From Candidatus Omnitrophota bacterium (GTDB lineage Bacteria > Omnitrophota > Gorgyraeia > Zapsychrales > Zapsychraceae), in the NCBI GenBank assembly GCA_029261055.1, contig JAJDCA010000044.1, positions 77,867 to 141,866 on the forward strand: DNA of 64,000 bases. The letters run 5' to 3'. How positions within the stretch are numbered: the stretch's first letter is position 1; each line of letters begins with the position of its first letter. The notes below the pieces were generated by a model that did not search any database, was not told the DNA's origin, and worked only from the letters and a program-made list of their open reading frames with translations. Positions 1 to 64,000 of the stretch are shown here, piece by piece. The position numbers were made by a program, and so were the translations under genes.

Positions 1-89
1 GAATAAAGTTATGCGTGGCCCACATCCTGAACGCTCAAACTGCATGCAATGTCATGTAAAAGGGCCAAGGAGGGAATTTTGACAAAATT
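1..89 (+). CDS. 3' end of an upstream gene; C-terminal fragment ends ...NCMQCHVKGPRREF*, containing a CxxCH haem-binding motif (partial, gene starts upstream of window)
   Basis: Frame-2 reading from window start runs without a stop to a TGA at about 87-89 and encodes a CMQCH motif; only the last 29 codons are visible. Confidence 0.25.
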
Positions 90-513
90 AACCATTGAAG
101 ATGGTCGTAATGCCTTAACAGGCCATATTTATGAAAAGGCACTTGCGATTCAAAAAAAATATGGTAATGTAAGTGAATACAACACCTTATGTGAATTGTT
201 GAAAGATTCCGATTTTGTACGCTACCCGACGCGCGTTGAATTTAATTCCGCTCTTATTGAACGAGGCACATTTGCTACGGCACGGTTGGTATCTGACAAA
301 CCGTCTGACGGTTATGTCATATTTGTCCATTCCTATTTTAAAGACAAATTAGAATATGTGCCGCCGCTTGTTTTGTATCATTTGGTAACAGTGAATTACG
401 GTGATTTTGCCTCGTCTACGGATGCCGAACTTTTCGGAGCGACCATTTTAGGTTTAGAAAAAGAAGAATATTATCAATTTATTTGTCAATTAGCAGATCA
501 AATAGAAATATGA
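49..513 (+). CDS. hypothetical protein (154 aa), no recognisable motif; ATGA stop/start overlap with hemA suggests translational coupling
   Basis: ORF track; stop TGA 511-513 overlaps the ATG at 510 of hemA. Confidence 0.45.
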   Translation: MSCKRAKEGILTKLTIEDGRNALTGHIYEKALAIQKKYGNVSEYNTLCELLKDSDFVRYPTRVEFNSALIERGTFATARLVSDKPSDGYVIFVHSYFKDKLEYVPPLVLYHLVTVNYGDFASSTDAELFGATILGLEKEEYYQFICQLADQIEI

Positions 514-1550
514 ACATTATCACCATAGGTATTAATCACAAACACACCCCCATCGCTATTCGGGAAAAGTTTTATTTAACCGAAACCGAGCGCGACCTAC
601 TTTTAAGTGACCTTAAAAATAATCCGGCCGTCATTGAAGCTTTTGTACTTTCGACATGTAACCGCATTGAAATTTATGCCCATGTTTTGGATGTTCAAAT
701 GGATTTAACACCCTTTCTTAAGTTAATCTTTCAAATTAAAAAACAAATCATGCAACAAGATTTGCTGGAACATTTTTACCATTACCGAGGACAAGCGGCC
801 ATTGAACATCTTTTAACGGTTGCGACAAGCCTTGATTCTATGGTGATTGGCGAAAAACAAATTTTGGGACAGGTCAAATCTGCCTTTGAAAGAGCACGAG
901 AGAGAGGCCTTTTTGGAAAATATTTCAACATCCTTTCCAACTCAGCCATTCGTGCCGGCAAAAAAGCGCATAATGAGACGGATATCAGTCATGGCGGTTC
1001 ATCTGTCAGCTGGGCTGCGATTGCCAAGGCGCAAGAAATATTTGGTTCGTTAAAAGATAAATCTATTGTCATCATCGGTGCCGGAAAAATGAGCAAATTA
1101 GCGGCCGGACAAGTTCAAAATAAAGACTTTAAAAAGCTGTATCTCATGAATCGCACACAAGCGAATGCTGAGAAATTAGCTCAACAATATGGTGGGGAGG
1201 CCGTCGGTTTTTCAGATATTAAGGAAATTCTTACTTTGATTGACATCTGCATCTGTTCAGCCGGCGCTCCACATCATATTTTAGATAAAGATACTGTACA
1301 AAAAATCATGAAATTACGTGAAAACCGCCCCTTATTATTCATCGATATCTCCATGCCCCGCAATATCGATCCAAAAGTGGCCGAAATCCCAGGCATCCAA
1401 CTTTACACTATTGACGACCTCCAAGAATTCGTCAACCACAGCATGAAAAGACGCGAAAAATCCATCCACCAAGTCCAATCCATCATCCGCAGCAAAATCA
1501 GTGAATTTTCTGAAAAAATCGAGAAAATTCAGCCTGCATTACAGTCATAA
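510..1550 (+). CDS. hemA: glutamyl-tRNA reductase
   Basis: Translation contains the VLSTCNRIEIY catalytic-Cys motif and the NADPH-binding GAGKM region; the track ORF starts at a TTG at 483, the ATG at 510 (MNIITIG) is the probable start. Confidence 0.9.
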   Translation: MNIITIGINHKHTPIAIREKFYLTETERDLLLSDLKNNPAVIEAFVLSTCNRIEIYAHVLDVQMDLTPFLKLIFQIKKQIMQQDLLEHFYHYRGQAAIEHLLTVATSLDSMVIGEKQILGQVKSAFERARERGLFGKYFNILSNSAIRAGKKAHNETDISHGGSSVSWAAIAKAQEIFGSLKDKSIVIIGAGKMSKLAAGQVQNKDFKKLYLMNRTQANAEKLAQQYGGEAVGFSDIKEILTLIDICICSAGAPHHILDKDTVQKIMKLRENRPLLFIDISMPRNIDPKVAEIPGIQLYTIDDLQEFVNHSMKRREKSIHQVQSIIRSKISEFSEKIEKIQPALQS

Positions 1551-1725
1551 CTCATTAAAATTAAATGTAATTACATCTTTATTTAAAAAAAATACGTTTT
1601 TTTGGCCCCAGACCTTGTTTTTTGGCTTCTCAATATGTTATAGTTAAAATATAGCCATTTTTTGAAAAGAAAGCCTTTTCTTTGAACAACTTATCAAATA
1701 ACTATACTTTCAGGAGAACAAAACC

Positions 1726-4700
1726 ATAATAACCAAAATTCATCAAACGAAAACACATTTAGCATACCGCCTGTTATCCGCCTTTGTAGCCCTAACCTTT
1801 GCCTTCAGCCTCATCATACCGCCTTCATCTATATACGCCCAAAGCGTGCCACAGACTGTGCTTAATCTGCCGGTGCCTGGCGTAATGATATCGGCTACAT
1901 CAACTTTCACTCCAGCGATTATTCAAGGTGTAACAATACATCCGGATAATCCTCTATTATTTGATTTTATTTTGGATCCAGGAGATTCCAATCTTCAAGA
2001 GGAAGAATTGAAAGATGAAGCCACCAAACTTATCAAATATTTTCTGGCTTCACTAACTGTAAAAGAAGAAGACTTCTGGGTGAACCTTTCTCCCTATGAA
2101 AAAGACCGCATTATCCCGCAAGCATTGGGTGATACAGAAATGGGTCGTGATATGCTTGCACAGGATTATCTCTTAAAGCAGCTAACTTCTTCATTAATGT
2201 ATCCGGAGGAGGAAATAGGTGAAGAATTTTGGCAAAGAGTACATGAAAAAGCCTATGAAAAATTTGGCACAACCGATATCCCCATGAATACCTTTAATAA
2301 AATTTGGATTGTACCGGAAAAAGCAGGCATCTATGAACATGAAACTAGCGCCTTTGTTACCGATACTCACCTAAAGGTTATGTTAGAAGAAGATTATGTA
2401 GCATTACAAGAGAATCTTGGTGTTGAAGAATATGGCCTTGATAGTATTACCAAGGAAGAGTCTACTATCATCAGTGGTGTTTCTTCAGAAGTAATTCGTG
2501 ATGTTTTGCTTCCTGAGATAGAAAAAGAGATTAATCAGGGGGCAACCTTTGCTAATCTGCGCCAAATTTATAATTCTATGCTCCTTGCCACATGGTACAA
2601 GATGAGGATCAAAGAAAATCTTTTAGGTAAAGTCTACGTAGACCAGAGCAAAACCAAAGGTATTGATACAGATGACAAACAGATTAACCAAAAAATTTAT
2701 ACTCAATATCTTGAAGCATTCAAAAAAGGTGTGTATGACTACATGAAGGAAGACTATAACCCTAATACGAAAGAAATTATTCCCAGAAAATATTTTTCAG
2801 GTGGGCACGATATTGTACACGTACGAGATAAAATTAAACTCAAGACTGATGATGCCGCCCTTGCTCAAGAAATTGCGATTGATTCTGAGGAAAAAATTAC
2901 GATTAGAGCCGGTTTGGAAGAACATAATAAAAAAATAACCGTGGCTATTAAAAATTTTGATAACGCAGCATTGACTATTCTTGATCATCCATTAAAAGAT
3001 AGTATCAAAGAGGAAACAAGAAAAGATAAATTAGTCGGTCGTTGGGTGAAAGATGCCGAAGTTTCTTACTATAAAATGCTTAATCTTTTTCTTCCTACTT
3101 TTTTAGATCAACATAAGAATAAACTAGAGACAATAAAAGATAAAATTGAAACGGTCGCTGATTATTTAAATAGAGAATTTAGCAAAGAAATGGAAGAAGA
3201 CGGTGTAAAAATTGAAGGAGCTTATAATCTTGAATATGTTAAAAAAGTTATTGAAGCAGAAATGAAGTATACAATCTATAAACCAAAACTTGAGAATTTA
3301 GAAAAAATAAAAGGAATGCATGATCGAAAAGAAATTTTCCCAAATGAAATTAAGCTTAATGATCAATATAAATTAACAATTCCGAAAGGTCTAAAGGTAT
3401 TTAGCACAGGAGTTTGGCCTCAAAAAATTGATCCTTACACGACTGGACATGATGAAATGGGAACAAATTGGATACTGTTGCACAGTTTATCGACGGTTTT
3501 TTACATTGGCGATAAACTTGATTTTAGAAAAGACGAATTAAGTTCTATTTATCTTCGTGAACCAATAATAAAAAGAATGGAAGAAAATGGATTATCACCT
3601 CTGATACGATATCTTCCCATTATGGAAACAGATCAAGATGTGTGGGGTAGCGTGGGAGAACAAACCTTTCTTTTCAAAGTGCTTCCTAAAATTGTTGAAA
3701 CTAATTTGAAAGATATAATGAATTTATTGTTGTTCGAACTAGGTTATGGGGCTGGCGTGGATCATATGCAAATGTTTTATGAAAATAAAGATGGGACTCC
3801 AAATCTAAATAAACCTGATGTTCCTGGAATTTTCTTTAATTTTGTTAAAACTATTCTTGATGTTTATGCTCAGGGTGACAAAAATCACCAATATTATAAA
3901 TTAGCCCAACTTTTGGCTCCACTCTTTTTAAGCGGAAAACTAAAAATACCTTTATTTTTTTCAGGACGCGATGCGGATCGAACAAAATTTACTCCAGAGC
4001 AACTTCAGTCTGTCATAGATAAGGTTAATACTCTCGTTGATGATCAGGGGAAGCCCATAATTAAAATTGCTTATAAATTTCAAAATCCTGCTATTTCTTC
4101 TACAGATATCAGAAAGAATAGACTTTTTTGGAAATTGCCTGATCCTGTAAAATCCGCGATACAAGCATTTAAATTCCCTCGATGGGGATATGAAATAACT
4201 AAAGAAGATGGTGATTTAGAAAACCAACAAAATCAAGTGGCCGAAGAACTTAAAGTAATTTTTAATCAATATTTTACAGGAGTACTTGACCAAGGTTTTA
4301 TTAAAAATACTATTCGTGAAAAATTAAAGAATGCGCTGGGAATAGCCTTAAATGAATTTGACGCCCATTTTCTCAATGAATTGTTAATAGGGTATACGCT
4401 CAAAAAAAGAGATGATGAGAAAGGTCAACCTACGGAATCACTTATTACTTTCGATCATCTTAACGAACGCGGGACAAGGGTGTTAAAGGAGTATAAAGAA
4501 TTAATAAATAAACATAATATAGATAAAAATGGAGAAGAAGAACTTTTAAATTTTATAATAGAAGTCCAAACTGAACTTCTTGCCCCAAGAAGCGTTGAAA
4601 TTTATGAAAAAGGTTCACAAATAATTCCAAAGGAAACTGTTGATGTAGTTGGCCAAAATAGGGTTGACACTATTATAAAAAATACAACTGACTTTCTCGT

Positions 4701-5049
4701 TGATAACGCTTCTATTGCGACTATTAATACAACTGGTGGTATTAATTTTAATCCGGCACAGTATGATTTACAGATTAAGCGGGATATGAGCGGGGCACCT
4801 TTACCTTTTGAAATGCAGCCTTTTGAAAATATTAATGTTGATGGTTTTATTCCTTACATTATCCAACTCGGCCCGGCCAATGTCCCGGCTATCCTTGGGC
4901 TTTCCACACCCTGTTCAGATCAGGAAGAGCAAGACCAGGATTGTGATAATAATACTCCACAGGGACCCAAGCCTGTAGAAGTGAGTTATCAATATTATCG
5001 GGATCCTATGGATGCAAGGCAGGATCACGACTATCTTTCTCTTATTTGA
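1726..5049 (+). CDS. giant secreted paralog P1 (about 1107 aa): conserved N-terminal family domain + unique centre + conserved C-terminal motif; probable ATA (non-ATG) initiation
   Basis: Track ORF 1846..5049 (GTG). The same frame is open back to 1702 and encodes a signal peptide (IITKIHQTKTHLAYRLLSAFVALTFAFSLIIPPSSIYAQS) that aligns residue-for-residue with the signal peptides of P3/P4. AGGAGA at 1712-1717 lies 8 nt before the ATA at 1726. Confidence 0.8.
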   Translation: MITKIHQTKTHLAYRLLSAFVALTFAFSLIIPPSSIYAQSVPQTVLNLPVPGVMISATSTFTPAIIQGVTIHPDNPLLFDFILDPGDSNLQEEELKDEATKLIKYFLASLTVKEEDFWVNLSPYEKDRIIPQALGDTEMGRDMLAQDYLLKQLTSSLMYPEEEIGEEFWQRVHEKAYEKFGTTDIPMNTFNKIWIVPEKAGIYEHETSAFVTDTHLKVMLEEDYVALQENLGVEEYGLDSITKEESTIISGVSSEVIRDVLLPEIEKEINQGATFANLRQIYNSMLLATWYKMRIKENLLGKVYVDQSKTKGIDTDDKQINQKIYTQYLEAFKKGVYDYMKEDYNPNTKEIIPRKYFSGGHDIVHVRDKIKLKTDDAALAQEIAIDSEEKITIRAGLEEHNKKITVAIKNFDNAALTILDHPLKDSIKEETRKDKLVGRWVKDAEVSYYKMLNLFLPTFLDQHKNKLETIKDKIETVADYLNREFSKEMEEDGVKIEGAYNLEYVKKVIEAEMKYTIYKPKLENLEKIKGMHDRKEIFPNEIKLNDQYKLTIPKGLKVFSTGVWPQKIDPYTTGHDEMGTNWILLHSLSTVFYIGDKLDFRKDELSSIYLREPIIKRMEENGLSPLIRYLPIMETDQDVWGSVGEQTFLFKVLPKIVETNLKDIMNLLLFELGYGAGVDHMQMFYENKDGTPNLNKPDVPGIFFNFVKTILDVYAQGDKNHQYYKLAQLLAPLFLSGKLKIPLFFSGRDADRTKFTPEQLQSVIDKVNTLVDDQGKPIIKIAYKFQNPAISSTDIRKNRLFWKLPDPVKSAIQAFKFPRWGYEITKEDGDLENQQNQVAEELKVIFNQYFTGVLDQGFIKNTIREKLKNALGIALNEFDAHFLNELLIGYTLKKRDDEKGQPTESLITFDHLNERGTRVLKEYKELINKHNIDKNGEEELLNFIIEVQTELLAPRSVEIYEKGSQIIPKETVDVVGQNRVDTIIKNTTDFLVDNASIATINTTGGINFNPAQYDLQIKRDMSGAPLPFEMQPFENINVDGFIPYIIQLGPANVPAILGLSTPCSDQEEQDQDCDNNTPQGPKPVEVSYQYYRDPMDARQDHDYLSLI

Positions 5050-5095
5050 GCAAGATATTCTTTACTGTTACTGCTGAACAAGATGAGGAAACTAA

Positions 5096-8000
5096 ATGAT
5101 CTCCACTCGCTTACCAAACAGACTGGTGGTTTTCGTTATTATTCCGGCTTTTTGTTTCAGCTTGATTATTTTCCCGCCAACATCCTACGCTCAAAACGTT
5201 CTTAACCTTCCACAACTGGGAAGTATGGTTTCTATGAGTCCCGGCTTTAATCCAAGCATCATTCGAGGAATCACTGTCCACCATGATAATCCATTACGCT
5301 TTGATTTTATAGTGGATCGGGGTGATAACCAACTTGACGGTGAAGCTCTAAAGGAACACGGACTAAGGATGGTCAAATATTTCTTAGCCGCACTGACGGT
5401 TCCTGAGAATGAATTGTGGGTTAACCTTTCGCCTTACGAAAAAAATCGAATAATACCGGATACTTTAGGTCGAACAGAAATGGGGCGAGATCTTCTTGCG
5501 CAGGATTATTTACTCAAACAACTAACCGCTTCTTTTATGCATCCGGAGGAAATATTAGGCAAAGATTTTTGGGATAGAATTCACAAAAAAACTAGAGATA
5601 TGTTTGGAACGACGGAAATCCTGATCAACACTTTTAATAAAGTTTGGATTGTGCCGAAAAATGCAATTGTGTACGAAAATGGGCCAAGTGCATTTGTTTC
5701 CAATAGTCATCTGACAGTGATGTTAGAGCAAGACTATTTAGCATTACAAAAAGAAAATAATGTGGAATCTCTTAATGGCGTTGTTGCAGATATTATGAGA
5801 GATGTATTATTGCCTGAAATTGAAAAAGAGGTTAATGAAGGTGAACATTTCGCAAAGTTAAGGCAAGTATACAATTCAATGATTCTTGCGATGTGGTACA
5901 AGCGAAATTTGAAAAAAACACTTTTAGGCCACGTATATGTTGATAAAAATAAGGCAAAAGGAATTGATACCGACGATAAAGAAATCAAACAAAAAATTTA
6001 TGATCAGTATATTGAAGCCTTCAAAAAAGGAGTTTACAACTTTATTAGGGAAGATTATGACACGACAACACACGAGATTATTCCAAAGAAGTATTTTTCA
6101 GGAGGAATGGTTAAACCAGAGCATATGACGATTGAACCTGATTATGCACAACTTGCCCCAGATAATGAGGTACCCATTATAAATGAAATTGGAAATTTAG
6201 CTGTTTTGACAGTCCAAGGGTATGAACTCGGATTAGAATCGAATATTACAGCGGCTAAGTCGAATAAAGAATTCAAGGGGTCAGCAGGAAATTTTTTAAA
6301 AGAATTAGAACTAAACGAAAATCAAAATTTATTAAATAGACTTTTATCGGTGGAAGGCGTCGCTTATTCAGAAATATTAAAATTTCGAGAACCAGATGCT
6401 CAAAGGGCATCTGTGGCTTTAGAGTTGCAAATCTTGGCCGAGACAGTTTTTGAACGGTATACAAAGAATGGTAAAAGTTACTATCGGTTCAGGACGGATA
6501 TTCGTGAACTTCAAATATCACTTGCTGATACACGAAAACTTTTGAATGCAATAAGAAGTATTGATTTTGGAAGAAATGCAAAAATCAGAATTGGAGTCCG
6601 GGGCGAAACCAGACCATTCCATCGTGGAAATCCAAAGAAAGATTTAACGGTTGAACAATTAGATACACTTAAAGGGCGGGTTGATGTGCTTATTTTTAAA
6701 GCCAAAGGTGTTCAAGAGGAATTGCTGGCTTTGGTTGATGAAAACGGAAGATATCTGCGGGCTATCCCAAAATCTCAAAGGGAAACAAATAAGAACCCAG
6801 GTGAGTTTACACAAGGTTCAGTGATTATTGTCACTGATCGACAAGGAAATATTTTAATGCAAGAACGCTCAGATTATAAAATGCAAGGTATTACAAATTT
6901 TGGACCTATGGATTGGACGGTCGGTGGTCATCGTAATCCTGGTGAAACAGTAGAAGAAACTGCTTTACGAGAAGGGGGGGAAGAGACTCGAGGAAAAATT
7001 AATTTTAAATCAGAGCAATTATTTGAAATTGATCAGCGTGCTGTCAACCCTGAGCAGGATACCCGCTGGGTACGAAGGACGTATGTTTATGTTGCCACGG
7101 ATAATGAAAGAGAATCCATCAACCAAAATATGGCAGGAAAAAATTGGAGTACGAATGCCAATGCAGAAGTCAAATCTTTTGCATGGTGGTATCCTGATAA
7201 ATTTGAAGGATCGCTAGACAAAAAGTCATGGTCAACAGTTATAGACTTGTTACGTGATCTACCCAATTTTAATGAAATCATTCAAAAAACAATTGCTTTG
7301 TCTGGAAGTGAAAATGATTCTGCACAAATCGCACCAGTATTATTAACATTACGAAATACTTTATTAAGAATAAATTTTGATAAAACTGATGCAAGGTCAC
7401 ATATGTTAGATGCAAGAAAAATCATTGATGATATTGCAGTAAATTTTGATATTACTTTGGATTATTTAGAACAACTTCGTCAAGCGAAGAATCAAAAAAG
7501 AGGTGGCTTTGAAGAACGCATCATTTTGGATACTAAAGATGGGGAGGATGGAAAAGCCACGCCCGTGAGAAAATTAGTTCGTAACAAAATTCCACAAATG
7601 ATGGTTAAAAATGGACAGAAATTTGTGATACATTTTGCCAGTATGGAAGAATATCAAAACGAATTGTTCGCTAAATTATTTGAAGAATTTATGGAAGTCC
7701 AGAAAGCTGCAAGCAAAGGAAATGCGGATGCGTTGAGTGAGGAGCTGGCTGACCTTTTAGAAGTCATTGCTGCCGTGGAAAATCAAATCTCTTTTAAAAG
7801 TCTTTATTCACCAACTGTTGTAGCATTAGCTTCCTTAAGGCATTATTTTCCAGAGAAATTAAATCAAATTGAGGGAGAAGAGACTGCTCTCAATTGGATT
7901 AACGAATGGTTTATTTCAGAAAATATTTATTCCGGGAAAAATGTAAATGTTCAGTTACCCAAAAATACTCCAGCGTCAATAATTATAAGTCTTGATAAAA

Positions 8001-8242
8001 ATTTAGTAGATCATTTTGATTTATCATTTATTCAAGATGCCTCAACTCTTACAAAATCTGTTGGTGGGATCGATTTGAATCCTGTATTTCTTGACCTACA
8101 ATTTAGAAGAAATTCTAAAGGAGCCCTCCTACCTACAGATCAACAGCCGATTTATGATGTGTCAATAGAAGGAATTTTACCGGTTATCATCAATCTTACA
8201 CCAGCGACACACTTGCTTTTAGAGGTTTCGCAAATAAATTAG
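5096..8242 (+). CDS. giant secreted paralog P2 (1048 aa): conserved N-terminal family domain, central Nudix hydrolase domain, conserved C-terminal motif
   Basis: ATG with GAGGA SD; signal peptide ...PPTSYAQNV; the N-terminal 340 aa align with P1/P3/P4; Nudix box GGHRNPGETVEETALREGGEETRG at about nt 6923-6994. Confidence 0.85.
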   Translation: MISTRLPNRLVVFVIIPAFCFSLIIFPPTSYAQNVLNLPQLGSMVSMSPGFNPSIIRGITVHHDNPLRFDFIVDRGDNQLDGEALKEHGLRMVKYFLAALTVPENELWVNLSPYEKNRIIPDTLGRTEMGRDLLAQDYLLKQLTASFMHPEEILGKDFWDRIHKKTRDMFGTTEILINTFNKVWIVPKNAIVYENGPSAFVSNSHLTVMLEQDYLALQKENNVESLNGVVADIMRDVLLPEIEKEVNEGEHFAKLRQVYNSMILAMWYKRNLKKTLLGHVYVDKNKAKGIDTDDKEIKQKIYDQYIEAFKKGVYNFIREDYDTTTHEIIPKKYFSGGMVKPEHMTIEPDYAQLAPDNEVPIINEIGNLAVLTVQGYELGLESNITAAKSNKEFKGSAGNFLKELELNENQNLLNRLLSVEGVAYSEILKFREPDAQRASVALELQILAETVFERYTKNGKSYYRFRTDIRELQISLADTRKLLNAIRSIDFGRNAKIRIGVRGETRPFHRGNPKKDLTVEQLDTLKGRVDVLIFKAKGVQEELLALVDENGRYLRAIPKSQRETNKNPGEFTQGSVIIVTDRQGNILMQERSDYKMQGITNFGPMDWTVGGHRNPGETVEETALREGGEETRGKINFKSEQLFEIDQRAVNPEQDTRWVRRTYVYVATDNERESINQNMAGKNWSTNANAEVKSFAWWYPDKFEGSLDKKSWSTVIDLLRDLPNFNEIIQKTIALSGSENDSAQIAPVLLTLRNTLLRINFDKTDARSHMLDARKIIDDIAVNFDITLDYLEQLRQAKNQKRGGFEERIILDTKDGEDGKATPVRKLVRNKIPQMMVKNGQKFVIHFASMEEYQNELFAKLFEEFMEVQKAASKGNADALSEELADLLEVIAAVENQISFKSLYSPTVVALASLRHYFPEKLNQIEGEETALNWINEWFISENIYSGKNVNVQLPKNTPASIIISLDKNLVDHFDLSFIQDASTLTKSVGGIDLNPVFLDLQFRRNSKGALLPTDQQPIYDVSIEGILPVIINLTPATHLLLEVSQIN

Positions 8243-8268
8243 GTGAAGAATATACCTACAAAATCAAA

Positions 8269-8297
8269 GTTGACAAACAACGAAGCATATTACATAA
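8269..8297 (+). promoter_or_regulatory. sigma70-like promoter for the toxin-antitoxin operon: TTGACA, 17 nt, CATAAT
   Basis: TTGACA at 8269-8274, 17-nt spacer, CATAAT at 8292-8297. Confidence 0.5.
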
Positions 8298-8324
8298 TTA
8301 ATTAGAGATAATTAGAACTAATTA
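8298..8324 (+). promoter_or_regulatory. three TAATTAG direct repeats phased at exactly 10 bp (8298, 8308, 8318), probable antitoxin operator
   Basis: Seen in sequence immediately downstream of the -10 box and upstream of the antitoxin start. Confidence 0.45.
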
Positions 8325-8353
8325 GTTGTGATGAATATTAAGAAAGGTTGATT

Positions 8354-8644
8354 ATGACAATAAATACTATACCGGCTTTAAAAGCACGTACACATTTTGG
8401 AGAAATTATGAAACGTTCATTTAAAAATGGAGAACACTTTGTTGTTGAAAAATCAGGTATTCCCATGATTGCTATCATTAATGCTAAAGAATATGAAGAA
8501 TATACGCGAATTATGGGGAGCCGAGAGGAACATTTTAAAATTATTGACACAATACGAAAGAAAGCTCCTAATATTCCTTCGCATGAAATAGAAAACGATA
8601 TCAACGAAGCTATTACGAATGTGCGAAAGTCAAAGCGTGCTTAA
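8354..8644 (+). CDS. type II antitoxin, Phd/YefM-like
   Basis: Small acidic protein MTINTIPALKARTHFGEIM... typical of Phd/YefM; overlaps the downstream PIN gene; track start TTG 8348, ATG at 8354 preferred. Confidence 0.7.
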   Translation: MTINTIPALKARTHFGEIMKRSFKNGEHFVVEKSGIPMIAIINAKEYEEYTRIMGSREEHFKIIDTIRKKAPNIPSHEIENDINEAITNVRKSKRA

Positions 8645-9068
8645 AGTTGTTATTGATACAAATAATTTTGTGAGTAGCCTTATTAACAAACGAGGGCTTT
8701 CCGCCCAATTGATTGATTTCTGGAGGCATGGGTATTACACACTTGTCATATCCGATGAAATTCTTGAAGAAATACAACGGGTTTTAACATATCCCAAAAT
8801 TTTCAAAAAGTATAATTTATGCAAAACAGATATTAAGCAGTTTATTTATACCTTAACTGAAGAAGCAACAATTTTACCTGTAGCATCTCAAGTAAACATT
8901 GTCAAAGAAGATCCCGATGATAATAAATTTCTAGCATGTGCCATAGATGCACAGGCAGACTATATTATATCTGGAGATCAACACCTGCTAAAACTTAAAA
9001 AATATCAAAGTATTCCAATTCTAACAGTAAGAGAATTTCTTGAGCTGTTAAAGAAAATGCCTAAATAA
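8619..9068 (+). CDS. vapC: PIN-domain ribonuclease toxin (VapC-like)
   Basis: N-terminal VVIDTNNFV acidic motif and a later ISGDQHLL motif characteristic of PIN; overlaps the antitoxin stop. Confidence 0.75.
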   Translation: MCESQSVLKVVIDTNNFVSSLINKRGLSAQLIDFWRHGYYTLVISDEILEEIQRVLTYPKIFKKYNLCKTDIKQFIYTLTEEATILPVASQVNIVKEDPDDNKFLACAIDAQADYIISGDQHLLKLKKYQSIPILTVREFLELLKKMPK

Positions 9069-9105
9069 AAGAAAATCTTGCCTTTGCAACGACTTATGGT
9101 AATAT

Positions 9106-10470
9106 TTGGACATGTTGATTTCGAGTTTTCAAGACCATCCTTACCTTACACTCTCACTTTTAGCTGTTTTAATTAACATTCCCCTCGGGTACATTCGTGA
9201 AAACTGTCCAAGATTTTCGTTCAAATGGTTTTTTTGGATTCATGCGTCTATCCCGTTTATTGTGTATTTACGTATTGCTTTGGGGACAAGTAAGTTGTTT
9301 ATTCCGATGAGTATTTTTTTGGCAATCATTGGGCAGATGATTGGAAGTCGTTGGCGGCATAAGACAATGACTACGCAGGAATGGGACAAACTCAATCAGA
9401 TAGATTTAACCGTAAACGAACCTCGTAGGTTCGGAAATCCGAACCTACGAGGTTCGTTTACGGTTGTGCTTTTGAACATGGGGGGGCCGCGGACTAATGA
9501 AGATGTTCGGGATTTTCAGATTCAGTTGTTTTCTGATGCGCGGCTTATTCGGTTTCCGCTTTCGAAATTATTGCAGCCTTTATTTGCTCGTTTGCTATCA
9601 ACCCTCCGCAATCACAATGCCAAAGCCCGTTATCAACTTATCGGAGGTGGCAGCCCTATATTTAAATCAACGAAACAGCAGGCCCAGGCTTTGGACAAAG
9701 AATTAAAACAGCGAGGCATCAAGAACACCAACGTAACTTTTTCATTTAATTACAGTGAACCCTTGCCTGAAACAACTATTGAAGAGGTCAAGAAATCCGG
9801 AAAAGAATACATCTTACCTTTAAGCCTTTATCCGCATTATTCCGAAGCAACCACTGGTTCTAATATTCATTATTTAAAAAAGGCCGCACAAAAAATTTAT
9901 CCAGAAGTTCAATTTTTGCCTACGCCATCTTATTATTTACATGACGGCTACATTCAGGCTTTTGTGGATCGGATTCATGAACAAATTACACCGGAAGCAG
10001 GGGAGAACTTGGATGATTATTATTTGCTGTTCTCTGCACATAGCTTGCCGCTGTATTTTCTAAAAGAAGGCGATAAATATCCGTTTCAAATCGCGCAAAC
10101 TGTGGGACAAGTCGTTACAAAGCTCGGACGCAAAGATAATTGGAGCATTTCTTACCAGAGCGCTGTCGGGCCTTTGCAATGGGTTAAACCGTACACAGAA
10201 AATATGATCGCGGCCTTAGCAAAAAGAGGGGTCAAAAAACTTTTGATTGTGCCTATTTCATTTGTTACCGACCATATTGAAACATCCTGTGAAATTGACA
10301 TTGAATATCGCCATATGGCGGAAAATTTGGGAATACATGATTTTCGTATGTCCAAAGCCATTGAATGTCATGCCGGATTCATTAAGGCCCTAGCTGATTG
10401 TGTAGAAGACGTTGTCGCGCATGAAAAATCTTCCCAAAGAAAAGTTGAAAAAGAAAAGGTGATTTGCTAA
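9106..10470 (+). CDS. hemH: ferrochelatase with an N-terminal membrane extension of about 110 aa (454 aa total)
   Basis: C-terminal 330 aa carry ferrochelatase signatures (VVLLNMGGP, LSLYPHYSEATTGS, SAHSLP); the N-terminus has 2-3 predicted TM helices; a 27-bp perfect palindrome sits at the domain junction. Confidence 0.8.
   Translation: MDMLISSFQDHPYLTLSLLAVLINIPLGYIRENCPRFSFKWFFWIHASIPFIVYLRIALGTSKLFIPMSIFLAIIGQMIGSRWRHKTMTTQEWDKLNQIDLTVNEPRRFGNPNLRGSFTVVLLNMGGPRTNEDVRDFQIQLFSDARLIRFPLSKLLQPLFARLLSTLRNHNAKARYQLIGGGSPIFKSTKQQAQALDKELKQRGIKNTNVTFSFNYSEPLPETTIEEVKKSGKEYILPLSLYPHYSEATTGSNIHYLKKAAQKIYPEVQFLPTPSYYLHDGYIQAFVDRIHEQITPEAGENLDDYYLLFSAHSLPLYFLKEGDKYPFQIAQTVGQVVTKLGRKDNWSISYQSAVGPLQWVKPYTENMIAALAKRGVKKLLIVPISFVTDHIETSCEIDIEYRHMAENLGIHDFRMSKAIECHAGFIKALADCVEDVVAHEKSSQRKVEKEKVIC
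9408..9465. repeat. perfect 25-27 bp inverted repeat (ccgtaaacgaacctcgtaggttcgg / aaat / ccgaacctacgaggttcgtttacgg) lying in-frame inside hemH
   Basis: Arms 9410-9434 and 9439-9463 verified as exact reverse complements; GC-rich relative to surroundings; encodes ...TVNEPRRFGNPNLRGSFTV... linking the membrane domain to the ferrochelatase domain. Confidence 0.85.
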
Positions 10471-10479
10471 AGTAACACC

Positions 10480-12174
10480 ATGCCAACACTATCCGAACAT
10501 GATGTTTTTATCTTTGTAGCGCAACTGGGCGTTATTCTTATTTCCGCAAAAATTTTCGGTGAAATTGCCCGAAAATTAGAACAACCCATTATTGTCGGCG
10601 AAGTGATTGCAGGAATCCTGCTTGGGCCGATGTTATTCGGAAAATTTCTTCCAACCTATTACAATTTCTTATTTCCAAATACCGGGGCGCATCAATATCT
10701 TTTACAAGGCATCTCCTGGTTATGTGTTTTATTTTTACTCATGATTACCGGTTTGGAGATTGACTTCAGAGCCTCGATTAAAGAAGGGAAGCAGTGCTTT
10801 TTGATTTCAATCTTTGGACTTGTAATATCCTTAGGTGGCGTATTTCTTGTCACGCCGCTTTTGCCGGATTATTTCTATCCTGATGGGGTCAATCGATTCC
10901 ATGTCAATATGCTCATCAGCATTGCTTTGTCTGTGGTGGCTATCCCAGTCATTGCTAAAATTCTTTTTGATCTCAAAATTTTACGTTCTGAAGTTGGTGT
11001 CAAAATTTTGACGTCAGGAGTTTTAAGTGATATATGGGGATGGACCATCCTTGCGATTGCTATTTCTCTCATAGCCAGCGGCACCATTACAGCCGCCGTC
11101 ATTTTAAAACCGCTGATTACCATGATTCTTTATTTAACGGTTACGTTGACGATTGGCCGTGTCATTATTGATAAAATGCTAGATCTTTTTGGGTACAAAG
11201 AATTAGACACCACGCTGGCCATATCCTTGTTATTTTCACTTATGTTATTAAACGGCGCCGTGGCACATCTTTTAGGAATACATGTTATTTTTGGCGCTTT
11301 TATTGCCGGGGTCATGGCCGGTGAATCCACTAAAATTTCAGAATACATTCGACAATGGACGCAGGAATTTATTTTTGCCGTGTTTGCGCCCATATTTTTT
11401 GTGCTTATCGGTATGCAACTTCAATTTACAAAAGGGGAGATCTGGCTGCCGATCCTTATTTTATTTATTGCATCTTCAATCTGTAAAATTGCCGGCATGT
11501 TTTTCGGAGGTGTCTTGGGAAAAATGGGCCGAAAAAATGCCTTTGCGGTTGCCTGTGGGTTAAATACCCAGGGGACAATGGGTATTATCGTTGCGCTTAT
11601 TGCCTATGACATGGGAATATTTAATGATCATTTATTTTCGACTATTGTTGTTATTTGTATTTTAACCTCCCTTTTTGTCGGTCCCCTTTTGAAATGGGCC
11701 ATCGCAAGAGTGAAAAGGCCTTTGGCTAAATTTTTTGATCAAGAGCATGTTTTCTTAAATGTAGAAGGCGATTCAAAAAAGAAAGTTATCGAAAATATCG
11801 CAAAATTAATGGCTGAACGAAAAATTATTGATAATGAAGAATACATCCAGAAAATGATTTGGGAACGGGAACGTGTCATGAGTACGGCGATTGGGGATGG
11901 CATTGCCGTTCCACATGCCCGTATTAAAAATTTAAAAGAACCTATTCTATGTTTTTTTCGGCTCAAAGATCCCGTAGACTTTGCCAGCCCGGATAATCTT
12001 CCGGTGCAGTTATTGTTTTTAGAATTAACCGATCGCAATGATGATGGTATGCAATTAAATCTTATTGCTCAAATTGCCCGATTTATTTCAGCGGCAGACA
12101 ATCGTCAGCGCCTGCTCGATTGTGAAAAAGAAGAAGACATCCATCACATCCTAAGTTTTGATGAAAAAGTCTGA
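10480..12174 (+). CDS. monovalent cation:proton antiporter (CPA-type, about 12 TM) fused to a C-terminal PTS EIIA(Ntr/fructose)-type regulatory domain
   Basis: N-terminal 400 aa polytopic Na+/H+ exchanger-like; C-terminal 150 aa has the EIIA-2 signature DGIAVPHARI with a conserved His. Confidence 0.8.
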   Translation: MPTLSEHDVFIFVAQLGVILISAKIFGEIARKLEQPIIVGEVIAGILLGPMLFGKFLPTYYNFLFPNTGAHQYLLQGISWLCVLFLLMITGLEIDFRASIKEGKQCFLISIFGLVISLGGVFLVTPLLPDYFYPDGVNRFHVNMLISIALSVVAIPVIAKILFDLKILRSEVGVKILTSGVLSDIWGWTILAIAISLIASGTITAAVILKPLITMILYLTVTLTIGRVIIDKMLDLFGYKELDTTLAISLLFSLMLLNGAVAHLLGIHVIFGAFIAGVMAGESTKISEYIRQWTQEFIFAVFAPIFFVLIGMQLQFTKGEIWLPILILFIASSICKIAGMFFGGVLGKMGRKNAFAVACGLNTQGTMGIIVALIAYDMGIFNDHLFSTIVVICILTSLFVGPLLKWAIARVKRPLAKFFDQEHVFLNVEGDSKKKVIENIAKLMAERKIIDNEEYIQKMIWERERVMSTAIGDGIAVPHARIKNLKEPILCFFRLKDPVDFASPDNLPVQLLFLELTDRNDDGMQLNLIAQIARFISAADNRQRLLDCEKEEDIHHILSFDEKV

Positions 12175-12361
12175 TCCTCAACCAACAATACCGGCCATCT
12201 CATTAGGCCTGAACATGGCAGGAGGGATGACTTTCTTTACACTCCTTGGATACTGGATGGGAAAAAAGTTTAATCACGAATATTGGCTTTTAGGTGGCAT
12301 ATTTTTAGGCCTCTTTTATTGCGGTTACGAAGTATGGAAATTAATTAGAAATAATGGATAA
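12158..12361 (+). CDS. small membrane protein preceding atpB (AtpZ/AtpI-like)
   Basis: 67 aa, two hydrophobic helices, positional analogy with atpI/atpZ at the head of the operon. Confidence 0.45.
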   Translation: MMKKSDPQPTIPAISLGLNMAGGMTFFTLLGYWMGKKFNHEYWLLGGIFLGLFYCGYEVWKLIRNNG

Positions 12362-13118
12362 TTCTTTTAACCTCGATCAATACATCAAACATCACGTCCT
12401 GGACAGCCAGGAATGGAAGCTCCCATTTTTGCCAACCATTCATCTCCCTGAATTTTTGAGTCTGCACGGTCTGATGCTCATGCTGTGCAGCTTTTTTTTA
12501 ATTATTATTTTTTGTGTGTTGTACGACAAGAAAAAACGCGTCCCCACAGGATTAACCAATGTCCTTGAAATATTCGTGCTCTTTATTCGTAACGAAATTT
12601 CCATCGCCAACCTTGGAGATAAAGATGGCCGAAAAATGGCGCCATTATTTTGTACATTTTTCTTTTTTATTCTAGGGCTTAATCTTATGGGAATGATCCC
12701 ATTATTTTCCACAGCCACGGCTAATATCAATGTCACCGGAGGACTTGCCTTAATCACGCTGAGTGTCATGATTTTTGGTGCTATTTTAAAGAATGGGCCC
12801 CATGGATTTTTTAAAGCATTAAAACCCTCTGGCGTTCCTGTCCCAGCATTGTTAATTATTGTCCCGGTTGAATTTCTTGGATTATTTATTAAAGCTATTG
12901 CGTTGACAATACGACTTTATGCCAATATGCTGTCAGGGCACATTGTCATTATTGCCATGTTAGGTACTGTTATCCTTATCGGAGCTGGTGCTTTACCAGC
13001 CGTTGGCCTTGCTGTATTTATCAGCTTATTAGAAATTTTAGTCGCTTTTTTACAAGCCTACATTTTTACATTATTGTCAGCCATGTTTATTGGGCAAATT
13101 CATCATCCAGATCATTAA
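12354..13118 (+). CDS. atpB: F0 ATP synthase subunit a
   Basis: IALTIRLYANMLSGH motif with the essential Arg; 5-6 TM. Confidence 0.9.
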   Translation: MDNSFNLDQYIKHHVLDSQEWKLPFLPTIHLPEFLSLHGLMLMLCSFFLIIIFCVLYDKKKRVPTGLTNVLEIFVLFIRNEISIANLGDKDGRKMAPLFCTFFFFILGLNLMGMIPLFSTATANINVTGGLALITLSVMIFGAILKNGPHGFFKALKPSGVPVPALLIIVPVEFLGLFIKAIALTIRLYANMLSGHIVIIAMLGTVILIGAGALPAVGLAVFISLLEILVAFLQAYIFTLLSAMFIGQIHHPDH

Positions 13119-13200
13119 AAATCTATGCCTTCTACTTTACACAAGAGAAATAAATAAGTATAATTTACAACCATTGTCAACATACTTTTAAAAGAAAGGA

Positions 13201-13437
13201 ATGAAACTCATGAGTGAATTATTACCCGGATCATTAGCAACTATCGGTGCAGGTATTGTAACCGTTGGAGCCTCATATGGCATTGGAAAATTAGCTACTG
13301 CAGCCATGGATGGTATGGCGCGCCAACCCGAGGCAAGCCCAAAAATTCAAACCAGTATGATCATTGCCGCAGCGCTTATTGAAGGTGTAGCTTTATTGTG
13401 TGGTGTTGTTTGCCTTCTAGCCGTATTAAATTCGTAA
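13201..13437 (+). CDS. atpE: F0 ATP synthase subunit c
   Basis: Hairpin proteolipid with AIGAGIVTVG and MDGMARQPE...IEGVAL motifs; the true start may be the ATG at 13210. Confidence 0.9.
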   Translation: MKLMSELLPGSLATIGAGIVTVGASYGIGKLATAAMDGMARQPEASPKIQTSMIIAAALIEGVALLCGVVCLLAVLNS

Positions 13438-13439
13438 TT

Positions 13440-13982
13440 ATGAAAAATAACAACGATTCCATTCATACTTCGGAAGAACAGCCGTCGACGCATCATGAAA
13501 AACCTTTTATAAGCCCTGATGTGGGCATGATGCTGCTAACATGGGTTACGTTTTTTCTCCTTTTTGCTGTTTTACAAAAGTTTGCATGGAAACCGATTTT
13601 AGCCTTATTAGACTCGCGAGAAAAAGATCTTCGTCAGTCTTTGGAGAATGCCGATAAGGTCCAAAAAGAATTGTCGGAGCTTGATGAAACGCGTAAAGAA
13701 ATCATTGCCAAGGCAGAGTCTAAAGGGCAAACGCTTCTTGATCAATCGCGTAAGGCCGCTGTAGAAGCCGCCAAAATCATTGAACGTAAAGCACGTGAAG
13801 AGAGTCAAATTATGTTGGAAAATACTTTGCGAGAAATTAAAGACGAAAAAGAAAAAGCGCAATCTAGTCTACGAACCGAAAGCGCCCAAATTGCTATTGC
13901 ATTAGCCGGGAAGTTAATCGAGAAAAATTTAGACGACAAAAAGAATCGTGACTTGGTTGACCAATTTATTCAGGAAATTTAG
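13440..13982 (+). CDS. atpF: F0 ATP synthase subunit b
   Basis: Single N-terminal TM then a long charged coiled coil; operon position; the track ORF begins at 13398 inside atpE, the ATG at 13440 is preferred. Confidence 0.8.
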   Translation: MKNNNDSIHTSEEQPSTHHEKPFISPDVGMMLLTWVTFFLLFAVLQKFAWKPILALLDSREKDLRQSLENADKVQKELSELDETRKEIIAKAESKGQTLLDQSRKAAVEAAKIIERKAREESQIMLENTLREIKDEKEKAQSSLRTESAQIAIALAGKLIEKNLDDKKNRDLVDQFIQEI

Positions 13983-13983
13983 A

Positions 13984-14060
13984 TTAGGCCGCCCTCGGCG
14001 GCAACTTATGTGTCGCACGTCTCTCGTAAAAAAAACGAGTCACGCGCAACGAGTCACATT
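13984..14060. repeat. GC-rich intergenic element between atpF and atpH: hairpin gccgcc-ctc-ggcggc (13988-14002) plus a tandem direct repeat aacgagtcac x2 (14034-14043, 14048-14057)
   Basis: Seen in sequence; the cgagtcac motif recurs as gtgactcg inside the palindromic element within P4. Confidence 0.5.
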
Positions 14061-14081
14061 AAAATCCTTTGACACAAAACT

Positions 14082-14618
14082 ATGATCAATACAACCTCAC
14101 GAAGATATGCCCAGGCATTCTTTGATAGATGTCAGGACCGTAACGAACTGGAACTGGTTCATGAAGACATACTCAAAATTGCTACGTTCATTAAAAGCTC
14201 CAATGAATTGCAAAATTTTCTCAGCAATGAAGGTATCCCTTCGAAAACACGCCAAGAAATACTCAAAAATGTGTTTCGTGAAAAATTAAAACCTTTGAGC
14301 TTTGTATTTTTATTATTTTTGGAAAAGAAGGGACGACTCAATTTGATTTCCCATATTTGTATTATTTTTCAAGAGTTGTACCTGCATGCAAAAAATATTC
14401 TGCATGTCAAAATTACAAGCAGCATCGAACTCAAAAATACACAAATAACCAAAATCATGGCTCAGTTAAAACACAAATTTAAAAAAGATATTAAACCAGA
14501 ACCTTGCGTTGATCCGAAAATATTGGGCGGTATTAAAATCAAGGTCGGTGATACCATTTACGATTACAGCTTTCAAGGAGAACTCGAACGATTTCGAGAA
14601 AAACTAGTACATTCTTAA
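14082..14618 (+). CDS. atpH: F1 ATP synthase subunit delta (OSCP)
   Basis: 178 aa, operon position between b and alpha, OSCP-like length and charge. Confidence 0.8.
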   Translation: MINTTSRRYAQAFFDRCQDRNELELVHEDILKIATFIKSSNELQNFLSNEGIPSKTRQEILKNVFREKLKPLSFVFLLFLEKKGRLNLISHICIIFQELYLHAKNILHVKITSSIELKNTQITKIMAQLKHKFKKDIKPEPCVDPKILGGIKIKVGDTIYDYSFQGELERFREKLVHS

Positions 14619-14630
14619 AAGGACAATCCT

Positions 14631-16142
14631 ATGGCCGAGACGATCAAACCAGATGAAATATCTACAATTTTAAAACAACAATTAGCGGATTTTGAAAAAC
14701 GATCCGAGGTGTATGAAACCGGCACTGTTTTAAATGCCGGGGATGGGATCGCCCGTGTCCACGGATTAGTCAATGTCATGGCGGGTGAACTCGTTGAGTT
14801 TTCCGATGGCATTATGGGCATGGCTCTGAATTTGGAAGCAGAGAATGTTGGGGTGGCCGTGTTTGGCGATATTGCAAAGATTAAAGAAGGGGATGAAGTT
14901 AAGCGGACTAAACGGATCGTTTCGGTCCCTGTCGGTGAGAAGCTGATTAGCCGCATTGTCGATGCCCTTGGGGTTGCCATTGACGGTAATGCCCCCATTG
15001 ATACCGAAGAACATCGTGAAATCGAAGTCAAAGCCCCTGGCATTATTGAACGTCAAAATGTTCATGAACCTTTACAAACAGGGATTAAAGTCATTGATGC
15101 TTTAACACCGATCGGACGCGGACAACGCGAGTTAATTATTGGAGATCGTAAAACAGGAAAAACGGCTTTAGCCATTGATACGATTATTAATCAAAGAGGC
15201 AAAGATGTCTTTTGTTTTTACGTGGCTATTGGTCAAAAACGCTCAACAGTGGCGCAAGTCCATGAAACCTTAAAAAAATACGGTGCCATGGAATACACCA
15301 CGATTATTGCCGCAACCGCTTCAGACCCGGCCCCAATGCAATTTTTAGCCCCGTATGCTGGATGCGCCATGGCGGAATATTACCGTGACAGTGGCCGCCA
15401 TGCCTTAATTATTTTTGATGACCTTACGAAACAAGCCCAAGCGTATCGCCAATTATCTCTGCTATTACGCCGTCCTCCAGGCCGTGAGGCTTTTCCTGGA
15501 GATATTTTTTATTTGCATAGCCGGCTTTTGGAACGGGCTGCCAAAATGAATGATAAACTGGGGGGAGGAAGTTTGACGGCCTTGCCTATTATTGAAACAC
15601 AAGCCGGAGATGTTTCTGCCTACATTCCAACAAATGTTATTTCCATTACAGATGGCCAAATATTTTTAGAATCTGATTTGTTTAATTCCGGACAACGTCC
15701 TGCGATTAATCCCGGCCTTTCGGTTTCCCGCGTAGGGGGTGATGCACAAATAAAAGCCATGAAACAAACATCCGGGACCTTACGTTTGGATTTAGCTCAG
15801 TACCGTGAGCTCGAGGCCTTTTCGCAATTTGCCTCTGATCTTGATGAAGCCACACGAAAACAATTGGAACGGGGTAAACGTCTGATGCAAGTGATCAAAC
15901 AAGGTGTACACGAACCGCTTCCCGTCGAAAAACAAATTGCCATTATTTATGCCGGTATCCATGGTTATTTAGATGATGTTGATGTCGCACGCATTGGCGC
16001 ATTTGAAGAAAAATTATTTGAAGCTTTAGATTCACTGTATGTTGATTTTGTTAAACTTCTAAACAAAGAAAAATCCTTCACAGATGATGTAAAAACGGCA
16101 TTGAATAAATTGTTAACCGAATTTAAAGGAAAGTTTTCCTAA
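14631..16142 (+). CDS. atpA: F1 ATP synthase subunit alpha
   Basis: Walker A GDRKTGKT, typical alpha-subunit sequence throughout. Confidence 0.95.
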
Positions 16143-16144
16143 TT

Positions 16145-17014
16145 ATGCCCTCGATTAAAGAGCACGACACAAAAATTAAAAGTCTTAAAAATACGCAAAA
16201 AATTACAAAGACTATGAAGATGGTAGCTGCGAGTAAACTACGCAGAGCGCATGAAGCCCAGACCAATGCCAAATTGTATGCGAACAATCTTACCGCACTG
16301 ATTTCCCGCATATCGGCTTCCGTCCAGGCGGATATGCATCCTTTATTGGTCGCCAGGGAGCAGGTGAAGCGTGTTTTAGTTCTCGTGGTTACCTCAGACA
16401 AAGGCCTGTGTGGGGCGTTTAATCACAATGCTAACAAACATGTCGAGGCCTGGGTCGAAAAGCAAGGTCACCGTTTTGAACAAATTGATTTGAGTTTTTG
16501 TGGTAAAAAAGGATGGACCTATTTTAAAAATCGACATAATGTGAATAAATATTATGAAGGGGTGACTGAGAATCCAAAATTTCTGGATGCCAAAACAATA
16601 GGAACTGATTTAACTCAGGCTTTTCTTAACGGGGAATATGATGAGGTGTACATTGACTACAATCAATTCTTTAGCCCGCTTTCTCAAGAAACAATTTTTG
16701 AAAAAATTTTACCGCTCGATCCTCAAAGATTGATCAAAGAAAAAGTAGAAAAACCAACCGAATACATTTTTGAACCGGAAGCTGCGAAACTTTTGGAATT
16801 CCTTATTCCACATTTTCTCTATTTTAAAATTTATTTTGCACTATTAGAAAATGCCGCTGGAGAACATGGGGCACGCATGACGGCCATGGATAATGCCACC
16901 CGTAATGCTTCAGATCTTATCAACCGAACCACATTATTACGTAACCGCGCCCGACAGGCCTCTATTACAACTGAACTGACGGAAATTGTGGCAGGAGCAG
17001 AGGCCTTAACATGA
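16145..17014 (+). CDS. atpG: F1 ATP synthase subunit gamma
   Basis: 289 aa, conserved C-terminal helix ...ITTELTEIVAGAEAL. Confidence 0.9.
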   Translation: MPSIKEHDTKIKSLKNTQKITKTMKMVAASKLRRAHEAQTNAKLYANNLTALISRISASVQADMHPLLVAREQVKRVLVLVVTSDKGLCGAFNHNANKHVEAWVEKQGHRFEQIDLSFCGKKGWTYFKNRHNVNKYYEGVTENPKFLDAKTIGTDLTQAFLNGEYDEVYIDYNQFFSPLSQETIFEKILPLDPQRLIKEKVEKPTEYIFEPEAAKLLEFLIPHFLYFKIYFALLENAAGEHGARMTAMDNATRNASDLINRTTLLRNRARQASITTELTEIVAGAEALT

Positions 17015-17324
17015 GCGAACAAGATCGCCTAATTGCCCAAGAGTTAAAAATAAAAATATCACAATTTGTAAAATTTGTAGATTTTAGAGTTTTTGGTTCC
17101 CGTGCAAAGGGAAACAATGTCCCGGAATCCGATATGGATGTATTTATGGAAGTGGAATCTCTAAACAAAGAAATAAAAAATAAAATTTATGATGCCTCTT
17201 GGGAAGTAGGTTTTGAAAACTTTATGGTTATTTCACCTCTAATTTTTACTTTCGACGAAGTGACAAATTCTCCTTTGCGAGCGTCCCCGATCTTAAAAAA
17301 TATTCTTTCAGAGGGAATTCAAAT

Positions 17325-17328
<4 letters not shown>
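17011..17328 (+). CDS. nucleotidyltransferase (MNT-type antitoxin)
   Basis: FGSRAKGN...ESDMDVF = GS-x(n)-DxD minimal nucleotidyltransferase motif; ATGA overlap with the atpG stop. Confidence 0.75.
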
Positions 17329-19130
<1,802 letters not shown>

Positions 19131-19131
<1 letters not shown>

Positions 19132-19391
19132 TGGGTACGTACACACTGACCATCATAACGCCCAACGGCAAAATATTTGAGGACCCTATTGAATCGCTCA
19201 TGGCACCGGGCACGGAAGGTTCTTTTGGCATTTTCGCTAATCATGCACCGCTGATAGCCTCTGTTAAAGATGGCCTGTTAACCGTCAAACACGAAGGCTC
19301 CCGTGAACAATTCACCATTGGCCCCGGCACATTGGAAGTTGATGATCAACACAATGTCCTTCTCCTATGTGATAGAGCTACACCATCATGA
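19131..19391 (+). CDS. atpC: F1 ATP synthase subunit epsilon
   Basis: 86 aa beta-sandwich-sized protein, operon position; overlaps the atpD stop. Confidence 0.85.
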
Positions 19392-21097
19392 AATTTCTTA
19401 AACCCATCCTCATAGGTTTGCTTGTTGTTATTATCCTTTTGTTTGTTGGCGTCGCTATCTTCATTAAAACACTTGATGTCGATAAAATAAAAAATGACAT
19501 AGCCAAAAAAATCAGTGATAGCATAGGGCGTGAAGTTGCCATAGAAAAACTTTCTTTTCATTTTGATGCCCCACGAAATCTTACGCTTAAAATACGCAAT
19601 CTATCCATTTACGAAAGTGCTGAATTAAAATCTGCTCCGCTTGCCGTCATTGAATCTATTGATAGCACCTTGGATTTAGGTACTTTTATGAAAAAGCGTC
19701 AAATCCTTATTTCCAACATTGACATAAAATCTCCACGGATTGATGTGGTTAAAAATGGTGTTGTGCCGTTTACCGGCAAAGAAATTTCGGACATAAAAGA
19801 TTTATCCGCCACTCAGCTAAGATTACAAATCCCTAATTTCTCATTAAATCAATCTGTCCCATTTAAGCTAGATTTTGCCCTTCTAAGCGAAAAACAAAAC
19901 ATTCATTTAAAAGGAGTTGTAACAACTTTTGAAGAAAAAGAAACCGTACGCCTCGATGAATTCCACATAACAACCAATTTATCTGAATTAAGTTTAAATG
20001 ATCTTAAAAATTCAATGCCCTCATTAAATGACATCCCATTAACAGAGTCGCTCCAGGGACATTTTGAAATAATCATTGAACAAATGGTGGTCGGCCATGA
20101 AGGAATTCTGCTTTTGTCCGCCCATGGTAACTTAAGGGAGGGGCGCGTGGCTATTGATTATTTAACGAACCCCCTTGAACAAGTGCAAATGCATTTCACG
20201 ATTTCAGAATCAGATATTAATATTAACACCTTTGACCTTTCTCTTGGACAAGGGACAATGTCCGGTAAAGCGCGTATTCAGGATTATTCTGGGGAACAAA
20301 AAATTTCAGTCAATATGGACATTAAGGAAATTCCGGCTGAGATGATTAAAATACCAGACGTCGACATGACTATTTACGGAAAAATATCCGGACAAATGTC
20401 AGGGCAAGGAAAAGGACTGTCTGAATCAATGTTGACAGAAACATTTAAGGGGGACGGCATTATTTCTATGCAAGATGGTCGCATAGCCGATGTGAATATT
20501 TTAAAAACAGTTCTCAGTAAAATTACGTTTGTCCCTGGGCTCGCTGAAAAAGTCGAAAACAATTTGCCGGAAAAATACAAACAAAAATTAAAAAATAACG
20601 ACACTATTCTCGAAGAGGTCCAATTAAAAATTGAAATACAAAATGGCCTGATGACTTACCAGCCGTTAACGATCAATGCTGACGGTTTTATTCTTACATC
20701 AAACGGCTCGGTAGACAAAGAATCTAATTTGAAATTCAATGGCCATATGGTGATCCCCGAAGATTTATCTTCCAGCATGATTGAAACTGTTGAAGAATTA
20801 TTGCCTCTTTCTGATTCAAATAATCAAATACGGATTCCGTTTCGTTCTTACCAGGGGAAAATAAAAGATTTTGTTCCTTATCCGGATATTGAAGATGTCG
20901 CCAAAGAAGCCCTTAAAAATAGAGGGAAGGATGAACTTAAAGACTTAATTTTCAAAGCACTTGATATTGAAGAAGAAAAAATTGAAACACAAAATGGTGA
21001 GGATCCCTCGGCGGATTCTCAAGAACAACAAGAGGAACGTCCCGAGCAAATCCTCATCGAGAATGTTCTGGATTCCCTATTTAAAAAACTAGACTAA
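19388..21097 (+). CDS. AsmA-family membrane-anchored protein
   Basis: N-terminal TM anchor followed by the characteristic AsmA N-region (DVDKIKNDIAKKISDSIGREVAIEKLSF); acidic C-terminus. Confidence 0.55.
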   Translation: MKFLKPILIGLLVVIILLFVGVAIFIKTLDVDKIKNDIAKKISDSIGREVAIEKLSFHFDAPRNLTLKIRNLSIYESAELKSAPLAVIESIDSTLDLGTFMKKRQILISNIDIKSPRIDVVKNGVVPFTGKEISDIKDLSATQLRLQIPNFSLNQSVPFKLDFALLSEKQNIHLKGVVTTFEEKETVRLDEFHITTNLSELSLNDLKNSMPSLNDIPLTESLQGHFEIIIEQMVVGHEGILLLSAHGNLREGRVAIDYLTNPLEQVQMHFTISESDININTFDLSLGQGTMSGKARIQDYSGEQKISVNMDIKEIPAEMIKIPDVDMTIYGKISGQMSGQGKGLSESMLTETFKGDGIISMQDGRIADVNILKTVLSKITFVPGLAEKVENNLPEKYKQKLKNNDTILEEVQLKIEIQNGLMTYQPLTINADGFILTSNGSVDKESNLKFNGHMVIPEDLSSSMIETVEELLPLSDSNNQIRIPFRSYQGKIKDFVPYPDIEDVAKEALKNRGKDELKDLIFKALDIEEEKIETQNGEDPSADSQEQQEERPEQILIENVLDSLFKKLD

Positions 21098-21111
21098 GAG
21101 AGCCATTCCTA

Positions 21112-21948
21112 ATGACACAAAAAAACGAAAAATCATTTTTCCAAGTAATCGTACATTCCTTTTTTATCATCCCATTTTTCATCGCAATCTTTTGCATCTT
21201 ATTATTTTCTGGTGTGCATTTGATGACCAGGGAAGATAAAAATATCTATGATTATCTCGAGGACGTTAAAATAGGAAGTCTAAGCAAACGCTGGCAGGCG
21301 GCTTTTGAATTATCGAAACGATTAGATAATCCCAATGCCTTAGCAAAAGAAGACCGCTTTGCAAAAGAATTAATGACGGCCTTTAAACAGTCTGCCCACG
21401 ATGACAATCGTGTGCGTCAATATTTGGCCTTAGCCATGGGGCGATTAAAAAATGAAAAATTTGCTGACATCTTAACCCAAGCACTCGCCGAGGAAAAAGA
21501 AGAAAACCTTCCTGCACTTATTTACGCCCTCGGTATGTTGAAACAAAAACAGAGTGCGATGTATCTTCACACATATGCAGAGGAACATCCAAACGCCAGA
21601 GTGCGGTCTATCGCCGTTGCCGCCTTAGGAGAAATCGCTGATGAAAAATCGAAATTTATTTTGAAAAAAACCTTGAACGATAAAGAACCTAATGTACAAT
21701 GGGTTTCAGCTATTTCCCTCGCAGGAATGGGGGATGAGTCAGGCAAAAAAATTCTTTTGAAATTATTACATCGCGATTATTTTATAAATTTTTCAGAAGT
21801 GGATCAACAGGAACAAAAAGGGCTCATGCTAAAAACAATTGAAGTCGCGTCCCAATTGAATGACCCTGCACTAAAGACACAACTAAATCTCCTGGCCGAA
21901 ACAGATCAGGATATGGAAATTCGAAAAGCAGCAAAAAAGTTTTTGTAA
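21112..21948 (+). CDS. HEAT/PBS-lyase-type repeat protein with an N-terminal TM anchor
   Basis: Repeated ...VR..A..ALG.I.D... HEAT-like units. Confidence 0.55.
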   Translation: MTQKNEKSFFQVIVHSFFIIPFFIAIFCILLFSGVHLMTREDKNIYDYLEDVKIGSLSKRWQAAFELSKRLDNPNALAKEDRFAKELMTAFKQSAHDDNRVRQYLALAMGRLKNEKFADILTQALAEEKEENLPALIYALGMLKQKQSAMYLHTYAEEHPNARVRSIAVAALGEIADEKSKFILKKTLNDKEPNVQWVSAISLAGMGDESGKKILLKLLHRDYFINFSEVDQQEQKGLMLKTIEVASQLNDPALKTQLNLLAETDQDMEIRKAAKKFL

Positions 21949-21958
21949 CTTTCGTATT

Positions 21959-22474
21959 ATGTCTACACCAAAACCTCAAACAGAACAATCTACAGAACGC
22001 CGAACTTTTATTAAATGGTTCGCCATAGGGTGGGCAGCATTTGCAGCTATTGTCGGCGGCTATGCAACACTCATCTTGCGCTATTTATTTCCCAATGTTT
22101 TATTTGAACCGAAACAGTCTTTTCGTGCAGGAGCGACCAATGAGTATGCCCTCGGTGAAGTTTCCGAACGTTTTAAAGATAAACATGGCGTTTGGATTGT
22201 CCGGGATCAAGAAAAAATTTACGCCTTAGCCACCGTGTGTACACATTTAGGATGCACGCCTAATTGGTTTCCGAATGAAAATAAATTTAAATGCCCTTGT
22301 CATGGTAGTGGATTTTACACAACCGGTGTTAACTTCGAAGGTCCAGCCCCTCGACCGTTGGAGCGCTACAAAATTGCCTTAAATGATGATGGGGAAATTA
22401 TTATTGATAAAACAAAAAAATTTCAACAAGAAAAGGGAGAATGGTCTGATCCGGATTCATTCTTATTAGTTTAG
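21959..22474 (+). CDS. Rieske [2Fe-2S] subunit of the cytochrome bc/b6-type complex (Tat signal RRTFIKW)
   Basis: CTHLGC and CPCHGS boxes. Confidence 0.85.
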
Positions 22475-22479
22475 TCCTT

Positions 22480-23253
22480 ATGTTAGAAAAATTTAAACAA
22501 ACTCAATTCTACCGTGCCATTTTCCGAACCGGGGGCGCACCGATTGCAACACATAAACAACGCATCCTCGTTACGTTAAATAATGTTTTTTTACATCTTC
22601 ATCCAGTCCGCATTCCGAAACATGCCGTTAAAATAAAATACACATGGTGCATGGGTGGTTTGTCATTTTTTGTATTTCTCGTTCTGACGGTCACAGGTAT
22701 TCTTTTAATGTTTTATTACCGGCCAACCATTGAATATGCGTATGGTGACGTTATTGATATGAAGGAGCAAGTTCCATTGGGCTTGATGCGTGAAATTCAC
22801 CGTTGGAATGCTCACTTGATGGTTATTACGGTTTGGCTTCACATGTTTCGTGTTTTTATGACAGGTTCTTACAAACCACCACGTGAATTTAACTGGATGG
22901 TTGGTGTCGTATTACTTATTTTAACCATGCTTTTAAGTTTTACAGGATATCTTCTTCCATGGGATCAATTAGCTATTTGGGCTATTACGGTCGGATCCAA
23001 CATGGCGGGGGCGACACCCATGGTTGGGGCCGCAGGACCAGGATCCTCTTTATTAGCGATTGGCGATGTTAATTTTGTGCACTCAGCCAGTGATGCACGT
23101 TTTGTCATGCTGGGTGGCCGCTTTGTTGGGGAAGGGGCTTTATTACGATTTTACGTTTTACATTGTATTGCTTTGCCGTTTGTCATCATGATTTTTATGA
23201 TCGTCCATTTTTGGCGCATCCGTAAAGACGGCGGCATTTCAGGACCAACTTAA
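22480..23253 (+). CDS. cytochrome b6-like subunit (N-terminal half of split cytochrome b)
   Basis: About 257 aa, 4 TM, conserved His pairs in helices B and D ([18 protein letters not shown]), PEWY-less b6 architecture. Confidence 0.85.
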
Positions 23254-23256
23254 TCT

Positions 23257-24372
23257 ATGGAAAATTTTAAAGAAATAATTAATTTTATTGCGGCTCCGCA
23301 AATTATGTTTACGGCGCTTTTGGCGGTATTCTTTTTTATTTTTCCGCCCACCGATTGGTTGTATTCGATTAATCGAAAGTTAGGCCTACATAAATTGTGG
23401 ACCAAGGGTGGCGGAATATTTTTACTGGTAGTAACGTTAGGCTTTTTTATCTTTGGCCTGACTGATGAAAATTTTCGTTTGATTGTAACTAAAGCTGACA
23501 ATGTGCCTATTGTCGGACTTCTTTTCTTGGTCATATTTCTATTGTGGTTGTGTTTGTTCCAAGCCGAAAATAATGACAAGCGCATTGCCGAAGGTAAAGG
23601 GCCGATGGAAGCTGAAGATGCTAAAGAAAAGGTTCTTGTTTGGCCTGATTTAGTCTACATTGAACTCATTGCTTTGGTGATTGTAAGTGCCCTTACCTTA
23701 ATATGGGCCATATCCTTACCGGCACCGCTTGAAGGACCAGCTAATCCTACAGTTTCTCCAAATCCTTCAAAAGCGCCATGGTACTTTTTAGGATTACAAG
23801 AAATGCTCGTGTATTTTGATCCTTGGATTGCCGGGGTGTTATTCCCAACGGTCATCATCATCGGATTCATGGCTATTCCCTTTATTGACAACAATCCAAA
23901 AGGAAGTGGGTACTACACATTTAAAGAACGTAAAATGGCTATTTCCATTTTTCTCTTTTTGTGGCTCCTTTTGTGGCTTTTCCTCATCATGACAGGAACG
24001 TTCTTACGGGGTCCCAATTGGAATTTCTTTGGACCGTTTGAATATTGGGACATTCATAAAGTCGAAGTTTTGACCAACATCAATCTTTCTGAACTTGTGT
24101 ACATGATTTGGCAAAACAAGGCGCTTCCAGACAATATTTTCATTCGAGAAATGTACGGATTTGCAGCGTTGGGTATTTATTTTGGCCTTCTGCCGCTTAT
24201 TTTAGCCAAAACTGTATTTCGAAAAGTGTACGACAGTCTGGGCCCTTTCCGTTACAGTGTCTTTATTGTACTTCTTCTTTTAGCTGTGAGTTTACCGATT
24301 AAAATGTTTTTACGGTGGGGTTTTAACATTAAATACATTGTCGCCATACCGGAGTTCTTCCTTAATATCTAA
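23257..24372 (+). CDS. subunit-IV-like protein (C-terminal half of split cytochrome b), extended to 371 aa
   Basis: Polytopic membrane protein immediately after b6 with a 4-nt gap; no CxxCH. Confidence 0.65.
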   Translation: MENFKEIINFIAAPQIMFTALLAVFFFIFPPTDWLYSINRKLGLHKLWTKGGGIFLLVVTLGFFIFGLTDENFRLIVTKADNVPIVGLLFLVIFLLWLCLFQAENNDKRIAEGKGPMEAEDAKEKVLVWPDLVYIELIALVIVSALTLIWAISLPAPLEGPANPTVSPNPSKAPWYFLGLQEMLVYFDPWIAGVLFPTVIIIGFMAIPFIDNNPKGSGYYTFKERKMAISIFLFLWLLLWLFLIMTGTFLRGPNWNFFGPFEYWDIHKVEVLTNINLSELVYMIWQNKALPDNIFIREMYGFAALGIYFGLLPLILAKTVFRKVYDSLGPFRYSVFIVLLLLAVSLPIKMFLRWGFNIKYIVAIPEFFLNI

Positions 24373-24383
24373 AATATCTGATC

Positions 24384-27317
24384 ATGTCTAAAAAACCTGA
24401 AAGCCATTACAATCTAGATAAACTTCACATGATTTTTGCCATTGCGGCATTGATTATGTTAGCTGCTTTTGGTGGCCTTTTTATGAAAGATTACGATCGA
24501 TCATGGAAGGATTACCAACGCGATTTCAATGGCTATGAAATGGAAAAGACCCGTGTCAAACATGATTCGGAATACAATGCTTTAAAAAATAACAAAGAAT
24601 ACACTACGCTTTTAAGTGAAATTGAAAAAGCTGAAAAAGAATTAAGCTCAAATTGTTCCGACATGGCGGATTTAGAAAATGAAATCGTCCAATTGAATAC
24701 TGAATACGACCTGATTAACCAAAAAGCTAAATTTACTAATGCCGAGGTTGATGCCGCCAAATATCAATTTGAAACAGCGGTTGGCCATCATCAAGGAGAT
24801 GCGGCTGCCACCAAAACGACCTTTTACAATTTAAAAAATAAGGGAGATGCGCTTAAAAATGATTTAGAAACCGCCAAAATTAAACTTGATGACAAAGTTG
24901 CCGCTAAAAAAAATTGTACCGCAAAACTGGATGATTTAAATCGTAAAAAGCGTAATTTATCTACCAAGGAAACTCTGCTTTTGCGCAAATTAAAAACAAT
25001 TGACCCCGAACAAATGTCCTTTATTACACGCATTGGAAACATCATTCGTGATCTTCCCGTCATTGATATGTCGAACCCAACGGTTAAGATAAAACAAGTT
25101 GTTCTCAAGGACATCACGGATGATCGTATTTTGACACAAGTTCCTAAGGTGGATCGATGTATGACGTGCCATTTGGGCATTGATGATCCAGGATACGCCA
25201 CCTTCCAACAACCCTTTAAGACCCATCCCAACCTTGAACTTTACTTGAGCAATGATTCGGAACATCCTGTAGAAGAATTTGGGTGTACCGTGTGTCATTC
25301 CGGTCGGGGAAGAGGTACGAGTTTTAATACGACCTCGCATGCCCCTTCATCTGAAAAACAAAAAGAAGAATGGGAAGAAAAATATGATTGGAAAGTGGAT
25401 CATCATTGGGAAGAACCCATGCTTCCAATTCAAAATGCGCAAGCCGGATGTTTTAAATGTCACAGTGAACAAACGCCTATTAAAGGTGCCGAAAAGTTAA
25501 ATTTAGGATTACAAATAATAGAGAAAGCTGGTTGTTACGGTTGCCATGACATCAAAAAATACAAAGACTGGCCAAAGGCTGGACCAGATCTTACAAAAAT
25601 TGCTTCAAAAACATCCAAAGAGTGGAGCTACAAGTGGATTCAAGATCCACATAAATTCCGCAAAAATACCTGGATGCCGGCATTTTTTAACCAATCCAAC
25701 AATAATGATGCTGCTTCTGTTAAACGCTCCCGTCAAGAAATTCATGCCATGGTGGAATATTTATTTAAAAATAGCGAAGCTTTTAAATTAAAAAATATTC
25801 CTTTTAAACGGGAACCTAAAAATGGAGAAAAGCTTGTTTCGTCTTTAGGGTGTTTAGCCTGCCATCAAATTGATCCGAAGGACACCCCAACCACACGGGA
25901 TTCTTTACGCCAACAGCATGGACCGAATCTGCTTGGATTAGGATCCAAGACATCAAAAGTCTGGCTTTTTCATTGGCTCAAGGATCCTAAACGGTACCAT
26001 CCTGAAACACGCATGCCTTCATTGAGACTTACGGATCAAGAAGCCGCCGACATTGCAGAATTCTTGGGTAATGACTCAAAAAAAGATTTTGACAAAACCC
26101 TCGTTCCTCCGGTAGACAAGACAGTGATCAATGAGATGACGTTTGATTTTCTCCACAAAATGGAACCAGCCCCGACCGCTAAAGCAAAATTAGCTAAGAT
26201 GTCGTTGAACGAAAAACTTGTGTACTCCGGCAAAAAATTAATCAGCCAATATGGATGTTACGCCTGTCATGACATCACAGGATTTGATGGGGCCAAGCCG
26301 ATTGGGACAGCGTTAACAGAAGAAGGCGAAAAGTCCCTGCATAAATTTGATTTCGGTTTTGTCCATATTGATCATTCAAAACATGCCTGGTTTGATCAAA
26401 AATTAAAAGACCCCCGTAGTTTTGATAAAGACAAAGTGAAAACAGCCCATGACAAATTAGTCATGCCTAATTTTGAACTGAGTGAAGAAGAACGTGAAGC
26501 GGTTGTAACGGCACTTTTAGGTTTTGTTTCGGAACGTACTGTTAAAAATAAAAAGAAAGCGCGTACACCTGAAAATTTAATGGTCGAAAAAGGACAAACC
26601 TTGGTGCGTCAGCTTAATTGTAAAGGCTGCCACATCATGGAAGATGAAGGTGGTTCTATTCAGCAAAGTATTATTGATTGGTTAGTCAAATACAAAGAAT
26701 ATGAACGGGGAGAAGCCCAAACCATTGTTACCAGCTTTGCACCACCGAATTTAATCGGCGAAGGCAAGAAGGTTCGACCACAATGGCTTTTTGATTTTCT
26801 CCATCATCCCACACCGATTCGCCCATGGTTAAACACACGTATGCCGACGTACACCTACACAGCCTCCCAACTGAACGGTTTACTTAAATATTTTACAGCC
26901 CTGGATGACGAAGAATTTCCGTTTACAGATAAAGTTGACACCCACATGTCGAAAGCAGAATTTGAAGCCGGCGAAAAATTATTTTCCAATGACTACTTTG
27001 GCTGTGCTAAATGCCACATTGTCGGTGACAAAATGCCAGGCGGATCCCCAGACAGCTGGGCGCCTAATTTTGCACTTTCAAAAGAACGTCTTAAACCGGA
27101 ATGGATTATTGAATGGATGATGAACCCAGCCGACCTTTTACCGGGAACCAAAATGCCGACCTATTTTGATCCAGACAACTTCGATGTCTCCGGACCCGAT
27201 GATTTACTTAATGGCGATGAACATGAACAAATACGTGTACTCCGAGACTATTTAATGAGTTTGTCAGAAAATCCCGAAACGTCACCCCAAAATGAATCAA
27301 CACCACCTACCGAATAA
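24384..27317 (+). CDS. membrane-anchored octahaem c-type cytochrome with a 200-aa N-terminal coiled coil
   Basis: Eight CxxCH motifs (CMTCH, CTVCH, CFKCH, CYGCH, CLACH, CYACH, CKGCH, CAKCH); N-terminal TM helix; 4-nt gap after the subunit-IV gene. Confidence 0.85.
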   Translation: MSKKPESHYNLDKLHMIFAIAALIMLAAFGGLFMKDYDRSWKDYQRDFNGYEMEKTRVKHDSEYNALKNNKEYTTLLSEIEKAEKELSSNCSDMADLENEIVQLNTEYDLINQKAKFTNAEVDAAKYQFETAVGHHQGDAAATKTTFYNLKNKGDALKNDLETAKIKLDDKVAAKKNCTAKLDDLNRKKRNLSTKETLLLRKLKTIDPEQMSFITRIGNIIRDLPVIDMSNPTVKIKQVVLKDITDDRILTQVPKVDRCMTCHLGIDDPGYATFQQPFKTHPNLELYLSNDSEHPVEEFGCTVCHSGRGRGTSFNTTSHAPSSEKQKEEWEEKYDWKVDHHWEEPMLPIQNAQAGCFKCHSEQTPIKGAEKLNLGLQIIEKAGCYGCHDIKKYKDWPKAGPDLTKIASKTSKEWSYKWIQDPHKFRKNTWMPAFFNQSNNNDAASVKRSRQEIHAMVEYLFKNSEAFKLKNIPFKREPKNGEKLVSSLGCLACHQIDPKDTPTTRDSLRQQHGPNLLGLGSKTSKVWLFHWLKDPKRYHPETRMPSLRLTDQEAADIAEFLGNDSKKDFDKTLVPPVDKTVINEMTFDFLHKMEPAPTAKAKLAKMSLNEKLVYSGKKLISQYGCYACHDITGFDGAKPIGTALTEEGEKSLHKFDFGFVHIDHSKHAWFDQKLKDPRSFDKDKVKTAHDKLVMPNFELSEEEREAVVTALLGFVSERTVKNKKKARTPENLMVEKGQTLVRQLNCKGCHIMEDEGGSIQQSIIDWLVKYKEYERGEAQTIVTSFAPPNLIGEGKKVRPQWLFDFLHHPTPIRPWLNTRMPTYTYTASQLNGLLKYFTALDDEEFPFTDKVDTHMSKAEFEAGEKLFSNDYFGCAKCHIVGDKMPGGSPDSWAPNFALSKERLKPEWIIEWMMNPADLLPGTKMPTYFDPDNFDVSGPDDLLNGDEHEQIRVLRDYLMSLSENPETSPQNESTPPTE

Positions 27318-27523
27318 TTTCATAAACCTTTACATATTAAAAATCACGCAAGTCTAAATTACGGTTCCTTTATCGACAAAAAATATCATGAAAGACATGA
27401 AATCGCTTTTAAGCAAAGATTAACGCATTCGGTTCAGAGGAGATCTCCTTCTGGTCGATCTCCAATTCACCTCATGCGCCAATCTTTGCTTTGAGCGATT
27501 GCGACGCTTAATTTGAGACCTTC

Positions 27524-27647
27524 GGTCAACCCGTCTTAACGAGAGGTTTTGTTAAAGCCTGTAGGCGAATTGGACGCAGCTCCCCGCAGGGGAGACCGTC
27601 CTCTGAGCCGAAAGGTTTTAACAAAACATCCAATAGACGGGTTGACT
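27524..27647 (+). ncRNA. candidate structured RNA / cis-regulatory element of about 125 nt
   Basis: 12-bp outer stem gtcaacccgtct(27525-27536)/agacgggttgac(27635-27646), 11-bp inner stem gttttgttaaa/tttaacaaaac, internal hairpins gcct-gt-aggc and ctcccc-gca-ggggag; local GC well above background; lies in the 470-bp gap upstream of the ECF sigma gene. Confidence 0.3.
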
Positions 27648-27788
27648 AAAAGTGTACTTTAATTTGACTTCACCCTAAATTCATGACTGGTTTACCAAAT
27701 ATTTATTTTTTAAAAATTTTCTGTAACTTTTTGCCTTTGTGTGCGTTTAATCTAGTGAGCCAAGGAGAAACTTAAAGGACGTAGCAAT

Positions 27789-28367
27789 ATGGAACAAAAA
27801 GACGAAGACCTAATGCTGCAATACCAAGCCGGTGATGACAAAGGAGTCGCCATGATTTTTCATCGGTACAAAACCAGAATTCTTAACTTTTGCCTGAGGA
27901 TCCTAGGTAATCGGGCAGATGCAGAGGATGTCACCGGAGATGTCTTCTTGGCTTTATTTGACAAAAAGTATGCCTTTACGCCTAAGGCAAAATTTTCAAC
28001 TTGGCTTTTCACGATTGCGCGCAACCGCTGCATTAGCCGGATGCGTAAAAAGAAAAATTTGGTCAATTTGTGGTTTACTAATAGAGAAAGCGGCAAAGTT
28101 GACCAATGGGATATTCCAGATACACAAGCATCATCACAAGAGGCCTTAGTTAAAAGGGAAGCCGCTGTTGCCGTTAAACAGGCCATCAGCCATCTTCCCT
28201 TGGCCCAAAAAGAAGCACTCGTTCTTCGAGAGTATCAAAAGTTTAGTTACCAGGAGATCAGTAAAATTCTTAATTGCAGTTTAGAAAATGTCAAAGTGCT
28301 TATCTTTCGTGCAAGAGAACAATTACGCAATGATCTTGCATCCTTCATAAAGGAGGGAGAGAAATGA
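27789..28367 (+). CDS. ECF-family RNA polymerase sigma factor
   Basis: Sigma-70 region 2 (FSTWLFTIARNRCI) and region 4 (YQEISKILNCSLENVKVLIFRAREQLR). Confidence 0.85.
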   Translation: MEQKDEDLMLQYQAGDDKGVAMIFHRYKTRILNFCLRILGNRADAEDVTGDVFLALFDKKYAFTPKAKFSTWLFTIARNRCISRMRKKKNLVNLWFTNRESGKVDQWDIPDTQASSQEALVKREAAVAVKQAISHLPLAQKEALVLREYQKFSYQEISKILNCSLENVKVLIFRAREQLRNDLASFIKEGEK

Positions 28368-30559
28368 CAGATCATACTCAAATAAAACAATTAATCTCAG
28401 CGCAATTAGATTGCGCAACCACTTCGGAAGAGAATAAGCTCATTACTGAGCATTTAAATACATGTGCATCCTGCCGGCAATACGCCGCAGAGCTTAACAA
28501 CCTTTCAATCGTATTCAAACAATGGCCGGACGAAGATTTATCTCCGGACCTACAACACAAGCTCGGCAGGGCTCTTCCGCAAGAGAATTCTAAGGGAGGC
28601 CGACCCATGAAACCAAAAAGTAATTTATTTAAAACAACCGTAGGTGGCGGTGTTTTAGTCACCATTATTGTTGGGATATTTGTTTTACAAATGTATTCAC
28701 AGAGGGCAATAAAAGTAGAGTTAAGAGATGGTTCAGTAAGAGACCTCATTGCCAGTGGTGAATTAGCACAATATGAGCCTTATTATTTAAAATCAAATTA
28801 CGAAATTAAAGAAGAAATTGCAAATCAACCCAGCACTCCAAGGGTGGATAAAATTGCTAAGCTAGATCAAAAATACTCTGAGGTAGACATGTTTGCTGCA
28901 GGTAAATCAAGTACACCTAAGAAAATTATGCCACAAAGTAAAAAGAAAACTACGTATGCCAAACAGGAAAAACGCCAAAGGGTTCAAAAGGGCATGCAGG
29001 TCGCTGAATACGATGCGCAATTACTTCGCGGTGAGGATAGGATTGCTGGATTTAGGAGTGTAGATGGTGTACCGACGGACTCTTTCGTGGCCTCCATCAT
29101 GCCGTATCCGCAAGAAAATTTTAACACGGAACAGTACAGTCACATCTCCGAAAATCAATTCCTTGAGGTTACGGAAAATCCATTGTCCACATTCTCCATT
29201 GATGTAGACACAGCGAGCTACAGCAATGTTCGTCGCTTCCTTAATAGTGGACAAATGCCACCGGAGGATGCGGTACGGATTGAAGAAATGATTAATTACT
29301 TTACCTACGACTATCCGGAACCAGACGGGAAAGATCCTTTCTCCATCACAACCAACGCAGCGGTCTGTCCGTGGAATACCGAACATCAATTAGTCCGCAT
29401 TGGATTACAGGGTAAAACTTTACAGTCAGAGAGCGTTCCGCCAAGCAATTTAGTTTTTCTCATGGACGTCTCCGGCTCCATGAATTCGGCCAATAAATTA
29501 CCCCTTCTAAAAAATGCCTTCAAAATGATGGTCAATCAACTCAGTGGCAAAGAGCGTGTGGCTATTGTCGTGTACGCCGGGGCTGCTGGCATTGTCCTGG
29601 AATCCACGCCGGGAGACAATAAACATAAAATCTTGGCGGCCATTGACCAATTAAGTGCCGGAGGTTCTACCGCCGGTGGGGCAGGGATTCAGTTAGCTTA
29701 CACTATTGCCAAAACCAATTTCATCAAAGGCGGCAACAACCGTGTCATCCTGGCCACCGATGGTGATTTTAATGTGGGTATGAGCAGTGATGGTGAACTG
29801 GTTCGCCTGATTGAAGAAAAACGTCAAGATGGTATTTTTCTGACGGTGCTTGGTTTCGGCACAGGCAATTACAAAGATGCCAAAATGGAACAATTAGCAA
29901 ACAAGGGTAATGGCAATTTCTATTACATTGACAATCAAAAAGAAGCCAGGAAGGTGATGATCAGTGAATTAGGTTCGACCCTTTTTACCATTGCCAAGGA
30001 TGTTAAACTTCAAATTGAATTCAATCCAGCACAAATCAAAGCTTACCGTCTTGTGGGTTACGAAAACCGGATGCTCGCTAAAGAAGACTTTAACGATGAC
30101 ACCAAAGATGCCGGTGAGTTAGGGGCTGGACATTCTGTCACCGCCCTTTACGAAATTGTCCCGGCGGATTCTGAAGAAGAATTCAAAGTTATTGATGATC
30201 TTGTCTACCAAAAAAGAGAGAGGATCGCAAGCAATGACCTCATGACCGTCAAATTACGTTACAAAGAACCTGATGCTAATAAAAGTAAACTTCTGAAACA
30301 AACAATTACTCAATCAGACTTAACTGAAGCGCCAAAGGGTGACTTCCAATTCGCCTCTGCCGTAGCCGAATTTGGCCTCATTTTACGCAATTCCACATTC
30401 AAATCCAAGGCCACCTACGAACAGGCTCTTCAGAATGCTCAAGCTTCTAAAGGAAAAGACGCCTACGGCTACCGCCAAGAATTCATCAACCTCATCCAAA
30501 AAGCTCAAACACTGGATACCCGTCCAAACACACCTGGAATTATTTTTAAAGGGCAATAA
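28364..30559 (+). CDS. anti-sigma factor (zinc-finger N-terminus, single TM) fused to a von Willebrand factor A domain (YfbK-like)
   Basis: HLNTCASCRQY zinc-binding anti-sigma motif; ATGA overlap with the sigma gene; TM at about aa 90; vWA MIDAS LVFLMDVSGSM...ATDGDFNVG. Confidence 0.8.
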   Translation: MTDHTQIKQLISAQLDCATTSEENKLITEHLNTCASCRQYAAELNNLSIVFKQWPDEDLSPDLQHKLGRALPQENSKGGRPMKPKSNLFKTTVGGGVLVTIIVGIFVLQMYSQRAIKVELRDGSVRDLIASGELAQYEPYYLKSNYEIKEEIANQPSTPRVDKIAKLDQKYSEVDMFAAGKSSTPKKIMPQSKKKTTYAKQEKRQRVQKGMQVAEYDAQLLRGEDRIAGFRSVDGVPTDSFVASIMPYPQENFNTEQYSHISENQFLEVTENPLSTFSIDVDTASYSNVRRFLNSGQMPPEDAVRIEEMINYFTYDYPEPDGKDPFSITTNAAVCPWNTEHQLVRIGLQGKTLQSESVPPSNLVFLMDVSGSMNSANKLPLLKNAFKMMVNQLSGKERVAIVVYAGAAGIVLESTPGDNKHKILAAIDQLSAGGSTAGGAGIQLAYTIAKTNFIKGGNNRVILATDGDFNVGMSSDGELVRLIEEKRQDGIFLTVLGFGTGNYKDAKMEQLANKGNGNFYYIDNQKEARKVMISELGSTLFTIAKDVKLQIEFNPAQIKAYRLVGYENRMLAKEDFNDDTKDAGELGAGHSVTALYEIVPADSEEEFKVIDDLVYQKRERIASNDLMTVKLRYKEPDANKSKLLKQTITQSDLTEAPKGDFQFASAVAEFGLILRNSTFKSKATYEQALQNAQASKGKDAYGYRQEFINLIQKAQTLDTRPNTPGIIFKGQ

Positions 30560-30617
30560 TTCAAATATCTGACGATTGAATTATTGTAACCTACTGAAAA
30601 TAAACAATAAAATACGA

Positions 30618-30651
30618 CTTATGAAATTGCCCCACGGGGCAATTTCATAAG
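30618..30651 (+). other. perfect 15-bp-stem hairpin cttatgaaattgcccc-acg-gggcaatttcataag
   Basis: Exact inverted repeat downstream of the vWA gene. Confidence 0.7.
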
Positions 30652-30654
30652 TCA

Positions 30655-30683
30655 AAAGTACGTACGCACGTACGTACTTTTTC
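30655..30683 (+). terminator. Rho-independent terminator: aaagtacgtacg-cac-cgtacgtacttt followed by a T-tract
   Basis: 10-bp stem followed by tttttc. Confidence 0.6.
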
Positions 30684-30684
30684 T

Positions 30685-30707
30685 ATTCTTGACAAGTTGT
30701 CAAGAAT
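30685..30707 (+). promoter_or_regulatory. 23-bp palindromic operator attcttgacaa-g-ttgtcaagaat embedding a TTGACA -35 hexamer, 15 nt upstream of the antitoxin start
   Basis: Exact inverted repeat centred at 30696. Confidence 0.5.
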
Positions 30708-30722
30708 ATTCCATACTTAAGT

Positions 30723-30962
30723 ATGAAAACATTCAACGTTGGAGAATTAAAAGCAAATTTTTCTCAAGTCCTTGAAGACGTAAAAAATGGAGAAAAAATT
30801 ACTATTTCTTTTGGTAAGAAAAAAGAAAAGGTTGCTGTTATTGTGCCCTACAAAAAATATGCCGTGCCCAAAAAACGAAAACTTGGTCTATTTGAACACA
30901 AGGTAAAATACAAAATTCACAAAGATTTTAAGATGACTGAAGAAGAGTTTCTTAACTCATGA
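30723..30962 (+). CDS. type II antitoxin (Phd/YefM or AbrB-like)
   Basis: 79 aa, lysine-rich, ATGA overlap with the downstream PIN gene. Confidence 0.6.
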   Translation: MKTFNVGELKANFSQVLEDVKNGEKITISFGKKKEKVAVIVPYKKYAVPKKRKLGLFEHKVKYKIHKDFKMTEEEFLNS

Positions 30963-31360
30963 AAATTTTACTGGATACGCACATCCTTTTGTGGGCCTTA
31001 TTTGATGCAAAAAAACTTAACAAAAATGAACAAATTATTTTAGAAGACAATGCTACTGAAATTTTTGTAAGTAGCATTAGTTTATGGGAAATTTCATTAA
31101 AGTATGCTTTAAAAAAACTTGATTTAGAACATGGCTCACCTGAAGACATCCCCAGCTTCGCACGCCAAACAGGTTTTGACATTATTCAAATGACTGAAAC
31201 TGAAGCCTCAACTCACTTCAAATTACCACCGTTATCTCACAAAGACCCATTTGACAGAATGCTCATATGGCAGGCTATTAACAGAGAGTTGTGTCTAATG
31301 ACGCATGACAAAGAATACAATGCCTACACAAAATGGGGATTAAAACTGCTCAACAAGTAA
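30959..31360 (+). CDS. vapC: PIN-domain toxin (VapC-like)
   Basis: ILLDTHILLW N-terminal Asp motif, ...MTHDKEY C-terminal acidic motif. Confidence 0.75.
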   Translation: MKILLDTHILLWALFDAKKLNKNEQIILEDNATEIFVSSISLWEISLKYALKKLDLEHGSPEDIPSFARQTGFDIIQMTETEASTHFKLPPLSHKDPFDRMLIWQAINRELCLMTHDKEYNAYTKWGLKLLNK

Positions 31361-32680
31361 AGGTTTGCCTTCGTAGGTAAATTGGCCAGTTTCTTCATCA
31401 AAAGATTCTAATTTCGGTAGGATGAGTTCTTCTTTAGGGAAGGAACAGGCATTGCCGGCATGCGATTCAAATTCTTTCGGGAATTTGTCAAGCATACTCG
31501 TACACAACACAGCGGCCTGCGTAGGAAGGAAGCAGCGGGTTTGATTGGTGCAGCGTCCGCATTCTAAACGGATGGCTTCGATATCCGTCATCGAACCTTG
31601 ACCTTGTTCTAAATTGTCCAAATGTCCAGCCATGATGCGGGTACCCATGTTACAAGGGATGCATTGTCCACAAGAGGACGCGGCTAGAAAATGCAAAAAT
31701 AATCGTGTCACAGCGACCATGCAACGGCTTTCATCGTAAACAATAAATCCACCGGAGCCAAGTCCACACCCGACAGCGCGCATGGAACCAAAGTCAATTT
31801 TGGTATCAAATAAATCCGGCGTCATCACACGATTGGCCACACCGGAAAACATGGCTTTAAAAGGATGTTTACCTACCGGGCCACCGGCTAAATCATACAA
31901 AGCTTCACGCACGGTTAAACCTGTTTCAACTTCATACATCCCAGGACGCTTCACATCACCGCAAAGAGAAAGTGTAATTGTTCCCGCAGTATCGTCGGTG
32001 CCAAGTGATTTAAACCACTCAACCCCATTACGTAAAATATGCGCCAAATGGGCCATGGTCTCGGCATTATTAACGACTGTTGGATTATTTTCTGTGGGGG
32101 TGTAACGTGCTCCGACTAAGAAGGGAGGGAAGTTCCGTGGCATTGGATCTCGCCCATCGATGACTTCCAACATAGCTTTTTCTTCACCTAATAAATATTC
32201 ATTCGGCCCTAAAACCAATTCAATGTAGCCTTCAGGAATAAGCTTGGCTTGTTCAAATTCAGCAATGGCTTCGCTAATACGTTTGACAATCGGCGTGTAT
32301 TTTTCTTTCGTACAAATAATCGCTTTATGCGCCTTAACAGCATGCGCCGAAATCAGCATACCTTCCAATAATTGGTAAGGATTCTTCTCGATGGTGTACC
32401 GATCTTTGTAAGTACCCGGTTCACCTTCAGCCCCATTACAGACAATATATTTGTAATTACTAGGATCATTGTAAACCGTTGTCCACTTAATCGCGATGGG
32501 AAATCCTGCCCCACCACGACCACGAAGACCGGATTGTTTGACCAATTCAATAAGTTCCTCGCTAGACATCTCACGCGATTTCTTTAAACCTTTAATACCA
32601 CCACGGGCGGCATAATCTTGTAAAGAGGTTATGGGTTTTAAATCTTCAGGAAGTAAAATACGTTTTTCTAATGGGTGCAT
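31340..32680 (-). CDS. NuoF-like NADH-binding flavoprotein subunit (FMN, 4Fe-4S), stand-alone
   Basis: GRGGAGFP FMN/NADH motifs, 4Fe-4S motif CGQCIPC...C. Confidence 0.85.
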   Translation of the reverse strand: MHPLEKRILLPEDLKPITSLQDYAARGGIKGLKKSREMSSEELIELVKQSGLRGRGGAGFPIAIKWTTVYNDPSNYKYIVCNGAEGEPGTYKDRYTIEKNPYQLLEGMLISAHAVKAHKAIICTKEKYTPIVKRISEAIAEFEQAKLIPEGYIELVLGPNEYLLGEEKAMLEVIDGRDPMPRNFPPFLVGARYTPTENNPTVVNNAETMAHLAHILRNGVEWFKSLGTDDTAGTITLSLCGDVKRPGMYEVETGLTVREALYDLAGGPVGKHPFKAMFSGVANRVMTPDLFDTKIDFGSMRAVGCGLGSGGFIVYDESRCMVAVTRLFLHFLAASSCGQCIPCNMGTRIMAGHLDNLEQGQGSMTDIEAIRLECGRCTNQTRCFLPTQAAVLCTSMLDKFPKEFESHAGNACSFPKEELILPKLESFDEETGQFTYEGKPLLVEQF

Positions 32681-32862
32681 GAATGTCTCCGACTTGTTAA
32701 GTAAATAAGTAAACCAATATTACAATGGCTTTGTACTTCGATCAAGATAAAAATCAAAATAATAATTTCGATTCTTGACAAAATACAGAGGGTGTAGTAG
32801 CTTAGGCATGTCTTAAAACTTCGAAAAACTTTGTCATACAACTCCTAACCGAAAGGCAAAAA

Positions 32863-33585
32863 ATGCATAATCGTAAATGGATTCCAACTGTTTTTACCAT
32901 CCTATCCTTCTTAATAATAACATCTTCCACTTTTGCCGCAAGTATTTCCGGCACTATTACTTACGACGGTAAAGCCCCTAAATTTAAACCCATCAAAATG
33001 GATGCCGATCCAATGTGCGTGGCTAAACATTCTGGGGAAGTTATGCCTCAAAGTCTTATTCTTGGAGAAGGCAATACCATGGGCAATGTTTTTGTTCACG
33101 TAACCGGTGGACTACCCAACAAAACCTTTGAAGCTCCCGCAGAACCTGTTACCCTTGATCAAAAAGGATGCCTTTATGAACCCCATATCTTAGGCGTCAT
33201 GGTCGGTCAACCCGTTAAAATTCTTAACCCCGACGGTACCCTTCACAATGTTCATGCCATCAGCAAAGTTAATCCTGAATTTAATTTGGCTATGCCAAAA
33301 TTCCGTAAAGAAACAACAAAAACATTTGAAAAAGCAGAATTTATGTTTCCTATTAAATGTGATGTTCATCCCTGGATGGTCGCCTGGGTTTCTGTCATGG
33401 AGCATCCCTATTTTTCAGTGACAAAAGAGGATGGTCAATTCACATTAGACAATCTTCCGGCTGGTACCTATGAAATCGAAGCCTGGCATGAAAAATTAGG
33501 GACAAAGAAAATGAGTATTACGTTAACCGGTGATGAAACTAAAGAGGCTGATTTCACCTTCAGCCGTCCTTCCAAAAAAAATTAA
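32863..33585 (+). CDS. secreted copper-binding candidate (cupredoxin- or PCuAC-like segment followed by a carboxypeptidase-regulatory-like beta-sandwich)
   Basis: Signal peptide; ...LHNVHAIS...(35 aa)...CDVHPWM gives a His...Cys-x2-His-x2-Met spacing like amicyanin-type type-1 Cu sites and also near the PCuAC H-x(n)-M-x(n)-H-x-M pattern; sits directly upstream of ctaD. Confidence 0.45.
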   Translation: MHNRKWIPTVFTILSFLIITSSTFAASISGTITYDGKAPKFKPIKMDADPMCVAKHSGEVMPQSLILGEGNTMGNVFVHVTGGLPNKTFEAPAEPVTLDQKGCLYEPHILGVMVGQPVKILNPDGTLHNVHAISKVNPEFNLAMPKFRKETTKTFEKAEFMFPIKCDVHPWMVAWVSVMEHPYFSVTKEDGQFTLDNLPAGTYEIEAWHEKLGTKKMSITLTGDETKEADFTFSRPSKKN

Positions 33586-33601
33586 TCAAGGGATAATTCA
33601 T

Positions 33602-35326
33602 ATGAGTAAAAATCATGATGCAGAGTTAGGCTTTTGGCGAAAATATGTTTTTTCAACAGATCACAAAGTCATTGGAATTCAATACGGATTGACCGCATTG
33701 TGTTTTCTCCTGTTTGGATTTGCTCTTATTTTGGTTATGCGCTGGCAATTGGCATTTCCCGGCGAACCTATTCCATGGCTAGGGAAATTGCTCGGTGAGG
33801 GAAGAGCCGCCGGAGGCGTTATGCTGCCGGAATTCTACAATGAACTTGGTGCTATGCATGGCACAATCATGGTATTTTTGGGCGTTGTCCCATTGGTCGT
33901 CGGAGCTTTTGGTAACATTGTTATGCCGTTACAAATCGGCGCACCGGATATGGCCTTTCCTAAATTAAATATGGCTAGCTATTGGGTTTTCCTTTTAGGC
34001 GGTATCACCATGATTTTCAGTTTCTTTATGCCGGGTGGGGCCGCTAGTTCAGGTTGGACCTCGTATCCGCCATTAGCTAATCTTGCCACCGTTGGACAAA
34101 CCGTTTGGATTTTGGGAATGGTTTTTCTTATTACATCTTCATTACTCGGCGCCATCAATGTTATTGTTACTATTTTTCAATTACGCGCAGAAGGCATGAC
34201 ATTTATGCGGTTGCCATTTTTCGTGTGGTCTCAGCTTGTCACCGCATTTCTCCTGGTCTTGGCTTTTCCTCCATTAGAAGCGGCGGGTATTCTACAATTA
34301 CTGGACCGGGTTATCGGGACCAGTTTTTTTATGCCTAGCGGTCTTGTCGTCAGTGGAGAACCTTTAGACATAAGTGGTGGAGGGAGCGTCCTGTTGTGGC
34401 AACATTTGTTTTGGTTTTTGGGACATCCGGAAGTGTATGTCATGATTTTGCCAGGCATGGGTATTGTAGCCGAAATTCTTGCTAATAATACGCGTAAACC
34501 ACTTTGGGGTTACAGAACCATGGTTTATTCCATTGTTTTTCTTGGATTTGTTTCATTTATTGTCTGGGCCCATCACATGTTTTTAACGGGCATGGGCACG
34601 GCCTTAAGTGGATTCTTCCAAGCGACCACCATGATCATTTCCGTTCCATCTGTTATTATTTTGACCGCCTTTTGTATTTCCCTTTGGGGTGGATCCATTC
34701 GCTTTAACACACCCATGCTTTTTGCATTAGCCTTTATTCCCATGTTTGCAATCGGAGGCTTAACAGGATTGCCGCTTGGTATCGCGATGACAGATATCTA
34801 TTTGCATGACACCTATTATGTCATTGGTCATTTTCACTATGTTGTTGCACCATCGCTGATTTTTGCTATTTTTGGCGGTATTTACTATTGGTTTCCAAAA
34901 TTTACAGGCCGAAAGTTAAATGAATTTCTTGGGAAATTACATTTTTGGCCATCTTTATTTTTTATGAATTGTGTTTTTATGCCGATGTTTGCCCAAGGCC
35001 TTGCAGGTATGTCTCGACGTCTTTATGATGGGGGAGAGACCTACGCATTTCTTGAACCGGTTATTGCCCTTAATAAAATGATTTCTTATTCTGCTTGGGC
35101 TTTGGCGGCTGTTCAGGTTATTTTTATTATTAATTTTCTGTGGAGTCTTTTCCAAGGCGAAAAAGTTACATCGGACAATCCTTGGGACTCGACGACCCTT
35201 GAATGGCAAACGCCGACACCTCCACCGCATGGAAACTTTTTAACATTACCTGTGGTTTGCCGTGGGCCTTATGAATACAGCGTCCCTGGAGCATCAAAAG
35301 ATTATTCACCCCAGAATGAAAAGTAA
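33602..35326 (+). CDS. ctaD: cytochrome c oxidase subunit I (A-type haem-copper oxidase)
   Basis: 12 TM, CuB/haem ligand histidines (WFFGHPEVY, HHMF), typical length; the track ORF starts upstream at 33530, the ATG at 33602 is preferred. Confidence 0.9.
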   Translation: MSKNHDAELGFWRKYVFSTDHKVIGIQYGLTALCFLLFGFALILVMRWQLAFPGEPIPWLGKLLGEGRAAGGVMLPEFYNELGAMHGTIMVFLGVVPLVVGAFGNIVMPLQIGAPDMAFPKLNMASYWVFLLGGITMIFSFFMPGGAASSGWTSYPPLANLATVGQTVWILGMVFLITSSLLGAINVIVTIFQLRAEGMTFMRLPFFVWSQLVTAFLLVLAFPPLEAAGILQLLDRVIGTSFFMPSGLVVSGEPLDISGGGSVLLWQHLFWFLGHPEVYVMILPGMGIVAEILANNTRKPLWGYRTMVYSIVFLGFVSFIVWAHHMFLTGMGTALSGFFQATTMIISVPSVIILTAFCISLWGGSIRFNTPMLFALAFIPMFAIGGLTGLPLGIAMTDIYLHDTYYVIGHFHYVVAPSLIFAIFGGIYYWFPKFTGRKLNEFLGKLHFWPSLFFMNCVFMPMFAQGLAGMSRRLYDGGETYAFLEPVIALNKMISYSAWALAAVQVIFIINFLWSLFQGEKVTSDNPWDSTTLEWQTPTPPPHGNFLTLPVVCRGPYEYSVPGASKDYSPQNEK

Positions 35327-35344
35327 AGAGGAGAACAATACCCT

Positions 35345-35938
35345 ATGTTAATTCCATACACTGTTAAACCAAGAGAAGATACCGGTATGTACAATGCCAA
35401 ATTGGGCATTTGGCTATTTTTAGCTTCCGAAGTCATGCTGTTTGGTGGATTATTTTCTGCTTACGTTATTCTTCGCGTCGGAGCCGGTGATGCTTGGCCT
35501 GTTGGGGCCAGTATTTTAAATGTACCCATTGGAGCTTTTAACACACTTCTTCTCATTACATCAAGTCTGACCATGGTCTTTTCGTGGATCGCCTTAAAAC
35601 AAAAAAATCTTGATAAATTCAAAAGAAACATGGGGATAACCATCCTGCTAGCCTTGGCCTTTCTGGTCATCAAAGGCTTTGAATACAATGCAAAATTTTC
35701 CCATCAGATGTTCCCTAGTAAAAGCACATTTCTCGCCATTTATTTTACGTTAACAGGTTTACATGCCCTTCACATTATTGGCGGCATAATCGTTAATGCT
35801 TATTTCTGGGGACCGGGAAGAAAAATGTGGTACAGCGATCCAGAAAGATTCACAAATCGTATTGAAATTGCCGGCCTGTATTGGCATTTTGTGGATTTAG
35901 TTTGGATATTCTTATTTCCAGTACTCTATTTATTGTAA
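35345..35938 (+). CDS. ctaE: cytochrome c oxidase subunit III
   Basis: 5 TM, 197 aa, position after subunit I. Confidence 0.8.
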   Translation: MLIPYTVKPREDTGMYNAKLGIWLFLASEVMLFGGLFSAYVILRVGAGDAWPVGASILNVPIGAFNTLLLITSSLTMVFSWIALKQKNLDKFKRNMGITILLALAFLVIKGFEYNAKFSHQMFPSKSTFLAIYFTLTGLHALHIIGGIIVNAYFWGPGRKMWYSDPERFTNRIEIAGLYWHFVDLVWIFLFPVLYLL

Positions 35939-35951
35939 AAAGGAGACCATT

Positions 35952-36305
35952 ATGGCATCAGGTTCACATGACATAACAAGCGAAATTAAAAAATTTAAAG
36001 GCATTTACATTGGGCTGCTATTTTTAACCGTTGTGACCGTCGCTGTTTCATATTTAACTGTTGGCGTATGGGCCGCCATTACTATTGCCCTTGTTATTGC
36101 CACATTTAAAGCCTCGCTTGTCGCCGGTTATTTCATGCATTTATTCAGTGAAAAAAAGTTAATTGTTACTTTAATTGGCTGTACCATTTTCTTTTTCATA
36201 TCCATGATGATTCTAATTTTTGCAGGACAATTCAATGTCCCGGAGGGATTACAGTATCTACCGACAGAACAGCATGTACCGGAGGGATCACACCATGTCT
36301 CTTAA
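35952..36305 (+). CDS. cytochrome c oxidase subunit IV (bacterial caa3/aa3 type small subunit)
   Basis: 117 aa, 3 TM, position. Confidence 0.6.
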   Translation: MASGSHDITSEIKKFKGIYIGLLFLTVVTVAVSYLTVGVWAAITIALVIATFKASLVAGYFMHLFSEKKLIVTLIGCTIFFFISMMILIFAGQFNVPEGLQYLPTEQHVPEGSHHVS

Positions 36306-36489
36306 AGATTTTCATATTGTTTTTATCCTTAGCTCAATTCTTTTGTTATTTGGATTTTCCTACTGGGGATGGCAAAATTTTACACATCATCCTATTGCAG
36401 CGTATTTGTGGACAGCTATTTTATCAGGAATCAGCGCATCTGCATTAATTGCCTATGAAATTTTATTTATTAAAAAAGTGAATGCCTAA
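36296..36489 (+). CDS. small two-TM membrane protein of unknown function
   Basis: Internal ATG of track ORF 36220..36489; overlaps the subunit IV stop; hydrophobic. Confidence 0.3.
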
Positions 36490-36800
36490 GAATATGCTCC
36501 AGAAATTAAAAAATATTCCATTTGCCTGTAGTGTATGTTTTTCCGTCGTTAAAGATGATCCGATGAATGTGGCCTTAAGAGCATCGGTTCTTTGTCTGTT
36601 AGCAATTCTTTTAGTCACTTTAGGCTGTTTTGTAAAATTCTTTCTGGGCGTCCGTAAACGGGCTAAAGTAACGACATAAAAGAAGCAAGATGTAGAGAAT
36701 CAAGAAGCAGCGAAGACAAAAATAAACTAATTTAATTCCTTATTTTTTCTCTGCGTCTTGCGACTTTACTTCTCTGCATCTTAAAAAGAGGGGAGAGATA

Positions 36801-37583
36801 ATGAATTTACGTGAGTTGTTATTTTTACCAATTAATGCTTCTGCGCATGGGCATGAAATTGATTTTGTTAATTATTTATTTCATATTTTTATGGTCGTGC
36901 TTTTGATCGGATGGGGTCTTTTTTATTTTCTCTGCCTTTTTAAATTTAACAAACGCGCTAACCCCAAAGCAAGCTACACAGGGGTCACATCTCACACCTC
37001 GACTTGGCTTGAAATTGCCGTGGTTGTTTTTGAAGCCGTTATCCTACTTGCATTTGCCATCCCTTTTTGGTCGAAACAAGTGAATGCTTTTCCAAAACGA
37101 CCAGACGCCATGCAAGTCCGGGTTATTGCGGAGCAGTACGCTTGGAATGTTCACTATTCCGGAGCAGATGGCGTTTTTGGCAAAACCAACCTAGAATATT
37201 TTGATAAACAATCTAATCCGTTGGGTATTGATCCAAATGATCCTGCTGGAAAAGATGATATTCACATGATCAATCAATTACATCTTCCTAAAGGAAAACC
37301 AGCCATTATTCATTTAACATCCAGAGATGTGGTTCATAGTTTTTCTCTTCCGCATATGCGTGTAAAACAAGACGTCATTCCAGGCATGAGTATTCCTACA
37401 TGGTTTACACCCACCAAATCAGGACAATTTGAAATTGCCTGTGCCCAATTATGTGGCCTTGGGCATTACCGAATGAAAGGTTATCTCACGGTTGAAGACC
37501 AAGAGACATTTGATCAATGGTTAGCAAATCAAACAACGGCAGGCGGTGATGGGGATGAAGAATTTGATGACTTCTGGAACTAA
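36801..37583 (+). CDS. ctaC: cytochrome c oxidase subunit II (CuA centre, no fused cytochrome c domain)
   Basis: Two N-terminal TM then a cupredoxin fold with CuA ligands H...CAQLCGLGHYRM; strong SD GAGGGGAGAG. Confidence 0.9.
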   Translation: MNLRELLFLPINASAHGHEIDFVNYLFHIFMVVLLIGWGLFYFLCLFKFNKRANPKASYTGVTSHTSTWLEIAVVVFEAVILLAFAIPFWSKQVNAFPKRPDAMQVRVIAEQYAWNVHYSGADGVFGKTNLEYFDKQSNPLGIDPNDPAGKDDIHMINQLHLPKGKPAIIHLTSRDVVHSFSLPHMRVKQDVIPGMSIPTWFTPTKSGQFEIACAQLCGLGHYRMKGYLTVEDQETFDQWLANQTTAGGDGDEEFDDFWN

Positions 37584-38541
37584 CACCTGGCTACGTCGAC
37601 TTTCCAAGCTCACATGCTTTTCCACACTATTATTAATTTTTATCGGTGGCATGGTTACAAGCACAGGTTCCGGCTTATCCGTCCCTGATTGGCCCTTATC
37701 CTACGGTATGTTTTTTCCTCCCATGGTTGGCGGTGTTTTTTATGAACATGGCCACCGCATGGCCGCTACGCTTGTCGGATTCTTCATGCTTTGTTTAGCC
37801 GTATGGCTAGGATTTAAAGAACCCCGAAAATGGATACGTTGTTTAGGGTTCTGGGCTTTAGGTGCCGTGATCTGTCAAGGCGTCTTAGGTGGCGTAACTG
37901 TATTATTTTTTCTACCAACCCCTGTGTCTGTGGCCCATGGTGTCCTGGCACAAACATTCTTTATTTTAACCATTGTCATCGCTTACAGCCTTTCTGTTGA
38001 ACGTAAACAAAGAGAAGGGACGGAAGAACAAACCCACCCCATGATTCTTAAGACTATTTTTATGTTTACGACACTCATTTACATACAACTCATCCTCGGC
38101 GCCATTATGCGCCATTCACATTCTGGGTTGGCTGTTTTAGATTTCCCAAAAATGGGAGGTTATTGGATACCACCTTTTAATCAAGATATGCTTCATACAC
38201 TTAATGATTGGCGTTTTGATTTGAATTTAGACCCTGTGTCCATGAGCCAAGTTGTCATCCATATTATTCACCGCGCATGGGCTGTATTTATTTTAGTTAT
38301 GCTGGCTATGTTAAACGCCGTGGGCAGAAAATATGCCTCAAAGAATAAAGACGTTATGCGAACACTTTTGATGTTAAACAGCTTTGTTGCTTTACAAATC
38401 ATTTTAGGCATTGCAACTATCTTAACGCAAAAATCTCCACAGATAACAAGCTTTCATGTCGTAACAGGCGCCGCAACTTTGGGGGTATCCGTGCTATTAC
38501 TTCTACGTGCCGCACCGTTAAATTGTTCCAAATTAAAATAA
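37549..38541 (+). CDS. ctaA: haem A synthase
   Basis: 8 TM with paired His/Cys-containing loops; overlaps the subunit II stop; track start GTG 37546. Confidence 0.7.
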   Translation: MGMKNLMTSGTNTWLRRLSKLTCFSTLLLIFIGGMVTSTGSGLSVPDWPLSYGMFFPPMVGGVFYEHGHRMAATLVGFFMLCLAVWLGFKEPRKWIRCLGFWALGAVICQGVLGGVTVLFFLPTPVSVAHGVLAQTFFILTIVIAYSLSVERKQREGTEEQTHPMILKTIFMFTTLIYIQLILGAIMRHSHSGLAVLDFPKMGGYWIPPFNQDMLHTLNDWRFDLNLDPVSMSQVVIHIIHRAWAVFILVMLAMLNAVGRKYASKNKDVMRTLLMLNSFVALQIILGIATILTQKSPQITSFHVVTGAATLGVSVLLLLRAAPLNCSKLK

Positions 38542-38553
38542 AGAATTCCTGCC

Positions 38554-39420
38554 ATGAAAAAAGAATCTATCATTTCTTCATACATTGAACTCACAAAACC
38601 ACGTATTACAGCTTTAGTATTGGTAACAACAACATTGGGATTTTATTTAGGAGGCGAGGGGATAAACTCTTTTTCATTACTGTGTTCGCTTTTAATCGGT
38701 GCATGGCTGGTCTGTGCTGGCTCGTCAACATTAAATCATTATTTGGAACGCGAATTTGACAGCAAAATGACGCGGACAAAAAATAGACCTATTCCATCCG
38801 GAAAAATCCCTCCAACCCATGCGCTTAATTTCGGAATATTGTGTACTTTATTAGGCCTTTTTATGCTGTATGTAACCGTAAATATTCTTACTGCTTTTTT
38901 AAGCCTTTTGACAACATTTCTTTATGTTTTGGTTTACACCCCTATGAAAAGAGTGAGCTGGTTAAATACAACCGTAGGGGCCATTCCAGGGGCTATTCCA
39001 CCATTAGGAGGGTGGGCCGCGGCGACAGGTACACTAAATTTTGATGCCGGTGTTTTATTTCTAATTTTATTTTTGTGGCAACACCCACACTTTTACGCCA
39101 TTGCCTGGATGTTTAAAGAAGATTATGCGCGCGGCGGATTTAAAATGCTTCCAATCGTTGATCCCGATGGCCAACGGACGTTTAAACAGGTTTTAATGTA
39201 TTCGATCGCATTAATTCCAATTTCATTGATTCCAGCCGTAACAGGGCTTTCAGGACCCATTTATTTTGTAGGCACATTGATGGCGGGTCTTTGGCTTTTA
39301 GGAATTAGTCGAAAGTTTATTCGCTCAGCTTCGGTAGCTAATGCCCGGCACCTCTTAAAAGCGACCGTTATTTACTTACCTTTATTACTTCTATTAATTG
39401 TAGTTGATGCTCAATTTTGA
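38554..39420 (+). CDS. ctaB: protohaem IX farnesyltransferase (haem O synthase)
   Basis: UbiA-family polyprenyltransferase motifs (NxxxDxxxD-like ...NHYLEREFD..., second D-rich loop), 9 TM. Confidence 0.85.
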   Translation: MKKESIISSYIELTKPRITALVLVTTTLGFYLGGEGINSFSLLCSLLIGAWLVCAGSSTLNHYLEREFDSKMTRTKNRPIPSGKIPPTHALNFGILCTLLGLFMLYVTVNILTAFLSLLTTFLYVLVYTPMKRVSWLNTTVGAIPGAIPPLGGWAAATGTLNFDAGVLFLILFLWQHPHFYAIAWMFKEDYARGGFKMLPIVDPDGQRTFKQVLMYSIALIPISLIPAVTGLSGPIYFVGTLMAGLWLLGISRKFIRSASVANARHLLKATVIYLPLLLLLIVVDAQF

Positions 39421-39421
39421 T

Positions 39422-40015
39422 ATGAACCTTTTTCTAAAACGCCAATTTCTTTTTTTAATTATTGTAACGGTTGCCTGCGCAATTGCCTTTACCCTGTTTA
39501 CTTTAAAAAAAGAACTCGCCAAACCAAACCTTCCTGTCTTGGGACAAATTCATGATTTTTCGTTAACCGACTCCAATAACAAAAACTTCTCGGTTAAAAG
39601 CCTTCAAGGAAAGGTCTGGGTAGCTGATTTTATTTTTACAACATGTGGCAGCATTTGCCCAATTATGTCTGGAAATATGGCGTCTTTAGCGCGGTCATTT
39701 GATTTAGAAAAGGACGCCGCCTTTGTATCGATTACCGTGAACCCGGAATATGATTCTCCCGAAGTACTCCGAAATTACGCGAAGAAATATGATGCCTACA
39801 CATCAAAGTGGCATTTTCTAACGGGTCCACGCGAAAAAATTAGAGAAATTCTTATTAAAAATTTTAAATTGGGAGATATGGAAGAGCCCATTTTTCACAG
39901 CTCATATTTCACACTCGTTGATCGAAATGGCATGGTTCGTGGCTATTATGACGGAACACAAAAAGAAGCTGTACGTAAGTTATTTAAACATTTGTCTGTC
40001 ATTCTTAAAGAGTAG
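39422..40015 (+). CDS. sco1: Sco1/SenC copper chaperone (thioredoxin fold)
   Basis: CGSICP (CxxxCP) motif, a downstream His, N-terminal TM anchor. Confidence 0.8.
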   Translation: MNLFLKRQFLFLIIVTVACAIAFTLFTLKKELAKPNLPVLGQIHDFSLTDSNNKNFSVKSLQGKVWVADFIFTTCGSICPIMSGNMASLARSFDLEKDAAFVSITVNPEYDSPEVLRNYAKKYDAYTSKWHFLTGPREKIREILIKNFKLGDMEEPIFHSSYFTLVDRNGMVRGYYDGTQKEAVRKLFKHLSVILKE

Positions 40016-40044
40016 GAACCTAAGGATGCTGTCTTAAATAGACT

Positions 40045-40461
40045 ATGGATATTCACTCATTACCCACCCTAAATGCCTGCCTAAATGCCACCGCATTTAT
40101 TTTTTTATGCTCTGGGTGGTTAGCGATTAAAAACAATAAAAAAAAACTTCATCGCACCTTAATGATTGGTGCTTTGATCGCATCAGGACTATTTTTGTCT
40201 TCCTATCTGACCTACCATGCCTTAGTCCCGGGTGTGACACGATACACAGGACAGGGCATAGCTAGAATCATCTATTTCACCATTCTCTTAACCCACACAC
40301 CCTTAGCCACCATTATTGTCCCATTCTGCGCTATGGCCGTCTACCATGCCATTAAAAAGAATTGGACAAAACACACACAAATCACCCGCTGGCTCATGCC
40401 GATCTGGATGTATGTCTCTGTAACAGGGGTGTTGATTTATTTGATGTTGTACATTTTGTGA
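40045..40461 (+). CDS. DUF420-like 4-TM membrane protein commonly found in cytochrome oxidase clusters
   Basis: 138 aa, 4 TM, position. Confidence 0.5.
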   Translation: MDIHSLPTLNACLNATAFIFLCSGWLAIKNNKKKLHRTLMIGALIASGLFLSSYLTYHALVPGVTRYTGQGIARIIYFTILLTHTPLATIIVPFCAMAVYHAIKKNWTKHTQITRWLMPIWMYVSVTGVLIYLMLYIL

Positions 40462-40513
40462 TATGTGGTATACTTAGAATGTACATAATTCAGTACATAT
40501 GAAAGGAGGACAC

Positions 40514-40768
40514 ATGAAAACATTAACCGCAACAGATGCCAGAAATAACTGGTTTAAACTTCTTAAAGATTCTGTTAGCAGTCATCGTATTTATCAAATA
40601 ACTTCCAAAGAGGGTGATGCTGTTATTCTTTCTAAAGAAGATTATGAAAGCCTCATTGAAACACTTGAACTGCTTTCAATTCCAGGGATGTTAAAAAGTA
40701 TTAAACAAGCTGACAAAGAAATTGCAGAAGGAAAAACCCGAACAATGGAAGAGGTTTTTGGTGATTAA
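40514..40768 (+). CDS. yefM: YefM/Phd-family antitoxin
   Basis: MKTLTATDARNNWFKLL...AVILSKEDYESLIETLE is a canonical YefM sequence; AGGAGG SD at 40504-40509; the palindrome atgtac-ataattca-gtacat sits just upstream. Confidence 0.8.
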   Translation: MKTLTATDARNNWFKLLKDSVSSHRIYQITSKEGDAVILSKEDYESLIETLELLSIPGMLKSIKQADKEIAEGKTRTMEEVFGD

Positions 40769-41027
40769 AAAAACGCATTATGCTATTAAATTCAGCAAGC
40801 AGGCTGAAAAAGATTTACAAAAATTAGACCCCCACCTGAAGAAAAAACTTCATGATATTCTTAAAAAGATTATTGCCGTTAATCCTTATGAGGGAAAAAA
40901 ATTAATTGGTGAACTTTTAGGGAATTATTCATATCGTTTAAGCTTCAAAGATCGCATAGTTTATGACATCATAGAAAATAAAAAAATTATTAATCTTAAA
41001 AGGGTAAGAACTCATTACGGTGATTGA
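40761..41027 (+). CDS. yoeB: YoeB/RelE-family toxin
   Basis: About 89 aa basic protein ending ...LKRVRTHYGD; overlaps the antitoxin stop; GTG start (track gives a longer TTG/ATG-extended ORF from 40722). Confidence 0.7.
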   Translation: MIKKTHYAIKFSKQAEKDLQKLDPHLKKKLHDILKKIIAVNPYEGKKLIGELLGNYSYRLSFKDRIVYDIIENKKIINLKRVRTHYGD

Positions 41028-41299
41028 TAGTTTATTAAAAAATAAATACCGAAAGCGAGGAGGAGAATAGCGGTGACGATGAGGACGAAGATCATCTTCT
41101 TAAAACCGTCAGCGCCGGTGTCGAATTTAAGAATGGTGCGCATATCTTTATTTTTTCCTTTCCAACAACCATCCAACCACAAAAAGTAAAGTACCTATTC
41201 CGAGAATCTTTCTATCCATTAGGGTTGGAAAATTTCTTAAAAAATCAATTAGGATAATGGTTAACCCGACAGCTTGTGCTAATTTTGCAGCATAGTGTA

Positions 41300-41785
41300 T
41301 CAAACTTTGGCCTCAGACATTTTAAGGATGATATCTGTATTTTCACGAAAAGAGGCATTTTGGATCAAAAGTAATTTAAAGAAATGCAGGACAATCCCTA
41401 CAAATAAAAGACGATATCCCCATAGAGGAAAACGTCCCGTATCGACGGCTCCAGCCAAAACAACCAAAACCATCATGGCCAATAGGTTCATCATAAGAGA
41501 AGGGAATAGCTTTTTTTTAATCTGTTTCGTTCTTTCGTGATAACAAATGTCAATCTTATGTGCCTGCGTGTATTCTTTCACACTGATCCCTGTACCAACG
41601 AAAAAAAAGATATTTAGTGTTTCCGTAAAAAAATAAATGATGCTGAGGAGCAACATAATACTCATATGATTTACGGAGAAAATTGTAAATTGAAAAAAAC
41701 TTTGGGTAAGGGCAACGAGGAGAGCGATGCTGGTGAAAAAACTAAAAACATAACATAAAATCATGAAAAGCCACATTGTACACAA
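41300..41785 (-). CDS. hypothetical polytopic membrane protein (161 aa)
   Basis: ORF track; 4 hydrophobic helices. Confidence 0.4.
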   Translation of the reverse strand: MCTMWLFMILCYVFSFFTSIALLVALTQSFFQFTIFSVNHMSIMLLLSIIYFFTETLNIFFFVGTGISVKEYTQAHKIDICYHERTKQIKKKLFPSLMMNLLAMMVLVVLAGAVDTGRFPLWGYRLLFVGIVLHFFKLLLIQNASFRENTDIILKMSEAKV

Positions 41786-41959
41786 CTCACTAAATAGTGG
41801 TTAGACCATTTGATTTTTTGATATTATTCAACATTAACAGCGATAAGCTTTAATTCTAAAATTGGAAAGAATTAATTTGTCTAACCACTAGTTAGTCATC
41901 AGACATCAGCTTTCAGCATTTATTTCTTTACCGACGACTGATGTCTGATGACTTAAAAA

Positions 41960-42238
41960 TTAGTCCTTCGCTAACGGTTCTTTCTTCTCAGTAATCACAG
42001 GTAACTCAGCAGCCTTAGTGGCGTTAAGTTCAACGTAACTTTTCCATTGTTCTGGGGTATCTTCATCACTGAAAATAGCTTGAACAGGGCACTCAGGAAT
42101 ACATGCCCCACAATCAATACAAACTTCCGGATCAATCACAAGCATTTCTGCATCTTCGTGAAAACAATCCACTGGACACACGGTTACACAATCCGTGTAT
42201 TTACATTTTACACAAGGTTCAGCGACGATATGAGCCAT
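41960..42238 (-). CDS. ferredoxin with two Fe-S cluster motifs (7Fe FdxA-like)
   Basis: [14 protein letters not shown] and [12 protein letters not shown] cysteine clusters. Confidence 0.85.
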
Positions 42239-42403
42239 GAAAAATCTCCTTTATTTTTATTAAGTTGAATATTTTTACAGAATATATCAGTTAACCGTCT
42301 GTTTGTCAAATAAGGAGTTGTAAATAAATAACCATTGCATATTAGATACAATATATTGTCAATAAAGCAATTAAAGGTACCCTGGTTATTTATTTGCAAT
42401 CTC

Positions 42404-43930
42404 TTAAACTGCAGCCGTTTTTTTAGGCTTTGTGCTGTCAGGATTTGAATCATTCGACGGGGAATGCGCATCTTTATTTGATTGCTTAAAAATCTTTTTA
42501 AAAAAATAATCAACAAATGCTTTAAATCCATGCAACTTACGCAGGACGTCGCCGAGCGAACGAATAGAAATTAACATTTGCCACATTTGTTTCGGACGTA
42601 AATAAAATTCTTTTAATCCTTTATCAATGAAACCATCAATTTCCTGACTCGATAACTGAGGATAACTTAAAAGGGTTCGCTGTTCTTTAGCAGCGGTAAG
42701 CCATTCGCGCCAATCATTAGCTCTAAGATAATTATTTTCTTTAGCCCATTTATAAATGGAGGTGCCTGGATAAGCCGCTACGCCTGTAATTTGCACGGTA
42801 TCTAAAGGTAACGACTTGGCATAATCAATGGTTTTTTGCGCTGTTTCGTGTGTTTCCCCAGGAGCCCCTATCATAAAACAACCATGAATGGTAAATCCTA
42901 AATCATGGGCACGGTGCGCATAGGTCTTTGCACTGGCCACGCTGACGCCGCCTTTTTTAATGGCTTTAAGACCTTCATCATATCCAAATTCAAAACCTGT
43001 CATAAGCATACGGCAACCGGCTTCGCGCATTAATGGTAGGACCTCTAAATGCGTATCGGTCCGCATATTGCACGACCATGTGATCCGTTTATGCAAACCA
43101 CGTTTCATGATTTCATTACACACGTCTTTAACATGCGCTGGCGATGCGGCAAAGGTATCCGTTTCAAACATAATTTCACGAATTTGCGGATGAACTTTCA
43201 AACCATATTCCATTTCATCGACAACCTTATTTGCCGTGCGGTTACGTAATTTGTACCCATACATCAACTGGGGATCTCGGCAAAACGTGCACTGATTATT
43301 ACAACCGCGGCCTGTCACCAATGTAAGAAAAGGAAATTCTTTGCCCCCGTCGGGGTACCATTCCGGCTCAATTAATTGCCAGGCAGGAAAAGGAAGTTCA
43401 TTAACATCCAGCTGAGGTCGAGTAAGATTATGAACTACTTTTTCTCCATTCCACCACACCATGCCCAAAACTTTTGCCGGGGCCAACCCGCCCGCTAAGT
43501 CACGCAAAGTAAAATCATATTCACCCAGTAAAATAAAATCAACCACGCCAAGCCCAATACTAAACGTATTGTCTGGCTCTGCAGAAACATGCTGTCCTAC
43601 AAATGCAACTTTACAATTCGTGCGTTTTTTAATTTCTCTGGCTTGTTCAATATCATTGTAAATAGAAGGGGTTGTTGCATGGATAACTAATAGGGAAGGC
43701 GTATCTGATGCAGCAAGAAATTCTTGAACAATATCATACGATTGTTCCGGTGTAAAATTACGTGCAGCCGCTTCAATAAATGTAACATCATGCCCAGCGT
43801 CAATCAACACCTGTGCCGCCGTCAATAAATATTCCGGATGCCGCTGCACACGCCCACGCGATTTTGCTGCCCATCGCGCCACACGTACAAAGTCTTCACC
43901 AAAGGAAGGATTAAGAATAGAAATTTTCAT
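42404..43930 (-). CDS. B12-binding radical SAM enzyme (class B rSAM; BchE/HpnJ-like)
   Basis: N-terminal cobalamin-binding domain, CNNQCTFC (CxxxCxxC) radical SAM motif. Confidence 0.8.
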   Translation of the reverse strand: MKISILNPSFGEDFVRVARWAAKSRGRVQRHPEYLLTAAQVLIDAGHDVTFIEAAARNFTPEQSYDIVQEFLAASDTPSLLVIHATTPSIYNDIEQAREIKKRTNCKVAFVGQHVSAEPDNTFSIGLGVVDFILLGEYDFTLRDLAGGLAPAKVLGMVWWNGEKVVHNLTRPQLDVNELPFPAWQLIEPEWYPDGGKEFPFLTLVTGRGCNNQCTFCRDPQLMYGYKLRNRTANKVVDEMEYGLKVHPQIREIMFETDTFAASPAHVKDVCNEIMKRGLHKRITWSCNMRTDTHLEVLPLMREAGCRMLMTGFEFGYDEGLKAIKKGGVSVASAKTYAHRAHDLGFTIHGCFMIGAPGETHETAQKTIDYAKSLPLDTVQITGVAAYPGTSIYKWAKENNYLRANDWREWLTAAKEQRTLLSYPQLSSQEIDGFIDKGLKEFYLRPKQMWQMLISIRSLGDVLRKLHGFKAFVDYFFKKIFKQSNKDAHSPSNDSNPDSTKPKKTAAV

Positions 43931-43939
43931 ATTTATGTA

Positions 43940-44212
43940 CTAAAGAGAACGATAAGCCGTTCGCCTATGTTCAATATTATAAATCTTTATAAGACATTTT
44001 TCATGATAAATCCAATACAAAATACGATAATCTCCGGATCGCTCTTTGCATAAGCCTTTTAAATCATCCGGTAAATTAGAAAGTTGGTGGTGAATTATCT
44101 GATTGGCATTTTCGGATAACCAATCAATTTTCTGCACAACTCTCGATTGAATTTCTTTATCAATTTTTTTAAATGATTTTTGTGCTTCAGGAAGGATAAT
44201 TATTTGATACAT
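43940..44212 (-). CDS. RelE/ParE-family toxin
   Basis: 90 aa; ...GDYRILYWIYHEKCLIKIYNIEHR conforms to the RelE/ParE C-terminal region; overlaps the upstream small gene. Confidence 0.6.
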   Translation of the reverse strand: MYQIIILPEAQKSFKKIDKEIQSRVVQKIDWLSENANQIIHHQLSNLPDDLKGLCKERSGDYRILYWIYHEKCLIKIYNIEHRRTAYRSL

Positions 44213-44403
44213 ATTTCCTTCTTAAATTCTTTCCAACTTTTTCCTTTGCCTTGCAAATCATCTTCCCGGGATTTACGCATCCTTTTGATAAAAGATGGAT
44301 TATGCGCTAAAAGCCAATTTTCTAGGTCGCTTTTTGAAGATGCTGTCTGAAAAACAGCTATTGGAAAAGTTATTGTTTTAGTTGCTTTCTTAGTAGTTGA
44401 CAT
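44200..44403 (-). CDS. putative antitoxin partner
   Basis: 67 aa, 13-nt overlap with the RelE-like gene. Confidence 0.45.
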   Translation of the reverse strand: MSTTKKATKTITFPIAVFQTASSKSDLENWLLAHNPSFIKRMRKSREDDLQGKGKSWKEFKKEICIK

Positions 44404-44698
44404 TTTTATCTCCTTACATCACAAGAATAACATATTATTATAAAAAATCAATCATTGTTCATAATCTTTCCTTCATATTTTGTGATAATAATACCAATTC
44501 CATTAAATAATGGCCATAATCCATTTGGCTTTTCTCGAACGCTTCTACGAGAATAGCCACTACCAAAAGAGGAATTATTTAATGGATTTGGTATAATCAC
44601 ATAATACGTCCGAATAATGTGATATTATTCACGTTTTTGCATAAATAATTTTCTCAAATTTTTTACAAAAACTTTCCCAGAAATTGGCATTTCGCTAA

Positions 44699-44713
44699 AA
44701 AATATGGCATACT
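44699..44713 (+). promoter_or_regulatory. 15-nt motif AAATATGGCATACTT (extended -10-like TGGCATACT) upstream of P3; identical copy upstream of P4
   Basis: Exact 15/15 identity at 44699-44713 and 55593-55607. Confidence 0.4.
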
Positions 44714-44836
44714 TGCAGTATCTATGAACAATTTACGTAAAAACTGTATCAAAATGGAATAGAAGAAATGCATCGATAAATCCGTCTACCCGTCGAGGAA
44801 CGAATAATAAATTACAATAAATAGGAGCCACGGACT

Positions 44837-47800
44837 ATGAATATTTATCTCGAAAAAAGAAAGACCTGTTTGCTGTACCGCATTCTTGCCGCTTTTATTT
44901 GTTTCACCTTTATTTTTAGCAGCATCATACCCCCACAAAGGGCCCAGGCCCAGGTTATGCCTACTTCAGGAACCATTTTGAATCTACCGGTGCCGGGAAC
45001 CATGGTACCGGCAACCGATGCCTACCAGCCACCGATTATCCGTGGCGTAGCGCTCAACCCGGAAGATCCTCTCAACCTTAATTTCATCATCGACCGTGGC
45101 GATAACAGATTGGAAGGCAAAGACTTAGAAAATGAATCCCAAAAACTTATCAAATATTTCCTGGCTGCTCTTACTGTACCGGAAGAAGAAATGTGGGTTA
45201 ACCTTTCCCCCTATGAAAGTGACCGTATCATCCCCAATACCTTTGGCGACACCGAGATGGGGCGCGACCTTCTAGCACAAGATTATATGCTTAAACAACT
45301 TACAGCATCACTCATGTATCCGGAAGAAGAATTAGGTGAAGATTTTTGGGCCAAAGTGTATGATCGCGCTTATGAAGAGTATGGCACCACCGATATTCCC
45401 ATGAATACCTTTAATAAGGTCTGGATTGTACCGGAAGAGGCCGAAGTGTATGAATATGATGCCAATGCTGTGGTCACCAAAAGCCGCCTCAAAGTCATGC
45501 TGGAGGAAGATTATGTGGCCTTGCAGAACAATCTGGGTGTCGATGAATTTGGCCTCAATAGCCTTTCTGCCGAAGATGCCGGCATTACCAGTGGCATTTC
45601 GTCTGAAGTCGTCCGCGAAATCATCCTGCCAGAAATCGAATGGGAAGTGAACCATGGCAAAACATTTGCCAACCTACGCCAAATTTACAACTCCATGATC
45701 CTGGCCACCTGGTACAAAGAAGCCCTGACAGAAAGTTTTTTAGGTCAAGTTTATATCGATCAAAACAAAACCGAAGGCGTGGACACCCAAGACAAACAGA
45801 TCAACCAAAAAATCTACAAACAATACGTCGAAGCCTTTAACAAAGGTGTGTATGACTATATTAGAGAAGATTATGACCCCACCACAGAACTGATTGTGCC
45901 GAGACGATATTTTTCCGGGGGAGCGGCAATGAGGACGAGTAAAAAATTAAACGTTATCGATATCGCGATGCTCCCTACTAGTTTTATTAATCGTGCTGCT
46001 GCTGGTGTAAGCGAATTACAACTACCAATACTTGAAGACACCGAAACCGTGCCGGACGATCTTACGGAAATGGATAAAATTGATCCTCTCGCTAGCGAAA
46101 GCGTGCCGGATTATCTTTCAGAAACAGATATCCCAGTACAGCCATTGACTCTCTCCGAAAAATTCTCTGAATTTACTAAATCTCTCGAGGGAGGAGATAT
46201 TGTCAGTGCTTCAAAAGAACTCGGAGAACTAAAAGGTCATATTGATAATCTACAGAATGTTGAACGTAAAAAAGTAGCTAAAAGTTTGAATAAAAAATTA
46301 AATAACTTTAAAAAACAACTTGATAAACTCGAAAAAATAAACAGAACTATTATAAAGAAAAGAGTCCGCGACATAAAAGATTTAAATGCTATGCCAATGG
46401 GCATAGAAAATAGCGAAGAAATTAACTATTTGATCAGCAAATTAGAAAATTTTCTGGCAACTGGAGAATTAAATTTAAAAGAATTAGAAGAATTCAAAAC
46501 ATCTTATAGCACCTCAGGGTTTAAAAGCATACGTGAATTTATTGCAAACCACCCCCGCCTAGAAAAAGGATCTAAACTTGCTGTTTTAACTGTTATCGCG
46601 CTAAGCACCGCCGTGTCCATGGGCGCTGCGGCAACTCAAAGTGAAAGCCCACAAGAATTTATCAAAAATTTAATTAATGTAGACACAGATCTAAACAACA
46701 CAGCCGTAGCTAATCTCCTTGAAATCCCTGAAATTAAAGAACTCGGCGAACGGTATCTCGCGGGAGAACTCACAGAAAAAGAATATGAAAGTCTAGCCGA
46801 AACCCTAAAAAATGGAAATCCAGAAATACAAAAACTTATTGTCACAATTTATCAAACCGCCCTTGCCCAAAATATCGATCTTGATGAACAGGGAAGCGAA
46901 GCCTTACAAGAAAACCAAAGCAACCCTCTAAGTCTCTTTGCACGTACAGAAAACTGGGTGTCCAATCAGCTTGATTCAGACCTTGAGGCTGGAGCACTTA
47001 CTGAGGATTCCCCTGCAAACATCCATACCTTAAATCCCCAAGAAGTGCGTAACGTTATGGATGGACTTGATGATATTGATTATGAAGAATCACCTGATGC
47101 AATTAAAAAAGCTATTAAAGTTGTAACTAATTATCTTAATTTGGACTCAACCGACCCTACTAACGATAAAGTTACTCAAGGTAATATTAAAATAGCTTTT
47201 AAAATTTTGGATAAAATTGTTGATCAGAATGAAAATAACATGACTCCTGATATGAAAGCAGCAACATCAGCAGATTTAATATCGTATATACAAGACTCAC
47301 AAAATTCAGCTGACAATATAATTTCTGCTATAAAATTGGTGTCTGAAATCGGGGGGGAAAATAATTTAGAAGAATTAAAAACATTTAATAAAGATTTAAA
47401 AAATAAATACGAGAAATCAGTAAATGAAGGCAAACAATTAGAACAAGAACTTAAACAACTTAAACGAAATTTAGATAATAATCCTTATCCCAAGGGGAGC
47501 TTCGCACGTGATATAGATCAAAATACTTACGATAATACATTGGAGAGTCTAAAAGTAAATCAAGATAATATTAAAAACTTAGATAAAATCATCGACACAA
47601 TGGGTGATGTTATTAACGACATAACTGAACGGGAAGGAATAGTTGATCACCAGAAGATTAACGAACTAAAAAGCCAAGAAACTAAACTACAAAAAGAAAT
47701 CGAACAATCAGTTTCAGAAGTCAAGCAATTAAAAGAAGAACTCAAGCAACTCAAACAAAATTTAGATAATAATCCTTACCCCAAGGGGGACTTCGCACGG

Positions 47801-50800
47801 GATATAGATCAGAATACTTACGATAATACAAAAGATGCGTTAGAAGATAAAGAAGGTGACTTAAAAAAACAGCAAGACCAATTAAAAGTTGTTGAAAAAT
47901 CACTTAAGCAAATTGAAAAAGGTAACCAAGGAGACGGACTACTAACGCGAGGAGTTAAGGCCGTTACAGGTGCAGCTAAAACTGTGGTTAATGTCATCAG
48001 CGGGGATGATACACAAGAATCACCCACCGCTGAGACAATAGAAAAAATACGTGCTGATTTACAGAAAAAGGCGTTGTCAGACTTAAGATCTAATGAATCT
48101 AGTGTCCGGCGTGCAGCGGTGAATCTACTGAGTGATATTGGAGACGAAGAGGCTATAAAAAGACTCGATAAAATAGCAAACAATGACACAAACCCTGTAA
48201 TCAAAATCGAAGCTAGTACAGCTTTGGATAACATACAAGAAAGAGCTGGTGAACCTCCTTCGACAATCGCTACCGATGAAGTTATCAAGCAACTTGAGTC
48301 TAAACTGCAGCAGCTGGAAGAAGACGCCCCCCTAAACCCAGATGGCACGACCAAGACATTATCAGACTTTCCCCATCCCGGGGGGACGAAGGCGAACTAC
48401 GGAGACTTTATGGAATATGGCCGACAACGTGCTGCCATCGATGAATTACAGTCACAGATTGACGACCTTAAAGAAATTCTTGCCTCATTTACCACCGCAT
48501 CTGCAGGCGGCGAAGCAGCCGGAGGAGGCGATGGAAGCGGTGGTCCAGATGATGATGATAAAAAATCTAAAGAAGCTTTGAAAACACTACCTTCTGTTTC
48601 ACAAATAACAAGTACGCATATAGCAAATATAGAAAATTCATCAGATGAATCGGTAAAACAAGAGTCTCTTAAAGTATTAACTCGTGCAGCTCTAGATGGC
48701 ATACTCTCTGAAAAAGATATTAAAAACGTGATAGCGACAATAGAGGAATTACCTACCCCGGATGGCATAATTGAAAAGGAACAGGCGTATACCATTAAGA
48801 TGCAAACAAAAGTTCTAGAACTTATGCAAGATATTTTAAACCGGATGGATTCTGATAATGATAGGCAGAAATCCCTGTCAACAGTAACAGAACTCAGCAA
48901 GTCTGATTTGGGAATACCTGCGAATTCTTCCGTAAACACACTTGGCACTGGCCAATTTGCTGGTAATATTGAGAACGTAAAGGATCTCTTTGTTGATAGC
49001 TTTAAAACGGCTGGAGACTCCTTGCCTGAATTAATGAAAATGTCTGCTTCCCCTACTAATACTCTTAGTAACCCACGCATTGGGAGTAGCTTTTTTTCAG
49101 AATCCGGCGTCGAAAAATTTGCTGACATTCCATTTGATTTAAATGATTCCTCCGACCGCTGGCTTCTCAATAAGGTTGTATCTTTTTTAGAAACAAATGT
49201 CATATCTTCCGATGTCGACGACTACTTCAAAACGAACATTATTAAAGCTTTAACAGCGTTAGGATTACCCCGAAGCATTGACGTTATATCCAGCATAGAT
49301 ACGACGGATATCGATCTAAAACAAGACATTGAAAAAACTATCACCACATTGCAACAACGCTGGGGAATAACTCCCCCCAGTAACATTGTTCCAGAAACTG
49401 AAGACCAGGCTAATACGAAACTGACAGAAAGACTTCATCAATTTGATAATTCTAAAGTTAGAGCCTTAACCCCAGACATCGTAAATGATGCTATAAAAGG
49501 AATGGATCATCCGGATAACGAAACAAAACAAACGGCCATACACATCATAGGGGACGTTTTGGGTTCGAAGATACCTGTCCCTGATGAGGTCATAGATAAA
49601 CTTATTGCAAGCACAGGCACCTCCACACCTGAACTGCAAGTGCCATCCTTTAAAGCGCTCTTTGAAGGAGCGCTAAACAATAAAATTTCGCAAGAAAATA
49701 TCGAAACAGTACAAAGTATGCCCTATGATCCAACCTCTGATGCGCAAAATAGAGATAGAGAAATTCTTATTGAAATTTATCAAGTGAAACAAAATATAAC
49801 GGATGTACAGATGAACAATGATGCACCGCTTGTTCAAAAAACAGCCATCACGGATTTAGAAGAAAAAATAAAAAAAACAACTGGTAGTAATATTCCAATA
49901 CTTAGAGATCGTCTAATACCCGAAGCCCTGGAAACCTTAGTGGCACAAACTTATAATCCGAATGTTGAGACCTCTGTTCGTGAACACGCTATCATCTCTG
50001 TAGGCAATCTAGCTGATTCAACTCCTGGTATTACGCATGAAAATTTTAAAAACTACATACCGGAAGGATCTAATAAGTCTATTGGAGAAACATTAACCTA
50101 TCTGGCAACAAATGATCTGGATGAAGGCGTTCAAAACGCAGCCAAGGAGGCTCTGAAAAAAATTGATCTTGTTTCGACTGCTCCAACCGTGATACTATCT
50201 CCAAAACCAGTAGAAATTCCCACACCAACAGAAAATGCAGAAATCAAAGCACAAATCAACGAAATATCCTCAATAGATCCTACAAATTTCACAAGCGATG
50301 ATATCACAGCTGTCGTAGCAGGAATTGAGCATCCTACAAAAGAAATACAAAAAGCAGCTGTGGAAAAGGCGGGGGACATAATTGAAAATAATAAAAAACC
50401 TCCTCAGCAACTGGTCGATGGATTTATAAAGAACCTAACAGATGATACGGGGAAGAATAATATTCCAATATATAATGAATTACTCAATGCCATAAGGCAA
50501 GATAAAGTACTTACCGACCAGGGTGATACTCTTCGTAAAATTGCAAACGATGATAATGATCCGCGCAGCTCTGTAGCAAAAAACTTTCATGATGATTATC
50601 TCTTGCACCAAGAAATTTTTAAATTATCCTCAGATTCATTAAAAGACAATAGTTTTGGGCGAACGACTATTATATACAATTTACAAGAATTTATAATTAA
50701 TAGCCAAACACTTGAGCACCTCTCGGGAATAGATGCTATTGCCAAGTTGGCAATTGACGATAGTAATTTCCTTGTGAGAGAAGTAGCCGTAACTGTTTTG

Positions 50801-53800
50801 GGCAGCCTCACCGATGTCGACAGGTTTTCAAATATTAAAGATCATAAACCCGAAGGAGTAGGTGGTACGATCGAAGATATTGTCAAAGCTATCGCAACCG
50901 CCAGCATTGAGTCAGGATTAACCAACGATGAAAAAGAAGCGGCCCAAGATCTAAAAACAGCGGCCCAGGAGGCATTAGTTAAGCTTCAATCATCTACTCA
51001 AAGCGCGAAACCGACAATAACACCGGGGCCGACAGAAACAGCATCGCCTACACCAACACCAGGACCATCCCCAACTCCAAACGCGACTCCAGATCCGACA
51101 TCAACTGATGATACGGCTAATTTAGAAAACTTTAATACTAAAATTTCAAAAATTAATGATGAGATGAAAATTTTTAAACATAAATATGCTAACAAGGATA
51201 TACCTGAAGCTGAAGCACAACAAATACAAATACTTTTAAAAGAAATGAAAAATCTTGTCAAAAATACAATAGAAAAAGGCAACGTAACTCCAGAAATGGT
51301 AGATCAAATAAATACTACTAGTAGTACATTTAATATTCACGGTGTTTTGAAAGTCGATTCGCATGAAGACTATACAGGAACACACGGGGAAAAATTAAAT
51401 ACAAATTTAGTTATATATCTAGATAATGACGGATATATTACTGCAGACAAAATTGAAATACCTGATCCTTCACCTACTCCGAGCGCAACACCGACATCAA
51501 CACCAATAGTGACACCAACACCAACTCCGGAAGGTAACATGCAGCTATTGGCGAACATATATGCAAACATGAAACCCAAGGATGCGGCAAACCTTATGTC
51601 TAACATGGATACTGAAACAGCAAAAAAAATGATCCCTTTAATGCCTCAAGAAAAAGTAACAAAAATTCTTGAATTGATGGATCCCCTACAAGCAGAAAAT
51701 ATCAATCCTCAAACAACACCAACCACGGAAGCAGAAATCGGCTCTAAAATTGACGATTTACTTGAGTCTCTTAGCAAGCCGATTGATGGTAAAAAAGATC
51801 CAAAAAATTATGGTACAGACAAAAAGCCCATGTTTGCCCTTTCTATCGTGGGAATTTCTCCTGACACGCAATCGCGAGAAAGCGTTATCGATGAACTTGT
51901 TGTATTGGCTAAGAATAACCCAGAGGCTACGAATCAAATATTAACGAAGCTTTTTGATCACAAGTATATCCAAAGTCATCTCGACAAAAACAATCAATCC
52001 TTAGCCCCCTTGATCAGTATACTTGAAAGAATTGATCCAGGATTAAAGCTGGTGGAGGATAAAATTCAAACGTTAATCAATTCACCAAACCTGGATGTTT
52101 CCACCGCTGGAAATATTTTTCTTCTCTCGCAAACCCTTGAGGTTAAAGGGATTTATGAAGAGTTTAAAAATGTATTGAGTGCAATAGACCGTTCAGACAC
52201 AAACAGTTTAAAAAACGATATAGAAGCACTATTGCGTGAAGTATTTCAATTTTTCTATGATGACAATCAAGACAAAAAGGATCTCCGCATTGAAAAAAAT
52301 GTACAAGATAATATTGTAAAAATTGGCAACCTACTCAAAGATATGGCAAAGCAGAATCCTGAGCAACTGACAAGCGCTAAGGCGTATGACATCATCGATA
52401 ACGCGGATTATTTAACCCTGGACGATAAAAATAGAATCAAAGCTCAAATTTCAACTGGGCAGGGTTATTATGCTATTGTATATTTACTTCTAGTCGGCGT
52501 CGTCGGCAGTATAAGCGGAGCTATTTTAATACAAAGAAAGAAATCTTTTAACAAAAAGCTAGCCGCTATCCATGACGCTATTGTAAAGGACAAACATTAT
52601 TTAACAGCCATAACTCTTTTTAATGATGAAAAATTTAAGGGCCGAAAACGCCGCCAAGTCATACAACATATTCAAACTATTGCTGATAATCAAAACAATC
52701 AGTTTGAACGTACTGTACAGTCACTCGCTCAAAGCATTTTGCAAGAAATTCAATCTGGCGGTGATGATAACGACCTTAAAAAAATTGTTGTTAAGACGCC
52801 TTCCAATACCTCAACTGATGGCGGAGAATCAGAGGAGAAAACTGCTGTAGACTTGATCTCTCGGGGAGAAACTCAAATTACTGAGGTACTGAACCTTGTT
52901 AGTACTTCAAAATGGACAAACGAGAAAGCGACTTGGATAAGAAGCAGTGCGGCACTTTTGCGTAAATTAAGAAATAATTTTGAAAAACAATTAACCTTAC
53001 TTAATCCCACAGATGCAAAAAAAGCAAAAATTATGTTAATGTCTCAACTTAAAACTCTTTCTAAATATTCAAACCTACAATGGACGAAAGAAAATTTTAA
53101 AAATGAAAAAAAATTCTTAGAATCAGTCGTTAACACTTATCAATCTTCGATTGAATCGAGCACACAATTTTCCATACATCAACAACAGCTCCAAACTATT
53201 AGTATGCTTAACACCTTATTCCTCTTTATGGGACGAACACATGAGTTGCCTCATTCTGAAATAACCTTAGAGCCAAAAGAGAAAATTGTGGATGGATTTA
53301 CAGGCTTACCACCAGAGGAAGTGACAGAAGTACATAAAGATATTTTCTCTATCCTCAATGATTGGGCGGTTGACACTGTTGTTGGTAAAGCAGCTTTAAA
53401 AGTACCGGGTTTTGCTACGAAAGACTCTGTTATTGGAATTGAATATAATGGAGAGGCCTTTGCTATTCGTATGAAAGAAAATAACAAGCATGAAGGTATA
53501 AATGTTGTTGTGGGTGGTAAAAAATTTATTGTCCCAGTATGTCCTCTTTGTCAATATGTCGCCTTTGACGCAGATGATCTTGCCAAAAACATGGGGTTTG
53601 AAGGAGAAGATGTGGTTGGCTTTGTTTCCGGACTTTTACGGCAAACTGGCCTTAATCATCCAAATGGTTTCGGTGTAATGCTTTTAGGTGAACGTAGTTC
53701 ACAAAATTTGATTTCCTTACACAAAAGAATGTTTCTCACCGGCCCTAACAAAGGAGAACCACTTAAGGTCCATCCAATTACACTCACAACATTAAATGAA

Positions 53801-54517
53801 TGGATTCAATCATATCCAGAAACAAAAGTATTAACTGATACCGGCTATTTAGACAAAGATTATAGTGCAGAAAATCCTTATAAATTAAAACATCAAAAAG
53901 ACTATGTAGTTGAGATAGGGACAAAAACAGTTGCTTTTTCTCAGGATTATCTTCAAAAATTACATAAAAAAATCGGAAAAAATATTGAAAAAATACAAAC
54001 AAAAAATTCCGGTTTTTTATATATCAAATTCAAAAATAATAAAAATATCCCCGTTTTTACTAGCGATAAAGAAGGTCAAATAACACTTCCTAATTTTATT
54101 GCTCTTCGGGAACCTTGGAGAACTAATCTTCATCCTGAAACCGAACTTTTCGATTCTGCCATGATCAATATCAAAAACGCCCCCCAAGAAGGTGGTATCA
54201 ACCTTAACATGGCGGCGGCGCAGTTTAAGAGGGTAAAGGATCAAAACGGTGGGGTGGCGCCTTTGTTGAGCAATCAGGAATTGCTCAATCTAAATATTCC
54301 TGGACTGATTCCGAAGCTGCGTAGCCTGACACCATTTATCATTCCACCCGGACTCCCAGCCCTCATCGGCCCAACCGGTTGGTTAAATACTGTACCGGGA
54401 GACAGCACAGATACAACCATCCCCGACCAATTCTCCGCCCTGGGGCCTATGGAGAAAAGACAGCGGTTAATCCTGGTTTCACCCAAGCAATCTTTTGTAA
54501 CGCATGTTATAGGTTAA
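44837..54517 (+). CDS. giant secreted paralog P3 (3226 aa): conserved N-terminal family domain, coiled coils, HEAT-like repeats, MgtE-N-like segment, Pro/Thr linkers, one TM helix near aa 2540, conserved C-terminal motif
   Basis: Single intact ORF in the track; AGGAG SD at 44822-44826; signal peptide ...SSIIPPQRAQAQV; the N-terminal 340 aa align with P1/P2/P4. Confidence 0.85.
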   Translation: MNIYLEKRKTCLLYRILAAFICFTFIFSSIIPPQRAQAQVMPTSGTILNLPVPGTMVPATDAYQPPIIRGVALNPEDPLNLNFIIDRGDNRLEGKDLENESQKLIKYFLAALTVPEEEMWVNLSPYESDRIIPNTFGDTEMGRDLLAQDYMLKQLTASLMYPEEELGEDFWAKVYDRAYEEYGTTDIPMNTFNKVWIVPEEAEVYEYDANAVVTKSRLKVMLEEDYVALQNNLGVDEFGLNSLSAEDAGITSGISSEVVREIILPEIEWEVNHGKTFANLRQIYNSMILATWYKEALTESFLGQVYIDQNKTEGVDTQDKQINQKIYKQYVEAFNKGVYDYIREDYDPTTELIVPRRYFSGGAAMRTSKKLNVIDIAMLPTSFINRAAAGVSELQLPILEDTETVPDDLTEMDKIDPLASESVPDYLSETDIPVQPLTLSEKFSEFTKSLEGGDIVSASKELGELKGHIDNLQNVERKKVAKSLNKKLNNFKKQLDKLEKINRTIIKKRVRDIKDLNAMPMGIENSEEINYLISKLENFLATGELNLKELEEFKTSYSTSGFKSIREFIANHPRLEKGSKLAVLTVIALSTAVSMGAAATQSESPQEFIKNLINVDTDLNNTAVANLLEIPEIKELGERYLAGELTEKEYESLAETLKNGNPEIQKLIVTIYQTALAQNIDLDEQGSEALQENQSNPLSLFARTENWVSNQLDSDLEAGALTEDSPANIHTLNPQEVRNVMDGLDDIDYEESPDAIKKAIKVVTNYLNLDSTDPTNDKVTQGNIKIAFKILDKIVDQNENNMTPDMKAATSADLISYIQDSQNSADNIISAIKLVSEIGGENNLEELKTFNKDLKNKYEKSVNEGKQLEQELKQLKRNLDNNPYPKGSFARDIDQNTYDNTLESLKVNQDNIKNLDKIIDTMGDVINDITEREGIVDHQKINELKSQETKLQKEIEQSVSEVKQLKEELKQLKQNLDNNPYPKGDFARDIDQNTYDNTKDALEDKEGDLKKQQDQLKVVEKSLKQIEKGNQGDGLLTRGVKAVTGAAKTVVNVISGDDTQESPTAETIEKIRADLQKKALSDLRSNESSVRRAAVNLLSDIGDEEAIKRLDKIANNDTNPVIKIEASTALDNIQERAGEPPSTIATDEVIKQLESKLQQLEEDAPLNPDGTTKTLSDFPHPGGTKANYGDFMEYGRQRAAIDELQSQIDDLKEILASFTTASAGGEAAGGGDGSGGPDDDDKKSKEALKTLPSVSQITSTHIANIENSSDESVKQESLKVLTRAALDGILSEKDIKNVIATIEELPTPDGIIEKEQAYTIKMQTKVLELMQDILNRMDSDNDRQKSLSTVTELSKSDLGIPANSSVNTLGTGQFAGNIENVKDLFVDSFKTAGDSLPELMKMSASPTNTLSNPRIGSSFFSESGVEKFADIPFDLNDSSDRWLLNKVVSFLETNVISSDVDDYFKTNIIKALTALGLPRSIDVISSIDTTDIDLKQDIEKTITTLQQRWGITPPSNIVPETEDQANTKLTERLHQFDNSKVRALTPDIVNDAIKGMDHPDNETKQTAIHIIGDVLGSKIPVPDEVIDKLIASTGTSTPELQVPSFKALFEGALNNKISQENIETVQSMPYDPTSDAQNRDREILIEIYQVKQNITDVQMNNDAPLVQKTAITDLEEKIKKTTGSNIPILRDRLIPEALETLVAQTYNPNVETSVREHAIISVGNLADSTPGITHENFKNYIPEGSNKSIGETLTYLATNDLDEGVQNAAKEALKKIDLVSTAPTVILSPKPVEIPTPTENAEIKAQINEISSIDPTNFTSDDITAVVAGIEHPTKEIQKAAVEKAGDIIENNKKPPQQLVDGFIKNLTDDTGKNNIPIYNELLNAIRQDKVLTDQGDTLRKIANDDNDPRSSVAKNFHDDYLLHQEIFKLSSDSLKDNSFGRTTIIYNLQEFIINSQTLEHLSGIDAIAKLAIDDSNFLVREVAVTVLGSLTDVDRFSNIKDHKPEGVGGTIEDIVKAIATASIESGLTNDEKEAAQDLKTAAQEALVKLQSSTQSAKPTITPGPTETASPTPTPGPSPTPNATPDPTSTDDTANLENFNTKISKINDEMKIFKHKYANKDIPEAEAQQIQILLKEMKNLVKNTIEKGNVTPEMVDQINTTSSTFNIHGVLKVDSHEDYTGTHGEKLNTNLVIYLDNDGYITADKIEIPDPSPTPSATPTSTPIVTPTPTPEGNMQLLANIYANMKPKDAANLMSNMDTETAKKMIPLMPQEKVTKILELMDPLQAENINPQTTPTTEAEIGSKIDDLLESLSKPIDGKKDPKNYGTDKKPMFALSIVGISPDTQSRESVIDELVVLAKNNPEATNQILTKLFDHKYIQSHLDKNNQSLAPLISILERIDPGLKLVEDKIQTLINSPNLDVSTAGNIFLLSQTLEVKGIYEEFKNVLSAIDRSDTNSLKNDIEALLREVFQFFYDDNQDKKDLRIEKNVQDNIVKIGNLLKDMAKQNPEQLTSAKAYDIIDNADYLTLDDKNRIKAQISTGQGYYAIVYLLLVGVVGSISGAILIQRKKSFNKKLAAIHDAIVKDKHYLTAITLFNDEKFKGRKRRQVIQHIQTIADNQNNQFERTVQSLAQSILQEIQSGGDDNDLKKIVVKTPSNTSTDGGESEEKTAVDLISRGETQITEVLNLVSTSKWTNEKATWIRSSAALLRKLRNNFEKQLTLLNPTDAKKAKIMLMSQLKTLSKYSNLQWTKENFKNEKKFLESVVNTYQSSIESSTQFSIHQQQLQTISMLNTLFLFMGRTHELPHSEITLEPKEKIVDGFTGLPPEEVTEVHKDIFSILNDWAVDTVVGKAALKVPGFATKDSVIGIEYNGEAFAIRMKENNKHEGINVVVGGKKFIVPVCPLCQYVAFDADDLAKNMGFEGEDVVGFVSGLLRQTGLNHPNGFGVMLLGERSSQNLISLHKRMFLTGPNKGEPLKVHPITLTTLNEWIQSYPETKVLTDTGYLDKDYSAENPYKLKHQKDYVVEIGTKTVAFSQDYLQKLHKKIGKNIEKIQTKNSGFLYIKFKNNKNIPVFTSDKEGQITLPNFIALREPWRTNLHPETELFDSAMINIKNAPQEGGINLNMAAAQFKRVKDQNGGVAPLLSNQELLNLNIPGLIPKLRSLTPFIIPPGLPALIGPTGWLNTVPGDSTDTTIPDQFSALGPMEKRQRLILVSPKQSFVTHVIG
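47437..47841 (+). repeat. internal tandem duplication in P3: two roughly 110-nt near-identical segments about 291 bp (97 codons) apart, encoding ...LKQLK(R/Q)NLDNNPYPKG(S/D)FARDIDQNTYDNT...
   Basis: Nucleotide and protein repeats seen directly; hand-derived coordinates are approximate (a few nt). Confidence 0.7.
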
Positions 54518-54572
54518 ATAGTTATCAAAATAAAAGAATGGAAGCTCATTAAAAATAGTGTATACTTTAAAT

Positions 54573-55046
54573 ATGAAAAAGTTACGAATATACATGGACA
54601 CATCAATTTACAACTTTGTGATTGCTGATGATGTTCCCCGCGAAAGGGAAGTCACATTAAAACTGATTGACGAAATTAAACATGGTAAATATGAAGTGTT
54701 TATCTCTGATGTTGTTGTACGTGAAATAAACGACGCCCCGGATAATATTGCGTTAAAATTACGAGATGTGATCAATGAGGTCAGCCCAACAGATATTCCT
54801 ATTGATGAAGAAGTGGAAACTTTGGCGGACAAATATGTGGCCGAAAAAATTATTCCTGAAAAATATCGCGACGATGCCCTTCATATAGCTGCAGCATCTA
54901 TTCATAATATGGATGTTATTGTTAGCTGGAATTTTAAGCATATTGTCAAATTAAAAACAAAAAAAGAAGTTGTCGGCATTAATTCATTAATGGGATATAA
55001 AGAAATTGAAATATATTCCCCTATGGAGGTTATTGAAAATGATTAA
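54573..55046 (+). CDS. PIN-domain protein (VapC-like toxin) cassette inserted after P3
   Basis: IYMDTSIY N-terminal Asp motif, DDALHIAAAS and VSWNFKHIV PIN signatures; the TATACT at 54561-54566 lies only 6 nt upstream of the ATG, too close to act as a -10 for this start. Confidence 0.65.
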   Translation: MKKLRIYMDTSIYNFVIADDVPREREVTLKLIDEIKHGKYEVFISDVVVREINDAPDNIALKLRDVINEVSPTDIPIDEEVETLADKYVAEKIIPEKYRDDALHIAAASIHNMDVIVSWNFKHIVKLKTKKEVVGINSLMGYKEIEIYSPMEVIEND

Positions 55047-55209
55047 AGAACCCAAACCTATGCAAGAAATTCATGCCATTCAAGAAAAAATTTATGAGGA
55101 AGAAAAAAATCTAACAGTCAAAGAAAAATTAAATCGTCTTCATGAAAAAGCAATGGCTGCAAAAAACCGATTGGGGTTAAAAATTAAAACTTTATCTCAA
55201 ACTGTATAA
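55006..55209 (+). CDS. small charged helical protein, possible cognate antitoxin (overlaps the PIN gene end)
   Basis: 67 aa, coiled-coil-like, 41-nt overlap. Confidence 0.3.
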   Translation: MKYIPLWRLLKMIKEPKPMQEIHAIQEKIYEEEKNLTVKEKLNRLHEKAMAAKNRLGLKIKTLSQTV

Positions 55210-55216
55210 AAGGCTT

Positions 55217-55474
55217 CCGCCTTTGTTGAGTAATCAGGAATTGCTTAATTTGAATATTATCGGACTCGTGCCTGACCTCCGTAGTATCACACCATTTATC
55301 GTTCCCCCCGGACTCCCAGCCCTCATCGGCCCAACTGGTTGGCTGAACACTGTACCGGATGACACGCAAGACACAACCACCCACGACCAGTTCTCCGCCC
55401 TAGGGCCTATGAAGAAAAGACAGAGGTTAACTCTAGTTTCGCCAAAACGATTCTTTGTGGCGAATGTTGTATAA
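55217..55474 (+). pseudogene. orphan duplicate of the last 85 codons of P3 (about 85% nt identity to 54255..54517), no upstream gene body
   Basis: Direct nucleotide comparison: LSNQELLNLNI.GL.P.LRS.TPFI.PPGLPALIGPTGWLNTVP...FSALGPM.KRQRL.LVSPK... Confidence 0.65.
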
Positions 55475-55592
55475 AGTGCAATTATCCAGCCTTCATTGGC
55501 TAAACTGATTACCCATTTCCACAATTTCACCGACGAGATATATCCTAAATTCCAAAATTATCGACCAAGAAATAAATTGGCGCAGCGCCTTG

Positions 55593-55607
55593 AAATATGG
55601 CATACTT
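55593..55607 (+). promoter_or_regulatory. second copy of the AAATATGGCATACTT motif, 39 nt upstream of the P4 start
   Basis: Exact match to 44699-44713. Confidence 0.4.
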
Positions 55608-55645
55608 TTACTAAAGTTATAAAACCATAATACAATTTTAGAACT

Positions 55646-58600
55646 ATGAATAATTATTTACATTTCAGACAAAAAAATTTAGGTTATCGTATTTTAGCTG
55701 TTTTTGTGTGTTTTACATTTATAGCTGCTACGCTGACACCGCCGCAATACGCCCACGCGCAGGTTGCGCCTACCGCCGGGACTGTTCTTAATCTTCCTTT
55801 CCCCGGAAGCATGATTCAATCGACCGATGCGTTTACGCCTGTTTCTCTGTGGGGCATAACGCTTGATCCTCAGGATCCATTTAAATTTTATTTCACACTC
55901 GATAAAGGGCATACCGGTTTATCCGGTGAGGATTTGGAAGCGGAGGCGACACAATTGGCGAAATATTTTCTGGCGGCCTTAACCGTTCCGGAAGAAGAAA
56001 TGTGGGTAAATCTTTCGCCGTATGAAAAAAATCGTATCATTCCGCAAAGCTTCGGGGATACCGAAATGGGACGTGATCTATTGGCCCAGGATTATCTTTT
56101 AAAGCAACTCACCGCCTCGTTAATGTATCCAGAAGAGGATATTGGGGAAAATTTTTGGGAACGCATTTACGCCAAAGCCTATGAAAAGTATGGGACAACC
56201 GATATTCCGATGGATACGTTTCACAAGGTCTGGATCGTGCCGGAGCGTGCGCGTGTGGTGGAGGAAGGTAACAGTGCGTATATTGTGGATAGTTATTTGA
56301 AGGTGATGTTAGAGGATGATTATGTTGCTGCGCAACATAATCGTGGCGCGTCGCTCGTGACTCGTGACTCGGAAATAAAATCAAATTTGAAACGCGCCAC
56401 GCGTCACGAGCGACTAGCGACGAACCTTATCCGCGAAATAATCATTCCCGAAATCGAACGCGAGGTCAATGAAGGCGCAACATTCGCGAAGTTACGGCAG
56501 ATTTACCAATCCATGATTCTGGCCACATGGTACAAAATCCGCATGGAAGAAAGCCTGCTCGGTCAAATTTATGTCGATCAAAACAAAACCAAAGGTGTCG
56601 ATACGCATGATAAAAAAATAAATCAAAAAATCTACAATCAATATATCGCCGCCTTCCAGGAAGGCGTTTACGACTACATCAAAGAAGACTACGACCCAAT
56701 CACCCAAACCATTGTCCCGCGTAAATATTTTTCGGGGGGATTTTCTGGAAAACTAAGAAATTTCCTTATTATTATGAGCGCTACAGCAGCAATTAGTGCG
56801 GGCATCATATTCTCCAATTTAGGAATATCCAACGCAGGTACTTTTGATAGCCCAGGAAAAGAAACAGTTGCTGTAAGTCTGGTTAGTACTTCAAATAAAG
56901 GTCCTTCTACAATTAGAGATAGAAATAATGAAATACGTAAAAAACGCCATTCTAATAAAACCACTGTTGTTCAAAAAAAGGAAACCTTAAAAAAACCCCA
57001 AGAACAGAGTAATCCAATAAAAAACCTTACTTGGCAATTTAATGACAGTCTCAATGAAATAACAAAAAATAAGAAACAGGTCTCATCAACAACTGTAATT
57101 CAGCCCAATGATCCGTTGACTCCACTCGCAGATAATAAAATAACGCCTGAAACAAAAACAGACGACAATCAAGAAATTTCGAAACCGAAAGTGACAGTAG
57201 TTGATGAACCTCAGGATAATAACCTGAATGAATCAAATGAAATAAAAGTAACCGAAACATCGATAAAACAATCAAACGAAACCACTGAGCAGCCATCCAT
57301 ATCCGATGTCGACACTACTACTGAACAAAATGTCCAAACCACTCAAAATGATACTCTGGAAATCCAACCCCTGTCCATAGAAACTGACACTACGAAAGAG
57401 GAAAAATCCTCTTCAGGAAGTGACATACAAATTACAGAAACTATCAAAGAACCTACTACCAGCACCCAAGAACTAGTAAACCAATTTAAAAAAGATATTT
57501 CCGGAAACATTGATATTGAAGAAAATAAGCTTGCTGCAATACCTATTGCTCAACATTTAAAAGACAATCCTACTGATTGGGATGAATTTGCAAATATGGT
57601 TTTAACTGACCCAGATTATGATACGATCACCAAAATACTTCCCAATTTGTATTCGGTAGTTGATTTTGATAAATTGGAAATTTTACTTAAAAATCTTTCC
57701 GAAAGTCTATACGGCTATTGGAATTCCGTATTACAAAATAAGGCCACGAAAATACTCGAAGACCTCCAGCAGAAAGAATTCGACAGGATAATAAATAACT
57801 TCGTTAGTACCATTATTAATGGTGAATTAAATGATTATGACACTCACGAATACCCATTGATTGCCTTCGTAAAAAAACATCGCTTTCTATACCCAAAAAT
57901 GCAAGACACCTTATCTAATTATGACAATCAAGCAGTTAGAAAAATTTACCAACAGGATATTCTTCCGGAATTTGAAAATAGTGCAATCAAGACTATTAAA
58001 AATAAAGTACCGGAAAATGTCGACAATAAAGCCTCACAATTTATTAAAGAAAGACTTCCTGGTGATGAAGTTGAATCCATTAATATCGATATCAATAACC
58101 TTATGCCTTCCGGAGGTGTGGGGGAAACCTTATTAACAAATTATTTAAAAGAAAAAGGCATATACCTAATTTCTCTATTGTTAGGCGTAGGGAGCCTTGG
58201 CTTTTTTATATTGATTTGGGGGAAAAAATGGATATCAGAATTTTTTATGAAAAGAACATCTGTTAACTCTACTACATCAAGAAATATTAATAAAACATCA
58301 AACAAACAAATGCAAATTAATCCTATCAAAACCAATTTTCCACCGAATAACTCTCCAAAATCTATTGAAGATCCTAATAATGCACCTACTTTTCTAAATA
58401 CAATTCAACGTAAACCTTCTTGGATCATTGATGTACCGTCATCGATTTATGATGTACAAATGAAATTATCCCAAAAAAATATCAAACTAAAAAATGATTT
58501 ACTAAATATCATTGTAAATGTGGCAAAACCCACCAGATCTGATCTAAATACTGTCAAAGCTATCAAAATAGCACAAAAACTTGATTTTCACATTGCAAGC

Positions 58601-59590
58601 GATGTCTTGTATTATTTGATACTTAGAGAAGGGGACAGTGATGAAATTAAAAATGTATTTAAAGGCATTGCCAAAATAGCCAGGTTTATCCTTGAAGAAA
58701 GTAAAATTGAGAAGACATATTTTGACTCATTGTTGAAAGGTACTGTTAACGAATCTGCACGTGGAATAACTCCAGAAATGATTACTGTTTGGATAAACAA
58801 TTTAACGTCTTCTGATGTTAAAATAAATCATGAAGCAGCCGATCACCTTATTGAAGTTGTCGCAGGGATGACCACTGAAAGTAGTACAACGTTGCTGCCA
58901 CAGGAAAAAATTTCACAAATTATTGCAAATCTAAATACTCATTCTCCAGGGACTGTTTTTTATTCAAGCATGGTTCTGCGCGCATTGCTTTACAAGAGTA
59001 TTTATGTGATTAAACAATTGCAGAATAATAAAAATGAAAAAACCAATTTAGTTTTGAATGATGCTATCGACCAAATTGAAATTATCCAAACACGCGGACA
59101 TAATGCAATTGTTAATGATAAAAATACAATGCCTTTAAGGTTACCTTTCCTAAATGGTTACCCATCAGAATTAAAAAAGGTGATATCCATGGAAAAATTA
59201 AGGAAATCTAATATTAGAAATCGAGCAGTCACTAATCGATTAGATGAAGTAGTGAAGCATGCTGACGATCTGGCTGTTGATATTGCCATGCACGTAAACC
59301 AAGACGAAGAGTTAGGCTACGGTGGTATCAACCTGGACCGTGCAATGATGGATTTTGTGATTGAGCGGGATGCGGAAGGGATGCCATTGCCGGTCAGCCA
59401 ACAGCCAGTGGAGCATATCCGTATGAATCTGGAAGGTTTCCGACCGATCGTGGAAATCGCTCCGTTGATCTTGCCGGCGTTCTTAAGTTTACTTGATCAA
59501 AACGCCCCCAACACACATCCCAACCAGGATGAACTTTCCGCCCTAAGCCCCGTAGATAAAAAAAATCTAATAAACTCCGCAGCATTTTAA
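55646..59590 (+). CDS. giant secreted paralog P4 (1314 aa): conserved N-terminal family domain, Ser/Thr/Glu-rich low-complexity region, two hydrophobic segments, conserved C-terminal motif
   Basis: Signal peptide ...TLTPPQYAHAQV; N-terminal alignment with P1-P3; C-terminal GGINLD...LPVSQQPVEHIRMNLEGFRPIVEIAPLILP motif. Confidence 0.85.
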   Translation: MNNYLHFRQKNLGYRILAVFVCFTFIAATLTPPQYAHAQVAPTAGTVLNLPFPGSMIQSTDAFTPVSLWGITLDPQDPFKFYFTLDKGHTGLSGEDLEAEATQLAKYFLAALTVPEEEMWVNLSPYEKNRIIPQSFGDTEMGRDLLAQDYLLKQLTASLMYPEEDIGENFWERIYAKAYEKYGTTDIPMDTFHKVWIVPERARVVEEGNSAYIVDSYLKVMLEDDYVAAQHNRGASLVTRDSEIKSNLKRATRHERLATNLIREIIIPEIEREVNEGATFAKLRQIYQSMILATWYKIRMEESLLGQIYVDQNKTKGVDTHDKKINQKIYNQYIAAFQEGVYDYIKEDYDPITQTIVPRKYFSGGFSGKLRNFLIIMSATAAISAGIIFSNLGISNAGTFDSPGKETVAVSLVSTSNKGPSTIRDRNNEIRKKRHSNKTTVVQKKETLKKPQEQSNPIKNLTWQFNDSLNEITKNKKQVSSTTVIQPNDPLTPLADNKITPETKTDDNQEISKPKVTVVDEPQDNNLNESNEIKVTETSIKQSNETTEQPSISDVDTTTEQNVQTTQNDTLEIQPLSIETDTTKEEKSSSGSDIQITETIKEPTTSTQELVNQFKKDISGNIDIEENKLAAIPIAQHLKDNPTDWDEFANMVLTDPDYDTITKILPNLYSVVDFDKLEILLKNLSESLYGYWNSVLQNKATKILEDLQQKEFDRIINNFVSTIINGELNDYDTHEYPLIAFVKKHRFLYPKMQDTLSNYDNQAVRKIYQQDILPEFENSAIKTIKNKVPENVDNKASQFIKERLPGDEVESINIDINNLMPSGGVGETLLTNYLKEKGIYLISLLLGVGSLGFFILIWGKKWISEFFMKRTSVNSTTSRNINKTSNKQMQINPIKTNFPPNNSPKSIEDPNNAPTFLNTIQRKPSWIIDVPSSIYDVQMKLSQKNIKLKNDLLNIIVNVAKPTRSDLNTVKAIKIAQKLDFHIASDVLYYLILREGDSDEIKNVFKGIAKIARFILEESKIEKTYFDSLLKGTVNESARGITPEMITVWINNLTSSDVKINHEAADHLIEVVAGMTTESSTTLLPQEKISQIIANLNTHSPGTVFYSSMVLRALLYKSIYVIKQLQNNKNEKTNLVLNDAIDQIEIIQTRGHNAIVNDKNTMPLRLPFLNGYPSELKKVISMEKLRKSNIRNRAVTNRLDEVVKHADDLAVDIAMHVNQDEELGYGGINLDRAMMDFVIERDAEGMPLPVSQQPVEHIRMNLEGFRPIVEIAPLILPAFLSLLDQNAPNTHPNQDELSALSPVDKKNLINSAAF
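56344..56420. repeat. GC-rich palindromic element in-frame inside the P4 N-terminal domain: 12-bp inverted repeat gtcgctcgtgac(56350-56361)/gtcacgagcgac(56403-56414), outer tggcgcg/cgcgcca, tandem tcgtgac x2
   Basis: Seen in sequence; coincides exactly with the only segment of the family domain where P4 diverges from its paralogs (RGASLVTRDSEIKSNLKRATRHERLATN). Confidence 0.7.
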
Positions 59591-59643
59591 AACTTGACAT
59601 TTCCCTCTAATATGTCATACTTTGTATGACGGAGGTGATAAAA

Positions 59644-59898
59644 ATGAGAATAAATGCACGATTAGACTCAATTTATGAAGATAAAATCAAGCGCCTTGCC
59701 CATGAAACAAAAGAAAATGTCACAAATGTTTTAAAAAAGGCGATTGACTTGTATTATCAACATATCCAAAATACAACAAAACAACATACAGATATTATTC
59801 TTAAATCTACCTTTATCGGCTGCGCCGATGGTGACAAAAATCTTTCTAGCAATTACAAAAAACTCTTAAAAACATCATTAAAGAAAAAATGGTCATAG
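59644..59898 (+). CDS. ribbon-helix-helix (CopG-like) antitoxin
   Basis: MRINARLDSIYEDKIKRLAHETKENVTNVLKKAIDLYY; GGAGGTG SD; overlaps the PIN gene start. Confidence 0.6.
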   Translation: MRINARLDSIYEDKIKRLAHETKENVTNVLKKAIDLYYQHIQNTTKQHTDIILKSTFIGCADGDKNLSSNYKKLLKTSLKKKWS

Positions 59899-60308
59899 TC
59901 GATACTGGATTTTGGTTGGCTTTAGCGAACAATCGTGATCGATTTCATGATAAAGCGATTAACGTTTTAGAAAATTTATCCGAATCACTCATCACTACAT
60001 GGCCTGTTTTAACAGAAACATGCCATCTTTTGCTTAATCAACTAGGTCATCCCGCCTTGGAGAATTTTCTTCACATGTTTAGTCAAGGAGCTTTTTCTAC
60101 ATTTCCTTTAACGGATGAACATGCTTCACGGATAGAAAAACTTATTAAGAAATACAAAGATCTTCCTATGGACTTGGCTGATGCCTCCTTAGTGATCCTT
60201 GCTGAAGAACTGGGCCAAGGAAGAATTCTTTCAACGGATTTAAGAGATTTCCACACATATCGATGGAAACAGCATAAACCTTTTAAAAATCTTCTGATTG
60301 AAAATTAA
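59889..60308 (+). CDS. vapC: PIN-domain toxin (VapC-like)
   Basis: MVIVDTGFWLAL N-terminal motif, ...ILSTDLRDFHTY C-terminal motif. Confidence 0.75.
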   Translation: MVIVDTGFWLALANNRDRFHDKAINVLENLSESLITTWPVLTETCHLLLNQLGHPALENFLHMFSQGAFSTFPLTDEHASRIEKLIKKYKDLPMDLADASLVILAEELGQGRILSTDLRDFHTYRWKQHKPFKNLLIEN

Positions 60309-60348
60309 CATTCAAGAAATTGTCCAAAAGTAATTTAGACAACTCCTA

Positions 60349-61497
60349 ATGAAAAATTACACTCAAGATTTTCACCCATTCAAAGATCATATTTGGCTCA
60401 ACGCAGCCAGTGAAGGGCCTTTGCCTGTTTGTGCGGCTAAGGCCTTAGAAGAAGCTGTGCATTGGAAAAGCCTGCCGTACCTACTGGATATTCCAAAATT
60501 TGCTTCTGTCCCTGTCGGGCTTAAATCCAGTATCGGTAAACTGATTGGTGTGCCAGGGCGTGATGTGATTTTGGCCAATAGCGCCAGTTACGGTTTGCAT
60601 TTGTTGGCCAACGGGCTTCCCTGGCAAAAAAGGGATGAAATCCTTTTGATGCAAAATGATTTTCCAACGGATATCCTTCCGTGGCTGGCTCTTGAAAAAC
60701 AAGGCGTTAAAATTTCTCAAATCCCACCCAAAAAACATCTCCTGACACCGGATGAACTCCTGGCAAATATCACACCCCAAACAAAACTTGTCTGCCTGTC
60801 GCACGTCCATACATTTTCCGGGTTTATTTTAGACATACCAAAAATTGCCAAAATCTGCCAAGACAAAGGCATTTTGTTTGTCTTAAATATTTCTCAATCC
60901 GTAGGAAGCCTGCCGGTGGATATTTCCCAATTCCCTGTGGATGCGGTTGTGTCGGCCGGTTACAAATGGCTCTGTGGTCCGTACGGCACAGGGTTTTGCT
61001 GGATCAAGCCGGAGGTGAGGGAACAGCTTAACCTGAACCATGCTTATTGGGTTTCGCTAATGTCAGAACAAGATTTAAAAAGCACAGGTCCGCTATCCCT
61101 GAAGGAAGATACTTCGGCGCGAAAATTTGACATGTTCGGCACCGCAAACTTTTTTAATTTTGTCCCATTCAAAACAGCCATTGATTATTGGCTGGATATT
61201 GGATTAGAAAACGTCGCCACACACAATCAAAATTTAATCGATTACTTCATTGATCAACTCCCTGAAAGCACTTATGATTGCATCAGCCCGAAAGAGAAAG
61301 TTGAGCGATCTGGGCTAGTAGTGATTTCTCACAAAACTAAAGGGAACAATGCTAGAATATGGAGTAACGTGACGGCCAAAGGTATTCATACGGCTCTTTG
61401 GAAAAACAATATCCGCATCAGCCCTCATGTGTACAATACACAGGCCGAAATGGATATGTTGCTTGAAACTTTAAAAAAGGAATCGAAATGCACATAA
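60349..61497 (+). CDS. class-V aminotransferase-fold PLP enzyme (cysteine desulfurase/epimerase-like)
   Basis: 382 aa; SAGYKWLCGPYGTGF contains the PLP-lysine in the characteristic context. Confidence 0.75.
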   Translation: MKNYTQDFHPFKDHIWLNAASEGPLPVCAAKALEEAVHWKSLPYLLDIPKFASVPVGLKSSIGKLIGVPGRDVILANSASYGLHLLANGLPWQKRDEILLMQNDFPTDILPWLALEKQGVKISQIPPKKHLLTPDELLANITPQTKLVCLSHVHTFSGFILDIPKIAKICQDKGILFVLNISQSVGSLPVDISQFPVDAVVSAGYKWLCGPYGTGFCWIKPEVREQLNLNHAYWVSLMSEQDLKSTGPLSLKEDTSARKFDMFGTANFFNFVPFKTAIDYWLDIGLENVATHNQNLIDYFIDQLPESTYDCISPKEKVERSGLVVISHKTKGNNARIWSNVTAKGIHTALWKNNIRISPHVYNTQAEMDMLLETLKKESKCT

Positions 61498-62375
61498 CAT
61501 TATTTACCATTATTACTTTATTGCTATTTTCTTCACCAGTATTCGCCCAAAGAGATTTTACAAACGTAGTCATTAATACAATCCCTGTCAGCGGAAATAT
61601 TTACATGTTGGAAGGATCTGGCGGAAACATTGGCGTATCGGTAGGAGAGGACGGCATTTTGTTGGTGGATGATCAGTTTGCACCTCTTTCGGATAAAATT
61701 CAAAAGGCCCTAACCGACATCAAAGATGTCCCTGTCAAATTTGTCCTGAATACGCACTGGCATGGTGATCACACAGGCGGCAATGAACATTTTGGGGCTT
61801 CCGCCACGATTATTGCGCATGACAATGTGCGTAAACGACTTTCCGAAAAACAAGTAATTGAACTTTTTGATAGTGTCAAAGAACCTTCGCCTAAAGGGGC
61901 ATTGCCTGCCGTAACTTTTTCTAAAAATTTATCGGTTCATTTCAACGGGGAAGAAATCAAAGTTATCCATTTCCCCAATGGACATACCGACGGTGATAGT
62001 GTCATATTCTTTACGCAATCCAATGTCGTGCATATGGGAGACCATTTCTTTGCCGGACGATTTCCATTTATTGATTTATCCAGCGGTGGTAATGTGAAAG
62101 GATACACGGCTAATGTCGCAAAACTCATTAAACAAATTCCGAACAATGCGAAAATCATCCCGGGCCATGGCGAATTAGCCACAAAAAAAGAATTAGAAAC
62201 ATTTCATCAAATGCTCACAAAAACAACTCATATTATTCAATCTAAAATTGCGGAAAAAAAGTCACTCGAAGAAATTCAAAAAGAAAGCCTGCCCGATACA
62301 TGGAAATCCTGGGGAACAGGATTTATTAATACAGAATCTTGGATTAAGATTGTTTACAATAGTTTAACACAATGA
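61488..62375 (+). CDS. secreted metallo-beta-lactamase-fold hydrolase
   Basis: Signal peptide; HWHGDHTGG (HxHxDH) zinc motif. Confidence 0.8.
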   Translation: MHITLFTIITLLLFSSPVFAQRDFTNVVINTIPVSGNIYMLEGSGGNIGVSVGEDGILLVDDQFAPLSDKIQKALTDIKDVPVKFVLNTHWHGDHTGGNEHFGASATIIAHDNVRKRLSEKQVIELFDSVKEPSPKGALPAVTFSKNLSVHFNGEEIKVIHFPNGHTDGDSVIFFTQSNVVHMGDHFFAGRFPFIDLSSGGNVKGYTANVAKLIKQIPNNAKIIPGHGELATKKELETFHQMLTKTTHIIQSKIAEKKSLEEIQKESLPDTWKSWGTGFINTESWIKIVYNSLTQ

Positions 62376-64000
62376 TACCTAACAAACGCGACCACACAAA
62401 ACTTATCTGCGACATTGGTGAATTAACGAATCTGTTTACAGATTCTTCCGACCTCGAGAATTTTTTACAAAAAACTGTCGAAATGATTGCGCATCATATG
62501 TATGCCGATGTCTGCTCGATTTATTTGTATTATGCGGATACACGTGAGCTTGTATTAAATGCCACAACCGGTCTCAACCCGGATTTTATCGGCAATATCA
62601 GCTTAAAATTGGGAGAAGGGCTTAGCGGGCTTGCCCTTAAAGAATTACGCCCTATCTGCGAACGTCAAGCCAGTACCAATCCAAATTTTAAATTCTTTCA
62701 AGGCTTGGGAGAAGAAAAATTTGAGTCGTTTTTAGCGGTACCGATTTCTCGGGGGACGACAAAAATTGGTACGATGGTTGTTCAAAACACCAAAAAGAAT
62801 TTTTTTCAACCGAACGACATTCACGTTCTCAAGGCTATTACGACCCAGCTGGCTAATACCATTGAAATGACCCGCCTTATTTTATCTATCGAAGAAAATC
62901 ATGATCTCAAACGTGATTTTCTTGATGATACCGAAGTTGATTTCTCTCTCATTAAGGGAAAAGTGGGATCAACCGGTGGAGACATATCCGGATTTGTGAT
63001 GGCAAAAAGTTACACGTTGTCAGACTCCTCAGACACTTTTTCAGTTTCACCGGAACAATTCCCCGCATGCTCCCTTGATGATTTTTATGCGGCGGCTAAA
63101 CGTTCTGAGCAACAATTAGAACAGATGCAAAAACGTGTTGAGGAACAACTATCCGATGTAGCTTCTTTAATTTTTACAGCCCAAATTTTGATGCTAAAAG
63201 ATAAAGCCTTTATGAATGCTATGGTCGATCTTATTAAAAATGATATCAATCCGCCTGAAGCTGTTATTCAAATAACAAAACTCTACATTGAAAAATTTAA
63301 GAAATTGCCACAAAGTTATTTGCGAGAAAAAAGCCATGATGTTTTTGATGTTGGTAAACGATTATTAGAAAACCTCACAGGACAGGGCGCACACCTTCCA
63401 ACATGCGAAGGACATATTGTCATTGCACCACAACTTCTCCCATCTGATGTCTTAAAATTAGCCTCCCAAAATGTGTGTGGTGTCATCCTATTAAGTGGTG
63501 GTGTCACCGGCCATGTGGCTATTCTCGCGCGTTCTTTGGCTTTGCCGGTTGTTATTGTAAATATGCCGCAGATCATGGATATTCCTCACGGGACAAAAAT
63601 TCTTTTTGATACTGTTTCGGGAAATATCTATGTTGATCCTTCAAAACAGATCATCAAAACATATCAGGATAAAAAATCTGCCGGTGCCCACGCCCAAATT
63701 AAAGAAGGTAAAGTTTCTGTTTCAAAAATCACAAAAACACGTGATGATGTAAAAATAAACCTCCTGGCCAATGTAAATCTTTTAAGCGATTTGCGCATTG
63801 CTAAGGCTTTTAGAGCCCAAGGAGTGGGGCTTTACCGCAGTGAATTTCCATTTATTGTCCGACGTAATTTTCCCAGTGAAGAAGAACAGTTTCTCATTTA
63901 TCAAAAGCTTATCGACATCATAGACGGCCAGCCATTGACATTTCGGACATTAGATATCGGGGGGGATAAGGTTTTATCTTACTTTCAGGATTATTCGATG
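62372..64000 (+). CDS. ptsP: phosphoenolpyruvate-protein phosphotransferase with an N-terminal GAF domain (EI-Ntr type), 3' partial at window end
   Basis: Not in the track (no stop inside the window). Frame open from the ATG at 62372 (ATGA overlap with the upstream stop) to 64000; GAF-like N-terminus; PEP-utilising enzyme motifs GGVTGHVAILARSLALP and GLYRSEFPF. Confidence 0.8.
   Translation, partial: MIPNKRDHTKLICDIGELTNLFTDSSDLENFLQKTVEMIAHHMYADVCSIYLYYADTRELVLNATTGLNPDFIGNISLKLGEGLSGLALKELRPICERQASTNPNFKFFQGLGEEKFESFLAVPISRGTTKIGTMVVQNTKKNFFQPNDIHVLKAITTQLANTIEMTRLILSIEENHDLKRDFLDDTEVDFSLIKGKVGSTGGDISGFVMAKSYTLSDSSDTFSVSPEQFPACSLDDFYAAAKRSEQQLEQMQKRVEEQLSDVASLIFTAQILMLKDKAFMNAMVDLIKNDINPPEAVIQITKLYIEKFKKLPQSYLREKSHDVFDVGKRLLENLTGQGAHLPTCEGHIVIAPQLLPSDVLKLASQNVCGVILLSGGVTGHVAILARSLALPVVIVNMPQIMDIPHGTKILFDTVSGNIYVDPSKQIIKTYQDKKSAGAHAQIKEGKVSVSKITKTRDDVKINLLANVNLLSDLRIAKAFRAQGVGLYRSEFPFIVRRNFPSEEEQFLIYQKLIDIIDGQPLTFRTLDIGGDKVLSYFQDYSM

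Follow-up and report, generated by a model that had tools for sequence, protein, structure and literature searches.

An ATA codon at the initiator methionine position of an intact member of a large Omnitrophota-specific protein family

Where does translation begin in a gene whose reading frame offers no canonical start codon ahead of its conserved N-terminus? The gene analyzed here, P1, raises this question. It lies in a 64-kb stretch of DNA, below called the window, from an uncultivated member of the Omnitrophota. According to a preliminary description, the P1 frame is open from position 1702 without any ATG, GTG or TTG before GTG 1846. Direct inspection of the sequence confirmed this: an in-frame TAA closes the frame on its 5' side, and none of the 48 codons from 1702 to 1845 is ATG, GTG or TTG, the TTG triplets at 1784 and 1799 both being out of frame. 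Translation upstream of GTG 1846 reads IITKIHQTKTHLAYRLLSAFVALTFAFSLIIPPSSIYAQS. The codon under study is the ATA at 1726, which is directly followed by a second ATA at 1729. The main features of the initiation region are the following.

1622–1650, plus strand: promoter-like sequence TTGGCT, 17 nt, TAAAAT (one consensus match, not above shuffled sequence)
1699–1701, plus strand: in-frame TAA, upstream boundary of the P1 frame (direct sequence check)
1712–1717, plus strand: Shine-Dalgarno sequence AGGAGA, 8 nt from ATA 1726, pairing with ACCUCCUUA at -7.4 kcal/mol
1726–1728, plus strand: ATA codon where the family has its initiator Met, proposed near-cognate start or lesion site (G to A at 1728; alignments)
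1726–1839, plus strand: signal-peptide-like N-terminus, residues 1–38, with a +3 n-region, the h-region LSAFVALTFAFSLII and PPSSIYA before QS (rule-based anatomy)
1846–1887, plus strand: in-frame canonical codons inside P1, namely GTG 1846, GTG 1858, GTG 1873 and ATG 1885 (direct reading)

Among the real genes of the window P1 has the longest start-less open extension (48 codons), and no further start-less gene was found in the 64 kb.

Comparison with homologues places the ancestral start at 1726. In an alignment of 21 sequences this ATA occupies the same column as the initiator Met of the paralogues P3 and P4, as proposed earlier; the distance from this Met to the hydrophobic core is about 15 residues and not 20 as previously given. 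The N-termini are MNIYLEKRKTCLLYRILAAF for P3 (from 44837) and MNNYLHFRQKNLGYRILAVF for P4 (from 55646). Column 1 of the family alignment, with which ATA 1726 is aligned, is nearly invariant (Met in 99 of 103 members), and at the DNA level the codon at HMM position 1 was ATG in 26 out of 26 family loci. In P0002, the closest homologue of P1 in the variable region described below, AGGAGG is followed after 5 nt by an ATG at the residue aligned with ATA 1726. The codon in P1 is one mismatch away from AUG, precisely where the homologues have their initiator Met.

The ribosome-binding site of P1 is preserved. The AGGAGA at 1712–1717, 8 nt before ATA 1726, was found on direct check as it had been described. 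Its duplex with the 3' end of 16S rRNA, which was taken as canonical in all energy calculations, is stronger than that of 88% of the 26 ATG-start genes of the window, and duplexes of this strength occur at 2% of random positions. AGGAG itself has a frequency of 6.4e-4 per position, or about 0.005 for an 8-nt window. The fold of the initiation region (1690–1770) has a minimum free energy of 0 kcal/mol, i.e., the region is unstructured, so that a Shine-Dalgarno sequence at a functional distance is combined with an open initiation site. The pattern around ATA 1726 exceeds chance. It should be mentioned that many genes in the host genome have no obvious Shine-Dalgarno sequence. Further upstream, the promoter-like site at 1622–1650 might possibly serve P1, as a single weak consensus match suggests; the interval from hemA (ending at 1550) to P1 showed no terminator-like site, and no tRNA genes were found in the window.

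Codons 1726–1845 supply a complete N-terminus that resembles a signal peptide. By rule-based analysis its residues display the anatomy of a Sec-type (signal peptidase I) signal: an n-region with a net charge of +3, a hydrophobic h-region of 15–16 residues (mean Kyte-Doolittle hydropathy 2.41 over 15 aa), a Pro-rich c-region and small residues near the putative cleavage site, including the one at -1 (IYA before Q). Signal cleavage is predicted from this anatomy, the alternative being that the segment acts as a signal anchor. The n-region of the family differs from that of a typical Sec signal in its unusual length (about 15 aa) and its conservation, with the pattern M-I/N-x-Y-I-x-K-R-x-x-L-x-Y-R. 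Residues A38 and Q39 do not vary, or hardly vary, among family members, and the AF2 model of P1 contains a helix at residues 12–30. When residues 2–40 were scored against the family profile, P1 reached 83 bits, higher than 77% of the genuine members.

The protein family to which P1 belongs as an intact member is very large and specific to Omnitrophota, and it is in itself a more unusual observation than the ATA. Its members start with a signal-peptide-like sequence followed by a conserved N-domain (about 320 aa), and between this domain and a likewise conserved C-terminal module they carry a variable cargo. The corresponding parts of P1 and the other family members of the window are located as follows.

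1726–5049, plus strand: whole proposed P1 coding sequence, 1107 codons plus stop, without internal stop or frameshift
1846–2805, plus strand: conserved family N-domain, about residues 41–360 (family alignments)
2806–4734, plus strand: variable cargo region, found otherwise only in P0002 (47% identity), with putative nucleotidyltransferase-like motifs TTGH (3439–3450) and ISSTDIR (4093–4113)
4735–4911, plus strand: conserved family C-terminal module GGINFNPAQYDLQIKRDMSGAPLPFEMQP...GFIPYIIQL... (alignment to P0002 and family consensus)
5096–8242, plus strand: P2, tandem paralogue with NUDIX/MazG cargo and an ATG start with Shine-Dalgarno sequence, 46 nt past the P1 stop
44837–54517, plus strand: P3, paralogue of 3226 aa with HEAT and DUF3179 cargo, ATG start and Shine-Dalgarno sequence TAGGAG
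55646–59590, plus strand: P4, paralogue of 1314 aa with ATG start

The window therefore holds four family members in 64 kb, P2 being the fourth, which the preliminary description had not included. The N-domain of P1 (~320 aa) carries the motifs WVNLSPYE and TEMGRD(L/M)LAQDY, and its C-terminal module the pattern GGI(N/D)(L/F)(N/D)P..(L/Y)D(L/M)QIKRD..G.PLP...QP. In total, P1 is colinear with P0002 over 89% of its length, and residues 1004–1062 align with the C-terminus of P0002 and with the family consensus. The cargo region gave no Pfam match; we take its TTGH and ISSTDIR to be nucleotidyltransferase-like on the basis of (H/T)xGH and ISSTxxR motifs. For the N-domain no match was found in sequence searches of Pfam, NCBIfam or the PDB, and a Foldseek comparison of the AF2 model (mean pLDDT 62, pTM 0.60) with the PDB returned nothing below E = 0.77. 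A 56-aa protein from JGI (P0122) that fell into the same cluster as P1 proved to be unrelated to it, a clustering artefact.

No additional disabling lesions, either stops or frameshifts, were found in the 1107 codons. P1 differs from the family at 4 of the 118 near-invariant N-domain columns, with a family median of about 3, and one nearly invariant residue, Pro113, is replaced by Lys. Neither these columns nor the profile score of the signal region revealed relaxed constraint at the family-conserved positions.

To see how far the ATA is peculiar to P1, start codons were surveyed across the family at the DNA level. The initial set comprised 88 genes (80 GTDB loci, four look-ups and the four genes of the window), and 87 of them had a canonical start; P0002, P0119 and P0120 were then added, giving 91. 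In all 90 family genes other than P1 a canonical start, mostly ATG, precedes the h-region, and P1 is the sole exception. Since the other 90 are all canonical, the ATA is a single-gene event and not a habit of the lineage; lineage-wide use of non-canonical starts is ruled out. No close orthologue of P1 was found in the databases, the nearest homologue being 47% identical and starting with ATG. A metagenome protein-pattern scan with the P1 cargo region gave no relative, and an exact-DNA scan that left the third codon base open as N gave no other sample carrying the P1 locus.

Several explanations place the peculiarity elsewhere than in initiation at ATA 1726. A mitochondria-like change of the genetic code, by which ATA would be read as Met, has practically no probability left. 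Nothing speaks for it except that ATA 1726 is aligned with Met. The N-domains of P1–P4 contain 21 other ATA codons, which fall mostly into columns dominated by Ile, Leu or Val and never into a Met column; at residue 265 of P1, encoded by ATA, 111 of 119 members have Ile, and Met-rich columns are where ATG codons fall. Reassignment of ATA to Met is refuted by these columns, and the code is standard because the other ATA codons of the family genes align with Ile, Leu and Val. The ATA could also have arisen as an artefact of sequencing or assembly, or it could represent a minor allele, with ATG as the true or dominant sequence and P1 as an ordinary gene. The window derives from a metagenome-assembled genome, and the ATA differs by one base from the ATG that is the rule in the family. 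Short-read assemblies rarely contain substitution errors in their consensus, and over 8049 bp, the ATA among them, the window shows 100% identity with the Logan assembly of run SRR15505515, which was made with independent software though possibly from the same reads. Because this assembly gives the identical sequence, an error is quite unlikely.

Initiation at one of the internal codons, GTG 1846 (the first canonical in-frame start), GTG 1858, GTG 1873 or ATG 1885, would yield a protein that lacks a signal peptide and stays in the cytoplasm. These are the sole canonical codons on offer, the gene callers chose among them (GTG 1858 in Logan, 1063 aa; GTG 1873 at NCBI, 1058 aa), and an obvious Shine-Dalgarno sequence is frequently lacking in the host genome. 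We consider such a start very unlikely. Duplex energies at the four codons are +1.9, -0.1, +0.4 and -3.0 kcal/mol, respectively, which amounts to no Shine-Dalgarno sequence, against -7.4 kcal/mol at ATA 1726. Every one of these starts would remove the conserved h-region, GTG 1873 and ATG 1885 lie within or past the invariant LNLPVPG motif (LNLPxPG in the family) and would cut it, and the 40 codons upstream are conserved at the protein level. The same kind of truncation affects about 8% of the database entries of the family, and in the six such entries checked in DNA a canonical start was present in every case, i.e., all six were gene-caller errors. Recoding or coupling, either by re-initiation after an out-of-frame upstream reading frame (TTG 1682 to TAA 1727–1729) or by frameshifting from an upstream ATG, is more improbable still. 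The stop of this reading frame overlaps ATA 1726 (AUAA), but the frame begins with TTG and has no Shine-Dalgarno sequence, slippery sequences are absent, and the paralogues show nothing comparable. No ATG qualifies as the origin of a frameshift, those at 1565 and 1635 each meeting a stop within two codons.

With most other explanations removed, both options of the preliminary description stand: ATA (or ATT) as initiator, or loss of the start together with the signal peptide. Common to both are the ancestral start at 1726, supported by the family alignment and P0002, and the intact ribosome-binding site. According to the latter option, P1 has only very recently become a pseudogene through loss of its start, a redundant paralogue that was silenced and has yet to decay, any residual initiation at AUA being biologically irrelevant. 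This is a real possibility, but not a probable one. Like known start-codon-loss pseudogenes, P1 would have lost its canonical start by a point mutation that hit a single copy in a family rich in paralogues; it alone of the 91 genes lacks a canonical start, as expected of a deleterious or neutral one-off lesion, redundancy is high (four paralogues in the 64 kb), and Lys replaces the nearly invariant Pro113. It differs from such pseudogenes in that a second lesion is absent across 3.3 kb, the N-domain and the signal region, which would go untranslated if the gene were silenced, are conserved at an average level or better, and the Shine-Dalgarno sequence and open initiation region are kept. Complete silencing is unlikely because AUA preceded by a Shine-Dalgarno sequence was measurably translated in every bacterium tested. 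An unlikely further variant is that AUA is a selected, attenuating start, by which Omnitrophota would tune the dosage of family members, P1 being deliberately of low abundance.

We prefer, with a probability of about 0.5, a real ATG-to-ATA substitution after which translation still starts at AUA at a reduced level, as the behavior of model bacteria suggests. A single G-to-A change at 1728 would have turned the ancestral ATG into ATA, with the other initiation signals (AGGAG at the usual 8-nt distance, unstructured region) retained. 30S subunits would still assemble at ATA 1726, and initiator tRNA would recognize AUA at lowered efficiency, tolerating a mismatch at the third position. By analogy with model bacteria the output may be about 1–10% of that from AUG. 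The product would be the full P1 pre-protein with fMet and signal peptide, which would make P1 a paralogue expressed at a down-tuned level. Several points speak against use of the AUA: no close orthologue with a conserved ATA was found in the databases, the nearest homologue (47% identity) having ATG; ATA is not favored in the family, as the 90 other genes with canonical starts show; the Shine-Dalgarno sequence is a 5-nt core and not an extended one; and with many paralogues per genome the bacterium may be able to do without one copy.

Near-cognate starts have precedents in bacteria. E. coli infC and pcnB use AUU start codons, and the AUU of infC belongs to an autoregulatory loop of IF3. P1 resembles these genes in having a single-mismatch codon for initiator tRNA; unlike infC, it shows no sign of a regulatory circuit. 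In E. coli reporters, where initiation was measured for all 64 codons, near-cognate AUA gave 1–2% (range 0.02–3%) of the AUG level (bioRxiv 10.1101/063800). Natural AUA starts were mapped by retapamulin ribosome profiling in S. aureus infC, ccpN and citZ, with about 10%, up to 30%, of AUG activity (PMC13009471). P1 is similar to these three genes in that AUA stands where homologues have AUG, with a Shine-Dalgarno sequence in front; their translation is lowered and not abolished, which would also be expected for P1. The S. aureus genes differ in having extended Shine-Dalgarno motifs, compared with a 5-nt core in P1, and in the conservation of AUA among strains or species, compared with no known orthologue of P1 with ATA; their starts were mapped by profiling, while that of P1 is proposed here from sequence.

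ATA starts in bacteria are already experimentally documented, and P1 would be a further case of a known phenomenon. It leaves the knowledge of initiation unchanged; it concerns one gene, and nothing points to a rule for the whole lineage. For the annotation of the family it means that both public calls of P1 (1058 and 1063 aa) are probably truncated at the N-terminus, so that a secreted or membrane-anchored protein would be mislabelled as cytoplasmic. If the AUA is used, the few natural AUA starts on record would be joined by an example from an uncultivated phylum.

Read directly from the sequence, the P1 frame is open from 1702, following an in-frame TAA at 1699–1701, and contains no ATG, GTG or TTG in frame over the 48 codons before GTG 1846, as the preliminary description had stated. 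The only TTGs within 1702–1845 (at 1784 and 1799) are both out of frame. The AGGAGA at 1712–1717, separated by 8 nt from an ATA codon, was likewise found as described. The codons from 1726 are ATA ATA ACC AAA ATT, and the stretch upstream of GTG 1846 is translated as IITKIHQTKTHLAYRLLSAFVALTFAFSLIIPPSSIYAQS. The following features are referred to below:

1726–5049, plus strand: P1, proposed coding sequence of 1107 codons beginning with the ATA
5096–8242: P2, paralogue of P1 with NUDIX/MazG cargo
44837–54517: P3, paralogue of P1 with the N-terminus MNIYLEKRKTCLLYRILAAF
55646–59590: P4, paralogue of P1 with the N-terminus MNNYLHFRQKNLGYRILAVF
1622–1650: weak promoter-like site upstream of P1

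Read from ATA 1726, the P1 product has a +3 n-region, a 15-aa hydrophobic segment (h-region; mean hydropathy 2.41) and PPSSIYA before QS, none of which is present in the product read from GTG 1846. The distance from the Met position to the hydrophobic core is about 15 residues, not 20 as first reported. No other real gene of the window has a long open extension devoid of a start codon. It should be mentioned that the maximal hemH (ferrochelatase) ORF at 9106–10470 starts with TTG and matches TIGR00109 from residue 118 only; either its true start lies well downstream or the protein is extended N-terminally by about 115 aa. The gene at 10480–12174 encodes a CPA2-type cation:proton antiporter fused to a C-terminal PTS IIA(Ntr)/PtsN-like domain.

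The proposed correspondence of ATA 1726 to the initiator Met of the family held in alignments of 21, 123 and 34 sequences. This first position is nearly invariant, with Met in 99 of the 103 occupied rows. In BLASTP, residue 1 (Met) of P0002, the closest homologue of the P1 cargo, pairs with residue 1 (Ile) of P1; the P0002 DNA has AGGAGG, 5 nt and ATG ATT TCA at this place. Since the second P1 codon is likewise ATA and its column contains Ile more often than any other residue, we infer from these alignments that the ancestral start was ATG ATA ACC (M-I-T), altered by one G-to-A change at 1728.

To place this codon in the family, stop-to-stop translations of 88 loci (80 from GTDB representative genomes, four more that were looked up, and P1–P4) were aligned against the N-terminus profile. 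An ATG, GTG or TTG was present upstream of the hydrophobic segment in 87 of them, P1 being the sole exception. The nearest start was ATG in 73 loci, GTG in three and TTG in three, and the other eight had an ATG nearer the h-region; in all 26 loci whose profile alignment extends to position 1 the codon there is ATG. Thus, an ATA start is characteristic neither of the lineage nor of the family. Among the 120 best-scoring proteins of the database, approximately 10 (about 8%) appear truncated at the N-terminus, the caller having picked an internal Met within or past the signal sequence. An ATG or GTG was found at the aligned position in six out of six cases at the DNA level (P0006, P0034, P0042, P0089, P0119 and P0120; loci L003–L006, L088 and L089), so these truncations are gene-caller errors. 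Altered decoding of ATA as Met was rejected: the 21 other ATA codons in the P1–P4 N-domains (residues ~41–360 in P1) lie mostly in columns dominated by Ile, Leu or Val (e.g., P1 residue 265, Ile in 111 of 119 members) and never in a Met column, while ATG codons lie in Met-rich columns. ATA is therefore an ordinary Ile codon in elongation.

An assembler artefact is unlikely, because an independently assembled Logan contig (SRR15505515), 100% identical to positions 1–8049, carries the same ATA; it is a separate assembly, possibly sharing reads with the metagenome-assembled genome. An error or a minor allele is very unlikely; the codon could conceivably represent a population polymorphism.

The Shine-Dalgarno (SD) duplex of ATA 1726 with the canonical 16S tail ACCUCCUUA reaches -7.4 kcal/mol, which is stronger than in 88% of the 26 ATG-start genes of the window and is attained at 2% of random positions. 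Its spacing is similar to that in nearby SD-bearing genes (P3, TAGGAG and 9 nt; the gene at 35345, GAGGAGA and 10 nt). The minimum free energy of 1690–1770 is 0 kcal/mol, so the region is fully open. No terminator was found between P1 and hemA, the preceding gene. Database gene calls place the start inside P1, at GTG 1873 (NCBI, P0001, 1058 aa) or GTG 1858 (Logan, P0121, 1063 aa). Translation from an internal codon is nevertheless very unlikely, as there is essentially no SD at GTG 1846 (+1.9 kcal/mol), GTG 1858 (-0.1), GTG 1873 (+0.4) or ATG 1885 (-3.0). An out-of-frame ORF of 15 codons runs from TTG 1682 to TAA 1727–1729, overlapping the ATA (AUAA); it is probably fortuitous. Re-initiation after this ORF would be conceivable, but the ORF has no SD, and we consider this route, like recoding, hardly credible.

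The P1 ORF extends over 1107 codons without interruption and is colinear with P0002. It departs from four of the 118 near-invariant N-domain columns (family median about three; P2, eight; P4, six). Against a family profile built leave-one-out, residues 2–40 score 83 bits, more than 77% of members (median 69); this is the very part that a dead start would leave untranslated. Hence P1 shows no sign of decay, and it is not an established pseudogene because there is neither a second lesion nor relaxed constraint. The same two observations speak against a very recent, effective silencing with decay yet to come, which is the less likely but still plausible alternative. If P1 mRNA is made, some initiation at AUA 1726 would be the expected physical outcome, because the SD is intact and the initiation region open; the complete pre-protein would then be made in lower amounts. 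We put the probability that P1 is a still-functional gene operating in this way at about 0.5.

Near-cognate initiation as such is already well documented. In Escherichia coli reporters AUA, AUC, AUU and CUG give 1–2% of AUG, with constructs spanning 0.02–3% (bioRxiv 10.1101/063800). In Staphylococcus aureus, natural AUA starts of infC and ccpN were mapped by retapamulin ribosome profiling, an AUA start was also identified in citZ, and AUA reporters reach about 10% of AUG, up to 30% (PMC13009471). P1 would work like the known AUA/AUU starts, and at the sequence level it can be assigned to the same class: it has a near-cognate codon where its homologues have the Met, an SD and no canonical alternative. 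The practical value of the finding is a correction of annotation.

The modular family, which is very large and specific to Omnitrophota, is a more unusual object than the P1 start. When the 1107-aa product was used as query, 4420 of 8000 scored candidates matched at E < 1e-5, and all organism-named matches were from Candidatus Omnitrophota; GTDB representative genomes contain at least 573 confirmed loci (L007–L086 among those examined). P0122 (56 aa; locus L002, JGI 3300018878, Ga0187910_10029040) shares the 90% cluster of P1 but was rejected as a relative, its sequence being unrelated, and represents a clustering artefact of the protein collection. The other genes on its contig (Rep, PcfJ, Abi_2 and HTH/S24 repressor) suggest a mobile element.

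Over all matches, the family has a signal-like N-terminus, M-(I/N)-x-Y-I-x-K-R-x-x-L-x-Y-R-(I/L)-L-S-A-F-I-A-F-T-F-I-F-S...PP...YAQ, an N-domain strongly conserved across about 320 aa (motifs including WVNLSPYE and TEMGRDLLAQDY) and, at the C-terminus, a conserved module of about 60 aa (GGINLxPxxLDLQIKRDGxGxPLPxxxQP...GFxPVII). These conserved ends have no sequence match in Pfam, NCBIfam or PDB. An AlphaFold2 model of P1 residues 1–400 (mean pLDDT 62, pTM 0.60), in which a helix at residues 12–30 corresponds to the h-region, had no Foldseek match in PDB (best E = 0.77). Family genes, four of them in the window, are often located on one contig (e.g., L016/L084) and are sometimes immediate neighbours: 46 nt separate P1 from P2 (5049–5096), and the pairs L012/L061 and L030/L036 abut.

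The cargo between the ends varies from protein to protein and includes phosphoglucomutase (PGM), UDP-glucose pyrophosphorylase, glucose-6-phosphate isomerase, PGK and hexokinase, as well as NUDIX, HEAT repeats, response-regulator receivers and radical SAM domains. The enzymes of this set, with NUDIX, radical SAM and receiver domains counted among them, are normally cytoplasmic. P0002 is the only database protein in which most of the P1 cargo recurs (alignment over 89% of the query, 47% identity overall). The P1 motifs TTGH (3439–3450) and ISSTDIR (4093–4113) align with HVGH and ISSTEIR of P0002 and are reminiscent of the (H/T)xGH and ISSTxxR signatures found in cytidylyl/adenylyl-transferases; no such domain was detected in the P1 cargo by Pfam.

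A 2026 preprint (10.64898/2026.06.07.730766) describes giant 'multi-enzyme' proteins of Omnitrophota in which TM helices average about one per 1000 aa (147 in 147,155 aa). Their Pfam content in the same work (PGM, starch synthase, hexokinase, NUDIX, HEAT, receiver, radical SAM) is the cargo set found here. Thus, judging by domain content, these giants may be in-frame concatenations of the units of this modular family.

Follow-up and report, generated by a model that had tools for sequence, protein, structure and literature searches.

Omnitrophota are ultra-small bacteria with a host-dependent or predatory lifestyle (PMC10066038), and V. archaeovorus has been suggested to transfer molecules into its prey (PMC13153191). 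Giant proteins of this phylum have been described as 'Archaeovorins' or 'multi-enzyme metabolic clusters', and their N-terminal regions are said to 'lack identifiable domains' (10.1101/2023.11.21.568195; 10.64898/2026.06.07.730766). They resemble the proteins examined here (P1 to P4), in which a conserved N-terminal domain (N-domain) and a conserved C-terminal module (C-module) bracket a variable payload. Both groups belong to the same phylum and combine metabolic, regulatory, and repeat domains of the same types, preceded by a signal peptide or a TM helix. Comparison of the payload repertoire with the domain lists of 10.64898/2026.06.07.730766 identified HEAT, NUDIX, PGM, ROK, UDPGP, starch synthase, radical SAM, HATPase_c, GGDEF, HAD, and WD40 as common to both. 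However, the giants are at least 10 kaa long, possess numerous TM helices, and contain SecA-DEAD or C39 domains, whereas bracket proteins span 0.4 to 5.3 kaa (among the best-scoring 150 representatives) and mostly lack internal TM helices. P1 to P4, at 1.0 to 3.2 kaa, fall below the giants in size and gave no SecA or C39 domain matches. Full-text searches of both reports found no description of the bracket (10.1101/2023.11.21.568195; 10.64898/2026.06.07.730766).

Other systems share parts of this arrangement. TpsA proteins combine a Sec signal peptide, a conserved ∼250- to 300-aa N-terminal domain, and a long variable passenger, and exist as multiple paralogs with orphan fragments arising through recombination. 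The TPS domain is, however, a β-helix (PF05860), whereas the N-domain is modeled as α/β, and TpsA has no conserved C-terminal module. No Pfam match to PF05860 or any TPS domain was obtained for P1 to P4 at E ≤ 0.1, and a TpsB/Omp85 (POTRA) partner gene was neither found near them nor recurrent in 78 GTDB loci. Cargo proteins of the T9SS, a system known chiefly from Bacteroidota, have a signal peptide, arbitrary cargo, and a conserved C-terminal module of 60 to 100 aa, with many paralogs scattered over the genome and unlinked machinery. The C-terminal regions of P1 to P4 matched none of the T9SS CTD models in Pfam and NCBIfam, and the bracket proteins differ in adding an obligatory N-domain and cytoplasm-type cargo. 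In LapA/RTX adhesins, constant N- and C-terminal modules surround a long variable middle, and correct placement requires both ends (an N-terminal retention module and a C-terminal T1SS signal). T1SS substrates lack Sec signal peptides, whereas the bracket proteins have a canonical Sec-type N terminus; RTX repeats were not matched in P1 to P4, and ABC/MFP transporter genes were absent nearby in the window. The cohesin-dockerin pairs of the cellulosome assemble many different enzymes through a small C-terminal module and a larger partner domain, but share no sequence or fold similarity with the bracket, and each bracket protein carries both partners of the presumed interaction.

P1 to P4 and their surroundings

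The window is a 64,000-nucleotide stretch of an Omnitrophota contig (JAJDCA010000044.1). An earlier note on this DNA had described a family of four giant modular secreted proteins, and the four frames are open on the + strand, which also carries all other features located below: P1 (1726 to 5049; 1,107 aa), P2 (5096 to 8242; 1,048 aa), P3 (44837 to 54517; 3,226 aa), and P4 (55646 to 59590; 1,314 aa). Of these, P3 alone is of great length. The P1 frame is open from 1726, but its codon there is ATA rather than ATG, GTG, or TTG; AGGAG lies at 1712 to 1716, and the earliest ATG/GTG/TTG, a GTG at 1846, is downstream of the signal peptide.

Predicted signal peptides cover aa 1 to 38 in P1 (cleavage A38↓Q39), P3, and P4 and aa 1 to 32 in P2 (A32↓Q33). 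The N-domains follow (P1, aa 39 to 360, nt 1840 to 2805; P2, aa 33 to 337, nt 5192 to 6106; P3, aa 39 to 362, nt 44951 to 45922; P4, aa 39 to 365, nt 55760 to 56740), and every sequence block previously listed is present and invariant. The C-modules begin with GG at nt 4735 in P1 (about 4735 to 4902, then an acidic or Cys-containing tail), 8063 in P2 (about 8063 to 8224), 54191 in P3 (about 54191 to 54361), and 59321 in P4 (about 59321 to 59491). In the family, the module reads GGIDLNP..LDLQIKRDGNGVPLP..QP....I.GF.PVIINI.P..NLPLLLGL, and an acidic tail of variable sequence comes after it. In tblastn searches against the window, the N-domains (∼325 aa) shared 54 to 65% identity (E value, 1e−111 to 1e−158) and the C-modules (∼58 aa) 30 to 41% (E value, 1e−5 to 1e−14), far exceeding the conservation of the intervening sequence; the centers were mutually dissimilar (best E value, 0.18). 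Exactly four N-domains, four C-modules, and a single orphan duplicate of the 3′ end of P3 were identified in the window, and the architecture of constant N-part, variable center, and constant C-module proposed earlier is upheld.

No recognizable domain was identified in the centers of P1 and P4. The Nudix box reported for P2 belongs to a NUDIX domain (aa 576 to 703, nt 6821 to 7204; E value, 3.7e−11) with an intact REx2EE box, and a MazG-like stretch (aa 854 to 896, nt 7655 to 7783) can be added to it. P3 contains the HEAT repeats (HEAT_2 E value, 1.5e−12; e.g., aa 1083 to 1130), the MgtE_N-like segment (aa 2239 to 2289; E value, 4.1e−5, slightly below the Pfam cutoff), and the Pro/Thr linkers that had been recognized before, and DUF3179 (aa 2860 to 3016, nt 53414 to 53884) besides. 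Like these linkers, the S/T/E-rich tract of P4 is seen directly in the sequence. The single TM helix claimed for P3 is better described as two internal TM-like segments in each of P3 (TM1, aa 581 to 599, nt 46577 to 46633; TM2, aa 2547 to 2565, nt 52475 to 52531) and P4 (TM1, immediately behind the N-domain, aa 374 to 392, nt 56765 to 56821; TM2, aa 839 to 857, nt 58160 to 58216), TM1 being signal-peptide-like in both.

Window neighbors of P1 to P4 were housekeeping genes (haem, ATP synthase, and respiratory genes). Directly 3′ of P2 lies a pair (8348 to 9068) of a Phd/YefM-like antitoxin gene (8348 to 8644) and a PIN toxin gene (8619 to 9068), which is probably context outside the bracket system. 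Directly 3′ of P4 (59626 to 60308) are a 90-aa ORF (59626 to 59898) and a PIN toxin gene (59889 to 60308; E value, 7.5e−11). A cassette at 54558 to 55209, comprising a weak PIN-like ORF (54558 to 55046; E value, 0.004) and a 67-aa ORF (55006 to 55209), separates P3 from the orphan copy. The latter (55218 to 55471) holds the last ∼84 codons of P3, i.e., the distal half of the C-module and the tail, with 81% DNA and 80% protein identity to 54258 to 54511, indicating recombination.

The tandem paralogs, the orphan 3′ fragment as a sign of recombination, and the toxin-antitoxin modules beside P2, P3, and P4 are thus real, and had led the earlier note to liken the locus to polymorphic effectors or toxins, whose constant delivery module bears toxic cargo of varying kind, with protective immunity genes alongside. 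This explanation is very improbable, because no toxin domain was found among about 170 members surveyed, the internal part varies while the C terminus is conserved, and the neighbors are standard Phd/YefM-PIN pairs that do not recur beside members elsewhere. The neighbor search that had been proposed as a check found no recurrent gene family beside N-domain members among the 78 GTDB loci. Polymorphic toxins (Rhs/YD, CdiA, LXG, PAAR, MafB) were also rejected as a known counterpart for want of a marker domain, a variable C-terminal tip, and an immunity gene; as previously noted, Rhs/YD, haemagglutinin/TPS, LXG, PAAR, VENN, and T9SS CTD markers are all absent.

Family size and payload repertoire

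Far from forming a family of four, P1 to P4 are four paralogs of an extensive, unnamed family of proteins in ultra-small Omnitrophota. The N-domain profile recovered no fewer than 8,385 sequence clusters (50% identity; at least 6,794 of them at E ≤ 1e−30), nearly all from Candidatus Omnitrophota, and a word-indexed search gave 1,559 matches whose names were nearly all Omnitrophota or Omnitrophica. At least 576 N-domain loci occur in GTDB species representatives, with several paralogs per MAG, frequently in tandem, and the N-domain always occupies residues 1 to ∼400 of its host protein. The longest of the best-scoring 150 representatives has 5,312 aa; nine family ORFs of >3.7 kaa reach the edge of their GTDB locus without ending, so members exceeding 5.3 kaa may exist. 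Neither the N-domain nor the C-module had a sequence match in Pfam, NCBIfam, or the PDB, and no fold relative was found, the N-domain being modeled by AlphaFold as mixed α/β with long helices; both modules stay unassignable, as the earlier note had judged for the N-domain. The possibility it raised that the architecture is already annotated in databases holds in a trivial sense, since thousands of members are deposited, but only as 'hypothetical protein' or under the name of the cargo. The family is among the largest uncharacterized families of the phylum.

Judged by their domain content, the centers are cytoplasm-type enzymes and scaffolds, not toxins. Payloads outside the window included PGK+enolase, aldolase+TIM, isocitrate lyase+malate synthase, GAPDH, PGI, PGM, and UDPGP, and further radical SAM, GGDEF, WD40, DnaJ, FHA, SNF2, and protein kinases. 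They range from 0.2 to >3.5 kaa, their catalytic signatures are intact, and they cover glycolysis, glycogen and sugar-nucleotide metabolism, and the glyoxylate shunt, as well as NUDIX/MazG; the enzymes among them include ATP-, UTP-, GTP-, SAM-, or NAD-dependent ones and the radical-SAM/B12 type. Some fusions are coherent by pathway (PGK+enolase in locus L020, aldolase+TIM in L069, and malate synthase+isocitrate lyase+aldolase in L002). In L040, ordinary free-standing PGK and TIM genes adjoin a family member, and the bracketed enzymes appear to be extra copies that are not obviously the only ones. Some members nevertheless carry NCBI names as the genome's PGK, PGI (glucose-6-phosphate isomerase), or UGPase.

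Pairing and predicted contact of the two modules

HMMs for both modules were scanned against every ORF of the 78 GTDB loci and the window. Both were present in 71 intact ORFs, with three ORFs carrying the N-domain only and two the C-module only; the single-module ORFs of L049 and L056 are adjacent halves of split genes, and two or more of the three ORFs with an N-domain alone are explained in this way. The N-domain and C-module are obligately paired. Mean-field DCA of 271 unique N+C pairs (Meff 251), an underpowered input that is blind to cis versus trans, ranked inter-module pairs 8th, 11th, 13th, 14th, and 15th overall (scores, 1.87 to 1.52), compared with maxima of 0.96 to 1.36 for shuffled-pairing nulls (n = 8). 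The C-side partners, P2 residues 994 to 1002, coincide with residues ∼991 to 1008, the one segment beyond the N-domain to which AlphaFold assigned a pLDDT of 94. The N-side partners were coupled among themselves, consistent with one patch, predicted to comprise I59, N105, L107, L139, M262, V280, and K288 (P2 numbering). The docking is read from co-evolution and AlphaFold confidence values, which support it indirectly and suggest that the two modules touch. The start of the C-module would dock onto the N-domain patch, making both constant parts one split handle, which would then form only after synthesis of the complete polypeptide.

Alternatively, the C-module of one protein could bind the N-domain of another in cohesin-dockerin fashion, so that paralogs polymerize into a noncovalent multi-enzyme chain or coat, the equivalent of the covalent giants. 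This could occur on either side of the membrane, and would be compatible with both the exported and the membrane-resident arrangements considered below. Strict pairing with one N-domain and one C-module per protein, their co-evolution, the numerous paralogs per genome, the much higher conservation of both modules than of the centers, and the giant covalent multi-enzyme proteins of the same phylum (10.64898/2026.06.07.730766) agree with such assembly. DCA does not distinguish trans from cis binding, however, and free partner exchange predicts weak within-protein co-evolution, yet a signal was detected; head-to-tail assembly is considered distinctly unlikely.

Export, topology, and possible destination

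Signal peptides were assigned by classical rules (positive n-region, an h-region of 7 to 17 aa, and positions −3 and −1 occupied by small neutral residues). Across 186 members examined, the medians were a net n-region charge of +3 and a 16-aa h-region, and 172 carried A↓Q in one constant position. Among these, residue −1 was A in 172/172 and residue −3 was A, V, S, G, I, T, or L in 97%. This profile (AxA↓Q) supports Sec/SPase-I export with a predicted cleavage, in keeping with the Sec signal peptide read earlier. In P3 and P4, positive charges lie ahead of TM1 and behind TM2, with Pro/Thr- or S/T-rich tracts in between. This bias implies a cytoplasmic N-domain and C-part, at odds with the signal peptide, and speaks against export. 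On a crude hydropathy scale, 84 to 93% of members lack an internal hydrophobic segment, and an odd number in about 7 to 15% would put N and C on opposite sides of the membrane, a point against a closed handle. Delivery machinery or linked secretion genes were not found in the window, and no neighboring gene family recurred in the 78 GTDB loci; this, like the housekeeping neighbors, also counts against export.

These observations bear on a second explanation, that the bracket proteins are resident scaffolds. Their hydrophobic N-terminal helix, left uncleaved, would tether them to the membrane, with the N-domain and C-module on the cytoplasmic face. The bracket would arrange enzymes of the cell itself along the inner membrane, and outside exposure would be limited to the loops that join two TMs, such as those of P3 and P4. 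In these two proteins, both TMs agree with the positive-inside rule only with N and C cytoplasmic, which would turn the Pro/Thr- and S/T-rich linkers outward. The lack of linked secretion genes, the nearly exclusively cytoplasm-type payloads, the pathway-coherent fusions, and the NCBI names also fit. However, the N terminus looks in every respect like a signal peptide that is cleaved, and its charges run the wrong way for anchoring with N outside. The h-region, 16 to 17 aa ahead of PP, falls short of a typical TM helix, and Omnitrophota possess free-standing PGK and TIM genes. A resident scaffold seems rather unlikely.

We tentatively favor, as a possibility, a Sec-exported, self-closing two-part handle that addresses or assembles variable payloads beyond the cytoplasm, possibly at the host cell. 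The order would be a Sec/SPase-I signal peptide, ∼325-aa N-domain, exchangeable payload, ∼58-aa C-module, and variable acidic tail, with the handle acting as a common address or assembly label for the enclosed payload. Sec would export the protein, for which the signal-peptide rules provide indirect support, and the handle may steer it to a shared site outside the producer's cytoplasm. The destination and purpose we infer: candidates are the envelope or coat and, alternatively, the cell of a host or prey organism, where the payloads, as second copies of cytoplasm-type enzymes plus HEAT/WD40 scaffolds, would work. It speaks against this reading that Sec export of unfolded radical-SAM/B12, nucleotide-dependent, or DNA-acting (SNF2) domains would be sensible only if another cytoplasm is reached. 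The Omnitrophota lifestyle, the proposed prey transfer, and giant proteins with like domains make a host destination plausible. The bracket family would then be a small-format counterpart to the giant multi-enzyme proteins.

The two HMMs provide a sequence handle for thousands of 'hypothetical' Omnitrophota proteins, and docking at named residues is a testable hypothesis for how these bacteria handle unusually long multi-enzyme proteins. That nanobacteria dependent on a host should equip cytoplasmic enzymes in need of cofactors and nucleotides with canonical export signals sharpens a paradox hinted at for the giants. Because some members bear the annotation of phosphoglycerate kinase, glucose-6-phosphate isomerase, or UGPase of their genome, enzymes from outside the cytosol may be counted when Omnitrophota metabolism is reconstructed. 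A more far-reaching version, which we consider doubtful, is a new protein-handling system, in which the handle, formed only once the N-domain meets the C-module of the completed chain, would permit whole central-metabolism blocks (glycolysis, glycogen metabolism, and the glyoxylate shunt) to be exported and delivered, or assembled head to tail, and to act outside the bacterial cytoplasm, on or inside the host. If true, Omnitrophota would conduct or hijack metabolism outside the cell, with the giants of the phylum as the covalent form of the same strategy.

Four modular genes and their surroundings

Four open plus-strand ORFs, P1 (1726 to 5049), P2 (5096 to 8242), P3 (44837 to 54517; 3226 aa) and P4 (55646 to 59590), were found where the earlier note had put them, in a window of 38 to 42% G+C. 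In tblastn comparisons against the window, a ~325-aa constant module behind the signal peptide (the N-domain) was common to all four (54 to 65% identity; E values, 1e−111 to 1e−158), as was a ~58-aa constant module near the C terminus (the C-module; 30 to 41% identity; E values, 1e−5 to 1e−14), and the centers were unrelated (best E value, 0.18). The two modules form a bracket around a swapped center, or payload. Pfam bore out the NUDIX domain of P2, which also carries a MazG-like stretch, and matched HEAT, MgtE_N and DUF3179 in P3; it gave no match in P1, in P4 or in any N-domain or C-module, and NCBIfam added nothing beyond Pfam for the four proteins. The earlier note's observation is confirmed.

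The P1 frame begins at 1726 with two ATA codons, nine bases past an AGGAG, where P3 and P4 have ATG. Its first canonical start, GTG at 1846, lies downstream of the signal peptide, which would be lost if translation began there; P1 has either a rare ATA/ATT-type start or a start-codon loss of recent date. Behind P3, tblastn against the window identified an extra copy of its last ~84 codons (55220 to 55471), part of a 254-nt DNA repeat (54258 to 54511 and 55218 to 55471; 81% identity). A weak PIN-like ORF and a 67-aa ORF (54558 to 55209) lie between the 3′ end of P3 and the repeat copy, and from its sequence the whole arrangement (54258 to 55471) looks like an insertion or recombination scar within the C-module region.

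The earlier note's flanking toxin-antitoxin modules were recovered as a PIN-type pair, or candidate pair, directly 3′ of P2 (8348 to 9068; Phd/YefM with PIN_3; E value, 1e−22), P3 (54558 to 55209; weak PIN; E value, 0.004) and P4 (59626 to 60308; PIN; E value, 7.5e−11). No PIN-type toxin-antitoxin neighbor recurred across 78 GTDB loci holding family members, and an all-against-all BLAST of 1,437 ORFs from these loci and the window brought out no recurring conserved neighbor. The second-largest cluster in that comparison (22 loci) appears to be a shadow ORF that lies within the N-domain, antisense to it. Two long minus-strand ORFs (178 and 268 aa) also lie within P3 (47818 to 49203); like those opposite the N-domain, they are most likely shadow ORFs and not genes.

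The neighbors in the window are otherwise housekeeping genes: hemA, ferrochelatase, a Na+/H+ exchanger, F-type ATP synthase, AsmA, a Rieske/cytochrome b complex, a multiheme cytochrome c, an ECF sigma factor with an anti-sigma/VWA protein, a NuoF-like protein, a cytochrome c oxidase operon with assembly genes, and a radical SAM enzyme. Nowhere in the window does a secretion system adjoin P1 to P4. The stretch from 12354 to 40015 holds the F-type ATP synthase, the Rieske/cytochrome b complex, the multiheme cytochrome c (977 aa) and a complete aa3-type oxidase operon with CtaA, CtaB and SCO1. This gene set therefore marks a respiratory member of the Omnitrophota, unlike the oxidase-lacking genomes that dominate a 2026 complete-genome preprint. 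An assembly of run SRR15505515 also yielded P2, on a contig of 22.6 kb.

A large family with two paired modules

When 8,000 candidates were examined with a profile built from the four N-domains, 1,559 proteins scored; those that were named came nearly all from Candidatus Omnitrophota or Omnitrophica, and all were labeled "hypothetical." HMMER searches of 1.84 billion cluster representatives identified 8,385 clusters at an E value of ≤1e−3 and 6,794 at ≤1e−30. Among the best 150 hits, from proteins of 420 to 5,312 aa, the match began within the first ~30 residues with one exception and ended by about residue 570. At least 576 loci were found in GTDB species genomes and at least 362 more in JGI/ENA metagenomes; among the best 80 GTDB loci, several MAGs carried five to nine copies each, often in tandem. 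A few records labeled "uncultured Planctomycetales," Heimdallarchaeota, Pacearchaeota or Ca. Elulimicrobium are probably mislabeled or misbinned. One such MAG (DYOU01, "Candidatus Elulimicrobium sp."; loci L045 and L070), placed by NCBI taxonomy in the Patescibacteria group, holds at least four tandem members; either the family reaches beyond the Omnitrophota as NCBI defines them, or the MAG has been misclassified or comes from a relative of the Omnitrophota. The bracket family is a real one, very large and confined to a single phylum.

When all stop-to-stop ORFs of the window and of the 78 GTDB loci were scanned with HMMs of the two modules, 71 intact ORFs held both, three the N-domain only and two the C-module only. 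At two loci (L049, 6421 to 9996; L056, 9986 to 13700) a family gene is split into an N-only ORF and an adjoining C-only ORF, the result of a frameshift, a stop codon or faulty assembly; these may be pseudogenes. The two ends of the bracket are obligately paired. The ~58-aa core of the C-module, from an invariant GGI to LLLGL, lies 54 to 149 aa (median, 86) from the C terminus, with a variable, mostly acidic tail behind it, and a search for its homologs returned short fragments only (60 to 121 aa), which gave no pointer to function. Its invariant GG might be a candidate C39 double-glycine cleavage site.

The earlier note could not assign the N-domain to a known family, and the searches with Pfam, NCBIfam, a PDB profile and Foldseek all came back empty. 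An AlphaFold model of the P4 N-domain, built from a 72-sequence alignment (mean pLDDT, 78.6; pTM, 0.74), predicts two beta-hairpins packed with about nine helices. Foldseek identified no fold relative of this model at an E value of ≤1e−3 among 350,542 chains, the N-domain profile had no match among PDB sequences at an E value of ≤10, and the complete P1, P3 and P4 sequences, searched against those in the PDB, gave HEAT/alphaRep matches in P3 only. The N-domain alignment holds no conserved His or Cys and no HExxH; its conserved polar residues include N122, T139, Q148, D149, Y150, K153, K194, E273, N275, R284, Q285, K297, Y309 and Y333 (P4 numbering). The bracket family is without relatives among characterized families.

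In an AlphaFold model of full-length P2, the N-domain was confident and the center poor, because the alignment there is unalignable; an isolated confident stretch with disordered flanks appeared at residues ~991 to 1008 (GGIDLNPVFLDLQF; pLDDT 94/73). Independently of the model, mean-field DCA was carried out on 271 unique N+C pairs, taking in 144 variable columns of the N-domain and 56 of the C-module (Meff, 251). Pairs linking the two modules ranked 8, 11, 13, 14, 15, 20 and 23 overall, with scores of 1.87 to 1.34, against maxima of 1.06 to 1.33 in four random-pairing nulls and 0.96 to 1.36 in four within-cluster nulls. As 210 of the 271 sequences fall in one cluster and the family is star-like, subfamily structure is only a weak confounder. 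The coupled pairs (P2 numbering) were N105-N995, M262-L999, K288-E1025, I59-L994, V280-I1027, T173-L1034, L107-V997/P996, L139-L994 and N189-Q1002. C-side residues 994 to 1002 coincide with the confident stretch of the P2 model, and N-side residues are mutually coupled (columns 109-285, 117-305 and 149-274), as expected if they form one patch. Mutual information on 175 pairs, superseded by DCA, had picked K288-E1025, V280-I1027 and N189-Q1002 at borderline significance. Model confidence and co-evolution, which would read alike for docking in cis and in trans, suggest that the two modules probably touch.

Payloads between the modules

Pfam domains in 34 mid-length members included PGI, PGM and UDPGP; ROK, PfkB and GHMP kinases; radical SAM with a B12-binding domain; GGDEF, HATPase_c, DnaJ, HAD, proline dehydrogenase and FHA; and HEAT and TPR repeats. 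Fourteen long members carried PGK (E value, 1.6e−103), enolase (5.8e−86), class-I aldolase (5.6e−76), TIM, PEP-utilizing enzyme, isocitrate lyase, malate synthase, HpcH/HpaI aldolase, MaoC, 2-hydroxyacid dehydrogenase, SNF2, protein kinases and WD40 propellers. Precomputed Pfam matches for 120 more members added GAPDH with class-II aldolase, FBPase, PPDK, starch synthase, enolase with DeoC-type aldolase, Macro, GNAT, M48 peptidase with ABC1, and metallophosphatase; a separate six-member scan identified GH116 in P0219. Pooled, the payloads cover nearly every step of Embden-Meyerhof glycolysis/gluconeogenesis, together with glycogen and sugar-nucleotide metabolism. Some single proteins are coherent by pathway: one of 2,819 aa (locus L020) joins PGK (residues 1684 to 2089) to enolase (2114 to 2564), another (L069) aldolase to TIM, and a third (L002) combines malate synthase, isocitrate lyase and aldolase. 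The catalytic signatures of the payload enzymes are intact in sequence.

No toxin domain was seen among the surveyed payloads; the cargoes are enzymes and scaffolds, not toxins. The earlier interpretation is partly supported: the bracket architecture without known relatives stands, and the likeness to polymorphic toxins is not supported by the nature of the cargo.

Some members of 1.3 to 2.0 kaa bear the NCBI names "phosphoglycerate kinase," "glucose-6-phosphate isomerase" or "UTP–glucose-1-phosphate uridylyltransferase" (P0135, P0380, P0392 and P0429 among them), and pathway reconstructions for Omnitrophota may therefore count signal-peptide-bearing fusions as cytosolic. On a 6.3-kb contig (JAHJCZ010000116.1; locus L040), a family member has stand-alone PGK and TIM ORFs of normal size (398 and 261 aa) beside it, so the bracketed enzymes are not obviously sole copies.

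Location of the bracket proteins and a proposed handle

The Sec-type signal peptide read in the four window proteins holds across the family by classical rules. An A↓Q site lies 3 to 14 residues ahead of the LNLP.PG motif in 172 of 186 members, with Ala at −1 in all 172 and A/V/S/G/I/T/L at −3 in 97%; the median n-region charge is +3, and the h-region (median, 16 aa) often ends in PP. Going by this signal peptide, the N-domain would be exported, and its invariant mature N-terminal Gln might take part in a putative chemical linkage with the C-module.

Two hydrophobic segments lie inside each of P3 and P4, with TM1 at residues 581 to 599 of P3 (window 46577 to 46633) and 374 to 392 of P4 (56765 to 56821); the Pro/Thr-rich tract of P3 and the S/T/E-rich tract of P4 are situated between TM1 and TM2. 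Positive charges lie ahead of TM1 and behind TM2, which under the positive-inside rule leaves both the N-domain and the C-terminal part on the cytoplasmic side, contradicting the signal peptide. This pattern speaks for the main rival reading, a scaffold on the cytoplasmic face that organizes enzymes of the cell itself, which the family-wide signal peptide opposes and which is considered rather unlikely. TM1 of P3 and P4 also resembles a further signal peptide: its n-region is positive, its core hydrophobic and its end AxA-like. Such segments follow within 150 aa of the N-domain in 18 of 233 members (~8%), with ends such as SAPA↓QE and AYA↓QD, and read as if a signal peptide and N-domain had been fused ahead of a protein already having its own. 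On a crude hydropathy scale, about 7 to 15% of members have one internal hydrophobic segment, of mixed charge orientation. TM-number parity on this scale, taken as a guide to whether the two modules share a compartment, gave mixed results. DUF3179 in P3, with a CPLC motif, lies between TM2 and the C-module (53414 to 53884; residues 2860 to 3016), and its usual cellular location might bear on P3 topology.

The reading favored here, tentatively, is one of export: the two bracket ends would form one split handle, the proteins would leave by Sec, and the handle would address or assemble payloads outside the cytoplasm, possibly at a host, making the family a modular, small-format counterpart of giant proteins. 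Head-to-tail assembly would fit an exported and a cytoplasmic-face location alike. Seymour et al. (2023; PMC10066038) described Omnitrophota ORFs of giant size and sparse domain annotation and inferred host-dependent lifestyles; West-Roberts et al. (2023; 10.1101/2023.11.21.568195) described giant "Archaeovorins," whose domains include HEAT, NUDIX, radical SAM and GGDEF and whose N-terminal regions "generally lack identifiable domains." A 2026 preprint (10.64898/2026.06.07.730766) cataloged 916 proteins of 10 kaa or more, found that 94% have a TM helix or a signal peptide, defined a "multi-enzyme metabolic cluster" class and noted that topology is at odds with an intracellular reading. None of these three mentions the conserved ~325-aa N-domain or the GGIDLNP C-module. 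Predator RNA within dead prey cells was reported in 2026 (PMC13153191), with the argument that molecules are transferred. The bracket proteins belong to an already known kind, the modular exported or anchored multi-enzyme proteins of Omnitrophota, and there is a real chance that their two-part handle represents a new sorting or assembly principle.

Follow-up and report, generated by a model that had tools for sequence, protein, structure and literature searches.

Genes of the window and the P1–P4 family

The DNA analysed here, the window, is a 64,000-nt stretch of contig JAJDCA010000044.1 from a Candidatus Omnitrophota bacterium, and all in-window counts are limited to these 64 kb. Its backbone is a conserved hem-atp-bc1-cox gene order, and it carries four large genes, P1 to P4. 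These genes and their relevant neighbours are as follows.

483–1550, + strand: hemA (glutamyl-tRNA reductase), left anchor of the P1-P2-TA1 insertion
1846–5049, + strand: P1, 1067 aa, with the N-domain and a GGINFN tail
5096–8242, + strand: P2, 1048 aa; its variable middle contains NUDIX and a weak MazG-like region
9106–10470, + strand: hemH (ferrochelatase), right anchor of the P1-P2-TA1 insertion
42404–43930, − strand: radical-SAM gene, conserved neighbour at the P3 position
44837–54517, + strand: P3, 3226 aa, carrying HEAT_2 and DUF3179 and oriented divergently to the radical-SAM gene
55646–59590, + strand: P4, 1314 aa, a paralog by its N-domain and tail

All four proteins match both an N-domain of ~330 aa (motifs WVNLSPYE, NTFNKVWIVP and RKYFSGG) and a C-terminal tail of the pattern GGI(D/N)L...PVIINITP...LLG. 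The N-terminal ~330–390 residues are 52–64% identical among P1–P4, while the tail that they have in common is weakly conserved; across the family, 74 of 81 members keep the tail, and it is the middle that varies. Judged by these shared sequences, P1–P4 are true paralogs of an Omnitrophota-wide N-domain/GGIDLN-tail family. In P2–P4 the N-domain follows a signal peptide, and P4 shows, by eye, additional hydrophobic stretches inside the protein. In P1 the signal-peptide coding sequence runs in frame 5' of the GTG at 1846, and no ATG, GTG or TTG lies ahead of this upstream stretch, i.e. a canonical start is absent. The N-domain belongs to no Pfam family, a PDB sequence search with it was empty, and its AlphaFold model (pLDDT 78) found no match in the PDB by Foldseek at E ≤ 0.001 (TM ≤ 0.14). 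PADLOC, run on the four giants and their neighbours, gave no defence-system match and a single weak radical-SAM match. Fragmented paralogs occur in three other loci (L026, L052 and L076), indicating that the family does decay. The family is probably best described as phylum-wide, multi-copy and fast in turnover, encoding secreted or membrane proteins; with its novel N-domain and conserved GGIDLN tail, this uncharacterised family, now delimited, merits a study of its own.

P1–P4 resemble the giant Omnitrophota proteins named Archaeovorins (bioRxiv 10.1101/2023.11.21.568195) in phylum, in the N-terminal signal peptide or hydrophobic segment of P3 and P4, and in having HEAT_2 and NUDIX in the variable region, but with only 1.0–3.2 kaa they are unlike the published giants. 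A survey of 14 giants found one RHH antitoxin only among 560 flanking genes and reported no toxin-antitoxin (TA) association (bioRxiv 10.64898/2026.06.07.730766).

Toxin-antitoxin modules of the window

TA families were scored with the Pfam curated cut-offs, and independent gene calls with Pfam were made on the 17-kb L084, the only Logan contig to match. Look-ups of proteins at the window's edges (hemA with two alternative starts, the metallo-beta-lactamase and the aminotransferase) gave no recorded entry. The two-gene modules of the window are listed below; TA1 to TA4 flank the paralogs.

8348–8644, + strand: TA1 candidate antitoxin, Phd/YefM-like (29.4 bits, just below the 29.8 cut-off)
8619–9068, + strand: TA1 toxin, PIN_3 (81.6 bits) / TIGR00305 (E 4e-26)
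43940–44212, − strand: TA2 toxin, ParE/RelE family (29.5 bits, cut-off 23)
44200–44403, − strand: TA2 presumed antitoxin, 67 aa, the ORF upstream of the toxin; no match in family profile or PDB sequence searches
54558–55046, + strand: TA3 PIN_3-like protein (PIN at 18.1 bits and E 0.004, against a cut-off of 23.6); no match in a PDB sequence search
55006–55209, + strand: TA3 small ORF of 67 aa, 3' of the PIN-like gene; no family profile match
59626–59898, + strand: TA4 presumed antitoxin, RHH-like from Met-7 (59644) by eye only; no HMM or PDB match
59889–60308, + strand: TA4 toxin, PIN (VapC-like, 43.1 bits)
30723–30962, + strand: TA5 antitoxin, Phd/YefM, above the Pfam cut-off
30959–31360, + strand: TA5 toxin, PIN (VapC-like, 38.2 bits)
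40499–40768, + strand: TA6 antitoxin, Phd/YefM, above the Pfam cut-off
40722–41027, + strand: TA6 toxin, ParE/YoeB-like (ParE 32.4 bits)
17011–17328, + strand: MNT nucleotidyltransferase, GSx10DxD motif, above the cut-off
17325–17723, + strand: HEPN-domain protein (PF05168, 58.6 bits)

In all seven modules the two genes are co-directional and overlap, by 4 to 47 nt. Six carry a toxin or antitoxin domain above the Pfam cut-offs. The preliminary description had counted seven TA modules in the 64 kb, and the seventh (54558–55209), a sub-threshold PIN-like gene with a no-hit ORF, is doubtful. The Phd/VapC, YefM/YoeB and MNT/HEPN modules that it placed away from the paralogs all scored above the cut-offs, and its YefM-like/VapC module after P1-P2 was confirmed, with a borderline antitoxin. 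Its RelE-like pair before P3 and its RHH/VapC pair after P4 held for the toxins; the RelE partner has no family match, and the RHH assignment is visual. Recognised antitoxin families are thus PhdYeFM at 30723–30962 and 40499–40768 and MNT at 17011–17328, with 8348–8644 on the border.

In alignment, all four acidic active-site residues of the PIN domain are kept in the proteins of 8619–9068, 59889–60308 and 30959–31360, while 54558–55046 has Asn at the fourth position. The latter is homologous to the PIN_3 protein of 8619–9068 (BLASTP 1e-6; 27% identity), and this match is the sole cross-similarity among the flanking modules. At 90% clustering every TA protein is a singleton, meaning that near-identical copies are absent elsewhere.

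The MNT protein has its GSx10DxD motif, GSRAKGNNVPESDMD, at residue 29. Its start overlaps the atpG stop (ATGA), the MNT and HEPN genes overlap by 4 nt, and the HEPN gene overlaps the atpD start by 8 nt; from these overlaps the pair is predicted to be translationally coupled within the ATP synthase operon. A GSx10DxD MNT directly upstream of an overlapping HEPN gene is likewise the arrangement of HepT/MntA (type VII). Unlike HepT/MntA, the pair sits inside the ATP synthase operon, and the HEPN protein has no Rx4-6H RNase motif and matches at the level of the PF05168 family only.

Placement of the modules beside the paralogs

Three modules follow a paralog on the same strand, TA1 106 nt after P2, TA3 40 nt after P3 and TA4 35 nt after P4. 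TA2 is divergent from P3 across a 434-nt spacer, and its toxin stops 10 nt upstream of the radical-SAM start. The preliminary description had stated that such modules bracket every paralog locus. This was overstated, as there is no TA module on the 5' side of P1-P2. The four flanking modules differ in make-up: Phd with PIN_3, a no-hit ORF with RelE divergent from P3, a PIN-like gene with a small ORF downstream, and RHH-like with PIN. Co-duplication of paralog and TA as a unit was ruled out, as the flanking families are unrelated and the gene orders differ. Promoter-like hexamers, consensus matches only, lie in the short gaps before TA1 (8270–8298) and TA4 (59594–59621), and no terminator-like site lies between the paralogs and their downstream modules; the promoter and terminator scan counts equal those of shuffled sequence, so that these sites are pointers only.

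Composition and matching sites in relatives

All 14 TA genes have a GC content of 0.29–0.37. Pooled, they have GC 0.327 and GC3 0.269 against 0.408 and 0.374 in core genes (Mann-Whitney P = 1e-7; P = 2e-5 against size-matched small core genes), which sets the TA genes apart from the core in composition (GC3 0.27 vs 0.37). The P1-P2-TA1 block has a GC3 of 0.23–0.28 against 0.37 in the core.

In three relatives (L080, L082 and L083) hemA directly abuts hemH, which indicates that P1-P2-TA1 (1846–9068) is one insertion. Similarly, atpG directly abuts atpD in L082, where MNT/HEPN is absent. The Phd/ParE pair after DUF420 is absent in L085, L086 and L087, and relatives have a DUF6787 gene at the TA6 site instead. 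TA5 sits in a lineage-specific block (27789–32680) that is missing in relatives. Altogether, ~60 kb of Pfam-annotated syntenic DNA of relatives contained zero TA genes. In L087 the P3-equivalent position is taken by a paralog that faces the radical-SAM gene with no TA between them, suggesting that the P3 position is ancestral and that TA2 arrived later. On the side of P4, TA3 and TA4 the aminotransferase relatives L088 and L089 are not syntenic with the window, so that the presence/absence comparison covers the other modules. Nor are the flanks of 79 other paralog loci syntenic with it.

P1-P2-TA1 shares with classical genomic islands its presence/absence between relatives and its deviant composition; this does not apply to P3, whose position is common to L087. 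Of the claim that the giant genes lie on variable islets, the part that stands is this single insertion and the deviant composition of the TA genes, while the ancestral P3 position does not fit. No tRNA, integrase or transposase was found among the annotated genes and no attC-like repeats in the window, Rfam and tRNA scans of the window gave no matches, and P1-P2-TA1 has no flanking repeats. The broader reading is supported, namely that paralogs as well as TA cassettes are part of the flexible genome.

Enrichment beside the paralogs

Counting all junctions, four of the seven modules fall in 6 of 43 junctions, which is nominally significant (hypergeometric P = 0.004). When the null is restricted to boundaries, meaning junctions that have a real gap or switch strand together with those that a TA occupies, four of seven modules fall in 6 of 17 boundaries (P = 0.14). 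TA occupancy is then 4/6 at paralog boundaries and 3/11 at others, which is not significant (P = 0.14). Thus, the flanking positions given in the preliminary description are correct, but the enrichment drawn from them drops from P = 0.004 to P = 0.14. With 7 of 17 boundaries occupied, the window is TA-dense throughout. A uniform genome-wide density, which the preliminary description had set against its own reading, is nearly matched within the window: three modules lie away from the paralogs, MNT/HEPN even within the ATP synthase operon.

The TA density in non-paralog DNA is 159/Mb in the window versus 10.7/Mb in the 79 other Omnitrophota loci (Poisson P = 7e-7). In other species about 5 of 139 paralog flanks (about 4%) carry TA. 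Across the 79 loci, four of six Pfam-verified TA pairs touch a paralog, versus 17–33% expected (P = 0.009 to 0.1), and this enrichment too vanishes under the boundary-aware null (P = 0.05–0.11, as against 0.14 in the window). A TA lies between tandem paralogs in L003 and beside paralogs in L014, L050, L071, L078 and L089. Solitary RelE-like toxins occur in L078 and L044, and a Phd/PIN pair lies between an aminotransferase gene and a paralog in L089; these cases and the 79-locus pairs would be compatible with a real preference for paralog flanks. TA enrichment beside paralogs is fragile in the window and nominal in the other loci.

TA3 and the duplicated P3 tail

The end of P3 is present twice, as the repeat D3.

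54258–54511, + strand: D3 copy 1, 254 nt at the 3' end of P3
55218–55474, + strand: D3 copy 2, an orphan ORF, copy of the C-terminal 84 residues of P3

The copies are 80% identical in nucleotides (codon-aligned over 255 nt; 81% by the repeat finder) and 79% in amino acids. Their divergence is mostly synonymous (dS 0.63, dN/dS ~0.2), which suggests that the orphan stems from a once-functional diverged allele or paralog and not from decay in place. TA3 alone lies exactly between both copies; TA1, TA2 and TA4 have no flanking repeats. The position of TA3 between two P3 3' ends, which random insertion does not predict, implies at least one rearrangement that joined the cassette to a paralog end. 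No further orphan tails adjoin TA in the 79 other loci, where three short tail-bearing ORFs look like split genes.

Origin of the association

We consider it probable that four of the seven cassettes came to lie beside paralogs mainly through the few open gaps between transcription units, and not through joint function. The genome would be unusually rich in TA cassettes that are small and autonomous (Phd/PIN, x/PIN, Phd/ParE, RelE/ParE and MNT/HEPN), which were presumably acquired independently by horizontal transfer and would settle where insertion harms little, mostly at the ends of transcription units. Because each giant gene is a long monocistronic unit, the flanks supply 6 of the 17 boundaries, which would suffice for four of the seven cassettes to lie beside them. 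Against this reading, MNT/HEPN occupies an operon junction that is tightly coupled, showing that cassettes are not confined to loose boundaries. They may well be ordinary selfish addiction modules, any stabilising of the giant genes being a by-product and not a dedicated system. If so, the value is descriptive: locally, this Omnitrophota lineage carries an extreme number of TA cassettes, ~1 per 6 kb of non-paralog DNA, including the pair spliced into the ATP synthase operon. In so TA-dense a genome, that two genes are adjacent would then say little about whether they are functionally linked.

Alternatively, the giant genes could be costly and easily lost, and post-segregational killing or toxic imbalance would penalise loss of the segment, enriching adjacent TA. 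The reviews PMC12548467 and PMC7167474 present TA stabilisation of islands and superintegrons as an established concept, and the chromosomal type II cassettes of genomic islands and Vibrio superintegrons share with the window the small two-gene PIN/VapC, Phd/YefM and ParE/RelE make-up, a horizontal origin (presumed for the window), deviant composition, variability between relatives and a place beside accessory genes that they possibly stabilise. The single low-GC insertion between hemA and hemH, the nominal enrichment at paralog flanks (P = 0.004 in the window, P = 0.009 elsewhere) and the decay seen in paralog fragments also fit. Against this, the family persists everywhere in other species with TA at so few flanks, L087 keeps its paralog without any TA, three of the seven cassettes adjoin essential core genes that need no stabilising, and the enrichment is lost under the boundary-aware null. 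The window further differs from islands and superintegrons in having no integrase, attC-like repeats, tRNA or transposase, and its cassettes are wedged into core operons (atp and cox cluster ends), with 7 of 17 boundaries occupied. We therefore regard stabilised islets as unlikely.

In a more general form, TA cassettes would associate preferentially with the N-domain/GGIDLN-tail family across Omnitrophota, either through recombination arms, the conserved gene ends carrying a gene end plus TA between loci or strains with the orphan P3 tail as a footprint, or as anchors that selection would keep against deletion of costly surface-protein genes. This seems to us quite unlikely; if true, such coupling would tie selfish addiction modules to how a surface-protein repertoire turns over, in a phylum whose members are suspected to be predators and epibionts.

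Co-mobilisation proper, in which the conserved 5' N-domain and 3' tail act as homology arms, so that a paralog end with its TA is exchanged between loci or strains and leaves orphan ends resembling the orphan modules of polymorphic-toxin loci, is in our judgement very unlikely. It draws on TA3, on either side of which lies a 254-nt copy of the sequence coding for the P3 tail, the two diverging mostly at synonymous sites, and on the TA beside or between paralogs in the six loci named above. However, TA3 is a single case, the 79 loci hold no other orphan tail adjoining TA, the remaining flanking modules have no repeats, and a deleted tandem paralog accounts for the orphan equally well. Of the suggestion that paralogs were acquired or shuffled together with TA, what remains is the P3-tail duplication around TA3; the differing families and gene orders do not accord with it.

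That the downstream small genes work with the giant proteins, for instance in immunity or regulation or as PIN RNases that control the giant mRNAs, is scarcely credible: three of the four paralogs are followed on the same strand by a PIN-type module within 35–106 nt with no terminator-like site between, but the arrangement is not conserved, most paralogs elsewhere have unrelated neighbours, the modules vary in TA family, gene order and orientation and are complete, canonical pairs that have promoter-like sites of their own, PADLOC found no defence system, and the paralogs vary in the middle and keep the C-terminal tail, unlike polymorphic toxins.

Polymorphic toxin loci (CDI/Rhs type) carry orphan modules, and P1–P4 resemble them as multi-copy large secreted proteins with conserved ends, small downstream genes and one orphan 3' fragment. 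The downstream genes of P1–P4 are TA pairs, unrelated across loci, and not immunity genes. Mycobacterium tuberculosis and Microcystis have TA-rich genomes with VapBC expansions, and M. tuberculosis has about one TA module per 50 kb. In such chromosomes, as in the window, numerous VapBC-type and RelE/ParE-type modules that are unrelated to each other lie scattered; the window's local density (7 in 64 kb), however, is far above the M. tuberculosis figure and 15 times that of the other Omnitrophota loci.

TA modules adjoin the giant-gene paralogs in the window

The preliminary description counted seven toxin-antitoxin (TA) modules in the window and placed one beside every locus of the giant-gene paralogs P1-P4, which belong to a surface-protein family. 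Six of the modules are sound, as seen from Pfam matches and independent gene calls, and the one at 54558-55209 (TA3) is weaker. The four positions adjoining paralogs are as described, while the 5' side of P1-P2 is without a TA module.

Paralogs and TA modules of the window
1846-5049, P1, paralog
5096-8242, P2, paralog; variable middle with NUDIX and a weak MazG-like region
8348-9068, TA1, Phd-like + PIN_3
17011-17723, MNT + HEPN
30723-31360, TA5, Phd + PIN
40499-41027, TA6, Phd/YefM + ParE/YoeB-like
43940-44403, minus strand, TA2, unknown + ParE/RelE
44837-54517, P3, paralog; middle with HEAT_2 and DUF3179
54558-55209, TA3, PIN-like gene and small ORF
55646-59590, P4, paralog
59626-60308, TA4, RHH-like + PIN

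TA1, TA3 and TA4 lie on the same strand as the paralog before them and start 106 nt (P2), 40 nt (P3) and 35 nt (P4) beyond its end. TA2 is divergent from P3 and ends 10 nt before the start of the radical-SAM gene. When all 43 non-TA gene junctions are considered, four of the seven modules fall into the six paralog-flanking ones (P=0.004). Most window junctions lie within operons, where the genes overlap or are closely coupled. A boundary-aware count, limited to TA-occupied junctions and those with a strand switch or a true intergenic gap, leaves 17 boundaries, of which 7 carry TA, and four of seven modules in 6/17 boundaries gives P=0.14. Outside the paralogs, TA density in the window is 159 modules per Mb, compared with 10.7 per Mb in 79 other Omnitrophota loci (Poisson P=7e-7).

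The PIN toxins of TA1, TA4 and TA5 retain the four acidic residues in the alignment. The 162-aa protein of TA3 matches PIN only at E 0.004 and resembles the PIN_3 protein of TA1 (BLASTP 1e-6), with Asn at the fourth acidic position; its gene has no upstream partner, and the 67-aa ORF downstream is without any match. The MNT/HEPN pair is wedged between atpG and atpD of the F-type ATP synthase operon, sharing an ATGA start/stop with atpG and overlapping atpD by 8 nt, and is predicted to be translationally coupled on both sides. This pair was not classed as HepT/MntA because the Rx4-6H motif was not found in its HEPN protein.

The paralogs belong to a family confined to Omnitrophota

Judged by their sequences, P1-P4 are true paralogs: the N-terminal 330-390 residues are 52-64% identical and a C-terminal stretch of ~100 residues is weakly similar, while the middles are unrelated. 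The N-domain (~330 aa) has no Pfam family and no PDB sequence match, and its AlphaFold model (pLDDT 78) has no structural match in the PDB. The family comprises 1425 database proteins at E<=0.001, with >572 matches among GTDB species representatives, and is confined to Omnitrophota, where multiple copies per genome are common and at least two copies lie within 20 kb at 25 of 77 loci. Its members consist of a signal peptide, the N-domain, a variable middle and a conserved C-terminal tail, GGI(D/N)L...PVIINITP...LLG, which is present in 74/81 complete members vs 7/408 other proteins and may serve as a sorting or anchoring signal. The domains listed for published Omnitrophota giant proteins include HEAT_2 and NUDIX, which also occur in P3 and P2, respectively.

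We also noticed that the reading frame of P1 extends beyond its GTG at 1846 into an upstream signal-peptide-like sequence (...THLAYRLLSAFVALTFAFSLIIPPSSIYAQS; window 1700-1846). No ATG, GTG or TTG lies between the preceding stop and this sequence; P1 would either have lost its start codon or use a non-canonical one. The upstream regions of P3 and P4 have in common a 34-nt motif (AAATTGGC...TATGGCATACTT; 44681-44714 and 55574-55607) that overlaps promoter-like hexamers and may act as a shared paralog promoter or regulatory element. At three other Omnitrophota loci (L026 2804-3547, L052 12861-13700, L076 10184-10960), short tail-bearing ORFs directly follow ORFs with a truncated N-domain. Each pair is probably one paralog broken up by a frameshift or stop codon, be it a pseudogene or an error of assembly.

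Comparable sites in relatives lack the modules

The window backbone is ordinary housekeeping DNA, containing hemA and hemH, a complete F-type ATP synthase operon, a Rieske/cytochrome b cluster, a cytochrome oxidase cluster, and genes for ferredoxin, a radical-SAM enzyme, an aminotransferase and PtsP; tRNA and Rfam RNA scans of the window found none. The closest relatives of the window proteins carry the label Candidatus Omnitrophica or Omnitrophota in every case, and a 17-kb Logan contig (run SRR15505515) is identical to the window at ~27.5-44.5 kb. The relatives compared are distant (~60-80% protein identity), with a syntenic backbone.

In three of these relatives (L080, L082, L083) hemH comes immediately after hemA, indicating that P1-P2-TA1 is one 7.2-kb insertion. 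Similarly, atpG is directly followed by atpD in L082, and MNT/HEPN is therefore an insertion. L085, L086 and L087 have DUF420 followed by a DUF6787 gene with no Phd/ParE, and no remnant of the DUF6787 gene is kept in the window. The block containing TA5 (27789-32680) is replaced in relatives by two unrelated genes. L087 has its radical-SAM gene (79% identity) opposite the gene of a 2337-aa paralog-family protein, with a 230-nt spacer and no TA between the two, which indicates that the P3 position was ancestrally occupied by a paralog and that TA2 came later. On the P4/TA3/TA4 side, the relatives compared have no synteny with the window. The proposal that the giant genes lie on variable islets agrees with P1-P2-TA1, given the adjoining hemA and hemH of three relatives, and disagrees with P3, whose position is common to L087, where TA is missing.

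Three lineage-specific insertions were observed in the conserved backbone, namely a Na+/H+ exchanger-PTS EIIA fusion (10480-12174), an AsmA-family gene after atpC (19388-21097) and an ECF sigma / anti-sigma-VWA / Phd-PIN / Nuo51-like block (27789-32680), all missing at matching sites in L082 and L085-L087.

In base composition, every TA gene is AT-rich compared with the core, with a pooled GC3 of 0.269 vs 0.374 (P=1e-7; P=2e-5 vs small core genes). P1 and P2 are likewise low throughout (0.26-0.28), whereas in P3 and P4 the parts that encode the N-domain (44837-45886, 55646-56695) reach 0.47-0.49, above the core average of 0.37, and their remainders are ~0.30. This composition fits a later arrival of P1-P2-TA1 and a long residence of P3 and P4, and the GC3 contrast between P1/P2 and P3/P4 suggests different residence times or expression levels.

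TA modules are found on few paralog flanks in other genomes

The 79 loci, drawn from GTDB species representatives, cover 1.3 Mb and 112 paralogs. ORFs were called, paralogs were flagged by the N-domain HMM, and all small co-directional gene pairs were listed and scanned against Pfam in batches small enough for every family to be reported. Six TA pairs were found, four of which touch a paralog.

TA pairs in the 79 loci
L003, AbrB + RelE-like, between two paralogs
L014, AbrB + toxin, touching a paralog
L050, AbrB + PIN_3, touching a paralog
L071, HigB/HigA, touching a paralog
L064, AbrB + PIN, two genes from a paralog
L011, Phd + ParE, thirteen genes from a paralog

Adjacency in 4/6 pairs vs 17% expected gives P=0.009 in these loci, and P rises to 0.04-0.11 when the null is restricted to real intergenic gaps; a TA preference for paralog flanks is therefore possible and weakly supported. 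TA occurs on only ~4% of paralog flanks in the 79 loci, so the pairing is not conserved. One antitoxin among 560 flanking genes is the count given in a published survey of 14 Omnitrophota giants (bioRxiv 10.64898/2026.06.07.730766).

Solitary RelE-like toxins adjoin or lie near paralogs in L078 and L044. A JGI metagenome contig (L089 2177-8196) carries an aminotransferase that is the closest relative of the window's (66% identity), followed by a Phd-like gene (72 aa), an overlapping PIN gene (131 aa) and lastly a paralog (at least 1754 aa); its TA module has the same kind of neighbours as TA4 in the opposite order.

Independent cassettes at unit boundaries are the simplest account

The simplest account of the adjacency is a TA-dense genome with independent cassettes at unit boundaries. 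The genome would be unusually rich in TA, and the cassettes would have been acquired independently and settled at transcription-unit boundaries, one third of which would be supplied by the monocistronic, fast-evolving paralog genes. Wherever this can be judged, the flanking modules are missing at matching sites in relatives, and they have a compositional signature in common with the three non-paralog cassettes. TA cassettes, including RelE/StbE, MntA and HigAB, are known lateral-transfer cargo in Omnitrophota. Stabilisation of the paralogs by TA and recombinational hitch-hiking of TA with paralog ends are possible minority explanations. Co-duplication of the paralogs with TA was rejected, since the four flanking modules differ in family, gene order and orientation.

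The P3 tail is duplicated around TA3

The 254 nt at the 3' end of P3 (54258-54511) occur again as a direct repeat at 55218-55471, directly 3' of the TA3 genes, where the second copy forms an orphan ORF (55218-55474) with ~83-84 codons of the P3 C-terminus. No second case of an orphan tail with TA was found in the 79 loci. The two copies are 81% identical according to the repeat finder, and 80% (nt) and 79% (aa) identical over the codon-aligned 255 nt. They differ mainly at synonymous sites (dS 0.63, dN/dS ~0.2), indicating that the orphan stems from an allele or tandem paralog that had diverged and was once functional. Both a segment with a P3-type 3' end and TA3 that recombined in and displaced the old end, and a tandem paralog downstream of TA3 that was deleted down to its tail, fit this arrangement.

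Follow-up and report, generated by a model that had tools for sequence, protein, structure and literature searches.

A PIN-type toxin-antitoxin cassette between two copies of a gene end in the genome of a Candidatus Omnitrophota bacterium

Described insertions and cassettes, and how the window compares

In E. coli, insertion of e14 or phage 21 in the 3' end of icd brings a replacement end for the gene and leaves an icd' pseudogene. Campbell-type insertion-duplication and homology-facilitated illegitimate recombination are known from naturally transformable bacteria, mainly through laboratory constructs and transformation experiments; in insertion-duplication, a single homologous anchor leads to the order anchor, insert, anchor, in which the anchors are direct repeats, and no dedicated recombinase is needed. 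To our knowledge, neither of these routes has been described as a natural entry for toxin-antitoxin (TA) cassettes. Here we consider a PIN-type TA cassette that lies between the end of a large gene, P3, and a second copy of that end, within 64 kb of DNA from a Candidatus Omnitrophota bacterium (the window, i.e., the whole stretch that was analysed). Its features are as follows.

44837..54517, + strand: P3, an open reading frame (ORF) of 3226 aa from an Omnitrophota-specific paralog family
54258..54517, + strand: repeat copy 1, the 3'-terminal 85 codons of P3 with its stop, which encode the second two-thirds of its C-terminal domain
54518..54572, + strand: left end of the cassette, an A+T-rich leader of 55 nt with the palindrome GTGTATAC
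54573..55046, + strand: VapC-like PIN-domain toxin gene of 157 aa, assigned from homologues and predicted structure
55039..55209, + strand: gene for a 56-aa helical partner, 3' of the toxin gene and overlapping its stop by 8 nt
55210..55217, + strand: junction of 8 nt between cassette and orphan, the place at which related cassettes lose similarity
55218..55474, + strand: repeat copy 2 (the orphan), 84 intact codons and a stop, homologous to the P3 end
55475..55645, + strand: spacer of 171 nt before P4; the repeat homology ends at the stop codons
55646..59590, + strand: P4, the next paralog, an ORF of 1314 aa whose C-terminal domain is ~33% identical to that of P3

The cassette resembles the VapBC type II TA systems in its modelled PIN fold with an acidic quartet, for which VapC toxins are the best structural matches, in its two overlapping genes, which probably form an autoregulated operon, and in its high copy number and patchy distribution. 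It differs from them in its reversed gene order, with the toxin first, in a partner that has no recognisable DNA-binding or antitoxin domain, and in a PIN sequence that falls under the Pfam PIN threshold. As with insertions of the e14/icd type, the gene has been left whole, its 3' end is homologous to, but diverged from, a second end (presumably the displaced native one) that follows downstream as a direct repeat, and the differences between the two ends are mostly synonymous; unlike them, the "element" of the window measures 700 bp and is filled by a leader and two small genes without an integrase, and no conserved core site is shared among loci, the repeat edges of 11 of them having no motif in common. 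Integrase-mediated 3'-end integration was considered and rejected, the displaced and diverged end being present but accompanied by no integrase or recombinase gene, either within the element or among the flanking ORFs scanned, and by no shared core. The likeness to insertion-duplication lies in the direct repeats that bracket the cassette and in the absence of a recombinase gene from the flanking ORFs examined, whereas neither a circular nor a linear intermediate was observed at the locus.

Orphan modules of CDI and Rhs loci offer a further comparison, in that a displaced 3' fragment lies 3' of a full-length gene and starts inside its conserved coding region; in the window, however, both fragments belong to one conserved domain that is not a toxin, the orphan stands alone and not in an array, and no cognate immunity logic can be seen, the orphan being followed only by the spacer to P4. 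The analogy with polymorphic toxins is architectural only. Finally, TA cassettes of integrons (flanked by attC) are likewise small, promoter-bearing TA units bracketed by direct repeats, and their TA pairs stabilise their surroundings, as the pair of the window may do, but the repeats of the window are host coding sequence. An integron gene cassette was rejected on the grounds that no attC was found (at most 10 nt follow the partner stop, and the hairpin at the junction is not significant, z = -0.79); the flanking ORFs examined include no intI, and the motif GTTGAG[CT] occurs inside the repeat without an R''/L'' partner structure. A diversity-generating retroelement was also rejected, since mismatches between the copies are not confined to adenines and no reverse transcriptase occurs among the flanking ORFs examined.

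The cassette as a discrete unit

The original prediction placed a PIN-domain gene and a small overlapping ORF between the two copies, and a PIN-type TA pair at these positions is supported. The public gene call for the PIN gene starts at 54594 and gives a protein of 150 aa. The PIN protein itself does not reach the Pfam PIN threshold (E = 0.004), but PF01850 is matched by 33 of 34 homologues, and the AF2 model of the window protein (pLDDT 89.6, pTM 0.84) has VapC toxins as its top Foldseek matches in the PDB (5ecw, 3zvk, 6a7v and 5x3t, prob 1.00). Residues D9, E51, D101 and D114 are invariant or nearly so; the PIN fold with conserved acidic catalytic residues is therefore present. More than 1000 homologues were found, and those that carry a name are VapC-family or PIN-domain proteins. 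The 56-aa partner, which has no Pfam, NCBIfam or PADLOC match, is a putative antitoxin. In 76 of 81 homologous cassettes, the PIN gene is overlapped at its stop by an ORF of 40-90 aa, the overlap being 4 or 8 nt in most cases, and all 76 of these ORFs fall in one family; the same pair of PIN and partner genes is carried by L001 and L003. The palindrome in the leader looks like a promoter or operator and may serve as one; a simple promoter scan found no consensus promoter in the 55 nt, and palindromic -10-like motifs recur in the leaders of related cassettes.

Three pairs of contigs from other metagenomes share only the cassette, namely L123 and L128 (94% over 705 nt), L101 and L108 (90% over 698 nt) and L128 and L154 (86.5% over 689 nt). 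Similarity starts 45, 55 and 29 nt upstream of the PIN ATG in these pairs, respectively, and ends between -1 and +10 nt after the partner stop, and these common end points mark the cassette out as a discrete unit that is mobile. In the window, the 700 bp from -55 to +8 that separate the repeats match one such unit. We read 54518-55217 as a single copy of a compact and selfish TA cassette of type II, made up of a leader, the VapC-like PIN toxin gene and a translationally coupled partner gene, which moves between genomes as a whole of ~700 bp. PIN cassettes of this kind are self-contained and occur beside unrelated genes. The flanking ORFs that were scanned or that had precomputed Pfam matches include no recombinase gene; the neighbours are a ParE toxin-antitoxin pair, a radical SAM gene, P4, a VapBC pair, an aminotransferase gene and a gene of the metallo-beta-lactamase fold.

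The orphan gene end and its coding history

A repeat search returned a single family of direct repeats, whose members at 54258-54511 and 55218-55471 are offset by 960 nt and 81% identical without gaps. The prediction that the P3 end recurs downstream thus holds, with coordinates that were off by at most 3 nt, although the "about 85%" identity given there was slightly high. That the second copy is homologous to the P3 terminus is borne out by blastn (81.6% over 255 nt, E = 6e-67) and by the translations, which are in frame, 80% identical in amino acids and each terminated by a stop codon. The left edge of the repeat is sharp, homology starting at CGCCTTTGTTGAG, and the right edge is the stop codon of each copy, beyond which there is none. 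The source is a metagenome-assembled genome, which leaves some room for an assembly or strain-chimera artefact, but such an artefact is exceedingly improbable: over 3 kb around the locus, the independent assembly that Logan made of run SRR15505515 (L004) agrees with the window at 100%, comparable layouts are found in contigs of many unrelated metagenome projects, and the longest identical stretch between the copies is 29 nt, which we take to be too short for an assembler to confuse them.

The copies differ at 49 positions (31 transitions and 18 transversions, across all four bases), which are distributed over the three codon positions as 13/9/27, with dS of 0.63 and dN/dS (omega) of 0.20, and the orphan has kept all five of the columns that are invariant across itself and four paralog C-termini. 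In a simulated model of in-situ duplication followed by neutral decay of the orphan, run under three settings, the median omega of the pair was 0.45-0.50 and the probability of an omega of 0.20 or less was 0-0.009, falling to at most 0.003 jointly with an open orphan frame. The two copies diverged under purifying selection and the orphan has a coding past; with an omega that was reached in less than 1% of the neutral-decay runs, it is a relic of a second, once-functional P3-like C-terminus and not a fresh target duplication. These values bear most directly on the proposal that insertion duplicated 254 nt of P3 in situ, through a very long target-site duplication or replication template switching, and that the downstream copy then decayed neutrally. 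The repeats do abut the cassette ends exactly, as target duplications do, flanking repeats elsewhere can be near-identical (99.6% over 244 nt in L142, 100% over 28 nt in L155 and 97% over 34 nt in L131), and the codon-position split taken alone is compatible with neutral decay (p ~0.26 in a rough chi-square by hand). Against these stand the simulated omega values, the likewise low omega of the repeats at two other loci (0.05 in L099 and 0.23 in L156) and the lack of a transposase, and we know of no bacterial insertion mechanism that yields duplications of 250 nt. We regard in-situ duplication as quite improbable.

The claim that no gene body is attached to the second copy was well founded. An in-frame stop lies 5' of the orphan at 55178-55180, the 84 sense codons of its frame (55220-55471, with its own stop at 55472-55474) contain no ATG or GTG, and TTG at 55223 is the only start-like codon. 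About 22 of the first residues of the C-terminal domain are missing, a promoter scan found no promoter-like site for the orphan, and it is absent as a called gene from every source checked. These features weigh against an orphan that is kept by selection, whether as a silent donor for switching of the P3 C-terminus or as a small expressed protein, either started at TTG 55223 or fused by frameshift to the 56-aa ORF. The intact frame with its five invariant columns would suit such a function, as would an AAGG motif 9 nt upstream of the TTG and the fact that the frame, which is open from 55181 onwards, shares its first part with the end of the partner ORF. An intact frame is, however, expected in about 1 of 3 cases even under neutrality in the simulation, the comparable orphan of L151 (where an ORF of 1329 codons, cut by the locus edge, ends in a GGIDL-type motif) is interrupted by stop codons, and the orphan is the single case among ~100 genes of the P3 family in 79 Omnitrophota loci, in which no further orphan ends were found. 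A function for the orphan is, in our estimation, decidedly improbable. The coding regions for the C-terminal domains of P3 and P4 are GC3 islands, which would also suit a functional orphan and which may point to unusual recombination.

P3, a giant surface protein, begins with a signal peptide and a conserved N-terminal domain of ~370 aa (54-62% identical to those of P1, P2 and P4), continues with a variable body that has one TM helix and DUF3179, and ends in a "GGI[ND]L..." domain of ~105 aa. Among its 1385 homologues, those with a name are Omnitrophota hypothetical proteins, and no close relative of P3 or of this genome was found in any collection searched. A profile of the C-terminal domain matched 2298 clusters, and the full-length proteins among them (>1000 aa) invariably carry the domain at their extreme C-terminus; it is probably cytoplasmic, to judge from the TM helix of P3 and the basic residues after that helix. 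The original prediction likened the arrangement to displaced C-terminal modules of polymorphic toxin loci. In a locus of this type, P3 would carry an exchangeable C-terminal effector, the genes next to it would serve immunity or be accessory, and the orphan would be a displaced alternative module. The layout does resemble that of CDI and Rhs orphan arrays, and one PIN cassette elsewhere (L121) sits inside a genuine Rhs orphan array with a repeated YYYRARY core. Membership in this class is nevertheless contradicted, and we hold it to be highly improbable, given that both ends are the same domain at 80% identity rather than different toxins, that this domain is kept at the C-terminus of ~2,300 clusters and is apparently cytoplasmic, that no toxin domain was detected in P3, and that the PIN pair is autonomous, occurs beside unrelated genes and is no immunity gene of P3. 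Swapping of C-termini among paralogs, which had also been proposed, finds little room where the other C-termini are only ~30% identical to that of P3 and the copies share such short identical runs; excision between the two repeats is possible in principle.

Routes of entry of the cassette

Direct repeats between the two flanks are enriched around homologous cassettes. They were present at 23 of 72 such cassettes from other metagenomes, as compared to 2 of 72 in an inverted-orientation control (p = 3e-6) and 3 of 81 random pseudo-cassettes (p = 2e-6), and repeats that hug the cassette on both sides were found at 7 of 72, as against none of 81 controls (p = 0.004). At several cassettes with flanking repeats, what is repeated is the 3' end of the host gene that lies upstream, for example that of a Pirin_C gene (L120; 126 nt, 98%), a T9SS-tail-like gene (L156; 78 nt, 79%), a radical SAM/SPASM gene (L099) and the long ORF of L151. 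Locus L099 has two PIN cassettes, 36.5% identical to each other, each after a gene copy, and an internal deletion makes it plain that one of the flanking copies is what remains of a gene. The flanking repeats of other cassettes are heterogeneous, about half being non-coding, REP-like or distant from the cassette.

Of the accounts considered, insertion of the cassette by recombination within the region that encodes the conserved C-terminus, as was originally suggested, best fits the evidence, and about half of our confidence goes to the version in which the cassette came in together with a homologous gene end and displaced the resident end by homology-anchored insertion-duplication. The incoming cassette would have been physically joined to a homologous stretch of ~85 codons from the end of a P3-like gene, and recombination would have been anchored in this homology, either by Campbell-type single-crossover "insertion-duplication" of a small circle or by homology-facilitated illegitimate recombination of a linear fragment. 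Such an event would leave P3 whole, with copy 1 as its functional C-terminus, and behind it the cassette and the displaced end (copy 2), a relic with neither promoter nor start. Addiction to the TA pair may then have disfavoured the reverse recombination between the repeats, which would delete the cassette. The order of events, the identity of the incoming copy, the route and the stabilising role of the TA pair are what we infer from this arrangement. The footprint of insertion-duplication is seen at the locus: repeats of the homologous anchor abut the insert on both sides, and both copies derive from functional homologues, as the omega values of the window, L099 and L156 indicate. Several observations count against the same account. 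Recombination would be inefficient at 81% identity with a longest identical block of 29 nt, although the copies may have resembled each other more closely when it took place; a circular intermediate was not seen; the repeats elsewhere are heterogeneous, and none flank the other six TA modules of the window (0/6); no second orphan end occurs in the P3 family; and the insertion-duplication model itself leaves the sharp ends of a recombinase-free unit unexplained.

The main rival is that the cassette landed in the spacer between P3 and a tandem paralogue, Px, whose C-terminal domain was ~80% identical to that of P3, and that a later deletion, limited leftward by the essential antitoxin gene, left only the last 84 codons of Px. 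Members of the P3 family often stand in tandem (P1-P2 in the window, and two or three in a row in at least 10 of the 79 Omnitrophota loci), and adjacent paralogs share only the N-terminal domain and a C-terminus of ~90 aa, whose identity can reach 81% (L054) or 92% (L056). A lost paralogue would account for the dN/dS without gene transfer, the gene remnant in L099 offers a parallel, and the 171 nt before P4, which contain promoter-like hexamers at 55590-55636 and are probably the original intergenic region 3' of the gene that owned the orphan end, fit the 14-214 nt of spacers between adjacent paralogs. On the other hand, two independent events would both have ended within a few nt of the cassette ends (the P3 stop and +8), no trace of the 5' end of Px remains, and the roughly ten-fold enrichment of repeats is left unexplained beside genes that are not found in tandem here, such as those for pirin and the T9SS tail. 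We consider a deleted paralogue unlikely, at about one half of the weight given to homology-anchored insertion-duplication.

Seven TA modules occur in the 64 kb of the window, one of them within an ATP synthase operon, which indicates that this genome acquires such cassettes often. The repeats that flank related cassettes elsewhere suggest that recombination through part of a neighbouring gene is how these cassettes come into genomes.

A repeated gene end around a PIN cassette

A repeat search of the window returns one long direct repeat, whose copies are offset by 960 nt with 81% ungapped identity and align by blastn at 81.6% over 255 nt (E = 6e-67). The original prediction that the end of the giant gene P3 recurs downstream thus holds: the second copy, termed the orphan here as it has no gene body attached, is homologous to the P3 terminus and in frame with it. 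The features concerned, including the paralogs of P3, are as follows.

1846-5049: P1, paralog of P3
5096-8242: P2, paralog of P3
44837-54517: P3, which ends with repeat copy 1
54258-54511: repeat copy 1
54573-55046: PIN gene (157 aa)
55039-55209: ORF of the 56-aa partner, overlapping the PIN stop by 8 nt
55218-55471: repeat copy 2 (the orphan)
55646-59590: P4, paralog of P3

In an ungapped base-by-base comparison the left edge of the repeat is sharp, with homology from CGCCTTTGTTGAG onward, and its right edge is the stop codon in both copies. Read in frame (55220-55471), the orphan consists of 84 sense codons with 80% protein identity to the P3 end and a stop of its own; there is an upstream stop at 55178-55180 and the sole start-like codon is a TTG at 55223. 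The Logan assembly of the source run SRR15505515 (L004) is identical to the window across 3 kb, and an assembly artefact is unlikely, since the longest identical stretch between the copies is 29 bases. The orphan frame is open from 55181, 13 codons ahead of the repeat, and in 55181-55209 it overlaps the final 9 codons of the 56-aa ORF, where a frameshift would join the partner protein to the orphan domain; no canonical slippery heptamer was seen on inspection of this overlap.

The PIN protein has more than 1000 homologues, and those named in their sources are VapC-family toxins or PIN-domain proteins and come from groups such as Omnitrophota, Brocadiaceae and Zixibacteria. Taken alone it falls under the Pfam PIN threshold (E = 0.004), and PF01850 is matched by 33 of 34 homologues. 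Residues D9, E51, D101 and D114 are conserved. Searches of solved-structure sequences with the protein or its profile gave no significant match; the fold search alone succeeded, the best PDB matches of the AlphaFold model (pLDDT 89.6) being VapC toxins. Such an overlapping ORF, 40-90 aa long, is present in 76 of 81 homologous cassettes, the overlap with the PIN stop being 4 or 8 nt in most, and all 76 ORFs belong to one family. The pair is toxin-first in gene order and translationally coupled, and the 56-aa partner, which matches none of the known antitoxin families, is a putative antitoxin. By its modelled fold the cassette is assigned to the VapC/PIN toxin class, in which its gene order and partner are atypical. 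Its closest homologue (L003 1273-2304, 74% amino acid identity) adjoins a UPF0236 (PF06782) gene, a family that we take to be transposase-like.

The cassette is one of seven toxin-antitoxin (TA) modules in these 64 kb.

8348-9068: Phd/YefM + PIN_3
17011-17723: MNT (nucleotidyltransferase) + HEPN
30723-31360: Phd/YefM + PIN
40499-41027: Phd/YefM + ParE/YoeB-like
43940-44403 (-): ParE + small ORF
54573-55209: PIN + 56-aa partner
59626-60308: 90-aa ORF + PIN

A PIN module directly follows each of P2, P3 and P4, and a ParE module also lies ahead of P3. The MNT and HEPN pair sits among ATP synthase genes, where it is preceded by the c-subunit and gene-1 ORFs and followed by the epsilon subunit. None of the other six modules in the window has long flanking repeats.

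The P3 family and the coding history of the orphan

The P1-P4 family is an uncharacterised Omnitrophota protein family, whose members P1-P4 have in common an N-terminal domain of ~370 aa (54-62% identity) and a C-terminal domain of ~100 aa, with unrelated middles. In P1-P4 and in loci L006-L084 alike, the layout is a signal peptide, the ~370-aa domain, a hypervariable body, one TM helix and the conserved ~100-aa 'GGI[DN]L...LQIKRD...PLP' C-terminal domain (consensus GGI[DN]LNPALLDLQIKRDGNGIPLP..QQPI....I.GF.PVIINITP..NLPLLLG). The N-terminal domain has 1385 homologues, nearly all from Omnitrophota and, where named in the source, all hypothetical proteins. The C-terminal profile matches 2298 clusters (at 50% identity); among proteins of full length (>1000 aa) the match sits at the extreme C-terminus without exception. 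Neither domain is covered by any Pfam or NCBIfam model. The analysis delimits an uncharacterised and very widespread C-terminal domain of large Omnitrophota membrane proteins. The domain in P3 and that in the orphan belong to one divergent subtype, and the orphan begins at the 'PLP/PLL' position, without the first ~22 residues (GGINLN..KR..G). The suggestion that C-termini are swapped among the paralogs is not supported, the other C-termini being only ~30% identical. Nor is the locus a polymorphic-toxin system: what would be its "modules" are one and the same conserved non-toxin domain, with an autonomous cassette encoded between them.

In 79 Omnitrophota loci from GTDB genomes, tandem arrays of P3-family genes are common, and tandem neighbours have only the two terminal domains in common, with C-terminal identity of up to 81-92%. 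These 79 loci, with ~100 genes of the family, contain no further orphan C-terminal fragment. In a 732-bp ENA contig (L005 21-356), a complete C-terminal motif lies just 14 codons past an in-frame stop, which may represent a further orphan module or, the contig being so short, an error of sequencing. In P0243, a 311-aa protein matching the C-terminal profile, the first half of the motif is tandemly duplicated (..DGSIQFDPAKVNIKIGRDEHGALLPLSQQN.. then ..GGIDFDPTNMNLQIKRDGRGVPLPLPQQN..), which suggests recombination within the motif. The entire C-terminal domain coding regions of P3 (~54140-54517) and P4 (~59275-59590) are GC3 islands, with GC3 of 0.5-0.7 as compared to 0.1-0.3 in the gene bodies, starting ~10 codons ahead of the GGINL motif; the orphan shares the island (GC3 0.51), which is absent from the C-terminal regions of P1 and P2. 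In the sequence coding for its N-terminal domain, at an insertion relative to P3, P4 has an imperfect, G+C-rich inverted repeat (56341-56423; 31-nt arms, 81% complementary, 21 nt apart).

Between the two repeat copies dS is 0.63 and dN 0.13 (dN/dS, or omega, 0.20), and mismatches fall 13/9/27 by codon position. The substitution spectrum is ordinary, which rules out the VR/TR pair of a DGR. We simulated an in-place duplication in which the P3 copy was selected and the orphan neutral, run to 49 differences under three selection settings. The median pair omega was 0.45-0.50, the probability of omega <= 0.20 was 0 to 0.009 over the three settings, and the joint probability of omega <= 0.20 with an intact orphan frame was <= 0.003, values that are approximate given the simple mutation model (kappa = 2, no composition bias) and the GC3 island of the C-terminal domain. 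Despite this approximation, the comparison indicates two homologues that were each functional, with the orphan serving as a true gene end for the greater part of its past.

The cassette as a unit and the recurrence of flanking repeats

In three pairs of contigs the only sequence in common is the cassette itself (L123/L128, 94% over 705 nt; L101/L108, 90% over 698 nt; L128/L154, 86.5% over 689 nt), the shared stretch running from 29-55 nt ahead of the PIN ATG to -1..+10 nt past the partner stop, with palindromic, -10-like motifs that recur in the leader. The window segment from the P3 stop to the orphan (54518-55217) spans -55 to +8, or exactly one such unit; the cassette is thus discrete and mobile, and it occupies the whole of the space between the copies. 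No recombinase gene occurs among the flanking ORFs that were scanned or carry precomputed Pfam matches, no conserved terminal motifs or inverted repeats were seen at the cassette ends, and no Rfam RNA families were found at the locus. At the junction a GTTGAG[CT] motif occurs together with an AAAGGC-TTCC-GCCTTT hairpin, which would recall an attC site, yet the fold is no better than that of shuffles (z = -0.79) and the cassettes end <=10 nt past the stop, both of which speak against an integron; overall, the locus is neither an integron cassette nor a DGR nor an integrase element. Four homologues lie on plasmids, all of them distant (three in Leptospira, one in Kovacikia; 26-36% identity), and there was no phage match.

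A metagenome scan with the PIN alignment yielded 80 loci, and for each cassette the 1.5 kb upstream was compared with the 1.5 kb downstream.

Flanking repeats around homologous PIN cassettes and in controls
Cassettes, same strand: 23/72
Same loci, inverted orientation: 2/72 (p = 3e-6 vs cassettes)
Random 640-bp pseudo-cassettes: 3/81 (p = 2e-6 vs cassettes)

With near-identical contigs collapsed, repeats remain in roughly 19/60 (p = 7e-6). At 7 loci the downstream copy starts 0-41 nt past the partner stop and the upstream copy near the cassette, as compared to 0/81 in controls (p = 0.004). The repeats are heterogeneous, and several are made, as in the window, of the 3' end of the host gene that lies upstream.

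L120: Pirin_C end, 126 nt, 98%
L156: T9SS-tail-like end, omega 0.23
L099 1414-4499: radical SAM/SPASM gene, omega 0.05
L151 3783-4690: ORF of 1329 codons, truncated at the locus edge, whose C-terminus carries a GGIDL-type motif
L127: gene end with its terminator

L099 opens with a copy of the radical SAM/SPASM gene that has an internal deletion (its 5' 120 nt joined to its 3' 250 nt), after which come PIN cassette A, then the intact gene, then PIN cassette B and finally a 46-nt third fragment; the A and B PIN proteins are only 36.5% identical. In L151 the cassette begins 10 nt past the ORF stop codon and is followed after 21 nt by a decayed orphan of 47 nt (85% identical, with internal stop codons) that begins at the GIDL motif. 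Other repeats are non-coding, REP-like or enclose extra DNA (L093, L097, L115-117, L128, L142), and L121 sits in a genuine Rhs orphan array.

Origin of the arrangement and its wider meaning

The main rival reading takes the orphan for what is left of a tandem paralogue after its deletion, and P3-family arrays with ~80% identical C-termini do occur; it would, however, require two precisely placed events and would leave the repeat enrichment around other cassettes unexplained. Homology-anchored acquisition is the best explanation because the cassette is discrete and recombinase-free, the host-gene repeats abut it, both copies evolved as functional genes and the pattern recurs beside unrelated genes. 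The evidence favours the original reading in which recombination placed a TA cassette within the conserved region that codes for the C-terminus. Under such acquisition the cassette would travel linked to a fragment of its previous neighbour gene and integrate via that fragment into a homologous gene, by single-crossover insertion-duplication or homology-facilitated illegitimate recombination, giving a gene end, then the cassette, then the displaced gene end. We infer both this route and a further step, in which the TA pair would oppose its own loss through recombination between the repeats. In E. coli, integrase-bearing elements at icd likewise leave a gene end, the element and a displaced gene end; the likeness lies in the displaced gene end, and the difference in that the window cassette is without an integrase.

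Exact look-ups of the PIN protein, P3 and P4 returned only the source and its Logan twin, and at the 90% identity level each of the window proteins checked is a singleton. A word-index search with the P3 C-terminus gave no match, no relative emerged when genome and metagenome contigs were scanned with the P3/orphan alignment, and among the 79 Omnitrophota loci none has an orthologue of the P3 or P4 body. No collection searched holds a close relative by which the event might be oriented or dated. Two papers on Omnitrophota giant proteins do not describe the P3 family or this arrangement, and full-text literature searches gave no account of TA cassettes with gene-end repeats on their flanks.

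Locally, the feature is a modest evolutionary scar. The movement of chromosomal TA operons between genomes is poorly understood; to our knowledge these operons are extremely mobile, yet encode no recombinase. The locus and the survey offer a concrete, testable footprint, consisting of a discrete 700-bp cassette, neighbour-gene-end repeats and copies that each evolved as functional genes, and the survey hints at a general, testable route of TA-cassette mobility. It is possible, if rather doubtful, that the PIN-plus-partner family, and perhaps small TA operons generally, are recombinase-free mobile units that spread via a captured host gene-end "homology arm", duplicated on integration by host recombination, with addiction penalising reversal. 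If so, displaced gene ends would remain as direct repeats after duplication of the arm, the TA pair would drive not only its own persistence but also the exchange of the adjacent gene end for a foreign allele, and the scar would still be visible in about one third of metagenome cassettes. Were this general, TA cassettes would be more than passengers, in that they would drive the replacement of alleles nearby and the formation of gene-end pseudogenes, and orphan 3' fragments beside TA pairs could be used as tracers of past transfers.
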